Counted from the first letter of the whole stretch, positions 1 to 63,355 are shown. The stretch: DNA of 63,355 bases, filler included, from Conidiobolus incongruus B7586 (GCA_000697335.1; 18 parts of 18 records of this genome joined end to end with filler, not necessarily neighbours in it), one strand, 5' to 3'. Notes: a model not told the origin generated them from the letters alone. Made by a program: numbers and translations.

Positions 1-1896
1 TAATTATTAAAATATTAATTTTAATTAAATTATTATAAAATTAATAATATTTAAAATTTATTTTATATTATTTAAATTTTGACAGGTAAAATTATGATTT
101 CATAATTTTAAAAAAAAACTTATTTTATATTAATAATTTGCATAAAATTTAAACCATTAAAATAGTTATTTTATAAATTATGCTGCATTGTTTAACAAAA
201 ATTTAATCAATCAATATTTTAGATTTAAATAATATTAATATACATATGTAGTATTATACTGGATTCTTCAATTATTAAGTAATTATTAAATATGAGCATT
301 TTATTATTATTACTATTTATTATATATTTTAAGAAAAATAGTGATTCAAATCTATTTAGATAATTGATTTTAATAATATATATGTTAATAACATTATTGT
401 ATATTTTGCGAAATATATATTTCACTAAAATCATATTATACCTTTGCTGATATTAATTTTATATTCTATCAATTATTTTTATTTATTTATGTATTAAGTA
501 TCAAATATTATTCAAAAACTCTTTTATTTGATTAATATTTAGTGCCATTTTAATTTAATATCCGGAAAAATTACAAAATTATAAAATTATTCAGATTATC
601 AAATAAAAGATTTTTATAGAATACAATTGATCTGATGTGAATTGAAGGTTATTTATTATAATTATAATAATTTCAAATTATCCAAACTTGTTTACAAAAT
701 AATTATTTTTTTTTCAAGATATTGCCATGAAATAATATTATAGCAATTTAAATCAATGTATTGATTAATATATGGATCAAATATTTTGATTTAATAATGG
801 AGATATATATTTTTAAAAAATGTAGCAAATATAAATATATATATCCAAATATCAAATAAATTGTCAGGCTGAATTAATATTACATTCTTCTGAACTGATT
901 GGGACTATTAATCCAAAATTACTGAATTATTATTATTAAGTCCTAATCAAAGCTTTTATATGATAGAAATGAACTATATGATCTAATATCATTCTAAAAT
1001 AATCTAATACCATTCATTTAGCTTTTTGCTTGCTATAATAATAATTTTATTATAATCATCAATTGTGATAATAAATTTGAAAATCATTTTAAAATTTTAT
1101 CTGCATTTTTATTCTTATTAACTTTATTTAATTTTATTTTTTAGATAACAAAGAATGATTATCTTGACTTTAAGCCTCTCTTTTTTATATTTTTTTTATT
1201 ATCATTATAAAATTTTAACCAATAAAATTTATTCTTTTTAATTTAAATTATAATTTGAATTTTTTTGAAAAAAAAAATAAATTTATTAATAAATTTTAAT
1301 TAATTTATTAAATTATAATTTTTAACATTATTATTTTTAATTTGAATTTTTATACTTATTTTTATTTAATTAAGTATTAAGTATAATATATATAATGAGT
1401 ACTTAGTATTTGAACCTGTACGTTAATAATGATTAGAGCATTTTATTATACAGTAATTTGATAAAATTTAAATTCTTAAGATTTGATATTATTTGTTAAA
1501 GAATTTTTCTTTATTGTGTTTAAATTGTTAAATATTATGCAACATTGAAATTCAGTTTTCATTATAAATTAGGCGGTCACTGGGCGGATGATAATAGATG
1601 AAAATTTTGAGATTGATGGGGTGTTGGCAATATCACTCTCGCTACTACTGTAATACTTAAATTAATTGGCGCATAATATTTACAAATGGGGGTTGATACA
1701 TTTTGAAAATATAAATACATGGATGAATTCACTGTGATAAATAAGTACATCACTCTACCTTAGCTATAAAGGATTGGGTCTTCTGTATAAGTGTTTTCTA
1801 TTTTATCCTCTCCCTTCCCATTTGCAGATTTTTTTCTAGTTTTTAAAATTGATTATATATTGTACTTTTTGTAAAGTTTTCATTTAATTGATAATC

Positions 1897-2706
1897 ATGT
1901 TAACTAAAAACTTTGTCGCTTTATTAATGATTTTGATTCAAATGGGTCCATCAGTGGCTCATAACGGTGAAAATCATCAAGTTCAAACTCTCGCTGGTTC
2001 TGTAACCAAGCCAAACACATCTCCTACGAAAATTCTCAAATGTGTCCGTAAACGCAAGGCTGCTATTCCTGCTCCTACTCCTTCTGCTCCTGTTTCCCCT
2101 CGTGCAGATGTTATGGAAGAACCCAAACCTGCAGTCAATGAAGAAATTCCAACTAAGGCCGAATCAGCTCCTCAAATTGTTGAAAAGGAAGCCCCTGCTG
2201 CTGAATCAAGCGAAGAAGAGAAAGAGGATAGAATGGAAATCCCAGAGGCGAAACCAGAGCCAGAATCAGAACCTGAACAAAAACCTGAAACGCCAGCTCC
2301 AGGTTCCAGTGCTCCTCAAACCCCAGCTATGGATCCTCGATATAAGCCAGAAGATGTATTGAAAGAAATTAATGGAATCCGTGCTCAGCATGGCAAGAGT
2401 CCCTTACAACTTAGTCCCGCTCTCAATAGAGAAGCTTACGATCAAGCCAAATATCAAGCTGAAATCAAAAAAATGACACATGATCGTCCTAATGGTGCTA
2501 CTATACGTGATAATTTAATTAAACTTGGATTTGAACCTGGCAGTCTTGCAGAGAACGCAGCTGCTGGAACTTATACAAGTCATGATGCTGTCAATGCTTG
2601 GAATGGCTCAGCACCTCACTTGGAAAATATGCTTGGAGACTACAAATACATGGGATCAGGCATGGTTGATGGGTATGCCACTACAGTATTTGCAAATCAC
2701 GCCTAA
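1897..2706 (+). CDS. Secreted CAP/SCP (PR-1/allergen V5-like) protein with Pro/Glu/Ala-rich linker
   Basis: ATG at 1897 (the ORF track starts at an upstream TTG). Hydrophobic signal peptide, low-complexity P/E/A stalk, then a C-terminal CAP domain: VLKEINGIRAQHGKSPL, MTHD, LAENAAAG, AVNAWNGSAPHLENMLG, YMGSG. Confidence 0.9.
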   Translation: MLTKNFVALLMILIQMGPSVAHNGENHQVQTLAGSVTKPNTSPTKILKCVRKRKAAIPAPTPSAPVSPRADVMEEPKPAVNEEIPTKAESAPQIVEKEAPAAESSEEEKEDRMEIPEAKPEPESEPEQKPETPAPGSSAPQTPAMDPRYKPEDVLKEINGIRAQHGKSPLQLSPALNREAYDQAKYQAEIKKMTHDRPNGATIRDNLIKLGFEPGSLAENAAAGTYTSHDAVNAWNGSAPHLENMLGDYKYMGSGMVDGYATTVFANHA

Positions 2707-4523
2707 TTCGCGAAATTCATTAAACTATAATCAAGGTCCTGCACATGAAATTGATGTTCACACAATAGTTGTATAACCCGCTTTAATTTAATTATTTTTT
2801 AATATAAATATTTTGAAGAATATTTATCAATATAACGAAGGATTCAATATTCAAACAATCTTCTAACCTTTATTAATTTAATATAATTTAATAATTTAAT
2901 AAAACTAACTGACATATAGTAAAATTATTATATTAATTTTAATTTTATTAATCTTTTTCCTTAATAATTGCCATGAATAATTTAATCAAAATTTAACATC
3001 AAATGTGATATTATTTAATCTTGTTAATTGTAAATAATTTTGCGACCCTTAATTTGCAAATAGTTTTAAAGCGCCTTTTATATTTAACATTTTCTATTGC
3101 ATAAAAATTAATGTTAACTGAATTTATTCAGATTCTTGTTATTATCAATGTTAATATACATATTTTTTAGATTAAAGATTAATATTTCAAATTATTCCGT
3201 TAATTAATTTTATTATAATAAAGATATATTTTGTTAATTTAATTTGAAATTATTATTTTAAATAATAAATTGAATTTATATTAGAGAAAAAAAATTTTTT
3301 TTATTATTTGGACTAATATTTGCATGTATTATACTAAAATATGAATTAATATAGTTAATTTAGGAATCAACTTTAAAATGAGTAGATTAGATTGATATTT
3401 TTACATAACAATTCTTAAATATTACAAGTTTATATTGATATCAATTTTTTTAATAATATTCATTTTTAATTATTGATATCTGATATTCTCTCAATTGAAA
3501 AAAATTGAACTAAAATCATAATCATTACGTTATATTATATCAATATAGAGATAATATAATAATAATATAAGAACTGATCATAACTATTCACTTAGTTTTT
3601 TATATAAATGGATAATATATTTACTATAATTTTTCAAAATAAAATTATTTATAAGATATATATTTTAATATTTTTTAGATTTAATATAATGTTTTGCTTA
3701 ATTTTAATATCAATTTTGATAAAAAAAATTGAAATCAATATAAATTAATTTATTTATATAATAAATTTTATATATTAATCACAATCGATTATAGTATTGG
3801 ATCCAAACCAATTACTAAATAGATTAATATATTAATACTTGTTATATTATTGACAATTAGATTATAATGGCTATTATATTAAAAGTAATTTACTTTTTTA
3901 TCTGAAATTCTTTTAATAATATAAAAATTGACAAAAATTATTGAATTTTTTTATTATATAATCACTCAAATCTTAATTAATTTATATTCAATTTTGATAG
4001 AAAAACCTTTGGATTATTAGCTTTATTTAATATAAATTTTTTATAAAATAGTAAAAATAAATAAATTTATAAACAAAATAATTTATTTTAATTATTGAAT
4101 ATAATTTTATTGGGGAAAATATATTTATAAAAATTTAATAACGAATAATATATAATCTTTTGTATCCTCGCCATTGTAAGTATTGGTTTGTTATTGATAT
4201 ATGTGTCATAACATTGACAGTATTTGAAGTACTAGTTTATATTGGTTTATAGAATGAAATATAAAATATTGACTAATTTGATATTTCTTTTTTCATCAAT
4301 ATTTTTTTAAAAATATCTAAAGCACATTTTATACCAAGTGAAAAATTAAAATATTTTTTTAATGTATACAGAGGATTTATAGAAGATATTGAATATATAT
4401 AATAAAATAAATATTAAATGAATTATATAAAAGGATGTATGAGATCTGTAATTGCATCATTTGATCCTAATTATGAAAAGAGAAAATTATATGAATTAAA
4501 TAATTTATATATTCCCAAGTTGG

Positions 4524-4595
4524 GCGCCAGTAGTATAATGGTTAGAATACTCGCCTTCCAAGCAAGTGGTCTGGGTTCGATTCCCAGCTGGCGCA
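4524..4595 (+). tRNA. tRNA-Gly (anticodon TCC), intronless
   Basis: Acceptor stem GCGCCAG/CTGGCGC + A, D-loop TGG, anticodon loop CT-TCC-AA, T-arm CTGGG-TTCGATT-CCCAG, T-tracts downstream. One C.A mismatch in the anticodon stem. Confidence 0.93.
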
Positions 4596-5767
4596 TTTGA
4601 TCTAATTTTATTTTCCCTTTTTTCTCTTATCATTTATCAAAATTCTCCTTTTTTGACCAAATGAATAATCCAAGTATGAATAAATTTTTTTAGGAATTAT
4701 TGTTAAAACCACTTCTTACTTTTTAATATCAAATATTATTATTCTATACTATATAGTACAAAATTTCTTCAAGCTATTTTAATATTAATTATACAATAGT
4801 ATACTGTAATAACTAAATTTATGACTATTAAATGTTCAATAAATTTGAGAAAAATATGAATGGATATCAAATTAGAAATCGGAGTTAATTGAAAATCAAG
4901 TTTATTGAATAAAATACATAATAAAAAGATCAAAAAACAAAATGGTTTTATATTTTATCTAATTATTTAATAAAAAATGTTAATTATTCATTTATTTAAT
5001 ATTAGAATATTATCTTATTTGTTCTGAGTTGAAGTCAATTTTAATTTGAGTCCGAAATTAAATTAGTTTCCACCGTATTAATTTCATTAATATCTCTGTT
5101 ATAGATTTGTAGTTCAATATAAATTTTTATTATATCTGCTTTGATTTTAAGTTATAATAAATATACATTACATCATAATATTAATCAATCGTAATGTATC
5201 AAGTTTGCCTAGTAAACTTAAATATATATATATATATATACCGAGTAATAAATAAAATTTCAATTCAGAATAAAGAATTAATTTCAATGAATTGTAAAAC
5301 TTAAAGATTTATATTATGTAGGACTATTAAGAACAATAATCAAATAAAATCCCTGATAAAATATAAATAACTCACTATTTTTAGTATTCCAAATTTTTAT
5401 TTTTATTCCATACAGATTTGCTTAAAATTTATCAACTTTATTTAACACTAATGAAATTACAAACTTAATTCTAAGGATAAAATTTATATTATAATTTCAT
5501 TAAATTTTTCAAAATTTTATTAAAATTTAATTGTTTTTTTAAATTAAACCATTATTTATATTAATAAACATCAGAATTGGTCTCAGTTATTAATTATTAA
5601 ATATTAATTATATTTATAATGAAATAAATTATAAATTTAGTTTTAATTATATAAATTAATAAACTTGATATATTTAAATATATATAATTTGATCTGTTAT
5701 AATATATTATACTTTATTAATATTCAATATCCTTGATATTTTGAAATTAAAATGTCAATTATATTAT

Positions 5768-5867
5768 NNNNNNNNNNNNNNNNNNNNNNNNNNNNNNNNN
5801 NNNNNNNNNNNTTAATTAATTAANNNNNNNNNNNNNNNNNNNNNNNNNNNNNNNNNNNNNNNNNNNN
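5768..5867. other. Artificial scaffold gap: N-run + TTAATTAATTAA six-frame-stop linker + N-run (first of 17)
   Basis: Identical 100-nt construct starts at 5768, 7192, 8395, 10211, 13713, 15227, 16789, 22755, 24199, 37886, 41525, 51509, 53320, 54469, 55996, 59483 and 61019. Confidence 0.97.
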
Positions 5868-7191
5868 CTTTACTTAAGATGAGTTATAAATTTGTAGGTT
5901 TATAAGTTAAAGGGGTATAAATAACAAAACTTATATATATCTTTTTTTTTCTTTTGTTATATTATTTATATTATAAAACTATTAAGCTAATATTTTAAAA
6001 TTAATATTATAATGTTTAAATCTCTCTATAAAAAAGTTCACTTATATATTAAATAACTTTATAATAAAAATAAATTAACTTATAAGATTACTAGAATTAC
6101 TAGTGTTAGTTAATCTACTATAGCTAGGGTTATTAAGAATAATGTTAAAAAAACACCTAAACTAAAACTTAAGTTTAATAAAATTATAGATAAGTATGAT
6201 AAAAAATATATTTATAGATTAGTTAGTATAGGTAAATATAATATTATTATAGAAGTATAACAAGAATTATAAAATTATATAGAATATTAATTAATACTAA
6301 TATTATTATATATGTTTTATATTAGAATAGATATTACTTACACCTTAAGAAAAAACACTCCTAACTAAAGAAATCCCATTATAAAGTTAGGTGGGAGTTT
6401 AAATGTCAATATTAAAGTTAAACTGAAATTAACTAGAGTAAAGTTATTTAGTTTAATAAAACAAAGATATATCTTAATAAATTTAATAAAAGAGTTAGAT
6501 GTTTTAAAAAAGATAAAAAACTACTTTATAACCATTATGTTATTATAACCCAAAAATATAATAATAGGTTTATTATAGTTTAGGGATATATGTTATCTTT
6601 AGGTATAAGGTATCTTTATAAGGTTAATAGGGGAATTAATACTAAAATATATTAAATTATTCTAAATAATAAATTGAAAAAACTATTAAATGATATAGAT
6701 TAAAGAAATCAAATATTATTTTCTAATAAGATAATATACCTTATTATACTACAAATTTTATTATTTAATATCTTAAAAATAACAAAATAACTATTATAAA
6801 ATAGCATCCTTAATCTTTTAATCTTAACCTAATTGAATATCTTTAGGATTAACTAAAAAAATCAATTAAAGCTTTCCCTCTAGCAAAAAATTTAAATCAA
6901 CTTTAAGAGTATATTCAAGAAGCTTGGAATAATATTAGCCTTGTTTAATATAAGAAGCTAGTTAACTCTATACCCTACAAACTTAAAGAAATTAAAAAAG
7001 CAAAAAATAGATATACTAGATATTAATTTTTCTATCAATACTAAAACTTACAAATTTAAAACTTATCTTAAGTATACTTTTAGTTTTAATATATCAATTA
7101 ATAAATAATTAAATTTAACTTTATATATAATATTATAAAGAAAAAATATATATTAATTACATAGTTTAATATAAGTTTATTTAAATTAGAA
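5868..7191 (+). mobile_element. Tc1 (DD34E) transposon relic, subfamily A, ends lost in gaps
   Basis: Inner repeat GATGAGTTATAAATTTGTAGG near 5878 and its inverse near 7045-7070. ATG retained at 6012. Degenerate W-P-x-Q-S-P-D-L-N-P-I-E at ~6800-6837 (TAG CAT CCT TAA TCT TTT AAT CTT AAC CTA ATT GAA). Collinear with the 11187 copy. Confidence 0.9.
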
Positions 7192-7291
7192 NNNNNNNNN
7201 NNNNNNNNNNNNNNNNNNNNNNNNNNNNNNNNNNNTTAATTAATTAANNNNNNNNNNNNNNNNNNNNNNNNNNNNNNNNNNNNNNNNNNNN

Positions 7292-8394
7292 TATTAAAAT
7301 ACTTAAATCCCTTTTTAAAAAGATTCACTTGTATATTAATCAACTCTATAATAAAGGTAAATCAACTTGTGAGATTATTGGAATTACTAGTGTTAGTTAG
7401 TTTATTATAACTAAAGCTATTAAAAATTATGGTAAGGATATATCTAAACCTAAACTTAAACATACTAGGATTATAAATAAATATAATGAAAGGTATATTT
7501 ATAGGTTAGTTAATATAAGTAAATATAATATTATTATAGAAGTATAGAAAGAATTACAAGACTATATATGAATATTAGTTAGTATTAATACTATTATATA
7601 TACTTTATATTATAATAGATATCACTTACATTTTAAGAAAAAACATCCTCAACTAAAAAAGTCCTATTATAAAGTTAGGTAAAAGTTTAAATATTATTAT
7701 TAAAGTTGAATTAAAACTAATTAGAGTAAGGTTATTTAATTTAATAAAACAAAAGTATATTATAGTAGATTTAATAAAAAAGCTAGATGTTTTAGAAAAA
7801 ACAAAGAACTACTTTATAACTATTATATTATTTTAACCTAAAAATAAAATAATGGGTGAATTATAATTTAAGAATATATGTTATCTTTTGGTATAAGGTA
7901 TCTTTATAAAATTAATAAGGGAATTAATGTTCAAATATACTAAAATATTCTAAACAATAAATTAAAAAAAATTATTAAATAATATAGGTTAAATAAATCA
8001 GATGTTATTTTTTAACAAGATAATTCCTTTTGCTATATTACTATTTTTACTACCAAATAGTTCAAAAATAATAAAATAATAGTTATAAAGTAGTTTTTTT
8101 AATCTTTTAACTTTAATTTAATTAAATACCTTTAGGATTAGTTAAAAAAATTAGTTAAAGCTTTCCCACTAGCAAAAAATTTAAATAAACTTTAGGAATA
8201 TATTTAAGAAGCTTAAAACAAAATTAATCCTTCTTAATATAAGAAGTTAATTAACTCTATATCCTATAAACTTAAGGAAGTTAGGAAAGCAAAAAGTAAA
8301 TATACTAAGTTTTAATTTTCTTTCCATAACCAAAATATATAAATTTATAACTTATCTTAGGTAAAATTTAAATTTTAATATATCAACTAAAAGT
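7292..8394 (+). mobile_element. Tc1 (DD34E) transposon relic, subfamily B
   Basis: Collinear with the 11519-12600 part of the full-length copy; F*QDN and degenerate WP..SPDLNPIE motifs; right inner repeat near 8335-8360. Confidence 0.9.
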
Positions 8395-8997
8395 NNNNNN
8401 NNNNNNNNNNNNNNNNNNNNNNNNNNNNNNNNNNNNNNTTAATTAATTAANNNNNNNNNNNNNNNNNNNNNNNNNNNNNNNNNNNNNNNNNNNNAATCAT
8501 AAAACTTTTATATCTTTGATTTTTGCTTGTATTTTTTACGCAATCAATAATTCTAGTTATTTTATATTCTTAAATATTAATTGATTTATAAAATTTTGAT
8601 TTTATGGTTTTATTAATTATATTAAGCATTAATTTTAATTATATATAATATATTTAAGTATTTAACTTTAAATCGAATTAATAAAACAATTATTTAATTC
8701 AAATAAAATTATAATTTTTTGGATATTTTCTTAATTTTTTTATAATCATAATAGTGATATTAAATTTAATTTATTAAATTTCAATAATTTCCAATTTATC
8801 TTGAAAATAACAAATCTAATAATATAAACTCATTTAAAATAAAACATTACCTTGATTATTAGTTTATATATCTTAAATAACTTCAAATGATTTTTAGCTA
8901 AGTTTTGATAATATTGAAATTTAGGACTATAGAAATATTACTTTATAATTTAAATAATGGGAATTTTGTAATTGAAAAATATAGATATTTTGATATA

Positions 8998-10210
8998 TAG
9001 AATATAAAAATAAATAGATAAAATGAAATTAATAATTTTTTTTATTTTTAATAACTTTTTGCCATATTTTTAACTAAGTTATAATATTAAAAAAATATTT
9101 TATTAAAAATTAAAATTTGATGTTTTAAAAATCAATTAAATTTTTTTCCTATAAGCTAGTTTTTTAATTATCTAAAATAATTTTAATCACATAAGTTATA
9201 ATCTAAGGAATATATTAAATATAGTAGTTTCTTCCAGTTATTTTTGATTAGAAAGTTTTTTATAGTTATAACTTTAAGTATTTTATAATTATTATACAAA
9301 ATAATAAATATTTTTAAACTTTATTAAAAATAATAATTAAAAATAATTTTATTTATAAAACTAATATAAAGTTTGTTATTAATTGATTTCCTTATAAAAA
9401 TTAAATAAGTATAACATATATTATTATCATCTATTATAATAATTAAAATTTATTTATCAACCAAGTACTTATATAAAAGAATCTATAAAAGTGGTTGATT
9501 TCGTTTAATTTAACATCTTGATTTATATTTTAGAAAAAAATAATATAAGAATACCTAAAATTCATCAATTTCAATAATTTTTTATAAAAACCTTGGTTTC
9601 TAGCTATATCTTAGTAAGTTTTTTTAATAATAACCATTTTATTTTTTTTAAAATTAAGTTAAATTATAAGTTATCTATTTTATATTTTTTAATTAAATTT
9701 AATTTAAACTTTAATATATATATAAATTATTTATATAAACAATATTAAAATACCTTGATGATTTATTTATTAAAATTAAAAGATATTTTTGTAATATAAT
9801 TTTTTACTATATTAATAATTATAAAAGTAATAGTTAAAATTAATTTTTAAATATTAATATGTTTTAGATAATTTTGTTCTTAGCTTTAAAATAATTTATC
9901 TAGTGATAAATTATTAATTTAAATAAAATTTCATTATCAAAAGCTACTTATAAATTTTGATAACTTTAGAGGGTTTATGGTTAAGTTTTATTAATACTAA
10001 AATAAAAGATTTTAGATAATTATTATTTAATTTAAATATAATTAAATTAACTAATAAATTTTAAAAGATTAATTTTTTAATTAAAAAAATATAATATTTA
10101 TAATTCGAAATTATGTAATTTCTTGTTTGTTTTGTATTTTTCTTTTATTTGATATTGATAATAAATTTGAAAAATCAAAAATTAAAAAATTTCTTATTTT
10201 TTCAATTTTA
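8998..10210 (-). mobile_element. mariner-type (DD34D) transposon relic
   Basis: Minus strand reads KIIEIDEF*V (~9570-9545; mariner RIVTGDEKW), then IILYNNYK...FLIKNNWKKLLYLIYSLDYNLCD (~9305-9187). Reverting C->T/G->A gives IILHDNC...NWEELPH..YSPDYNLCD, with 34 residues between the 2nd and 3rd D. Boundaries approximate; 5' end runs into a gap. Confidence 0.75.
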
Positions 10211-11186
10211 NNNNNNNNNNNNNNNNNNNNNNNNNNNNNNNNNNNNNNNNNNNNTTAATTAATTAANNNNNNNNNNNNNNNNNNNNNNNNNNNNNNNNNN
10301 NNNNNNNNNNTTTAATTAAATTAATTTAAATATATATGAATATTTGTGATATATGTTAAATAAATAGTTATAATACCTAATTAAAATAAAATAAACCTAT
10401 TCTTTTATAAGTTTTGAATAAAACTTTATAAGTAACCTAAACTCATTTAATATAAATTCATAAATTAATAAAAAATATTGATAATTTAATAATTTTTATT
10501 AATTTATTCTCTTAATATATTAGTTTTATTCTTTAATTCAAAACTTTTATATTTAAAAATATGATATAATGATTTTTTCTAATATCTCTACTTATTATAA
10601 AATTTCTCAAACTATTATATTTAATATAAAATATAATCCAATTATTATTTTTAAAAGTTATTATCTTTTTCCCTTAAGATAAATTTAATTATTTTTAAAT
10701 TTAATTAATATTAAATTAATATATTTATTAAAAGAAATATTAAAACCTTAAAAGAAATGATTAAAGATTATATATATATTAATTATTTAAATTAAGATAT
10801 TTATTTATATTAACTTTAACCATTTAATACATTTTTAAACAATTCATTAGGTTTTAACAATTATTTTATTGAATATAATCAATATTTTAATTTAATAATT
10901 ATCCTGAAATTTTGAATTAATTTATTTTTGAATATTATTAAATTTTAATCTACTATTAGATATATTAATGTTTTCATTAAATTTAACTTGGAAGAAAATT
11001 AAATTATTAAATAATAGCAATATTTAAAACTATTTTAAAATCCTTTTAAATATAAAATTAGTATATTTATTGATCAAAAATCATTTACTTATAAATTTAT
11101 ATTACTTAAATTTAACTTTTATCTAAAATATCTTTTATTTAATTATATTTTTTATAAGATTTTATTAATTTGAATTTTTGAAAATA

Positions 11187-12759
11187 CACTAGCCTATAAA
11201 AGTTAGTCATAAAATTAAAATCACTTTTATATTTACCTATAACTTAAATAATTCTTAACTAAATTAATTTAAATAAAAGTATATAATTAAGATATATTAC
11301 CTGATTATAATAGGTTATATTTAATTATATTTAATATAATATTGGTTAATATATTAAATCTGAAATTTTAAATAGGATGTGTCATAAATTTGTGGGATTA
11401 GGAGTTAAAAGGGTATATAAAACCAAAATTACTTAAATCCTTTTTTTTATTTAATTATATATATATATACTAATATTAATATTTTTAAATTATTATTTTA
11501 AATAATATTAGTATTAAAATACCTAAATCCCTTTAAAAAAATTCACTTGAATATTAATCAACTCTATAATAAAGGTAAACCAACTTATGAAATTACTAAT
11601 TACTAGTTCTAGCTAGTTTATTATAGCTAAAGCTGTAAAAAATTATGATAAGGATATATTTAAATCTAAACTTGGGTGTGCTAGGATTATAGATAAATAT
11701 GATAAAAGGTATGTTTATAAGTTGGTTAATACAAGTAAATATAATATTGCTATAAAAATACAGAAAGAATTATAAGACTATATAATAATATTAGTTAGTA
11801 CTAATACTATTATACATATTTTATATTATAATAGATACCACTTATATTTCAAGAAAAAACACCCTTAACTAAAGAAGTCCTATTGTAAAGCTAGGCAGGA
11901 GTTTAAATATCATTATTGAAATTCAACTAAAACTAATTAGAGTAAAGTTATTTAGTTTAATGAAGCAAAAATATACCTTAGTAGATCTAATAGAAAAGCT
12001 AGATATTTCAGAAAAAACAAAAAACTAATTTATGACCAATATGTTATTTCAACCCAAAAATATCATGGTGGGTTAATTATAGTTTAGGTATGTATATTAT
12101 CATCTAGTATAGGGTATCTTGGTAAAGTTAATGGTGGAATTAGTATTGAAAGATATTAAAATATTCTAAACAATGAATTAAAAGAACTATTGAATAGTAT
12201 AGGTTAAATAAATCATATGTTATTTTCTAACAAGATAATATCCCTTATTATATTATTATATCTACTACCAAATGGTTTAAAAATAATAAAATAACAATTA
12301 TGAAGTGGCCTTCTTAATCCCCTAACTTTAATCCAATTGAATACCATTAGGATCAGTTAAAAAAACAATTAAAGCTTTCCCATTAGCAAAAAATTTAAAT
12401 GAGCTTTGGGAATATATTTAAGAAGCTTGCAATAAAATTAATCCTTCCTAATATAAGAGGTTAGTTGACTCTATACCCCATATATTTAAGGAAGTTAAAA
12501 AAGCAAAAGGTAGATATACTAAGTTTTAATTTTTTTTCAATACCCAAAATACACAAATTTATAACTCATCCTAGGTAAAATTTAAATTTTAATATATAAA
12601 CTAAAAGTTAAGATAATTGGATCAAATATACTTAATTATAAATAAATAATTTAGGTTTATTATACATTTTAATTTAAATTTATTGGATTAAGAATTAACA
12701 GATTTATTGATAATAATATATATAATAATAGTTTTATAACTCATTTTTGTAGGCCAGTG
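11187..12759 (+). mobile_element. Full-length Tc1-family element (1573 bp), subfamily B, TA target-site duplication
   Basis: TA at 11185-86 and 12760-61. ~28-bp TIRs: left CACTAGCCTATAAAAGTTAGTCATAAAA; right (reverse complement) CACTGGCCTACAAAAATGAGTTATAAAA. Inner repeats at ~11375-11396 and 12551-12571. Confidence 0.95.
11519..12529 (+). pseudogene. Tc1 DD34E transposase pseudogene (~337 codons)
   Basis: Start ATG->ATA (M-P-K-S-L). Motifs VI*FNEAK (VIWSDEAK), HGGLIIV* (HGG.IMVW), F*QDN and KWPS*SPNFNPIE, with exactly 34 residues between D and E; C-terminal KAKGRYTKF*. Confidence 0.92.
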
Positions 12760-13812
12760 TATTATCTAAGAATTATCTTTAACTTTGAGGATTAACTTTA
12801 CCTTTTATAAATCTAAAATACAATTGTATTTTGAATATTTATATATATTTTTTAATTAATTAAGAGTATTAAAACTAAATATAATTAAAAAATAATATAA
12901 AGAACAAGAATATTATATTGTTTATATTATTAAATCTAAATTTATTAGGAATTAGCTTTATTTTTCTAAAAAGAAAATAAGTTATCTAATTAATAAAATT
13001 ATATAACAACTTTTAAATAATAAATGGAATATTTCAACTTATTATATATTTTGTTAAAATATAAAGAATAGGTTTTTTTAAGAGATTTGCTAAAAGAATA
13101 TTAAAAAACTAGTTTTTGAAATTTATATATATATATTTTTATATAATTTAATAAACTATAAATTATATAACTATTTTATACTTTTATAACTAAATTAATT
13201 ATATAAATAAAATTAAAATATTTAATACAAAGGGTTTTTCTTTTTTATCTTAATTTTTAATCTGTTTTATTTTTTACCTAATTTCTAATATTAAGACTAT
13301 ATTTTATAGATATTATAATATATTAACTTTATTTAATATATATCCAAATATATAAGTGACTTATTACAATTCAAAGCTTAATTAAACTTTGTTATTTATT
13401 ATATATTATATTATACTTTATATTATAATATTTTGTACTATATACTTATATAATAAAACTTATTATATATTATATTATATTAAATACTATTATATTTATA
13501 GATTAATATATAATGATATCTTTCAGCTAAAATAGTACAGAGTTTGTAAAATAATAGTAATTATAATTTTTTTAAATTATTATTGTTATAATAAGATATA
13601 TTAAAATATGTTTTTTATTTTATTTTATTTAATTAATTAAAATTATATTAATTAGTTTATTATAGTATTAATGATATAGTTTAAACTTTTATATATCTTT
13701 ATAATATGATTTNNNNNNNNNNNNNNNNNNNNNNNNNNNNNNNNNNNNNNNNNNNNTTAATTAATTAANNNNNNNNNNNNNNNNNNNNNNNNNNNNNNNN
13801 NNNNNNNNNNNN

Positions 13813-15226
13813 ATATTTACTTATATTTTAAATAATTCTTAATTAAATAAATTTAAATTAAAATATATAATTTAATTATATTAGTTAATTATAATTAACT
13901 ATATATGATTATATTTTATCAACTATTATTTAATATATTAAAGCTTAAAATTTAACCAAGGTGAGTTATAAATTTATAAGTTTATAAGTTAAAAGGATAT
14001 AAATAACAAAAGTTATATTTATCTTTTTTCTGTTATATTATATAAATTATAAAATTATTAAGTTAATATTTTATAATTAATATTATAATGCTTAAATCTC
14101 TCTTTAAAAAAATTTGCTTATATATTAATGAACTTTATAATGAAAATGAATTAACTTATATGAATGTTAAAATTACTAATATTAGCTAATCTATTATAGC
14201 TGGGGTTATTAAAAATAATATTAAGAAAATACTTAAATTAAAACTTAAGTATATTAAAATTATAAATAAATATGATAACAAGTATATTTATAAATTAATT
14301 AATAAAAGTATAATAAAAGTTATAAAACTATATAACAATATTAATTAATATTAATATTATTATATATGCTTTAGATTAAAATAAATATCATTTATATTTT
14401 AAAAAAAATATCTTTAATCAAAGAAATCTTATTATAAAATTAAATTGGAGCTTAAATGTCAATATTAAATTGAAATTAAAATTAATTAAAGTAAGGTTAT
14501 TTAATTTAATAAAACAAAGGTATATTTTAATAATTCTAATAAAAAAGTTTAATATTTTAAAAAAGGTAAAGAATTACTTAGTAAATATTAAGTTATAATA
14601 ACTTAAATATATAATAATAAGTTAATTATAATTCAAGAATATATATTATATTTAAATATAAAGTATCTTTATAAGATTAATATAGGAATTGATATTGAGA
14701 TGTATTAAAATATTCTAAATAATAAATTGAAATAAAAACTATTAAGGAATATATGTTAAATAAATCAAATATTATTTTTTAGCAGGATAATACCCTTTAT
14801 CATATTATAAATTCTATTATTAAATAGCTTTAAAGTAATAAATTAACTATTATAAAATAACCTCTTTAATCTTTTAATTTTGATCTAATTAAATACCTTT
14901 AAGATTAATTAAAAAATTAAATAAAGCTTGCCCCTTAGTAAAAAATTTAAATTAACTTTAAAAGTATATTAAAAAAGCTTAGAATAAAATTAATCTTGTT
15001 TAATATAAGAAATTAGTAAACTTTATACCCAATAAACTTAAAAAAGTTACAAAAACAAAAGATAGATATATTAGATATTAATTTTTTATCAATACTAAAA
15101 CCTATAAATTTATAACTTATTTTAATTATATTTTTAGTTTTAATATATTAATTAATAGTAAAATAAATTTAACTTTATATATTATATTATAAAAATAAAA
15201 TATATATTAATTATACAGTTTAATAT
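13813..15226 (+). mobile_element. Tc1 relic, subfamily A
   Basis: Inner repeat GGTGAGTTATAAATTTATAAG near 13960, ATG CTT AAA TCT CTC start, F*QDN at ~14776-14790, inverse inner repeat ~15097-15120. Collinear with the 5868 copy. Confidence 0.9.
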
Positions 15227-15326
15227 NNNNNNNNNNNNNNNNNNNNNNNNNNNNNNNNNNNNNNNNNNNNTTAATTAATTAANNNNNNNNNNNNNNNNNN
15301 NNNNNNNNNNNNNNNNNNNNNNNNNN

Positions 15327-16788
15327 TACCTAAAAATATAATATAAATTTAAAATATATTATTAGAAAATAAATGATATATTTAGATATATTTAGTAAAG
15401 TACTGGTAACAATATTAACCCTTAATTTTTAATCAAAATAAGTTATAAATTTATAGATTTTTGAGATAAAAGGATATATTTAAAAATATATAAATTTTTC
15501 TTTTTTCTTTTTTTGGTATGATTTTATATAATATTTTACAAATATATTAAATTCTTTTTATTAATATACCTAAATCCTTTTTTAAAAAAATTTATTTATA
15601 TATTAATCAACTCTATAAAAAAGATAAATCAACTTATAATATTACTAGAATTACTAATGTTAGTTAGTTTATAATAGTTAAAGTTATTAAGGATAACAAT
15701 AAAAATACATTTAAACTTAAACTTAAGTATGTTAAGATTATAAATAAATATGATAAAAGGTATATTTATAGGTTAGTTAATATAAGCAAATATAATATTA
15801 TTATAAAAATATAACAAAAATTATAAGACTATATAAAAATATTAGTTAATACTAATAATATTATATATATTTTATATTAACATAGATATTATTTATATCT
15901 TAAAAAAACAATCCTAATTAAAAAAAATCCCATTATAAAGTTAAATAAGAGTTTAAATATTATCACTAATATTAAACTAAAATTAATCAAAATAAGGTTA
16001 TCTAGTTTAAAAGAATTATGATATATTTTTATTAATTTAATAAAAAAGCTATATATTTTAGGAAAGATATAAAATTACTTTATAACCATTATATTAATTT
16101 TACCCAAAAATATAATGATAGGTTAATTATTATTTGGGGATATATATTGCCTTTATATATAAAGTTTTTTTGTAAAGTTAATAGGGGAATTAATACTAAG
16201 ATATACTAAAATATTCTAAATAATAAATTAATAAAACTATTGAATAATATAGGTTAAACAAATTTAATATTATTTTTTAGTAAGATAATACCTCATGTTA
16301 TATTATAGCTTTTATTACCAAATAGCTTAAAAATAACAAGATAATAGGTATAAAGTTGCTTTTTTAATCTTTTAACCTTAACCTAATTAAATACCTTTAG
16401 GATTAGTTAAAAAACCTATTAAAGCTTTCCCTTTAGCAAAAAATTTAAATTAACTTTAGAAATATATTTAAAAAGCATAGAGCAAGATTAACTTATTTTA
16501 ATATAAGAAGTTAGTTAATTCTATATCTTATAAACATAAAAAAATTAGAAAAATTAAAGATATTTATATTAAGTTTTAATTTTTATTTTATCACCAAAAA
16601 CCCACAAATTTATAACTTGCCTCAGATAAAATTTAAAGGTTTTATATTTTAATCAATTAATAACTAAAAATTATCATTTAATAATATATAATATTAATAA
16701 ATATAATAGATTTTAATTATTTAATTTAAGTTTATTTTATTAAATATTAATTAAGTTATTAGTAAAAATATAAGTCTTTTTAATTTTA
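15327..16788 (+). mobile_element. Tc1 relic, subfamily C
   Basis: Collinear transposase remnant; right inner repeat AAAACCCACAAATTTATAACTTGCC at ~16597-16621. Subterminal sequence shared with the 22855 and 37986 copies. Confidence 0.9.
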
Positions 16789-16985
16789 NNNNNNNNNNNN
16801 NNNNNNNNNNNNNNNNNNNNNNNNNNNNNNNNTTAATTAATTAANNNNNNNNNNNNNNNNNNNNNNNNNNNNNNNNNNNNNNNNNNNNCCTCCCTCCATT
16901 TCTTAATCCTTATTTATTGGGTTTTCTTTGATTTGTATTGGATTTATCTCAATCCTTGTATTTTTAATCCATATCAAATTTTAAA

Positions 16986-18119
16986 ATGTCATATCAACCC
17001 CAAGTGTTTCCTTCAAACCTTCCCAATTCCATGGTCGGCTGCAGTTTGGATGATAGCCGCTACCTTCTTCAGCAGGTCATCGGATATGGCGCCAATGGAA
17101 TTGTATATTTAGCTTACGATCATCATATGCAATGTCATATAGCAATTAAACAATTAAATATTAAAGACTTGACAGATGCTGAAAGACGCATCCAATTAAA
17201 TGAAGCTTTACATCATCAATATGTTTCCGGACACCCTAATATCGTACCTCTAGATTCAGTAATGGAGGGAGGCAACTGCCTTTTCCTCGCAATGGAGCTG
17301 TGCTCAGAGGGCGATCTCTTTGAGTATATCCTCTCTCGTCACAATCCTCCCAACTACTTGCACATGCGCAATCTTTTCCTTCAAATATTAGATGCTGTCG
17401 AATATTGCCACAATCAGGGCCTATTTCATAGAGATTTAAAACCTGAAAACATTATGATGTTCAACGGCGGTAATACTGTCAAATTAGCTGACTTCGGTCT
17501 CTCAACGACGGAAGCTTGGTCTTTTGATTTGGGCTGTGGCTCTGGTTTCTATATGAGTCCCGAGTGCTGCAACCCTTCAACAGATCCTAAACAACCTTCT
17601 GGTTACTCACCACAGCTCAACGATATCTGGAGCTTGGGAATCATCTTGATTAATTTAATGTGTGGCCAAAATCCCTGGAAACAGGCTAATCTTGGTGATG
17701 AGGCTTTTGATACATATTTGTCAGATCCCAACTACTTGAAAAAGACTCTCAATCTTACCGAGCCATTTCACCAATTGTTAAAGAGCATCCTTCACATTAA
17801 CCCCACTATGAGACCTTCCATTCAAACCATCAGATCTCAAATCACCAAAATCACTCAATTTGTCAATCAGCAACATAGTCCTGATAACAGCTCAATCATT
17901 GAGCCTATCCCAGACCTTGTTATTAACCACACCAATGACGAATGTGGACCCTTGTCATCACCTCTCTCCATCATTGACTTCAACGCCGACTCAACACCCC
18001 AATTCGACAAAGATGACCTTTATCTCACATACTATCAAGACAGCTGGAATTTGTCTACTCCTTCAACGCGTAAGAACAGTTACATTCAGGGGATCATGGA
18101 AGAAGAATTCAACTGTTAA
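16986..18119 (+). CDS. Ser/Thr protein kinase, Ran1/Pat1 (Sks1/Vhs1-like) family
   Basis: GYGANG, IAIK, HRDLKPEN, ADFGL; family-typical GCGSGFYMSPEC and NDIWSLGIILINLMCGQNPWKQA. Intronless, 377 aa. Confidence 0.9.
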   Translation: MSYQPQVFPSNLPNSMVGCSLDDSRYLLQQVIGYGANGIVYLAYDHHMQCHIAIKQLNIKDLTDAERRIQLNEALHHQYVSGHPNIVPLDSVMEGGNCLFLAMELCSEGDLFEYILSRHNPPNYLHMRNLFLQILDAVEYCHNQGLFHRDLKPENIMMFNGGNTVKLADFGLSTTEAWSFDLGCGSGFYMSPECCNPSTDPKQPSGYSPQLNDIWSLGIILINLMCGQNPWKQANLGDEAFDTYLSDPNYLKKTLNLTEPFHQLLKSILHINPTMRPSIQTIRSQITKITQFVNQQHSPDNSSIIEPIPDLVINHTNDECGPLSSPLSIIDFNADSTPQFDKDDLYLTYYQDSWNLSTPSTRKNSYIQGIMEEEFNC

Positions 18120-21100
18120 CCAGTTTAAGGAGCAATTTAAAAAAAATATTTATTAGTGAAATCAAATCAGGGTCAATCATTGTATATTAAAAATTTTCGA
18201 AATAACTGCAGCGCAGTTTAGCTTCATACTTCCATTACTAATTAATAATAAAAATCACTGTTTATTGCATTATATCCCTTCATATTTCCCTTTTATTAAT
18301 TTCATCATTAGTTTCAATTCATCTTCAATATAACATCAATTTTTCAAAAGTTAATTAATATCAATCATCTTTCATAATTTCACATTTTGATTGAAAGAAT
18401 TAAATTAAACAATGGATACTCATTAAAATGTGACAAATTCACTCAATATAATTGATATGACTGGATGATGAGTTGATTTCTCATATGAAGTCCCAATAGT
18501 ATCACAAATTCAGCACCATCACCCGATTGAACCCATCGAATATCAATTAATTTAGATCATTTGCTTTCATTTAATTGATTTTCAATATTTATAGCCATTT
18601 TTCCTTTTCTATCAATATCGGGACCACGTCGTTCCAGTATTAATTATTCGGCTTAATACGCGTCAAAGCGATATTTTAGCGGAATTATATTAATATTTAT
18701 TTTAATTAAATCATGTTCATCATTTAATTACAAGTCATTATATTTGATAATAAATTAATGATACATTATGTTTCGATAGATTTATTACTTATACTTTTCC
18801 AATGATTCTGATACGATTATATTGTTGTACTTTATCCGATACATTGAATAGAATAATGTTTACTAGTTTTACATTAACTCAAATGTGATTTTAATTAATT
18901 AACTCATATTGAACAATATTATTAATGTTAATTTTTCATTGATTATTGTGTCCGTTAATAAATGAAAATTCTCAAAACATAGGAAAAATAGTAACTGTTG
19001 GTTCGTATTAATGATTTTGACAAGACCTGAAATTTTGCTTATATTACGTAATATATCAAAGTTTATAGTGGCTTAATAAACAAAAAACTATTAAGCAACT
19101 AATTAATAACCAACAATGATGATTAATAAATTAATTAAAATTTTAATGATTTTTGAAATTATTAAATTGAGAGTTTAATAAAATTTTGATCAATTGGTAT
19201 TCATATGATATTCCTTTATTTAGATTTTTTTAACCAATTTAGAATCAATTTCAAATTGACAAACAAAACTATGATATAATTTTTTCATTATTTACAATTA
19301 TTATTATTAAACAAATGATACATGATTAATTACCCATATTCCATATAATGATTTTGGAAGGTTTTATTGGTTTAAAATGAATTCAAGATGATTTAATATT
19401 ATTAGTTGGGATTAATTTTAGTATGGTACCCAAAATTTTTGGTGATATATCGTGTTTTCATAAATGGTGATTTTTTATTGGTTAAATTTATTGAGATAGT
19501 TTTCATTTTCTCATAATTGTTGATATTTGCAATATGATTCTTTTTGTATTGTGCGAAAAAAAGATGGTTGATTAGTTTGACCCAGTACATAATAGTGAAT
19601 ATTTTTTCTATGCTTAAATAACTATATAATTAGTTTTATCTTAGTCATATTATTATAACTAGCTCAAATATAAAGTTTTTCTAAATATTTTTCAACTCGA
19701 AAATTCTAATAAAAATTAATCAAATCTCTCATAAATGATGTCATATTCACATTCTGATAAAAATTTCCAAATTATCCAAAATAAGCTTTTAATCTTACAC
19801 AAATTGAAAATAATTCTCATTCTAAGTATAATTGAAAATTGATTAGTAATAATGGATAAGACTTTTTTGTTAACTTTAATTTGATGCAAAATTTTTACTA
19901 TTGAATAAATAATTTCGCGTTATGTTGCTTTTATCAAATATAAATAAATACTCAATGATTTTGAATACTTCTACTGTTTAAATATCATATTTTTTATTTT
20001 TTAAATATATTGTTATTGTTGGATTTATAAAAAAATGCTATTTATATTGAATATTATAATAATTGACTAATTAATGAAATAGATTTTCAAACAAACTAAC
20101 TTCTTCAAATTAAAGGGTAAGCTAAATCCAAAATATAAATAAAACTCATCTATTTTTCTCAGTAACAATTTACAGATAATAACTATGAGTCATATTAGTT
20201 CAATATTATATATACTATTTTTGAATATATAGTCAGTTTAGATAATTTTAATAAAAATTTTATAGTTAAAATATTAACAAATTCATATCAGTTTTAAGCT
20301 TCAATCAATAAATATTCTATTTGCTTGGGATCAATGGATACCAATACTGATTTAATGAATCCTTGTTAAAAACCAATACAATTGACAATAAATTAAATAT
20401 TAATATAAATATTTATAGGTTGATTTTTTAAATTTTGAAAAATCAAAAATTAGCTTGCTTAAAACTATAACCAAGTTTATTAATGAGAAGGAGAAAATAC
20501 TTATTGTTTTGTTCCTATTCAGTAATCATTATTTGATCAAATTAATATATAGTACATTAAAATGAATATACAAACATTTTATTCTTCGCTACAGTATTAT
20601 CTACAAATTGGTTTTCATTAATAGATATTTATAAATTTTTGATACTAAGATTAGAATAGTTTTTAAAAAAATTGCAATATAAAAATGTATAAAATTTTGG
20701 ATTGTCATTTTATAAATCTTTATAAAATATTTAATATATTTTAAAAACCTAAAAGTACAAAGTTTTATTATTTTGCAATTCACCATTGTAAATTATGTCA
20801 AATGCAATTTTTGAAAAAAGTAAATGGCATTCAATTTTTTATCATTTACTCCAAACTAAATGAACATTTTTGTTTGCTTGCTGTATCATTAAAAATTCAA
20901 ATCAGCTTATCGTGGCATTTCTTTCGGTAACTAAATATATGATGACTAATATGATTTTAACCATTTTAATTCTTTAACAAAAGATCCATAAGGTAAAATT
21001 TATATAATGCAAAAATATTAAAATTACTTGTATTTATTTAATATAATATTTTTAATTCATATGATTTTATACATATGTATAAAATTTTAATAATTAAATC

Positions 21101-22854
21101 AATTTAGGAAATCCGCTTATTGAAAATTTGATAATAATTTTAAATTGAGCAAAGAAAATAGTATTATGTTTATGATATTTACCCAATTTTTATATATTAA
21201 TTTTCACTTTGAATTTATGGCTATTAATTAAGTAAAAAGATATCAATAGTGACAATTAATAATATGATTATCTATTGAAATATTTTTTATATTAAGATTA
21301 AACCTATATATATATGGTATCTGAACCCATTTTAACTAGTGGAAAAAATAATTTATAGCTTTTATTGCTATGATCATTAGATATATTTTCATTGCAATGT
21401 TTCAATACTTAATAACGTTAATTAAAAGAATTTTAATAAACTTTTCATGCTTCTTACTCAATAATTTAAAGTTATTTATAGTGAATCGCAAAAGTTGAAA
21501 AATTTTAATCAGTTATAATAATTTGAAATTGGGCTTGAAGTTATTTCATATATTTGAGGATTTTTGAATATTTAAAATCTTTATGTATGGTAAAAACTAA
21601 TGATAGTGTAAAAATATATATCTCACTATTAGTACTGTTCTTATAATACTTCTATATAGCGAACGCCAAGTTAGCTTTTCTTTTATCATAATTATTTAAT
21701 GTGCTATTATTTGATTAATACAATGAAAACAATATATATACTGATTTGAAATCCAATAATGAAAATTAGTCAACTTCAATAACAAATTTGAAATTAGGTA
21801 AAATCCTTGAAAGTGTTCCTAAAATATTAAACAGTTCAAACAGTTAGGATACACTGAGATTTTGACATTATATTTAAACAATATTCGATTTCACAAATGA
21901 AATTTTAAATTTTTCAAAATTTTTAATTTTCTAAATATAATAATTTAATTCAAAGTGCTGTATTTTTGTGTTTACACTAAATTTCTTTATTTATCTTATT
22001 CTATCCTTAGAATAAGAATATATTCAGTATATCAATAAAAATAAATTATATATTTAATTATTCAATTACAATATTCCATAATTTATTTAATGTTCAGAAG
22101 GAACTAAATTCAACATGTTATTTCCAAATATTTCTCGAATAATATTAAACTGCTAGGTGATTTGCTTTAGAACCAAAATTTAACATATTATCTATTATAA
22201 TTAGTTGCAAATTAAGAAATTAAGATTTAATGTTCTAAGTACTTGATCGCTATTTCAAATATTCAATATATTTATTTAATTTTGATTTTTTGTAATTATT
22301 CTGTAAATAAATAAATGAATTGAATTAATCATTAGAAATACATATGATAGCATATATATTAACATAGATTCAAAGAATTAAACTATCATTTTTAGTAATT
22401 ATTTATTAGAAATTAATTGAATTTGATTTTAGGTAATAAAACTCACTCTAAATTAAAATTGAAATTGAAATAAAATTCAAATAAATAATTAATAAAAATG
22501 AAACTATTTTATAAAATTAGTATTTTATCTATTAATAACTTTATGACATATTATTTGTTAAACTTTTCTCATTTAAAATATAGTGTTTTTTTAAATAATA
22601 AAATTTGATATATTACAAAATAAGGAAATATATTTATATAATATATTTTTTAAATATATTTTCAATTATCTAATATAAATTTAATCATATAATATATAAT
22701 TTATTAAATTTATTAAAAATTACATTTATTTTAAATATTTTTATTTAAACAATCNNNNNNNNNNNNNNNNNNNNNNNNNNNNNNNNNNNNNNNNNNNNTT
22801 AATTAATTAANNNNNNNNNNNNNNNNNNNNNNNNNNNNNNNNNNNNNNNNNNNN

Positions 22855-24198
22855 ATAATTAAAATCTATTATATTTATTAATTATATATATCATTAAATG
22901 ATAATATTTAGTTATTAATTAGTAAAAATATAAACTTTTAAATTTTACCTAAGATAAGTTATAAATTTATAAGTTTTTAATATTAAAAAAAATTAAAATT
23001 TAGTGTATCTATCTTTAACTTTTCTAATTTCTTTAAGTTTGTAGGGTATAGAATTAACTAACTTCTTATGTTAAAAAGGGTTAATTTTGTTCTATACTTT
23101 TTAAATATATTTTTAAAATTGATTTAAATTTTTTGTTAAAGAGAAAACTTTAATAGCTTCTTTTAACTAATTTTAAAAGTATTTAATTAGATTAAAGTTA
23201 AAAAATTAAAAAAACTACTTTATAACTATTATCTTGTTATTTTTAAGCTATTTGGTAATAAAAGCTATAATATAACAAAAGGTATTATTATATTAGAAAA
23301 TAATATCAAATTTGTTTAACTTATACTATTTAATAGTTTTTTTCAAATCATTATTTAAAATACTTTAGTATATCTCAATATTAATTCCCTTATTAACTTT
23401 ATAAAAATATTTTATACCTAAAAATAATATATATTCTTAAATAATAATTAACCTATTATTATACTTTTAGGTAAAATTAATATAATAGTCACAAAGTAAT
23501 TTTACATCTTTTTTAAAGTATTTAGCTTTTTTATTAAATTTACTAAAATATATTTTTGTTTTATTAAATTAAATAACCTTACTCTAATTAATTTTAGTTT
23601 AATATTAATAATGACATTTAAACTCTCATTAAACTTTATAATAGGATTTTTTAGTTAAAGTTGTTTTTTCTTAAGGTATAAATAATATCTATGTTAATAT
23701 ATAATATATATAATAATATTAGTGTTAACTAATATTCTTGTATAGTTTTATAATTCCTGTTATATTTCTATAATAACACTATATTTACTTATATTAATTA
23801 ACCTACAAATATACTTTTTATTATATTTATCTATAATTTTAATACACTTAAGTTTAAGTTTAAAAGTTTTTTTATTATTATTCTTAATAACTTTAACTAT
23901 AGTAAACTAACTAACACTAGTAATTCTAATAATATCATAAGTTGATTTATCTTTTTTATAATGTTAATTAATACACAAATAAATTTTATTAAAGAGGGAT
24001 TTAAATATAATAATACTAATAAAAAAAATTAGTATATTTATAAAATATTATATAAAATAATAATAAAAAGAGAAAAAAAATATAGTTATATATTGTTAAA
24101 TATATCCTTTTATCTCAAAAACCCACAAATTTATAACTCACCTTAGTTAAATATTAAAGGTTAATATTTTTGCTAATAATTTACTAAATATATCTAAA
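22855..24198 (-). mobile_element. Tc1 relic, subfamily C
   Basis: Reverse complement of the 15327 copy; well-preserved inner repeat AAAACCCACAAATTTATAACTCACC at ~24118-24142. Confidence 0.9.
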
Positions 24199-26647
24199 NN
24201 NNNNNNNNNNNNNNNNNNNNNNNNNNNNNNNNNNNNNNNNNNTTAATTAATTAANNNNNNNNNNNNNNNNNNNNNNNNNNNNNNNNNNNNNNNNNNNNTA
24301 TGATTTATTTAATATATATTTAGATTTTTGAAAAAACAATAATATATCACATAACCATTATTTTGGTCAATTTAATTATATAATAATTAAAAACATTCCA
24401 TTTTTTATATAAATTTGAATTATTAAACCCTGATATATTATAGATTAAATATTAAATTTAATATATATTATTTAGTTTATTTTACAGGATTCATTTTTAT
24501 TAATGTAAATAAATAAAAATAAATTCCTATTATTTATATATCAATTGTGGAATAAATTAATTAAAAGAATTAATTGCAATTATTTAAGAAAAGTAATACA
24601 AAATATATGTTATATATAAATATTGGAAAAATAAATTTCAAATTTAATTTAAATAAATAATATTTAATGAAATATATCAGAGTTATTAAGATAGTTATGT
24701 ACGAAGATAACAATATATATTCAGAGGGTAAATATATTAATTATTATTATCAAAAACCCAAATATATTTTGAATAATTGTAATAATAAAAACTGAACTAA
24801 AATCTCAATAATAGTGAAAAGTTTAGAATATTGATTTTAATATATAAAACCTATCAATTCGAATAATAAGCTGTGATTAGTATTATTCAATAATAATTTG
24901 TTCATTTATTTTTTGATGAAAATATTTGAGTTATAAACATTAGTATCCTGCAAAATATTAAATAAAATTGTCTTTGAGATACTTTTATTTTGTATTAATT
25001 ACTTTGGTATATTACATTACAATATTTAATATAATATAGTTTTAATGGCACAAGCCCTGATTCGAAACAATAGTAGTTTGACATAATATGGAATTCAACA
25101 AATCAACTAATCTGCATATACACGGTTAAAAACAATTAGAATCATACTTTGTGAAGGGTCGGCGAATTTATATTACAATGTTGATATATTTATAAATATA
25201 TTAAATATATTGATTTCATGTAATTTAATATTTTATTTTCAAAATATAAATTTGCTCAATTTTAAATTCATTGATTATCAATATGAAATTTGATGGTTAC
25301 ATTTTAAACTCAAATACTTTATATATCATATAATTGGTTGAATAATAGAATATCAAAAATAAAATTGAACAATCTATTCTGTTCTAAATCGAATTATAAT
25401 AATGTGAGATAGTAAATATAATAAATAGATAGTACTTATCAATATAAAATATCAGTGTTTTACAAATATAATTTTTATATTACATTTAGTGTATGATTAT
25501 TTCATCGCATTAAAAAATGTATTACATATATATAATGAAGTATATTTGTATATATTTCAATTCAAACAATAAGTATAACGTCTATGCATATATATATTTA
25601 GCAAAAATTAATCATTAATATCTTAGATGATTAAATTAATCCATCAATATATAGGGATTTTCTTCAAGTATTATACCTTTTTTCTTTGAAGATAATCAAT
25701 AATATTGGAAATGTTTAAGTAGAATAAATGTTATTTTTATTGCTTCAAATCACTAGTTTATCAATTTAATAATAATGCAATTCAAATAAAATTGTACAAA
25801 TGCGGTAATTTTATTTTGTTAAAAATATAATCATGAAATTTTTAACATAATTCCAATATATAACATTGAGAAAATCAGTTGAATAATTTTCAAGTTATAA
25901 TATGAATAAATTAAATGATTATTTTTGATGAAATTAAACATTTGAATCATTTTGAAAAATTTTAATATTATTAAAAATTTTTAGATAATTGACCAAATAT
26001 ATAGAAATGACATGGTTAATTATTATATCCTGCAACTATATATTATTTGAAAATTGCTTAAAGATAGTACTATAATAATTCAAGCATTAATAGTAGAGTA
26101 ATTTGATATAAATTTTCCTTTGTTAATAGATCTAATAATTATCAAGGTTATTATTAATGAAAAATTATGGTAAAATAATATAACCCAGTAAACTTGATTT
26201 GATCAATATCACATGCTAATTTCATTAGAATAAGCGTAACACGAATTTCCAAGATTATTCTAACAAGATTATGATTAAATATTTAGTTTGATTAAATATA
26301 TTAAGATTATATTTATAGTATATATATATTGGATCAGAATTTATGCATGTTTCGCGGGAATTATATATAACCAAAAATTAAATCTTTAATTATAGTTTGT
26401 ATATTTTATTATGAGATTATATCATCATTTGCTATAGTACATTCATACAAAGATTTATATCGCTAAATTCCCAATAAGTCACACCCATTCACATTAATTA
26501 GTGTATAAAGATTGATAATTTTACATCTGAAGACCATTTGGTCATATGATATAGTGGAAATGAAATTGCGGGATAAAAATAAGATAAGGTAAATAATCGA
26601 AATATAAAAGGATTGGTAGCAAAGAATTCTTAAATTATTAACATATA

Positions 26648-28084
26648 ATGTTGAAATTAATTTTATTGCAAGCTGGATTAATTTCCGCAAATTTTTTCTT
26701 TGCTAACAGGGATTTCCCTAACGAATTTGCTGATGGTGTCGGCAATTCAACTACCGCCAGCACTGCTGCTCCTGGCACAGTTCAAAACTTATGGTTCAAC
26801 CAATTACTCAATCATGATGATGACGATCACTATCCAACCACCTTCAAACAAAGATATTATGTCAACACTGAATTCTACAAGCCTGGTGGTCCTGCTTTCC
26901 TCTACGTTGGAGGTGAAGGTGCTCTCTCCAATCGCTCTATCTCCAGAGGCATCATCTATGAAATGGCTAAGGAACATAATGGTATCTTATTCGGTTTGGA
27001 ACATCGTTTCTATGGTGAAAGTCAGCCTTTCCCCGAATGGTCTGTTAAGAACTTGAAACATCTTTCCACTTTAAATGGTATCAAGGATGCTGGCCGTTTC
27101 ATTAGAAAGGTTAAGAATCCCTTGACTAACAGACCTTTGACCAACACCAAATGGATCACTGTTGGTGGAAGTTACCCTGGTAGTTTGTCTGCTTGGATCC
27201 GTTCTGAATATCCGGATTTGGTTTTTGCTGCTTTGGCTTCATCTGCTCCCGTATTGGCTAAAGAAGATTTCTTTGAATATGACCAAGTTGTTGGATCCGC
27301 CCTTGGTGCCCAATGCTACAAGGATATTGATTTAGTCAGACAACACATTGATAATTTGTTCGATAATAAGCAGGAATTTGAAGCTATTAAGGCTAAATTT
27401 CAATGCAGCGATGTTAAGGATGATATTCTTTTCTTGTCTGCCGTTTCAGATATGCTTGCCGGCATTATTCAATACAACTCACCTACTCTGAAACCCAATG
27501 TCGAATCTCTTTGCAGTGGCTTCGCCAATCTGACTGACATTCAAGCCAAAGTCAACTATTTCGCCGATCAATTGAATCTCGCTAACAAGAACAATGGACA
27601 AACCTGTGCTGACGTTGCTGCTATCGATAGTATCAAGAATTCTACCGCCAATGCTGAAAGCAACATGCGTCAATGGTTATACCAATGCTGTACTGAATAC
27701 GGCTACTGGCAAACTGCTCCTACCCAAGGACCTTCTACCCGATCCAAGAAATTAACTGCCGAATGGGCCAATAACTTCTACTGCAGTAAAGAAATTTATG
27801 GCAAGAAGATCGGTCCTCCCAAAAATAAATTTATTAATAGACGCTTCAAGGCCTTGAAAAATAAGACTCCTAGAATCATCTGGGTTAACGGCGATGCCGA
27901 TCCCTGGATGGCTCTCTCCATCACCAACACCACTCAATCTACTCCCAATAGACCCATCTACGTCATCAAGAAGGGATCTCATGCTACTGATTTGGGACCT
28001 GACAGACCCACTGATTCTGAATCCTTAACCCAAACCAGAAAGAGTATCCGTGCTGATATTGCTAGATGGTTAAAAAAGCATTAA
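26648..28084 (+). CDS. Secreted serine peptidase, family S28 (prolyl carboxypeptidase/DPP7-like)
   Basis: Signal peptide; WFNQLLNH..TFKQRY, LEHRFYGES, nucleophile GGSYPG, ASSAPV, RQWLYQCCTEYGYWQ, NGDADPW, GSHATDL. Intronless, 478 aa. Confidence 0.95.
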   Translation: MLKLILLQAGLISANFFFANRDFPNEFADGVGNSTTASTAAPGTVQNLWFNQLLNHDDDDHYPTTFKQRYYVNTEFYKPGGPAFLYVGGEGALSNRSISRGIIYEMAKEHNGILFGLEHRFYGESQPFPEWSVKNLKHLSTLNGIKDAGRFIRKVKNPLTNRPLTNTKWITVGGSYPGSLSAWIRSEYPDLVFAALASSAPVLAKEDFFEYDQVVGSALGAQCYKDIDLVRQHIDNLFDNKQEFEAIKAKFQCSDVKDDILFLSAVSDMLAGIIQYNSPTLKPNVESLCSGFANLTDIQAKVNYFADQLNLANKNNGQTCADVAAIDSIKNSTANAESNMRQWLYQCCTEYGYWQTAPTQGPSTRSKKLTAEWANNFYCSKEIYGKKIGPPKNKFINRRFKALKNKTPRIIWVNGDADPWMALSITNTTQSTPNRPIYVIKKGSHATDLGPDRPTDSESLTQTRKSIRADIARWLKKH

Positions 28085-29978
28085 CTATTATCTAAATTAG
28101 TTTAATTATATAAACATTTATTTATTTTTCATCAATTATTATTAAGATGTAGCCATACTAATTGTTATTAACCTAATAATTTAATAATTAATTTTATAAT
28201 AATCCTTAAAAATATATTTATTTTCTTTAATATATAAACTAATATAATATGATATAATTTTATAATATACAAATTACCTTTAAATATTCAAAACGATCGT
28301 CAAATATATATAAAAGATGAATTATAATATATTTAAAATAAATGTAATCATTAAATTGCTTTTATCTCATTTCACAAAAATCAAAAAATTTGACTTTGAT
28401 AAAAATTTTATTTTTCATCATTCACCTATTATTTTGAAATATAACAATTTTAAATTTTATTCTTAGAATTAATAAAAAATGATTTGAATTATATTTTAAT
28501 ATATATACTATTAAGTTCTTAAGTTATGTAAGTTTAGGCCAATATTATAATATATAAAATATTAATAAACTATGACTTAATATATAATAATATTTCAATA
28601 ATATAGAATATATTTTCCTAATTATTGTATTATATTAAAAATATTTCATTAGTTTATATCAAAAACCTTCCAATTTGCATTGATTTTCAATTTTATATAA
28701 AAACTCTAATTTAAATTTATTATTAAATTTAACAAATATAACTGAAAAATATAATTACACATTCCATTATAATTAAAAATTAATAAATTTATATTTTTAA
28801 TTTTTCATATAAATTTAATTATAATTATCAAATTATACAAATAAATTTAATAACTAGATGAAAAATATAATCAGATTTGGGCATCTTAAGTTTTTTAATA
28901 GTGTAATACATATAAATATATTTTTTTTGTTTGAATGATATATTAAATTAAAAGATTTGAAAAAAGACTATATTTAAATAAAGTTATTTTGTGATGTTAT
29001 ATAACAATAATCTTAATATTAGATTTGTTAATTAATGGTTATATCAGACCCATATATATAAACTTATATTAATCATATGAATATTTCAATATAAATTTTT
29101 ATTTTAATTGATAAACACAATCAAAATATTAATATATATTAAAGATGATATAAAAAATGCATAATATTAAATTTAAATCTTTGATAAATATTTAATTCAA
29201 TATTTTTTAAGATATTTTAAAGCTATTATTGCTGGATAAAATACACCTAAAATTAATATATTGATTTTAAATAAGATAGTTTTTTATAACATTAGCAAAT
29301 TTATCTTGGGATAGATATCAGTATTTCTTATAAACTAAAAATTAAGAGTTTTGAAATTAACTTTTTGTCTTCGGATTTTATTAACCATTATATTATAGTT
29401 GAATTTTACTCAAAGTATGATAAATTAATTTGAATTTTATCACCTACTGATCAATATCTATCAATGAAACAGATTGATATATCAAGAAATTTAAATATAA
29501 TAATTGTCTTAAATACGACGACATTTTTAAAGAATAAAATTTTAATCAATTTAGACTTTTATTACATAATATTATTAATCAAAATATATTTTGAATAATC
29601 TACAATAGGCTTAACTGATGTTATTTAATTGTTGATAAATTGTAGTGTAAATAGAATGAAACTATTCTCAGATATGTAAAACTTATTAATATATAGAACA
29701 AAAAGTTAAATGTATCTTGGAATTAATAGATTGTCGAAAAAATCCATTTTACTTTTATTTTAGCAGCCAATAATTCAAGGTCCAGCTAGTCAAGTAGATT
29801 ATTCCGCTATTACTAATTATTACTTTTTAACAGACTGTAAGTTGTAACAAGTAGACATTGAAATTTATGAAATTTAATTAAAAGGATAAAATATATATGA
29901 TTCATAAATAAAAATATAATTTTCAATATTTGAATATTACAAAATTCGTTTGAAACGATTAAAGTAACAATATTAATC

Positions 29979-31350
29979 ATGTTTATTCATTTACCTGACT
30001 ATTTGCATCATTTTCCGCCAGTGTTCACTTTCAAGAACCGACAGATCAATATGCTTAAACTAGAAATGCTTCTCATGATATTTTTCTGACGCCATATTTC
30101 AATCAGTTTCCTGTACATGCCATTTCAAGCTCTCCTTCTTTTAAACAAAGAACCATGCAAATATTCAATTTTACAAACTCGGAAGTCGTGCGTTCATCAA
30201 TATTGAAGGTCAAGGTCCACTGTCTTCTGGCCCTACCTTAGGAAGTTATATGAATGAAGTGGCCAAACAACAAAATAGTATACTATTTGGTTTAGAGCAT
30301 TGCTTCTATGAAAGTCAGCCATTTGATGAATATATAGTCGAGAATCTAAAGCATCTCCCTACTTTAAATGATGTTAAAGATGCTGGAAATTTTATTAATA
30401 TAGCGAATCCATTCGAAAATACCAAATAGATCACGCTCAGTGGTAGTTTTGTTCAAAAAATTTATTTGCTTGAATTCATTCGGAATACCCTCATTCAGTG
30501 TTTATTGGGTATGCTTCATCTGCTACAGTTTTATCTAAAGAAAATTTCTTCGAATATGATCAGGTTATTGGATCAGCTCTTGGACTTCAATGTTACAATG
30601 ATATGGATTCAGTTAGACAGTATATTGATGATTTATATAACAATACTTAAGAATTCCAAGGATTAAAAAAATTTGGATGTAGTGATGTTCAAGATGATCT
30701 GATTTTCTTATCAGAAATTGCAGATATGCTTGCATATACAGTTCAATATAATTCACCATCATCTATCCCTAGTATTAATTCTCATTATTCTTGCTTTTCA
30801 AACCAACCAGATATTCAATCCAAAGTTGAGCATTTTATTAATCAAATGAAACCATTTTTTGTGAATAATGGAGGAGCATGTGTAGATGTTGCAGGACTTG
30901 ATACTCTCAAGAATATCAAGGTCAACAATCGTGATATGATTCGACAGTGGACATATCAATGTTGTACAGAATATGGCTATTGGCAAACTGCTCCTCGTTA
31001 TGGTCTCTCGACTCGTTCAAGAAAATTGACAGTCAATTGGGCTAATGAATTTTACTGCAGTAAAGATATCAATGGCAAAAAAAAATTGAAACTCAATACA
31101 GAATTTACCAACAAACGCTTTAAGGCGTTGGACAAGTATAAGAATTATCTGGGTCAATAGTGATCGTGATCCCTGGGTGGCTCTTTCAATTACCAAAGCT
31201 GCGCAATTTATTCCACACAGACCAATCTATTAGATAAAGAAGCAACCGCATACCACTGACTTACGTTTTTACTAATCATCAGGTTCTGAATCTTTGATTT
31301 AAATCATAAAAAGTATTGATATCGATATTGCTAGATGGCTATATGAATAA
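29979..31350 (+). pseudogene. Decayed tandem paralogue of the S28 peptidase
   Basis: Homologous blocks LEHCFY.ESQP, TK*IT (TGG->TAG), FFEYDQVIGSALG, IRQWTYQCCTEYGYWQ, WVNSDRDPW and DIARWLYE* lie in shifting frames with stops; the GGSY nucleophile motif is altered. Start position approximate. Confidence 0.88.
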
Positions 31351-32194
31351 AACGTACTAAATGACTCGGAATAAATTTGAATAATATATCAATTTGGCAT
31401 TATTACATTAGTTGATTTATTAATATTTAATATATCAATTGTTTTGAACTATGTTCTACTGATATATTCTAATATTATTAGAAGTTATAATATATCAGAT
31501 GCTTTTGAACTTATTTTTAGCGATCTTTAATATAATCTTCTAGTATAATTGTATAGAAATGGAATTTTATTCACTTAATGATCTATAAAATTAGAGAAAT
31601 ATTATTAATACAGTTTACATTATTTTAATTATAGCAAAGTGTAGTATACAAAGTGGATGTTAAGTGAAATATAAACAGGTTAAACTTTATGTAAATCCAA
31701 TTGTAGAGGTTGTTTATATTTAGAGTATTATCAAGATAATCGATTGGATCAGTGGATCAAGTAACATATTGCTTAGATGATATAATAAAAGAATAATAAT
31801 AAAGAGGATGTCATAATGATGAGAGTCTTTAATTATGTGATTGATTAACTGACATCTTCAATTTCATATCTCAAAATTAAGTTCAATTCTTATAACGAAA
31901 ATATGTATCATAAATAATATTATTTATTTGCTCAATAGCGTTTGGTAGTTTAAGATATATTGTGTCTTATTCAATTTTATTATTAATATTACATCCTTTC
32001 AAACTTATTCTATTGATATAATAAACAAAATTGATAAAATAAAATAATCAACAGAAGTTGTGTATTTAATGGAAAAGCACTGATACTAATAATATGTTAA
32101 ATTTATATGAAATAAAAACATGATGAACGTTTATGAAATAAATAATTTAGATGATTATTTATGTATAATGAACAACTTGATAATAGTACAATAT

Positions 32195-32602
32195 TTATGA
32201 GTTAAAGGGAGGAGGAGGGTTTCGCATCATATTTAGAAAATCATCTTCAATATCTTCTAGTTGAATTATAAACTCTTGCGTTTTATCTTTTAATATCTTA
32301 GTCCTTTGTCTGGACAGTGTGGGTGCAGTTTTTTGATAGTCTGTGCACAATTTAGGTAAAGCTGGCTCTGACCTTAAATTCCTCAATTTGCCTATTTCTC
32401 TGGCATAAGATCGGCTTAAAGTGACAAATATTTTTTGATTTTCCGTAGAGGATTCTTCGCCAGTATATTTTGGGTCATTGATAGCGCTATGTTGATTTCT
32501 ATAAGATCTCATTCCATTTAATGTGAAAAAAGTATTAAAAGTATTAGGTAATTTGAATATTTCATCTTTAATTTTTACAGGTAGCTCTTGGATAAAGCTC
32601 AT
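32195..32602 (-). CDS. Hypothetical 135-aa protein (N-terminus weakly F-box-like)
   Basis: Open frame with higher GC than its flanks; TATAAATAG ~50 nt upstream on the minus strand; N-terminal IQELPVKIKDEIF; C-terminal PPPP. Confidence 0.55.
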   Translation of the reverse strand: MSFIQELPVKIKDEIFKLPNTFNTFFTLNGMRSYRNQHSAINDPKYTGEESSTENQKIFVTLSRSYAREIGKLRNLRSEPALPKLCTDYQKTAPTLSRQRTKILKDKTQEFIIQLEDIEDDFLNMMRNPPPPFNS

Positions 32603-33584
32603 AATAATTATAGTACATAAGTGATGAGTGCATCATATTAATCCATTTGCTCTATTTATATTCGAATCAATTACACTAATTAAATAATCTAAAACCTCCT
32701 ATTTACTCAATTAATGATGCATAATCCCATAATCTCAATGTTAGGGATTTTTAATTCCTGAAATGAATGAACCACATCTTTTCAATTCAGCCAATTTGCT
32801 TTTAGTTGCTTATTTAGTTTTTAATTGACTAAATATTTTCCAATATTAAAACAAAGTTAATATTGTGGATTATCAAATTATTTAACAACTCGCTAATATT
32901 TATATATTAATATCATCATATTCTTCAAATATTTAATCAAGCACACTTCATTCACGAAACAAAAAAATTCATACAGTATTTACTGTATGGTTTCAATGAT
33001 CAAATTAACTTTAAAATAGTTTACATACTGAGTAATTTTAATTAATTTAATATCTAATATTTCATTTAACTTCTTATGGTGTAGTATGTTTATATAATTA
33101 TTCGCTAAATTATTACAATTTTGAATAGTTAAAAAACACTGTCAATATTATCATTAAATTATAATTGTCAATTGCTATATTATATATACTATGAGTATTA
33201 TTATGATTAAAGAGTTTTCTCAGATTCAATAAATATACGTTGTACAACAAAATTGTGATATGCACATATATACCACCCTGAATCCAATCATTACTCTTTA
33301 GAATTTATAACTAATAATATGTTGTATTTGATATTTCAATAAATTTTTATTTATTATATGGCTTCATTGGTTGGAATATTATTTTTAATTTTGATAAACT
33401 CAGATATAATAAAACAATCTTAATCAAAGTACAATATTTTCTAAAAATATTGTTAGTTGAAATTTTAACTCTATTCTTCAGATTAAATATAAAGTCAACT
33501 TCAGATTATGACAATTAGTATATTTCCTATATTTAGAAATTCTATCATACCGAAATTTAATCCATAATGAATTCAAATTGTTTT

Positions 33585-33599
33585 AGAACTTTCAAGAAA
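33585..33599. promoter_or_regulatory. Heat-shock element (distal) upstream of YDJ1
   Basis: aGAAc-tTTCa-aGAAa, three perfect alternating nGAAn units. Confidence 0.55.
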
Positions 33600-33971
33600 A
33601 ACAAAGTGGATTTGATGAATACAAGTTGATTTAAATAAATTAATCTCTATTATATTTCAAAATAATATGCTATTAGCTATATATAAAACAAATATTTTAA
33701 TATTTAATTTTTTATCATTTTATTTTTATAATATATAAAAATCTTATGAATTAATTTAAGATTATTACTAATCTATTTCATTTTGCTTGCGCGAATTTAT
33801 TAATACAAAATTATATACAATTTCATAAAAATTTATTTGTATTGTTTTGTTATTTCATGGCTATATTCATCAATAATATATTGCAATTTGATAGGGCAAG
33901 CATAAATTGAAAGGGCTAGTATGATTGGATTAGTAATCATATGCTTTAATGAATGAATCAATTAAAATGGT

Positions 33972-33986
33972 AGAAGATTCCAGAAT
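33972..33986. promoter_or_regulatory. Heat-shock element (proximal) upstream of YDJ1
   Basis: aGAAg-aTTCc-aGAAt, ~190 nt before the ATG, followed by CCAATTGG (~34007) and TATAAAAA (~34090). Confidence 0.75.
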
Positions 33987-34168
33987 GAAAATTAGATGAA
34001 AAAATGCCAATTGGTCATTCAATCAGCTGGGTTAATTACCATACTTGGAAGAGTTTGGAACCCAAATTTTGAGCTGAAATAGTGATTCATATAAAAATGT
34101 CTATTTAATTAATTCACTTTATATTCATTATAAACCAATTAATATTATATCGTTTTTAAAAAATAAAT

Positions 34169-35435
34169 ATGGTTCGTGATACTAAATACTACGATATTCT
34201 TGGGGTCTCTCCTGATTGTTCAGAAAGTGAACTAAAGAAAGCCTACCGTAAATTGGCTTTGAAATATCACCCTGATAAGGTATTTGATCTTAATCAATAT
34301 ATTATTCACTTACATAAATCCTAATCTTTGTTAATAGAACCCTGATGCTGGTGAAAAATTCAAGGAAATCTCTCATGCTTATGAAATTTTATCAGATAGT
34401 CAAAAGAGACAGCTTTATGACCAATATGGTGAAGAAGGTTTGTCGGGTGAAGGTATGGGAGGTGGTATGTCTGCTGAAGATCTCTTCTCTCAAATCTTCG
34501 GTGGAGGTATGTTCGGTGGTCGCTCTCAATCCAGAGGTCCTCGTCGTGGTAAAGATGTAGGTCATACTCTTGCTGTCAGTTTGGAAGATCTTTATAAAGG
34601 TAAAGTTAGTAAATTAGCCTTACAAAAACAAGTTATCTGTAATAGCTGTGAGGGTCGTGGTGGTAAGGAAGGCGCTGTCAAGACTTGTGATACCTGTAAC
34701 GGTCAAGGTATCAAGGTTGTATTGCGTCAAATGGGTCCTATGGTCCAACAAATCCAACAAACTTGTCCCGATTGTCGTGGTGAAGGAGAAATTATTCGCG
34801 AAAAGGACCGTTGTAAGCAATGTCATGGACGTAAGGTCGTTAACGAACGCAAGACCTTACAAGTTTATATCGATAAGGGTATGAAAGATGGTCAAAGAAT
34901 CACCTTCTCTGGTGAAGCCGATCAAGCTCCCGGTATTATTCCTGGAGATGTTGTCATTATTCTTGAGCAAAAAGAACATCCTCGCTTCAAGCGCAAGAAC
35001 GATGATCTCTTCTACGAAGCTAAGATTGATCTCTTAACTGCTCTTGCTGGTGGCCATTTTATCATTGAACACCTTGATGGTCGTATCTTAAATGTCGAAA
35101 TTCTTCCTGGTGAAGTCATCCGTCCCAACGAACTCAAAGTCATTGAGCGCGAAGGTATGCCTTCTCATCGTCACCAAACCCACGGTAACATGTACATCAA
35201 GTTCGACATTGAATTCCCTGCTCCCAACTGGGCTTCTCCTGAACAAATTGCCCAATTGGAACACATCCTCCCTCCCAGACCTCAAATCAACATTCCTCAA
35301 GGCGACCACGTCGAAGAGGTTGTTCTCTCGGCCATGGACCCTGTTCACCATGCTCGCGCTGAAAGAGAATCCCAAAGCCAAGAAGAAGATGACGGTATGC
35401 CTCAAGGTCACGGTGTCCAATGTGCTCAACAATAA
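34169..35435 (+). CDS. YDJ1: Type I Hsp40/DnaJ co-chaperone; exons 34169-34279 and 34338-35435 (402 aa)
   Basis: [12 protein letters not shown]...YHPDK|NPDA J-domain across a 58-nt GT-AG intron; G/F region; four CxxCxGxG-type repeats; C-terminal CaaX CAQQ. Confidence 0.95.
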
Positions 35436-36420
35436 TTCAGTTTCTTTCCCATTTTTTATCATGAATCATTTTATTTTAAAATTATTTGTTCAACACCTCC
35501 ATTTGTATTCCAGCACTTATTCTTACATTAGAGTTAATGGTTTTTAAATTATTGGTTTAATTATAAAAAACCTCTTTAATAATGAATTTATTATATAAAC
35601 ATCTAATATCATTTATATTATCTTACATTGTTTCAATTTTATGTTTTATAACTTTATAAAATGAATATATAATTTGACAAAATATTTTTGAAACAATTGA
35701 TACTATAGAAAACATATTAATTCTTAAATGATAAATATATACATTTCATGGTTCAAAAAATTATGTAAGTTTTTTTTTGAAAATATTAATATGCTTACAT
35801 TTATTTTAATTAAAATTCAGAAAATATCACCTTTACAACATTTTATATTTGATTCCACTATTATATATGTCTATTTAAATATCATCTTGACCATAATAGA
35901 AAATATGAATTGGATGAATATTGATAATGTGTTTAAAATAATTATAAAATAGTCATCTTATCAATATATTTTTTAATTCTAAGACATCAATTTTGTTTTA
36001 TATATAATATAAACAAATAGTGATAATCATTTAAAAAATCACTGTATTTGCTTTATGAAATAAATTGAATATACTGATTTAACTAAAAATCAATATTATA
36101 TTTTCAAGATAGCAATGTTTCAAAAACTATTTTTATTCAAAATCAATTCAATAATAGAGTAATTTTTGAATCTTCAGAGAAAATAATATCTTTTTTAAAT
36201 TAAATGATATTAAAATATAAGGATCGATCATGTTTTACTCTAGACCAATCAACATATAGAACTATATTTTTAAATTATACAACAAAATATATTATTGACT
36301 GATTTCTAGAATATTCGTTGAATAGATTTTAATTTTAAAATGTGGATTTATATAATAAAATCACTTGTTTTATATTGCTTTTTTAAAATATTCAATAGAA
36401 TTTTATAAACAAATATATAC

Positions 36421-36442
36421 ATATATATATATATATATATAT
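36421..36442. repeat. (AT)n microsatellite
   Basis: About 11 perfect AT units. Confidence 0.8.
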
Positions 36443-36596
36443 TATTTGAACTATTCAGTATATTTACATTATCTAAATGGAATGTTAAATTGATATATCC
36501 AAGATAAAAAAATATAATAGTTCAATTGTTGATAATTTTCAATAAAAGTTTATGTTTACAATAATAATTTAAGAAAAGCTAAATATTTCCTAATAT

Positions 36597-37884
<1,288 letters not shown>

Positions 37885-37985
37885 TNNNNNNNNNNNNNNN
37901 NNNNNNNNNNNNNNNNNNNNNNNNNNNNNTTAATTAATTAANNNNNNNNNNNNNNNNNNNNNNNNNNNNNNNNNNNNNNNNNNNN

Positions 37986-38693
37986 ACTCTTATTTAATTA
38001 TATAATGGGATTTTTTTAATTAAGGGTATTTTTTTTAAAATATAAATAATATCTATGTTAATTTATAGTATATATAATAATATTAGTGTTAATTGATATT
38101 TTTATATAATCTTATAATTCTTGTTATATTTTTTTAGTAATATTATACTTACTCATATTAACTAACCTATAAATATACTTCTTATAATATTTATTTATAA
38201 TTTTAACACATTTAAGTTTTAAATAAATGTTTTTTATTATTTTTAATAACTTGAACTATAACAAACTAACTAATATTAATATTTTTAATAATATCACAAG
38301 TTGATTTATTTTTTTATAAAATTAACTAATATATAAGTGAATTTTTTTAAAAAAAAGATTTAAGTATAATAATACTAATAAAAAGAATTTAGTATATTTA
38401 TAGAGTATTATATAAAATAATAATAAAAAGAGAAAAAATATATAGTTTTTTATAATTAAATATATCCTTTTATTTTAAAAACCAACAAATTTATAACTTA
38501 CCTTAATTAAATATTATAGGTTAATATTCTTGTTAATAGTTAATTAAATATATTTAAATATATTTATTTATTATCAAATAATATACTTTAATTATATACT
38601 ATAGTTTCAAGTAATTTGATATATACATTTATTTTAGTTATTAATTAAAATTTATATATTTTTAATTTTATAACTTATTTTTACAGGTTAGTA
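37986..38693 (-). mobile_element. Tc1 relic, subfamily C, 5' half including terminal TIR
   Basis: Matches 23620-24198; inner repeat ~38480-38502; terminal TTTTATAACTTATTTTTACAGGTTAGTA followed by TA. Confidence 0.88.
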
Positions 38694-38695
38694 TA

Positions 38696-38816
38696 TATAT
38701 AATTTAAAACTATTTATTTTCTTATTTGTTTTGTATATATACATTTATTTGAAACTAATAATATATTTGAAAAATCAAAAATTAAAAATTTCCAATTTCT
38801 TTATTTTTATGGTAAT
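38696..38816 (-). mobile_element. 5' terminal fragment of the mariner family
   Basis: Aligns with 10097-10210 (TTCTT(A/G)TTTGTTTTGTA...TTTGAAAAATCAAAAATTAAAAA). Confidence 0.65.
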
Positions 38817-39601
38817 ATCTATTTTAAATTATTAATGTATAATTTTATAGTTATGAAAAAATTAATATCAATTATTAACATTTAATATATTTAAGTTATA
38901 GAATTTTTTTTATATTTTATTCAATAAGTATTAATATAATGCAAGAAAATCATCTAAATCCTAGACACAATACAATAGTTATTGAAAAAAGTATATCATA
39001 TTGATTTAAACTGAAAATAATTATAAAGTACTTTTAGTTAATATAAAATATTATGATAAAAATTTTTGAAATACATGTAATTTTGAGTCTTTAAACTAAA
39101 TATTAATATAAAATTAAAATTTGATCAATTGAAAATGTTAAAAAATGAAAAAAAATTTTTTCATACTTATACTATCATTATAAGTACATTGAAAAAGAGA
39201 ATATGCTCAAAATACTAATTTGAATAACAGTGATTAATAATTTCGGAAAGCTTATAATTCGAATTCAAGTTTGAACTTGACAATATTAAATTATTCTCTT
39301 TGCCGTCTGCATATTTTTCTGTTGAAGATAAATTAATTAGTTTGAATATAATGTAATATTAAATATTGAAATATATTGGAAAACTCGTAGAAATCTTGTA
39401 ATTATCTTCTTCAACAGTTTATCTTAATTATTATTTATAAATTTACTACTATCAGTTGTACAAATCGTGTTCATCAATATTTTATAAATAAACTTGATCA
39501 TTAAGTTAGCTCAATTGATAGGTTAAATTTATTTAACAATTTGCATAAATATAACGCCAAATGATCATTAAAAATTGATGAGAAATATACAAGTGATAAT
39601 A

Positions 39602-39660
39602 TTCAGCCTAAGGGCGTGTATTCCAAATTGATTGGAGGTTTAACCGCCTTAGGGTATTCC
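39602..39660 (+). promoter_or_regulatory. Conserved upstream block of small secreted protein gene 1
   Basis: TTCAGCCTAAGGGCGTG...ATTGATTGGAGGTT...GCCTTAGGGTATTC; recurs at 41213-41270 at the same ~190-nt distance from the paralogue's ATG. Confidence 0.6.
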
Positions 39661-39793
39661 TTTGAAGACAATTTAAGGATATGCATCATTTATTGCATAT
39701 ACTGAATGAAAAATAGATATAAATACCTTTTCATTGTTCCTTAATTGGTCATCAAAATAACAATTAATTATATTAAAATATTGTTGACTTAAA

Positions 39794-40084
39794 ATGAAGT
39801 ATTTTACTGCCTTAATCACTCTTGTCAGTCTTATTGCTGCTAATCCTCACCAAGGTCCTCACGATGCCCAAGGTAACCACTTAGATGCTCAAGGAAACAT
39901 CATCACCTTTGCCGATGGAACTAAACCTTCTTCTCCAATTCCCGCTCAAAATAATAATAACTTATCCAGCGGATTTATTCAAGAATTAATGAAATTTGCT
40001 AACAACCAACAACAACCTGCTCATCCTGCCAATCAACCTTGTGATCACCCTCATCAACAACAACCAGCATATAATCAATTTTAA
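39794..40084 (+). CDS. Small secreted His/Gln/Asn/Pro-rich protein with tandem DAQGN repeats
   Basis: MKYFTALITLVSLIAA signal peptide; codon usage like the housekeeping genes; TATAAATA at ~39718; paralogue at 41406. Confidence 0.85.
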   Translation: MKYFTALITLVSLIAANPHQGPHDAQGNHLDAQGNIITFADGTKPSSPIPAQNNNNLSSGFIQELMKFANNQQQPAHPANQPCDHPHQQQPAYNQF

Positions 40085-41405
40085 AGAAATCAAATAATAA
40101 CACAACCAAATTATAAATAATCTATTAAACAAACAATTCTCACACAATATATAATAAAAGTATATGTTTACAGAATAATTAAACTTTTACAACCCTTTAT
40201 AGTATATTTTCCTTTATTCAATTCAATATTATTTGAATTTAAATCTGTTCCTTTCTATATAATTTTTGAAAATTTTCATTATAGCTAATAATGATAAATT
40301 TTCTATTTAAACAAGTTACTCTAATCATAAATTTTTCATTATTCAACTCACTATATTAAAAATTATTCAAATCCAAGGTAATTAAAATCAAAATAGAAGC
40401 CCATAGTTAGTTAACTAAAATATAAATAAAAATATTATACTTCGATATAGTTATTTTGGTCAATTTATTTTAATGTTATAACCTTAAAATAATTTTAAAA
40501 TTGAATAATAATTTATATAATATAGATAAAACAATGTTTTGAAATTATTGATCTTAAATATCGAGCAAGTACTAAATATATATGATAAATCAACTAATAA
40601 TTATTATTGTTTAATATTATTATAAAATATAATTTATTACAATATATTTTTCAAATTAAAAGTAAATTGAAATATAATTGAACTTTATTACCACAATCTA
40701 ATTAAATCAATGAAAAATTTGATTATGTAAATATTATATTATGATTCAAGTGTAAATTTGGGGAAATTATAAATTAAAAGATAACATAATAAATTAAACA
40801 ATTATTACTAAAGAGAGATATATTGTAATAATCAGATATCAAATTTGTATAATATGAATTCAAAATAGGATGAGTTGATGTAGAACGAAGCTTTAATTAA
40901 AACATGAATGAATATCTTTCTATTCATTTAATAAATTATTCATTTCAAAAACTATAATCTCGGTAATTTTAATACATTTTTTAGAACAGCAAGTTTAATA
41001 TAATGAATGATTCTCCAAATTATAATGCATGAAAAAATAAAGTTTATCCATAGTCTTCCTATAGAAAAATTAAATAGTAGTACAAGTCATTTTGATAATA
41101 TTAAATCTAAAAATATTCCAATTTATTCATCAGTTTCAAATGGTATTTAATATAAATGATACGCCAAACTTTTTTAAATTAAAGGAAAAATTAGTGATCG
41201 TGAAAAATGGTGTTCAGCCTAAAGGCGTGCAATATTTATTGATTAGTGGTTCAATGGCATAAAGGAATTCTTAACATTTTTCTCAACAATGATATTGGAG
41301 AGTAGAAGATATGTTTGATATAGTATATATAATCGTTAAAGCTTTTCAATTTAGTAATCAGAATATCATTTTATAATTTAAATCTATCATCTGTACATCA
41401 ACAAA

Positions 41406-41524
41406 ATGAAATACTTCGCTGTCTTATTCGCTTTGGCTAGCCTTGTTGCCGCTCACGATGGTCCCCATGATGCTGAGGGTAATGCTTTGGATAATCCAGG
41501 AAACATTATTGGATTTGCTAATGG
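41406..41524 (+). CDS. Paralogous small secreted protein, 3'-truncated by a gap (absent from the ORF track)
   Basis: MKYFAVLFALASLVAAHDGPHDAEGNALDNPGNIIGFANG aligns with GPHDAQGNHLDAQGNIITFADG of the 39794 gene. Confidence 0.85.
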
Positions 41525-44500
41525 NNNNNNNNNNNNNNNNNNNNNNNNNNNNNNNNNNNNNNNNNNNNTTAATTAATTAANNNNNNNNNNNNNNNNNNNN
41601 NNNNNNNNNNNNNNNNNNNNNNNNAATATATAAAATAAAAATTTCTTAAGTAAAATCTATAAAATAAAAATTTCTTAAATAAAATCTATAAAATATAATA
41701 TTATAGTTTATATATGATATTTTATAAAATATATAATTTCATTATAAAATTAAAATTAATTAACCAATAGAAAAATATTATATAGATTTATTCTCAAATA
41801 ATATTATTAATATTAATCATTTTAATATTAATTTTGAATAAAAATATATTTAATTTGTTTTTAATGAATAGTTATATATTTGAAATAATATATATATATA
41901 ATATATAAGGAATAATGGCCTAATTTCCAAGTTAATTAATGTTCTAATAATTATACTAACTATAACACATATGTAATAGTAATATTGCTATAATAAATAT
42001 TAAAACATTATTTCAATTCTTAAATTAATTGAATATATATAATTATTGTTAAATAAAAATAGTCAAAATTAAAATATATTATATTAATTTTTTTAATCAC
42101 TTAGAATTAAAATTTTAAATCAAAAACCTATTTTGCAGAATATAATATTTAATGAAAATAAAATGATAGATTAATGTACAATTTTGAATTTGAATATTAC
42201 TATTGATTACTTAAATATTAACATAATACAAAAATATATTTCGCCCTGATGTTGACTTTTTATCAAAGAGATTAACTATAAGCAATTTAATGATCCTATT
42301 AAAATATTTAACAGATTTAATTTTGATAATTGAATTCATAAAATATTTTATATTGATTTACACTAAATAAAATTTAAATATAATATAAACATTGCACACT
42401 AAAATTACCAATCGATTTATGTCTTATAATAAAAATACCATTAATCACTTGTTTTATTCATGTGAATTCTGATTCAATAAAATCAAGATTGAAGTATTGA
42501 TTCAAACTATATTGCTTCATAAACTTTTGATTTATATTTCAATTCCATTAAGCATAAATTGATATTACAATAAATATGTAATAAATATGTTTATATATCA
42601 CATGCAGAGTATATTATTGCATCCAATTATACAAGTTGTATCATTTTAATTGATAATTTCATTGAATTTTGAAGGTTCATTGTGAAATTTTAATGTTGAA
42701 TTATGCAATAATAAGGAATTATTGCATATCAAATGAATAAAAACAGAAGCTACTTTTCAAGGATTATAATCAACTAATATGTATATAATAATCATAAATA
42801 AAGCATATGAATTTATGGATGAATGCAGAATTATACCTATATTTACCATTTTAGTAGTTCAAAATTTTATTAAAATTTCAGAAATACACATAATATCGCC
42901 AATTATCCAAGCTAATAAAAAATATCGTTTGAAATTTAAATTCTAGTCTTAAAAGAAATCAATTCGATACATTAATTGCTTGATACAAATGTTATAAACG
43001 TTATAATAATAATAATAATCACATTAGCTGATATTAAAATGAAATCTAAAAAGAATATTGACACCAAAAAAATTAAATTTTGAACCATGTAATTTGAGTT
43101 AGTAAGGGAAGGACAATGTGGAAGATAAAGCGAATAAAAACATTACGACGAATACTAAAAATGACAATACAGCTGGTAAAAAAAGGCTTCAGACAAAAGA
43201 AAACAGAGGTCAGTAGGAGTAATTTCAAAGTTTTAATAGCAGATAAATCATTAAGTGACGATCTATCAAAAGCCCAGTTATTAAGTCAATTAAAAATTAG
43301 TACAGAAGTATAATCATTAGGTAAATTAAGGAATTATTAAAAAAAGAATGAAAATATTGCACTAGATAGAAATAATAAAATATCAATATTTGAAAACTGC
43401 TCCAAAGATACCAATCTGTAAGTCTGAATCCGTCAATTATTTAAAAGCAGCAATCAATCTAATTTCAATATTGATATCTATATTAAAAATGATGATTGTG
43501 CAATAATTAAATTTCATATTAGTGTTCAATATCAAAATGTTATAATATTCGAAATTAAATTATTTAAAAAATTAAAAAACAGCTAAAATTTAAGGATTCA
43601 AGTCGTCTACAAGAGATAGAAAATCAAATCAATACCAAAAACTTAACTATAGACCCAAGTATAATCAAGGTATATTAACCAATTCTCTATGCTTATTACA
43701 ACATAAATAAATATTATTGCCTTCCCATTTTGAAAATACAGAATCTAATTACTCTACAAAAACCACTAAAGAAGCATTAAGAGAAACCGAATCTCAAATA
43801 AACTATGTATTTATGAATAATAGTGAATTTAGATGTTCTGAGCCAAAATCGATATGAATCCTACAAAACGATTGATCCACCATTCCTTTGGGGTTATGAT
43901 GAACCGTCCTGCAAGTGCTAAGAGAGATTAGTGTTATGTATTTGTATAATCTTTATATTTTTATTAAATATTTATTTATCAATATAATATTATTGTGCTT
44001 AATATATTTCGAGCTTATTGAATATTATTTTTTAATATTAATATATTTTTATTATTATTATTAATGATTATATTTAAAAATATACATAATATGTTTAACT
44101 CAAGTTAAAAACCAATATAATTTTTATCAATTATATAAACTATATGAATTAAATTATATTAATCTTATTAAATTGAATAATATAAACTGGTAGAATAAAA
44201 GACTAAATTATAAATTATTAGAATGGAATAAAATTTATTATTGATTTAATTAGCTTTAAATAACAGTTTATATTTAAATAAATTTTCACAGTTTATTTAA
44301 CTAAATTGAAATATATTACTAGGCTTTTTGAAAAAAGACATTCAATGTCAATGAATATACAGATTAACATAAATTCGAATGATTTAATTTGATATCCTGT
44401 CAATTTATTTTATCTCGATAAATCCCAACCTGATGGCACGATATTGATTAATATATCCATAATTAACTAAAAGTCATGTTTGACTTGAAAAGTTGAAATA

Positions 44501-45117
44501 AATCAATTTCAAATTTATCATATACTCTGAATATGTCATAATTGAATTATTATTGTACACAAAATTTAAAAATAGATAGTGATAAATGAATTTTTAAAAC
44601 TAAATTTAATGTAATCTATATAATCCATTTGATATCTAATAAAATAATCCAAACTATACTATAAGCAACTATGATGATAATGACATATTGACTCAGTTCA
44701 TAACATTGCATCATATCTAATTTCTAAAAAACCAAAACTAATTAAAAATCTTAATATTTTAATGATTCAGTCCAAATTTGGAAAAACTTCGAGAATGGCA
44801 TTGAATTGCATTATTGATAGTTGAATTCTAATTTGAGATAAATTTACTAATTCATTTAACATTATTCTTCTAAACTTTATTTTTAAAACTTTAATAGTTT
44901 TTAATCTCTTCTTTATTATTTCTTTCTTATTCTATTTAAATTATTATTTTTATCACTATTAGTTATAATTTTTTTTAATTACTCAATTTTATTTTAATAT
45001 ATTTTATTTTTATTATTATCAATAGATTAATACTAATCAGTATTTAATAAAATATTCATTCTATATACAATAATATTCAGTTTAAAAGTGAACTAATCTT
45101 TGAATATAAAAAAAATT

Positions 45118-47198
45118 ATGGAAGGTCCTACAGAATTTGTCAAACAAGGTTACGTAGAAGTTAAAAAGAGTAATTTTGGTTGGAGATTTATTAGGAGGTG
45201 GGCTTTATTAAAGGAAAATACTTTAACATTTCACCGTAATGAGGTAATTCTAATTCATAACTTCAAACTTTGATTTATTCAATAATTTCTTTATAGTCAA
45301 CTTTTCAACCCAAGTCACTTATATTTTTAAAAGAAATTAAAGAAGTGACAAGAAGTCAAATTAAAAAACATAGCTTTGAACTTTGTACCAAAGACTCCAC
45401 AATATATATCAGTTGTAGTAGTGATGAGGAGTTGTATTCTTGGATGGACGCTATTTATCAGGTAATTTTATTGGTCATCTATTCACTTTTTATTTATCCA
45501 TTTCCACTATTTTAGCGTTCTTCCTCCGCTACAGTAAGTATGCCAACGAATTTTGTTCATGAAGTTCATGTTGATTTTGACCCTGTCAGCGGTGCTTTTA
45601 CTGTAATTAAATTTAATAATTGTCAATACTTTTATTAATGTTGGCTTTAGGGTTTACCTCCCGGTTGGGCAGCTTTGCTTCAACGATCAAATATTACCAA
45701 AGAGGAATATAGTGCAAATCCTCAAGCTGTTATTGATGCTTTGGGATTTTACACTGGTCAACAAAATCAAGATGATTATCACGATAAGTGGACTGGGCTA
45801 ATACCCAAAGATATGAATGCGAATAATGGTTTGTCCACCTCGGCACCTCCCCAACAACCTATGTCACTGCTACCCGAACTACCAAACCATTTAAGTATAC
45901 TATTTGACGATTCTACCATAGTTAATTTTTTAAAAAAATATTTTTACTTTATACTAATCTAATCGTTAGGAAACACCCAGTTCCTCCCGGGAAAATTCTA
46001 CCAAAACTGCATTCGATGCTCTGAATAGTAATAAAAATTCTAAGACAAATAACAGTGCCAAGAGCTCAAAGAATCAGCTAACGAGTTCTGAAAGTATGTC
46101 TGACGCTGTCGTAATAGAGAAATTAAGTAAGTGTTCTATTCTATCATATTTTGTATTCAATGTGTTCATTTATTAATGCTGTTATTCAATAGGACAACTT
46201 GTCAATCCAGGTGATATCAACAAGTTCTACCAGAAGCAGCAAAAGATTGGTCAAGGGTACCTATTCAATTCCTAATTTTATTTTATTCATTAACCATTCA
46301 TTTTTTTAGTGCTTCTGGTTCCGTCTTCGTGGGAGTCCAACTAGCTACTAACAAAACTGTGGCTATGAAGCAGATTGACTTACCCAAACAACCCCGAAAG
46401 CAGCTTATCTACAACGAACTCTCAGTGATGAAGGAAGCTCAACACCCTAATATTGTCAATTGTTTGGATGGTTTCTTAGTCCAAAACGATCTTTGGGTAA
46501 TAATGGAATATATGAAGGGAGGTCCCTTGACAGATGCTATCGACAATAATACCCTCACGGAGGAGCAAATTGCCTGTATTTGTTTAGAAACTTGCAAAGG
46601 TCTCAAGCATCTTCACGATCAGAATATCATTCATAGAGATATTAAGAGTGATAATATCTTGCTGGGAGAAGATGGTTCTGTTAAAATTAGTAAGTTTTTT
46701 TTTCATTTTTATCGCTTTATTCAACGTCATTGACCATTCCATTAGCTGATTTTGGATTCTGTGCCAAAGTATCGGATACTCAACGTAAGAGAGCGACTAT
46801 GGTGGGAACTCCATATTGGATGGCGCCAGAAATTGTCAAGCAGAAGGAATACGACACCAAGGTGGACGTTTGGTCGCTAGGTATTATGGCGATTGAAATG
46901 GTCGAAAATGAGCCACCCTACTTGGACGAAGAGCCTCTTAAAGCGCTTTATATGATAGCAACCATCGGTACACCATCGCTCAAAGACCCCGATTCGCTAA
47001 GTTTTGAACTCAAGCGATTCCTCTCGGTTTGTTTGTGTGTGGATATTGAAAGCCGTGCTTCTTCCAAAGATTTATTACTTGTAAGTTTTCCATTAACTCT
47101 ATTGAAACATTTTACTAATCTGATTCATTTAGCATCCATTCCTCCAAAAGTCATGCTCGACTCGAGACCTCGCAGTTCTAATTCGACCACAAGAATAA
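45118..47198 (+). CDS. CLA4: PAK kinase, Cla4/Skm1 type (PH + CRIB + kinase); exons 45118-45243, 45297-45461, 45516-45602, 45651-45920, 45970-46126, 46193-46256, 46310-46689, 46746-47080, 47133-47198
   Basis: PH domain (VKQGYVEVK...[10 protein letters not shown]), CRIB ([24 protein letters not shown]), [37 protein letters not shown]. Eight GT-AG introns keep the frame. Confidence 0.9.
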
Positions 47199-48316
47199 TA
47201 TACCACCTCATCATTACCCCCGTGTTACAAGCAGCAGCTCATTTTTATCAACAGTTATTTATTAGGTACCTGTATTTTCCAAATCCCAATCATCATCTGT
47301 CATGTATTTTACATATCTGATATATTACAACTATTACTGTTATTATTATCACATTTGGAATTAATATGGATCTACTGTTTTTAATCTACAACTAAATTTT
47401 ACTCTATTTAGCATATATACATATATATGTATATATCCCTCCATCTAGTATTGTTTAAAGTTTATTGTGTTATTGTTTCCTAGCCTTCATACATTATTTT
47501 TTTGATCTACATAATTGTTTATATCTCTTTCTATCTATTACATTGATTTTTTAACAATTAAATAACTTTTATTTTTAATTTTTTATCACTGGTTATTTTT
47601 TGATAAATTTATTAAATTAAAGAATGATTTTATTCTAGAATATATTGAGCTATACTTTTTTATATATTTAATTTTATTTATATTCATATACATAATTTTT
47701 TTTCAAATTTAAAAGATCCAATATAAATAGATCATTCTATTAATCATTTACTCCATAATTATTGAATTTTTCTTATAATTAATTTCATACCAAATATGAA
47801 TTTTTTATACAAATAAATTTTAAATTTAATTTTCATATTGACAAATTATTGAAAGTTTGAAATATATATATATTATTGCAATTAGGGTTATTATTATACC
47901 GTTTGAGAATACTATAATGATAATATATAATCAATTATTATTAATAGGAATAAATTAAATGATGATGGATATTATATTATTATTATAATTATAAAAATTT
48001 AATCAAACTTGATTTATTAAAATCAGATATTTTAAGTGTTTGATAATTTTATAAATTGATTAAGTATATTAATATTCAAAATATTTTTGGACATAGTAAA
48101 AATTTGATAGCAATGTTTTTATAATTATTATGCAATGTAATATCATCTCATAATTTCATTTACAACACTGATATCTAAAATATTTAATAATTATATGTTT
48201 ACAAATCTAAACTATTCAAGTATTATATCCCATAAATTAATTCAATAATATTATATCATTTTAGTTTTTTAAATTCTTATCATTAAATTCAAAATTCAAA
48301 CACTTATTAAAAAAAT

Positions 48317-48870
48317 ATGATAATAATTAATTATTTAATAAAAAGTTTTCCAAAAAATTTATTATTTAAACATTCTTCACAATTAAATCAATTTCATTTT
48401 TTAACTTTTTTATTCAATAATAAATCTAAACAAAATCAACCAATTAAAATCGAGCTCAAGGAGGAAGACTTGAAAGAAACCTTTGTCAAAGGGTCAGGGA
48501 ATGGAGGTCAAGCTATTAATAAGACCAATTCTAACGTTGAATTAGTGCATATCCCCACTGGAATACGTCTTCAAGGAATTTAACTATTTTATATTATCTT
48601 ACAAATGCATCAATTAATTTTCAATAGTGTCAACAGACTCGTTCTCAATCTGAAAATCGTAAGCTCGCTAGAAAGATGATGATTGCAAAATTAGACGAAT
48701 TTTATAATGGGAATCAATCGAAAAAAGCTTTGAAAATTCAAAAGTTAAAGAAACAAAAGGCCAAACAAAGGAAAAGATCCCTTGAAAAGTATGCAAAATC
48801 TAAGATTGAACAATTGAAAGAAGTAGATAACACAATAGAAGAAGAAGACAAAAACTTAGAAACAAAATAA
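48317..48870 (+). CDS. Mitochondrial GGQ peptidyl-tRNA hydrolase/rescue factor (C12orf65/mtRF-R, yeast Rso55/Pth3-like); exons 48317-48574 and 48628-48870
   Basis: Presequence-like N-terminus; LKETFVKGSGNGGQAINKTNSNVELVHIPTGIRLQ|CQQTRSQSENRKLARK; basic helical tail. The intron donor reads GG, not GT. Confidence 0.82.
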
Positions 48871-48896
48871 TAAATAAATGAATAAAAATACATGAC

Positions 48897-50234
48897 TTAA
48901 GAGTGATGATGATCATTGATTAATTTTTCTAAAATTTTCAATTCTTCTGTATTACAGTTGGGTGGTTGAGTTTCACTTAGTAGTTTGAGGAAGGTTTTCC
49001 CAACTTCCCAACTCGCTTTCTTTTTCGCCAACTGAAGTAGATTGTATATCAGTTGGACGTTTTCAGAATCGTCCCCTTCCAGCTGCTTGAAGTAGTCTAG
49101 GAAGATTTGACCGCTGTTCAGGCCGACTTCAGGTGGGATGTAGTAGTTGGGTAGTTTTATGGAGGTGGCGATGGTGGCTGGAATGTTCATGGTATTTAAT
49201 GGGAGTGAAGTCATATTAATTCCATTCGTTGTGAGAGAATTGGGTGTTAGAAATGGTGTTGTCATTGTTGTGGATGTGATAGATGTTGTATTTTCAATGG
49301 AATGCCTCAGTAGTAAAGATTGCTGCTCCAACTGTTGGTCAAGCGGAGATTGCGTCAACTGGGGCGTCAAATGAACTTGACTTGTTCCAATATTGGACGA
49401 AGTATGGGACAAATGCTGCATTAGCGAATTATCGTTAAGTTCATTGGCGCTAAGATGTCCAGGCGGTAAACTGGACTCAGAATGAGCAGGAATTTGAATC
49501 TGAGAAGGAGAATTAGAAGTTTGATCATTATCCATGTCATGTGAACTATTTCTAAGTTTGGAATTCTCATCCTGTTGAGCACTCATCCCATGCATACTAG
49601 TCTGACCCGCAGCTGTCAACTGACTCAAATCAAACGTCAGTCCATGGTTCGTAGTGCTATGCCCCAAAAAATTCTCCTCCAACATGGGAAACTCCAAATC
49701 CTGAGGAGTCTGAATCATTGAAATAGCTTTTCCATCTAGCAGTTTTAATTTTTTCTTTATCCTAGCTAGCCACCCATTCGAAAACTTCAAATTCTCCTTC
49801 CCAATATTCAATTCGGCACTCAACCTCTTCGCTTCCTTCATGATCATCGCATCACCAATATTCTCCACTGTTTGTTTTGTCTTTACATACCACTTCTTTA
49901 ACTCTTCCTCCAACTCTGGAAACCTTGGCGGCCTCAACCTAAACTGAACAAAATTAGCATTATTATCAGCCCCTTCCACTAACAATTGGTGCCACCTATC
50001 GCTATTCTTTAAAATACTACTAACTGTACTCCTCTTAATCTTAAATATTGTAGCTAATTCCGAATGTTTTAAATTAGGATGCTGTTTAAAATAATTACAT
50101 AATTTCACTTTATCTTGTAAGCTCAATTTTGCTCGAGGTATTATTGGTTTTTTAGGTTTATTTGAATTATTGTTATTGTTATTGTTATTTGCGGTATTAT
50201 CATTATTTGTATTAATAAGGTTAAAATTTTCCAT
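48897..50234 (-). CDS. CENP-B/pogo(Tc5)-type double-HTH DNA-binding protein lacking a DDE domain (domesticated transposase)
   Basis: RAKLSLQDKVKL...HSELATIFKIKRSTVSSILK (CENP-B N HTH) and RPPRFPELEEELKKW...DAMIMKEAKRL...LKFSNGWLARIKK (Tc5 HTH), followed by S/T/Q/H low-complexity sequence. Intact 445 aa; no TIRs seen. Confidence 0.88.
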   Translation of the reverse strand: MENFNLINTNNDNTANNNNNNNNSNKPKKPIIPRAKLSLQDKVKLCNYFKQHPNLKHSELATIFKIKRSTVSSILKNSDRWHQLLVEGADNNANFVQFRLRPPRFPELEEELKKWYVKTKQTVENIGDAMIMKEAKRLSAELNIGKENLKFSNGWLARIKKKLKLLDGKAISMIQTPQDLEFPMLEENFLGHSTTNHGLTFDLSQLTAAGQTSMHGMSAQQDENSKLRNSSHDMDNDQTSNSPSQIQIPAHSESSLPPGHLSANELNDNSLMQHLSHTSSNIGTSQVHLTPQLTQSPLDQQLEQQSLLLRHSIENTTSITSTTMTTPFLTPNSLTTNGINMTSLPLNTMNIPATIATSIKLPNYYIPPEVGLNSGQIFLDYFKQLEGDDSENVQLIYNLLQLAKKKASWEVGKTFLKLLSETQPPNCNTEELKILEKLINDHHHS

Positions 50235-51608
50235 AATAAAGGATTGTTGAGTTGATATTTTTGTTTTATAATATTTTGTTTAGGGTATTAAAAAGAGTGA
50301 TGTGATAAATATATTTATAATTAGGAATGAATGGGGTTGTTATATCAGGTGAACCACTATTATTGGTTAAAATCCATACTTGATTAATTGATTTATTTCT
50401 ATAATAGTCATTTTAATTGGATTGGGTATAATGAATTTTATACACTAAATTGATACTTGAGATTTATTTTAAACAATTAGTTTAAATTTTTTGTAAATAC
50501 CATAAAGGTTATTATAGTATTTTAAATAATTGTAGTTGTAATCTTATTTGTATATTGATTATCAATTATATTAATTTAATAATACACATCTATCATATTA
50601 TATTTGAAAATTTGATTAATTTGGGAATAATTATTGATCGATTTGATGATGCAAGCTAATGTTTTTATATTAAATTGATTTAAAAAAATATCATTAAGAT
50701 AATTATATTTCAATTATTAAATTTGATAAAAAAATTAATGGACATGTTTTGAAAGGATTGTGGATATATATATATGTTTAGAAATTAATATATTTGACAA
50801 TAGATTTATTTGCTCATCAAAATAATTGAATTAAAAATAACAATACATATAGAATATATTGATAATCAAGTTCATATTAGTTTCACCTTTATCCTTATAA
50901 ATATTTGGATTAATAATTAATTTTTGAGAATATATATTTAGTTTGAAAAATCAAATATATATCAGCTTATTTTCAATAAATTATATAAAATAATATAGTT
51001 TTTTTTTGAATTCAAAAAATATGAATAGTTATTTCTAGATTTTGTAATTTATTTTTATTAAAATAATTTTTTGATATAATATTGGAATATATTTAATTTA
51101 AAGTCTTAAGTCACTTTGATATATTTAATATGTATTTTATTAAATATAAAACACATATAAAGTATTTATTATTATAATCAATAAGATATTAAGTTTATGT
51201 TTTTCAAGTTTTATTAATACTATGATAAATTCTATATTATTTATTTATTTTTATTAAATAAAGAATAATAAGTTTGAATATTCTTTTAAAATTTAAAAAT
51301 CCTTTATAAAATCTTAAAGGAATAAAAAATTCATAATAAAGTTTGTAAATAGTTATAAACTATTTATATTATATGCTGATTTATTTTTCAATATAATATA
51401 TATATAATATAATATTGAAATTAAAATTTTTTATAATTAATTAATATTAATATAAAAGCTAAATAAAGTTAAATTTGAAAAATCAAAATTAAATAATATT
51501 ATTAATAANNNNNNNNNNNNNNNNNNNNNNNNNNNNNNNNNNNNNNNNNNNNTTAATTAATTAANNNNNNNNNNNNNNNNNNNNNNNNNNNNNNNNNNNN
51601 NNNNNNNN

Positions 51609-51739
51609 TTTATTTATTATTAAATAATATACCTTAATTATATATTATAGTTTCAAGTAATCTAATATATACAATTGTTTTAGTTATTAATTAAAATATA
51701 TATATTTTTGATTTTATGACTCACTTTTGTAGGTTAGTG
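51609..51739 (-). mobile_element. Tc1 subfamily C 5' terminus (TIR + TA)
   Basis: TTTTATGACTCACTTTTGTAGGTTAGTG|TA; the adjacent ~100 nt match 38560-38665. Confidence 0.85.
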
Positions 51740-53419
51740 TATAACTTGTCAAATATTTTTAATTTATATAGTATTTAATCTGATAATTTCTAAACTTTAT
51801 TAATTTTTCTTAATTATTTTATTAATTAACTAAAACTTATAATTAATACCTTTGAAAATTCCTCTTAAATATTATTAATATGAATTTCTAAAATATCTAA
51901 TATTTTTTTATTAGATATTTTTATTTTTCTATTTATGTATGCTTTATCTTTAGTATAATAATTATTATTTTGAATATATACAAACTATTTTTAATAATAG
52001 CTAAGAATAATAGTATCTTTACTATATATTTGATTAATAATTCTATATGACTCAGATGGTTTATATACTTGATTAAAATAAAATAACATAATATTTCTTA
52101 AAAAATTATTATTAAGCTTTAGTGGGAATCATTGTAAAAAAATTTATATTTAAATAATAATATTAGAATATATACTTAATTTATATTAATTCTAAAAATT
52201 TTAACTATTTTTTAAAGTTGGTTTTATATTAACTTCACCAAATTATGAATATAATTAGGAAAACAATCAATAAACACAATGATAAAAATAAATGATAACT
52301 TAAATGAATTTTTTTTCAAGCTTAATATAATTAGATAAAATCTGTTTTCATTTGATAGCTGAAATATTAGAATATATAATCAATCAGATATAGATTAAAT
52401 TTTGTAAAAAATTCCTCAATAATATAAACAGATATTAATATCTTATAATATAATTAAATAGATATAATGTTTAAATATATATTAATATTATTAAATCCTA
52501 GTTATCAATAGTTTAATATATTTGATTTTTATCTATTATATTTTATTGAATAATAATATTATAAAATAAAAATGAATATCAAAAAAATATCGAATTTGAA
52601 ATATTTTATTTTTAAAATAATATATATTTCAAAGGTAAAAATATGTTAATATTATTTATTTATTTAAAAATAATATTGATTTATATTTTCTAAAAAATAA
52701 ATTTAAAATCTTAAATATTTTTAAAATCAAGTTTAATTATACTTTTAAATAAATTTTTCATAAATAATAAAATATTATAGTTTTAAGTATATAACCTTAT
52801 AATACAATTTTGGAAAATATAATTTATAAACCTTTATTATCAATATATATTTGATTAAATTCTATATTTAGTAATAACATTAATTATCTTTAATAATAAA
52901 TTAATAAAGCAATTTATAAACAATATATATATTTATATAATATTGCTTAATATTATTTTTTAAAAATATATAAGGATAATAAACATATTATTGCAAAAAA
53001 CATATTATTAAACTTAGCCTTGATTCACTTTGTAATATAATATAATTCTTAATGAAAATAGTTTAAAATTTACCTAAATTATAATATAATTAAATAAAAA
53101 AATAAATTACTCATTCTATTTATATTTTAATTTTTATTAAAAAATGAAAAACAAATCTTTTAAATAGCTTAGGATGTTTGATATATTAATATATAATTAT
53201 ATTATATTTATCAGTCGATATTTTATTATTATATTGATTTTATTTTTATATTTAAATTAATAATAAAATGATTTAATTATTTTAAAATATAATATATGGA
53301 TAAATTTAAAATGATATAANNNNNNNNNNNNNNNNNNNNNNNNNNNNNNNNNNNNNNNNNNNNTTAATTAATTAANNNNNNNNNNNNNNNNNNNNNNNNN
53401 NNNNNNNNNNNNNNNNNNN

Positions 53420-54468
53420 TAATAATAAAAATTAAAACTTAGTATATTTACCTTCAACTTTTTTAACTTCTTTAAATTTATAGGGTATAAAATCAATTAA
53501 CTTTTTATATTAAAAAAGATTAATTTTGTTTTAAGCTTCTTAAATATATTCCTAAAGCTTATTTAAATTTTATATTGATAGGAAAGCTTTAACTATTTTT
53601 TTAACTAATCCCAAAAATATTTAATTAAATTAAAGTTAAAAGATTAAAGAAATTACTTTATAATTATTATTTAATTATTTCTAAATTATTTGGTAGTAGA
53701 AATAATAATATAACAAAGGGTATTATCTTGTTAGAAAATAACATTTGATTTATTTAACTTATATTATTTAATAGTTTTTTTATTTATTATTTAAAATATT
53801 TTAATATATCTTATTATTAATTCCCTTATTAATTTTACAAAAATAACTTATATTAAAAAATAACATATATTTTTAAATTATAATTAATTAATTATTATAT
53901 TTTTAGGTTAAAATAACATAATAGTTATAAAGTAGTTTTTTGTTTTTTTAAAATATTTAGTATTTTTATTAAATTTACTAAGGTATATTTTTGTTTTATT
54001 AAACTAAATAACCTTACTTTAATTAATTTTAATTCAACTTTAATGGTGACATTTAAACTCTGATCTAATTTTATAATAAGACTTTTTTAATTGGGGGTGT
54101 TTTTTCTTAAGATAGAAGTAATATCTATTATAATATAAAATATATATAATAATATTAATACTAACTAATATTTTTATATAGTCTTATAATTTTTTCTATA
54201 TTTCTATAATAGTATTATATTTATCTGTATTAACTAACCTATAAATATATTTTTTATCATATTTATTTATAATCTTAATATACTTAAGTTTAAGTTTAAA
54301 TATATCTTTACTATAATTTCTAATAGCTTTAACTATAATAAACTAGCTAACACTAGTAATTCCAACAATCTTATAAGTTGATTTATCTTTATTATAAAGT
54401 TGATTAATATATAAATGAATCTTTTTAAAGAGGGATTTAGGTATTTTAATATTAATATTATTTAAAAT
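53420..54468 (-). mobile_element. Tc1 relic, subfamily B
   Basis: Reverse complement of 7292-8330 and 11500-12540; retains TGG GAT after the PIE motif. Confidence 0.9.
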
Positions 54469-54568
54469 NNNNNNNNNNNNNNNNNNNNNNNNNNNNNNNN
54501 NNNNNNNNNNNNTTAATTAATTAANNNNNNNNNNNNNNNNNNNNNNNNNNNNNNNNNNNNNNNNNNNN

Positions 54569-55995
54569 AAAACATATAATAAACTTATATTATTTATTTA
54601 TAATTAAGTATATTTAATCTAATTATATTAACTTTTAGTTGATATATTAAAATTTAAATTTTACCTAAGATAAGTTATAAATTTGTGTATTTTGGTTATA
54701 AAAAGAAAATTAAAACTTAGTATATCTATCTTTTGCTTTCTTAACTTCTTTAAGTTTATAAGGTATAGAGTTAACTAACTTTTTATATTAAGATAGATTA
54801 ATTTTATTCTAAGCTTCTTAAATATATTCCCAAAGCTTATTTAAATTTTTTACTGATAAGAAAGCTTTAACTACTTTTTTAACTAATCCCAAAGTTATTT
54901 AATTAGATTAAGGTTAAGGGATTAAAGAAACTACTTTATAATTATTATTTTATTATTTTTAAACCATTTAATAGTAGAAATAATAGTATAACAAAAGGTA
55001 TTATCTTATTGGAAAATAACATCTGATTTATCTAATTTATATTATTTAATAGTTTTTTTAATTTATTGTTTAGAATATTTTAGTATATTTTAATATCAAT
55101 TCCCCTATTAATTTTACAAAAATACCTTATACTAGAAGATAACATATATCCTTAAACTATAATTAACCTATTATTATATTTTTGGGTTAAAATAACATAA
55201 TGGTTATAAAATAATTCTTTGTTTTTTCTGAAACATTTAACTTTTTTATTAGATCTACTAAAATATATTTTTATTTTATTAAACTAAAATAACTTTACTT
55301 TAATTAATTTTTATTTAACTTTAGTGATGATATTTAAATTCCTACTTAATTTTATATTCAGACTTTTTTAATTAGGGGTGTTTTTTTTAAAATATAAGTA
55401 ATATCTATTATAATATAAAGTATATATAATATTATTAATATTAATTAATATTCTTATATAGTCTTATAATTTTTTTTATATTTTTATAATAGTATTATAT
55501 TTACCTATATTAACTAACTTATAAATATACTTTTTTCATGTTTATTTATAATCTTAACACATTTAAGTGTAAGTTTAGATATATCCTTACTATAATTTTT
55601 TATAGCTTTAATTATAATAGACTAACTAGTATTAGTAATTCCAGCAATCTCATAAGTTGATTTATCTTTATTATAAAGTTGATTAATATATAAATGAATT
55701 TTTTTAAAAAGGGATTTAGATATTTTGATACTAATATTATTTAAAATAATAATTTACAATAATAATTTATAATATTAATATTAATATATATATATATAAT
55801 TTAATAAAAGAAAAAAATATTTAAGTAATTTTTGTTTTATATATCTCTTTAATTTCTAAACCTGCAAATTTATGCCTCACCTTATTTAAAATTTAAGTTT
55901 GATATATTAACCAATAATATATTAAATATAATTAAATATAACCTATTATAATCAGGTAATATACTTTAATTATATACTTTAATTTAAATTAATTT
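54569..55995 (-). mobile_element. Tc1 relic, subfamily B, near full length
   Basis: Reverse complement of ~11262-12710; inner repeats at ~54668-54692 and ~55858-55882; retains TTC CAA in the FQQDN motif. Confidence 0.9.
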
Positions 55996-56095
55996 NNNNN
56001 NNNNNNNNNNNNNNNNNNNNNNNNNNNNNNNNNNNNNNNTTAATTAATTAANNNNNNNNNNNNNNNNNNNNNNNNNNNNNNNNNNNNNNNNNNNN

Positions 56096-56188
56096 TTATT
56101 TTTTAATTATTATATTAATTTTACCTAAAAATATAATAATTAGTTAATTATTATTCAAGGATATATATTGTTTTTAAAGGTAAAATAT
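56096..56188 (+). mobile_element. Tc1 subfamily C internal fragment, host of the LTR insertion
   Basis: Aligns with ~16073-16165 (ATTATATTAATTTTACC.AAAAATATAAT...GTTAATTATTATT..GGATATATATTG); homology stops exactly at the LTR edge. Confidence 0.75.
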
Positions 56189-56769
56189 TATTAAGCTTTC
56201 TAACTAATATTTCTTTATTTAAGTTAAGTAATACATTATAATGATCACTTATTTTATTAATAAGATATATTATATAAGTGAATATTAATACTTTATAAAT
56301 AAACTACAGGTTTAATCTAATGGTAAACCCAAATAGTTACTTAGTTAGTATTATCACATAAAGTATAATCTAAGGTAATATATAAAGGAATAGATTTCTA
56401 AACAAAGCAACAATTGTTTTTTCTTCTAACTTAATTAAAGATAGTAAAAGCTAGCTCTATATTGTTTGATTAATTTTAATTTATTAAATAACAAATTGTT
56501 TATTTAGTAATTATATTAGATATTTCACTCCCTGATATTCTGTCAAAATGAAAAAATAATTTATAATATTATTGATATTGACTATAATAATAATTAAATC
56601 TTTATTAAAACTTATTTGTTTTATCAAAAATAAAGTGTTATTGATAATTAACAACAAAGTATAAATTATTAATATAAAATTAATTGTTTATAACTTAAGA
56701 AAAACAGTCTAATTAACTTAATTAATAATAACTTAAAAGATTACTAATATATTATTTTAAATGGCAATA
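56189..56769 (-). repeat. 3' LTR (581 bp)
   Basis: Ends TATTA...CAATA (= TGTTG...CAACA after transitions); direct repeat of 58991-59482; polypurine tract adjacent at 56770-56781 on the minus strand. Confidence 0.85.
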
Positions 56770-58990
56770 TTATCCCTTTTTAGATGAATTTTTATCTTTG
56801 ATTTTTTAACAAAAAATTATTAATTAATTTTAAAGCATTAATATATTATAATTTAATCAATTAATGTTTTATTATTAGATATCTTTTTTAATAAACTAAA
56901 TAGTGTTTTTTTCATATTTAATTCTTTTGTTTAGAATTTTTTCAATTTTATAAATATCATTAATATTAGTTATAGTTTTAAAAACTTAATTATTATTACT
57001 CTTGATTTTTTTATTAGTGATTTAAATAGGGATAAATAAAAAATATCATGAATCTTTATGTTTTTAGGTAGTTTAACTTTATAAACAATGTTATTAATCT
57101 TCTTTATTATTGGGAATAGTTTTAAAAACTTAATATCTAGTTTTTTATTAAGTTTTATTAAACATAAATTTCAAGTACTAATATAAACTTTCTTGTTACT
57201 TAAATCTATATTAGTGTGTAATTATAGCTTTAAATCATAATATTTTTTGTATTGTTTTTAAGCTTGTTATAGATTCTTTGTTAATTAATCATATAAAGAA
57301 TTTAATTATTTATGATGATTTTCTAATTTTAGAAATTTAGTTGGTATATAGCTAGTAATAAATAAAAGATTATAGTTAGTATATGCTTTAAACAATGTTA
57401 TTTTGATTAATCAATAATATAAATTATTGTAAGAGAATTCTACCATTGGTAATAGTTTAAATATTTAGGTAATTCACTACCTATTTCTTTTAAGAAAACT
57501 TTGTTGAATTTTTTATATTTAATTAATATATTAATATAATTTTTTTTAGTTATATTATATAATTTATTTATCTCTATTTCAAGAAAAAGGATATTCAATA
57601 GTTTTTGTAATTTTTAAGATATTATAATTTATCTATTTTTAAAGTTTAAATAAATAGATAGTTTATTCAAAAATTTTATTCTAAGGATTACTAGTAAAGA
57701 TAATTTAATAATATAAAATTATATAAGAATATTCTATTTTTAAATTGAAATGTTAACTTATTTAGTAATTAGATTATTTTAATTAATTCTTCTTTTATTA
57801 ATAATAAGTATTTTATAATATTATGTATTTTCTTTTATTTGTAACTTATATCTTAATACAAATTCTTTCAACATATAATAATACAAACTACTGATATTAA
57901 TTATACATTGAAGCTTTTTTTTACTTATATTAACTTTAACAAATATATAAGTAATAAATAATGTTGAATAATTTTAGATGGCTGTTAATAGTTTCTAGTT
58001 ATAATAACTAGAATTTGTTTCTTGGTTTATTGAAATATCTTATATTAAAGTTCAATACTGTTTATTTTGTTAATTTTGAAGGAATTTGTAATTTGCCACC
58101 TAGTATTTTAGTTTATTATAATTAAAACATAGATTTTTTTTATTGTTAGATAAATTATTTTTTTAATATCTTAATTTTTCCTTGTTTAATTAGTTGAGTT
58201 TTAGTAGATTGTTTATTTTTTAAGCTATAAGTTAATAATTGTAATTTGTTTTTAGCGTTTATTGCTAGTAATATAGTTTTATGTAATATATCTTAAAGTT
58301 GCTAAGTCTTCAATTTTTATCTAAAATTAAACTATAAATTATCTATAAAATGAAGAATTTATGCTTTAGGGTTTAAGATAAAGTTTCTTGTTGAACTTAT
58401 AAATTAAATACCAAACTTTCTCACCAATTCTTTGATTTTTTACATATATTATTTAACTTATAGGTTAAGTTTGTTGTGTTTAGTTTTATCACCAAAATAT
58501 ATATCAAAATATCTTTTAAATTTATAAAAACTATTCAATAAATTTAGTTTATTTTTTAACATTATTTTTACCTATTTATAAATATTATTCTTTAATAAAT
58601 TTTTCAAAAAGATTACTTTTGAAGAATCTTTAATATAGTTGTTTTGATTCTGATTAATATAGTTTTTTAATTATTATAAAAACTTATAAGTTTCTTTAAT
58701 ATTTCCATTAAAATTAATATTAAAGCTATAATAATAATAAGTAATATAAGTTAGTAATAGGTTAACAGGTATAATTAGGTAGTTTATATTATTAATTTTT
58801 ATTTGTGGTAAGTTATTTATAATTTTCTTTTTTCTAAAATATATTATTAGTTGTATAATTATAGTTAATAATATTATTATAATTATTATTATTATTATGT
58901 AGCAATAAACTAAAATCTAATAAAATATTGTTATAAAAGTAAAAGTTATTATTTCTACTCTTAATTTTATATAAAGGGAGTAAAACATAC

Positions 58991-59482
58991 TATTGAGCTT
59001 ATTAAGTAATGTTTTTTATTTAACTTAAGTGATATATTATAGTATTTACTTATTTTATTAACAAGATATATTATATAAATAAGTATTAATACTTTATAAA
59101 TAAACTATAGGTTGAATCTAATAGTAAACTTAAATAGTTTTTTAGTTAATATTATCGTACAAAGTATTATCTAAAGTAATAATATAAAAGAATAGATTTT
59201 TAAATGGAGCAATATTTATCTTATTTTTGAATTTAAGTAAAGATAACAAAAGCTAACTTTATATTGTTCAATTAATCTTAATATGTTATTTAATAAATTA
59301 TTTATTTAATTATTATATTAGATATTTTACTCTTTGATATTCTATTGAGTAAAAGGGTAATTTATAATATTATTGATGTTAATTATAATGATAGCTAAGT
59401 TTTTACCAAAATTTATTTGTTTTATCAAAAATAAAGTATTATTGATAATTAATAATAAAGTGTAAATTATTAATGCAAAATT
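58991..59482 (-). repeat. 5' LTR (outer end lost in a gap)
   Basis: Begins TATTGAG on the plus strand; collinear with 56189-56682. Confidence 0.85.
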
Positions 59483-59582
59483 NNNNNNNNNNNNNNNNNN
59501 NNNNNNNNNNNNNNNNNNNNNNNNNNTTAATTAATTAANNNNNNNNNNNNNNNNNNNNNNNNNNNNNNNNNNNNNNNNNNNN

Positions 59583-61018
59583 TATTAATTGATATATTAA
59601 AACTAAAAATATATTTAAGGTAAGTTATAAATTTATAGGTTTTAATATTAATAGAAAAATTAATATCTAGTATATCTACCTTTTAGTTTTTTAATTTTTT
59701 TAAGTTTATAACGTATAGAATTAACTAACTTCATATATTAAGCAAGATTAATATTACTCTAAGTTTCTTGAATATACTTTTAAAATTGATCTAAATTGTT
59801 TACTAGGGGGAAAGCTTTAATTGATTTTTTAATTAATCCTAAAGATATTCAATTGGGTTAAAATTAAAAAATTAAAGAGGCTATTTCATAATAGTTATTT
59901 TATTATTTTTAAGCCATTTAATAGTTGAATTTATTATATAACAAGGGTTATTATCTTGTTAGAAAATAATATTTGATTTATTAAACTTATATCACTAAAT
60001 AGTTTTTTCAATTTATTATTTAAAATACTTTAATATATCTGCACATTAATTCCCCTATTAATTTTACAAAAATACCCTATATCTAGAGATAATATATATC
60101 CCTAAATTATAATTAACCTATTATTTTTTTTAGGTTATAATAACAAAATAGTTATAAAATAGTTTTTATTTTTTTTAAAACATCTAGCTTTTTTATTATA
60201 TTAATTAAGATATATTTTTGTTTTATTAAACTAAATAACTTTACTTTAGTTAATTTTAATTTAACTTTAATATTAATATTCAAACTCCCACCTAACTTTA
60301 TAATGAGATTTTTTTAATTAGGGGTATTTTTTTAAAATATAAGTAATATCTATTCTAATATAAAACATATATAATAATATCAGTATTAATTAATATTCTT
60401 TGATAGTTTTATAATTCTTATTATACTTTTATAATAATATTACACTTATCTATAATAACTAATCTATAAATATACTTTTTATCATATTTTTCTATAATCT
60501 TAATATGCTTAAGTTTTAGTTTAGATGTTTTTTTAGCATTATTCTTAATAACCCTAGCTATAGTAGATTAGCTAACATTAGTAATTCTAATAATCTCATA
60601 AGTTAATTTATTTTCATTATAAAGTTGATTAATATGTAAGTAAACTTTTTTAGAGAGAGATTTAAGCATTATAATATTAATTTTAAAATATTAGCTTAAT
60701 AGTTTTATAATATATATAATATAACAAAAGAAAAAAAAGATATATATATAAGTTTTGTTATTTATATCTTTTTAACTTATAAACTTGTAAATTTATAACT
60801 CATTTTGGTTAAATTTTAGGTTTTAATAAATCAACCAATAGTTAATAAAATATAATCAAATATTGTTAATTATAATCAATTAATATAGGAAATTTATATA
60901 ATTTAATTTAAATTTTAGATTTTAATATATCAACCAATAGTTTATGAAATATAATCAAATATTATTAGTTATAATCAACTAATATAAATAAATTATATAT
61001 TTTAATTTAAATTTATTT
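59583..61018 (-). mobile_element. Tc1 relic, subfamily A, with a 99-bp tandem duplication in the 5' subterminal region
   Basis: Reverse complement of the 5868 and 13813 copies; retains AAC CCA ATT GAA and the ATG; CAACCAATAG occurs at 60832 and 60931. Confidence 0.9.
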
Positions 61019-61118
61019 NNNNNNNNNNNNNNNNNNNNNNNNNNNNNNNNNNNNNNNNNNNNTTAATTAATTAANNNNNNNNNNNNNNNNNNNNNNNNNN
61101 NNNNNNNNNNNNNNNNNN

Positions 61119-61503
61119 TTTATATTGCTTTTTTAAATAACTATTAATTAGTTTTTATAGTATAATTGAAAAAGACTTTTTATTTTATATGATAATTATA
61201 AAATAAATAAATATAAAATTATAAAAAACTTTTTAATTAAAAATAACTAGAAAAAACTACTATATTTAATATATTCTTTAGATTATAATTTATATAAATA
61301 TAATTGTTTTAAGTAACTAAATAACCAGTTTATAAGAAAAAAAGTGTTTTATAAAGAAATTTAATTAGTTTATAAAATATTAAATTTTAATCTTTATTAA
61401 AAAGGATTATCTTTTAAGTGTTAGAAATTTATTAAAAATATCACAAAAAGTTATTCAAAAAATGTTATTAATTTTATATTATATGTTTATTTTTATATAT
61501 TAT
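61119..61503 (+). mobile_element. mariner-family relic, 3' part
   Basis: Reverse-complement homologue of ~8998-9370; reads FILYDNYK...FLIKNN*KKLLYLIYSLDYNL. Confidence 0.75.
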
Positions 61504-61924
61504 ATATTAAAATATTTATTTTTTTTCAATCATAACAAATTCCAATTATTTAAATTACAAAATATTAATAAAACAAGTGGATTAAGATAAGGTGAAATAT
61601 TTATAATGGATTGAAATCACTAATCTCAAGTATTATAATAATCAAATTTTAAGACTTAAATTAGATTATATATATTGTATATCCATTATATATACTCAAA
61701 TATTGATAATAGCTTATATTGTTTTAAATATAAATCAATTATAAAAAATCTAGACAAGAATCAAACTACCAATATTATTTAATTCTATCTATCATATTAA
61801 TCAAGAATGGATTTTTTATTAATATCAGGGCCATCATATATAGAATCTATATCATTAATTTTTAAATTTACCTAACAGATTATTCATATTTTAAATTTAT
61901 CTCTACAGAATATTTTCTATCAGT

Positions 61925-62602
61925 ATGTTCTTCTCTAAAATATTTGTCACTATATTCATGATACTTACTTAAATATCACAAGCCATATGCCATTATGAAA
62001 AAAAGCTCCTGTAACTTATCACTACTATCACTGATGCTCCTACAATTGAAACCACCACTACTACCATTGCTGTCGCTTACCCCACTGCTATTTTATCTAC
62101 TCCTTACATCAATTTTCCTCCTAGACCTGAAGCCCCTAAAAAGCCTGCAGCCGCCGCTCACAAAGCCCCAAAGGAAAAGCACCAACTTCAAAATGAAACT
62201 CCTGATATCAGCAACTTACCAGGATCCAACACCAAATTTAGTTCTCAAGTCGTTTTAGATGAAATCAACCAAATTAGAAGTCAAACCGGTAAGATGCCCC
62301 TTAAGTTACATCCTGTCCTCGTACAAGAAGCTTACAACCAAGCTAAATATATGAAATCCATTGACAAGCTGACACATGATTGTCCCACAGGCACCAACAT
62401 GCGCGACAGCTTGGAAAAGCTCGGATTTAAGGCAGGTAACTTGGGTGAAAATATTGTCGTTGGAGCCTTAACAGACCATGTTGTTGTTCACTCTTGGACC
62501 ACTTCCGAAGGTCACTTGAAGAACATACTCGGTGACTGCGACTATATTGGCATTGCTACCGATGAACCTTTTGCCTCTCAAGTCTTAGCTTCTAGTCCTT
62601 GA
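61925..62602 (+). pseudogene. Second secreted CAP/SCP gene with two in-frame TAA stops (61970, 62012)
   Basis: A single frame from ATG 61925 to TGA 62602: signal peptide, T/P-rich linker, CAP domain (VLDEINQIRSQTGKMPL, LTHD, LGENI, SWTTSEGHLKNILG). Paralogue of 1897-2706. Confidence 0.85.
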
Positions 62603-63355
62603 TCAATCTATTACCTTATATTCTTTATTTTTTTATTCAATTTACAATATTATATTCTATACATTATATAGTATATTTATTTATTAATCTTTTAATAAAC
62701 TTACTATAAATATCATTCAAAGATAAATAATATTTTATTTCATTTCAACTGATATTCTAATTATATATTGCATTTTCAGAATATAATATCATTTTCAGTT
62801 TTTTCTAATTTTTCATTCATTGAAGTTACTTTCTATAGATTAATCAAATTATTATCTTTTAATTGAAAAAATGGGATATTTTTTAATTTATAATTTTACA
62901 AATTATTAATTTAAGAAAAATTCATATATTAATATAATAAATAGAAAAATATATAGTTTTGAACCATATATATATAAAGATTTATAAATTCTTTAATTGA
63001 AAAATCAATTTTTGAAAATTTATTATTTAATTATATTAAAATTAAATAATAATTATAAAATGTTATTTGTTTTAATAATAATAAAATTCAACTATAATTT
63101 TTTAAAATTATTTAAGATTTAAAAACAGATTTTAAAGATGATATTTTATTTAAAATAATTTTTTAATTCTATTTATATTATTTCAAACCTAAAAATAAAT
63201 TTATTTAAAATTAAAATCTAAAGAACTATTTCAATTTATTTTCATTTTAATTATTAATAATATAAAAAAATTGTATATATTAGATTACTTAAAATTATAA
63301 TATATAATTTAAGTATATTATTTAATAATAAATTAATATATTTAAATATATTTAA

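What the first reader, a model, noticed from the sequence alone, without database searches (positions are those of the whole stretch)
5868..61503. RIP-like repeat-directed C->T hypermutation in an apparently early-diverging (non-Dikarya) fungus
Seen: about 12 Tc1 copies, the mariner copies and an LTR element remain largely collinear, yet each carries its own dense set of C->T and G->A changes. At the WPxQSPDLNPIE motif, the 12305 copy reads TGG CCT TCT TAA TCC CCT AAC TTT AAT CCA ATT GAA, the ~6802 copy reads TAG CAT CCT TAA TCT TTT AAT CTT AAC CTA ATT GAA, and the ~8091 copy reads TAG TTT TTT TAA TCT TTT AAC TTT AAT TTA ATT AAA. Taking C/G wherever any copy has it rebuilds most of a sensible transposase motif. 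CpA/TpG looks most saturated (CAA->TAA, TGG->TAG, ATG->ATA) and CpG is virtually absent, but CpC and CpT are also hit, so plain CpG deamination is insufficient. Neighbouring single-copy genes are unaffected. Established: RIP (RID/DIM-2 dependent, CpA bias) is demonstrated in Pezizomycotina, with RIP-like TCG-context patterns in some basidiomycetes. Inference: this lineage runs a RIP-analogous genome defence with a broad context, possibly via a different methyltransferase or deaminase. The taxonomic assignment is itself inferred.
Basis: partly seen in the sequence, partly recalled or inferred. Interest (0 to 1): 0.9.

Follow-up and report, generated by a model that had tools for sequence, protein, structure and literature searches.

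The report
RIP-like transposon hypermutation in Conidiobolus fungus
Transposon copies in this early-diverging Conidiobolus fungus have lost about 60% of their conserved cytosines to C-to-T change, mostly before an A, while single-copy genes and a dead gene nearby have not, a scar likely left by a repeat-targeted DNA-methylation mutator of a kind firmly known only from ascomycete fungi.

Summary
Observation confirmed. The organism is a close relative of Conidiobolus coronatus (Zoopagomycota): Ydj1 94.8% and S28 peptidase 75% identical. Ten large Tc1 (DD34E, IR/DR) copies, three fragments and one Ty3-type LTR element are present; only one mariner remnant was found. At 53 conserved transposase codons the copies changed 291 of 490 C/G positions by C>T/G>A but only 24 of 992 positions any other way. 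A single-copy S28 pseudogene shows 21 of 164 and 28 of 357. Loss is 92 of 106 at CpA, 65 of 150 at CpC. Unique intergenic DNA of similar GC has CpA o/e 1.21 against 0.57 in Tc1. Genome-wide AT bias exists but does not explain this. There is no strand asymmetry or clustering and no 5' context. Best reading (0.55): a RID-independent DIM-2/DNMT1-type methylation-linked mutator acting cumulatively; true premeiotic RIP 0.25. No enzyme, methylome or genome was available. An index-only RIP signal is already published for the related Zoophthora radicans; a 2025 survey calls the signature ascomycete-only.

The parts
5868..7191 (+). Tc1 copy, subfamily A, both ends at assembly gaps; 22 in-frame stops
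   Evidence: Pfam DDE_3 E 1.7e-4
7292..8394 (+). Tc1 copy, subfamily B; transposase frame 7299-8315 unbroken, 24 internal stops
11187..12759 (+). Only complete Tc1 copy (1573 bp): TA on both sides, imperfect terminal inverted repeats of about 280 bp with outer and inner related boxes; least mutated copy (14 stops)
   Evidence: DDE_3 E 9.8e-7 and HTH_Tnp_Tc3_2 E 6.8e-4
13279..13712 (-). Divergent Tc1-like piece, 60-65% identical to the main copies
13813..15226 (+). Tc1 copy, subfamily A; heavily mutated
15327..16788 (+). Tc1 copy, subfamily C
22855..24198 (-). Tc1 copy, subfamily C
37986..38693 (-). Tc1 copy, 5' half, subfamily C; outer end contiguous with flank where CpA o/e returns from 0.61 to 1.2-1.3
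51609..51739 (.). Tc1 terminal-repeat stub ending at TA
52006..52107 (-). Mariner remnant (Mos1-type HTH); the only one found
   Evidence: Pfam HTH_48 E 5.9e-5, 23.6 bits against cut-off 24.1
53420..54468 (-). Tc1 copy, subfamily B
54569..55995 (-). Tc1 copy, subfamily B
56096..56181 (+). Tc1 internal fragment abutting the left LTR (LTR element probably inserted into a Tc1 copy; inferred)
56182..59482 (-). Ty3-type LTR element: LTRs 56182-56681 and 58984-59482, 2.3-kb interior with SH3_Tf2-1 and weak DUF4939 matches; no RT or integrase match
59583..61018 (-). Tc1 copy, subfamily A
29975..31350 (+). Control: S28 peptidase pseudogene (frameshifts, stops; 67% identical to the intact gene), GC 0.34, CpA o/e 1.26
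26648..28084 (+). Control and marker: intact S28 peptidase, orthologue of C. coronatus KXN74413
34169..35435 (+). Control and marker: Ydj1-type DnaJ, 94.8% identical to C. coronatus KXN74415 over the main exon
48897..50279 (-). Control: intact single-copy gene with a Tc5/CENP-B transposase-type DNA-binding domain; not CpA-depleted (o/e 1.19-1.27)

Best explanation
The repeats in this Conidiobolus fungus carry a large excess of C-to-T change on both strands, strongest before A, which single-copy DNA lacks; the likely cause is a DIM-2/DNMT1-type cytosine methyltransferase, probably without RID, that would mark multicopy DNA so that the marked cytosines turn into thymines in many small doses. Shown: a Tc1 family spread to many copies; each copy then lost roughly 25-75% of its conserved C/G by transition with few other changes; the 3' neighbour matters (A highest, then T, then C; CpG almost gone) and the 5' neighbour does not; genes, a transposase-derived single-copy gene and a diverged pseudogene are spared. 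Inferred: the enzyme class, the methylation step, and that the change builds up gradually (vegetatively or over many cycles) rather than in a few premeiotic bursts. The effect is that every copy seen is dead, so it works as a genome defence whether or not it evolved as one.
For: Rate: C>T 291 of 490, other changes 24 of 992 in Tc1 against 21 of 164 and 28 of 357 in the pseudogene; copy by copy 8 of 10 differ from the pseudogene at p<0.001. An ancestor-free latent model on subfamily B gives C>T 0.29, C>A 0.013, T>C 0.023. Context: CpA 92 of 106, CpC 65 of 150; at ten Trp codons TAG 37, TGA 4, TAA 31, TGG 10; 5' neighbour flat at 0.57-0.60. Compartments: CpA o/e 0.57 [0.53-0.62] in Tc1, 0.80-0.85 in the LTR element, 1.21 [1.17-1.25] in unique intergenic DNA, at GC 0.15-0.19. 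A second, unrelated family agrees: LTR pair 72 ts, 17 tv. Gradual dosing: C and G loss equal in 10 of 10 copies (p 0.15-0.91) and same-strand clustering in only 1 of 10 at p<0.05. Precedent: Dim2 drives mitotic C>T at CpA in repeats of Zymoseptoria tritici (PMC8016269); Dim-2 is reported in early-diverging fungi (PMC7862722); RID/Masc1 was found only in Dikarya, apart from a bacterial-like chytrid gene (PMC5751038); PF00145 methylase genes are reported in all entomophthoralean sets studied (PMC11105155).
Against: No methyltransferase gene, methylome or whole genome was available, so the enzyme is unobserved. Amselem et al. tie CpA/CpT signatures to RID, not to Dim-2/Masc2 (PMC4352252). Saturation over many RIP rounds would also erase strand clusters, and chimeric assembly of copies could too. 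A context-free loss of 57% already lowers CpA o/e from 0.94 to 0.75 (0.62-0.88), so part of the index signal is arithmetic; 8 of 10 copies lie below that range, 2 do not. The pseudogene also leans C>T (0.128 against 0.032 in the intact gene), so a background AT bias exists. The neutral control is one pseudogene of unknown age; copies share ancestry, so pooled p-values are too small. In Z. tritici over 98% of Dim2-linked C>T was at CpA, much narrower than here. Lax et al. call 5mC scarce in Zoopagomycota (PMC11258239).
Confidence: 0.55

Rival explanations
1. True RIP: duplicated sequences are recognised by pairing at the sexual (zygospore) stage and mutated in bursts, by a RID analogue or by the DIM-2 branch of RIP.
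For: CpA is the top context, as in ascomycete RIP; classic indices are in the RIP range (TpA/ApT 1.21, (CpA+TpG)/(ApC+GpT) 0.57); the signal stops at one contiguous element end; copies differ widely in load, 30-71% (chi2 97, 9 df); a single-copy transposase-derived gene is spared; seven C. coronatus S28 paralogues are all under 67% identical; Z. radicans scores 24.2% by RIP index.
Against: No strand asymmetry or strand-coordinated runs. RID not reported outside Dikarya. No native duplicate above 80% identity lies in the window to show that duplication as such is the trigger. The protein database clusters at 90%, so the paralogue figure cannot show a lack of recent duplicates.
Confidence: 0.27
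2. No special process: old copies decay under a genome-wide GC-to-AT mutation bias towards the AT-rich intergenic equilibrium.
For: Unique intergenic DNA is only 19% GC, close to the copies' 15%; the pseudogene's stops and changes lean C>T; part of the CpA drop is arithmetic.
Against: Copies have about six times the C>T distance of the pseudogene (0.90 against 0.14) with a third of its other changes; C>T:C>A is about 40:1 in copies and 1.75:1 in the pseudogene; unique DNA is CpA-rich and CpT-poor, the opposite of what a genome-wide CpA bias would leave; one copy holds 24 stops and no frameshift.
Confidence: 0.07
3. A cytidine deaminase (AID/APOBEC-like), or poor repair of uracil in repeat heterochromatin, causes the loss without methylation.
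For: Pure transitions in all contexts including CpC and CpT.
Against: No 5'-neighbour preference, whereas AID/APOBEC enzymes read the 5' base (recalled); both strands equal and unclustered; a DNA transposon has no single-stranded cDNA stage; a repair defect gives no obvious reason for a twofold CpA:CpC difference.
Confidence: 0.09
4. Sequencing or assembly artefact.
For: Nearly every copy abuts an assembly gap; recurrent one-base losses in A-runs.
Against: Genes in the same contigs are intact; independently assembled contigs of the reads show the same transition-dominated variation (236 transition, 47 transversion places in X1) and include 178 pieces at 99% or more identity to the copy laid (same sample as the likely source, so not an independent organism).
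Confidence: 0.02

Closest known systems
RIP of Neurospora crassa and other Pezizomycotina (RID-dependent, with a DIM-2 branch)
   Same: C:G>T:A transitions on both strands, confined to repeats, CpA the top context, AT-rich dead relics, index values in the RIP range.
   Different: Host is Zoopagomycota; context is broader (CpT and CpC lost at 40-55%, CpG almost gone); no strand-coordinated clusters; RID, premeiotic timing and pairing trigger not shown.
Dim2-dependent mitotic CpA mutator of Zymoseptoria tritici (PMC8016269)
   Same: Repeat-restricted C>T favouring CpA; would give strand-symmetric, unclustered accumulation as seen here.
   Different: There over 98% of C>T is at CpA and CpG is not depleted; here CpG, CpT and CpC are also lost; enzyme unobserved here.
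Index-based RIP signal in Zoophthora radicans (24.2%) and, weakly, other Entomophthoraceae (PMC11105155)
   Same: Same order of fungi, same direction of dinucleotide skew.
   Different: That work used window indices only, with stated caveats; Neoconidiobolus thromboides is blank in its RIP column and no Conidiobolus value appears in the passages read. Here the signal is shown on aligned copies with neutral controls, in a different family.
CpG (TpCpG) signature of Microbotryum and rusts; CpG+CpA signature of Tuber melanosporum and Aspergillus niger/fumigatus (PMC4352252)
   Same: CpG loss in repeats; combined CpA and CpG loss.
   Different: No 5' T preference here; CpA loss at least as strong per site as can be shown for CpG.
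Sleeping Beauty / IR-DR Tc1 transposons
   Same: Catalytic domain matches SB100X (PDB 5cr4, E 3.3e-28); D-D34-E spacing; long terminal repeats with inner and outer boxes; TA target.
   Different: All copies seen are dead; no intact relative found in the protein search.

Membership tests
RIP (strict) | Changes are C:G>T:A transitions | tested here: met
   291 of 315 changes at conserved codons; LTR pair 72 of 89 are transitions
RIP (strict) | Confined to repeated DNA | tested here: met
   rests on one pseudogene, 8.3 kb of coding and 19.3 kb of intergenic DNA; that the intergenic set is single-copy was checked only within the window
RIP (strict) | CpA preference | tested here: met
   CpA 92 of 106, CpC 65 of 150; TAG:TGA 37:4; broader than in Neurospora
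RIP (strict) | Strand-coordinated, clustered mutation within a copy | tested here: inconclusive
   no asymmetry in 10 of 10, clustering in 1 of 10; saturation could hide it
RIP (strict) | Triggered by duplication as such, above about 80% identity | tested here: inconclusive
   the native pairs in the window are 67% (S28) and 60% (CAP) identical and show Ts/Tv 1.1 and 0.9; no closer native duplicate present
RIP (strict) | Needs RID/Masc1 | not testable with these tools
   no genome held; literature finds RID only in Dikarya
RIP (strict) | Acts in the premeiotic sexual stage | not testable with these tools
   needs progeny sequencing
Dim2-type methylation-linked mutator | 5mC on repeats at the mutated contexts | not testable with these tools
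   no methylome
Dim2-type methylation-linked mutator | DIM-2/DNMT1 gene present | not testable with these tools
   no genome; PF00145 genes reported for the order
Dim2-type methylation-linked mutator | Strand-symmetric, unclustered C>T at CpA in repeats | tested here: met
   context wider than in Z. tritici
AID/APOBEC-type deamination | 5'-neighbour preference (TpC or WRC; recalled) | tested here: not met
   0.57-0.60 for all four 5' bases; 0.35-0.53 without a T peak
Tc1 (IR/DR) transposon | DD34E transposase, TA target duplication, terminal inverted repeats | tested here: met
   D149, D241, E276 by alignment to SB100X; TA and repeats on copy 11187-12759
Non-Dikarya host (Conidiobolus) | Markers group with Conidiobolus, not Ascomycota | tested here: met
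   S28 sister to C. coronatus 100/99; Ydj1 sister to P0001, whose 90% cluster holds C. coronatus KXN74415. The Ydj1 tree puts that pair next to three ascomycetes at 89/90, unstarred, so the tree's deeper placement is not informative

The most novel reading that the evidence does not exclude
Conidiobolus runs a real, RID-independent RIP: duplicated DNA is detected by homology at the zygospore stage and mutated at CpA, so repeat-induced mutation either predates the Dikarya or arose separately in Zoopagomycota.
Probability: 0.27. Interest if true: 0.88.

Novelty: new variant of a known kind. Interest (0 to 1): 0.62.

Why it matters
Whether RIP-like mutation exists outside Dikarya is open: a 2025 survey of 1,239 genomes, C. 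coronatus among them, calls the signature unique to ascomycetes (PMC12543289), while a 2024 paper reports an index-only signal in Zoophthora (PMC11105155). This window gives alignment-level evidence with neutral controls in a third situation, a Conidiobolus where RID is not expected. If the cause is a DIM-2/DNMT1-type enzyme, CpA-biased repeat mutagenesis is older than RID and CpA indices cannot be read as proof of RIP or of sex; if it is tied to zygospores, RIP has a second origin or a much deeper one. Conidiobolus species grow in culture (recalled), so the question is directly testable.

Tried and rejected
No whole genome is held, so methyltransferase and deaminase genes could not be searched. 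A search for intact relatives of the transposase with an alignment of 15 pieces found none among 7976 candidates (the word index is handicapped by the mutations, so this shows nothing); the profile search of representatives never ran because the machine was full. No RNA holder listed. Runs X5 and X7, same species label, laid nothing on the Tc1 copy, no proof of absence. No read-based check of copy number or polymorphism in unique DNA was obtained, so that control stays open. A metagenome scan for the orthologous Ydj1 locus of a sister Conidiobolus gave 35 loci, best 66% identical, none used. Bewick et al. 2019 is not held, so the Conidiobolus methyltransferase set is not cited from it. The 'any C is ancestral' reconstruction was judged biased and the latent-ancestor model underestimates loss (it cannot see sites lost in all copies); both are given only as brackets. 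In the conserved-codon test 2 of 55 positions (197, 208) were dropped because no copy fits the Sleeping Beauty residue; with them the counts are 291 of 508 and 60 of 1028. The singleton test of direction was weak (8 of 85 against 31 of 865) and is not relied on. Several 57-65% self-BLAST hits between AT-rich stretches were treated as chance.
Full report
Setting. The window alternates gene islands of 35-45% GC with AT-rich DNA of 9-20% GC and has 17 gaps of 100 bases, each with a short linker inside; most Tc1 copies touch a gap, so distances across gaps are uncertain. No whole genome is held. Genes include two CAP-domain proteins, two kinases, an S28 peptidase, Ydj1, enolase and a Tc5/CENP-B-type protein.

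Organism. The best named match of the S28 peptidase is Conidiobolus coronatus (75%), then Entomophthora (41%) and Neoconidiobolus (40%); the tree of 26 chosen rows makes it sister to C. coronatus KXN74413 at 100/99. Ydj1 is 95% identical to P0001, whose cluster holds C. coronatus KXN74415, and 94.8% to that protein itself. The Ydj1 tree of 25 chosen rows is unresolved at depth (the pair sits beside three ascomycetes at unstarred 89/90), so the placement rests on identity and the S28 tree. The organism is a Conidiobolus close to, but not, C. coronatus; the species was not determined.

The repeats. Ten large copies of one Tc1 family align collinearly and fall into three subfamilies by transversion distance. 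A profile of their frames matches Sleeping Beauty SB100X at E 3.3e-28 with D-D34-E spacing. The complete copy, 11187-12759, has TA at both ends and long imperfect inverted repeats. In runs X1 and X4 (one sample, probably the source) 7,759 of 493,904 and 8,906 of 1,490,999 contigs lay on 1 kb of this copy, with 236 transition and 47 transversion places in X1: a large family with the same spectrum, though depth is no copy number. A Ty3-type element at 56182-59482 has two LTRs. One mariner remnant was found.

Rate. I scored codon positions fixed by residues shared with Sleeping Beauty, which needs no reconstruction and sees saturated sites. At 53 codons, 291 of 490 C/G positions show C>T or G>A; all other changes are 24 of 992 (55 codons before two were dropped). 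The same test on the S28 pseudogene (204 codons conserved in at least 80% of 10 relatives) gives 21 of 164 and 28 of 357; the intact gene gives 5 of 155 and 16 of 357. So the pseudogene has drifted at least as far by other changes yet has about one sixth of the C>T distance (0.14 against 0.90). Copy by copy, 8 of 10 differ from it at p<0.001; the least mutated copy (p 0.13) and the half copy (p 0.09) do not. Pooled p-values overstate the case because copies are related. A latent-ancestor model brackets it from below: subfamily B C>T 0.29 (0.25-0.35), C>A 0.012, T>C 0.023.

Context. CpA 92 of 106, CpC 65 of 150 at fixed positions. At ten Trp codons, where either change gives a stop, TAG outnumbers TGA 37 to 4. 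Reconstruction-based rates rank CpA 0.60-0.72, CpT 0.42-0.57, CpC 0.28-0.44, with few CpG sites at 0.77-0.88 (all-copy runs). The 5' base has no clear effect. By compartment: Tc1 GC 0.15, CpA o/e 0.57, CpT 1.37, CpG 1 of 74 expected; LTR element CpA 0.80-0.85, CpG 2 of 19; unique intergenic GC 0.19, CpA 1.21, CpT 0.80, CpG 118 of 171; coding CpA 1.18; pseudogene 1.26. Against the reading: a context-free loss of 57% would itself give CpA o/e 0.75 (0.62-0.88) and about 1.4 CpG per copy; 8 of 10 copies fall below that CpA range and the ten hold 1 CpG. So index values exaggerate, but a real context effect remains. At the one element end with a gene-rich contiguous flank (38693) CpA o/e goes from 0.61 inside to 1.19-1.33 outside; the flanks of copy 11187-12759 stay low and may be further relics.

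Dosing. Loss at variable sites ranges from about 31% to 69% among copies (chi2 97, 9 df), C and G loss are equal within every copy, and same-strand neighbours are correlated in only 1 of 10. That fits many small doses; it does not exclude many rounds of RIP.

Mechanism. Shown: repeat-restricted, two-strand, 3'-context-dependent C>T hypermutation in two unrelated element types, over a weaker genome-wide AT bias. Inferred: methylation of repeats by a DNMT1-superfamily enzyme followed by deamination. I favour a DIM-2/DNMT1 type (0.55) because RID is reported only in Dikarya (PMC5751038, passages), Dim-2 is reported in early-diverging fungi (PMC7862722, passages), Dim2 is a demonstrated mitotic CpA mutator in Z. 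tritici (PMC8016269, abstract and passages), and clusters are absent. True RIP stays at 0.27 because CpA signatures track RID in ascomycetes (PMC4352252, passages) and a single-copy transposase-derived gene is spared. Lax et al. describe 5mC as scarce in Zoopagomycota but repeat-located in Linderina (PMC11258239, passages).

Novelty. Stajich et al. 2024 (PMC11105155; passages; supplement searches) report index-based RIP of 24.2% in Z. radicans and 2.4-5.7% in three relatives, and say RIP may act outside Dikarya, with caveats. Badet and Croll 2025 (PMC12543289; abstract, Results parts 1-3 of 4, passages, 12 of 19 supplements searched) call the signature unique to ascomycetes; C. coronatus is in their set with 6.4% repeats. 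A 2026 review (PMC13297926, passages) does not mention Zoopagomycota. Nine paper searches showed no alignment-level report for Conidiobolus; subscription papers are not covered and unseen supplements may hold values. Unchecked notes of this scan describe similar scars in Endogonales and Dimargaritales, with other contexts; they are leads only, but they hint that the phenomenon is wider than one lineage, which would suit an old methyltransferase-linked cause and makes this window one case among several.

Verdict. Real, well controlled for a single window, outside the lineages where RIP is accepted, anticipated by one index-only report; enzyme and timing unknown. New variant of a known kind; interest 0.62.

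Noticed in passing
Tc1 copies, offsets about 338, 665 and 852 of the transposase frame (e.g. window 12179, 12365, 23671): One-base (sometimes two-base) losses recur in the same three A-runs in 5-8 of the copies across all three subfamilies; at 12358 about a third of genome-wide contig depth has the extra A. Slippage in runs lengthened by G>A, shared descent from defective copies, or homopolymer read error.
   Followed up: partly
17 gaps, e.g. 5768-5867: Every gap is 100 bases with the same 12-base linker in the middle; most abut a Tc1 copy, so adjacency across gaps is uncertain.
   Followed up: no
48897-50279 (-): Intact 460-codon ORF with a Tc5/CENP-B DNA-binding domain and low-complexity tail, likely a domesticated transposase domain; not hypermutated.
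   Followed up: partly
29975-31350 (+): S28 peptidase pseudogene beside an intact paralogue; several frameshifts and stops; used as neutral control.
   Followed up: yes
8936-9349, 61135-61567, 22453-22749; also 9743-10207 and 62861-63327: Unclassified AT-rich repeats (68-77% identity), no Pfam match in the frames scanned; Ts/Tv 0.5-0.9, perhaps relics already stripped of C/G.
   Followed up: partly
32195-32632 (-): 145-codon ORF between S28 and Ydj1 with no Pfam match; C. coronatus has one accession number between its S28 and Ydj1 orthologues.
   Followed up: no
1888-2706 and 62015-62602 (+): Two CAP (cysteine-rich secretory) domain genes with low-complexity N-terminal parts, about 57-60% identical in DNA.
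   Followed up: no
45651-47320 (+): Intron-split PAK-type kinase (PBD plus kinase domains).
   Followed up: no
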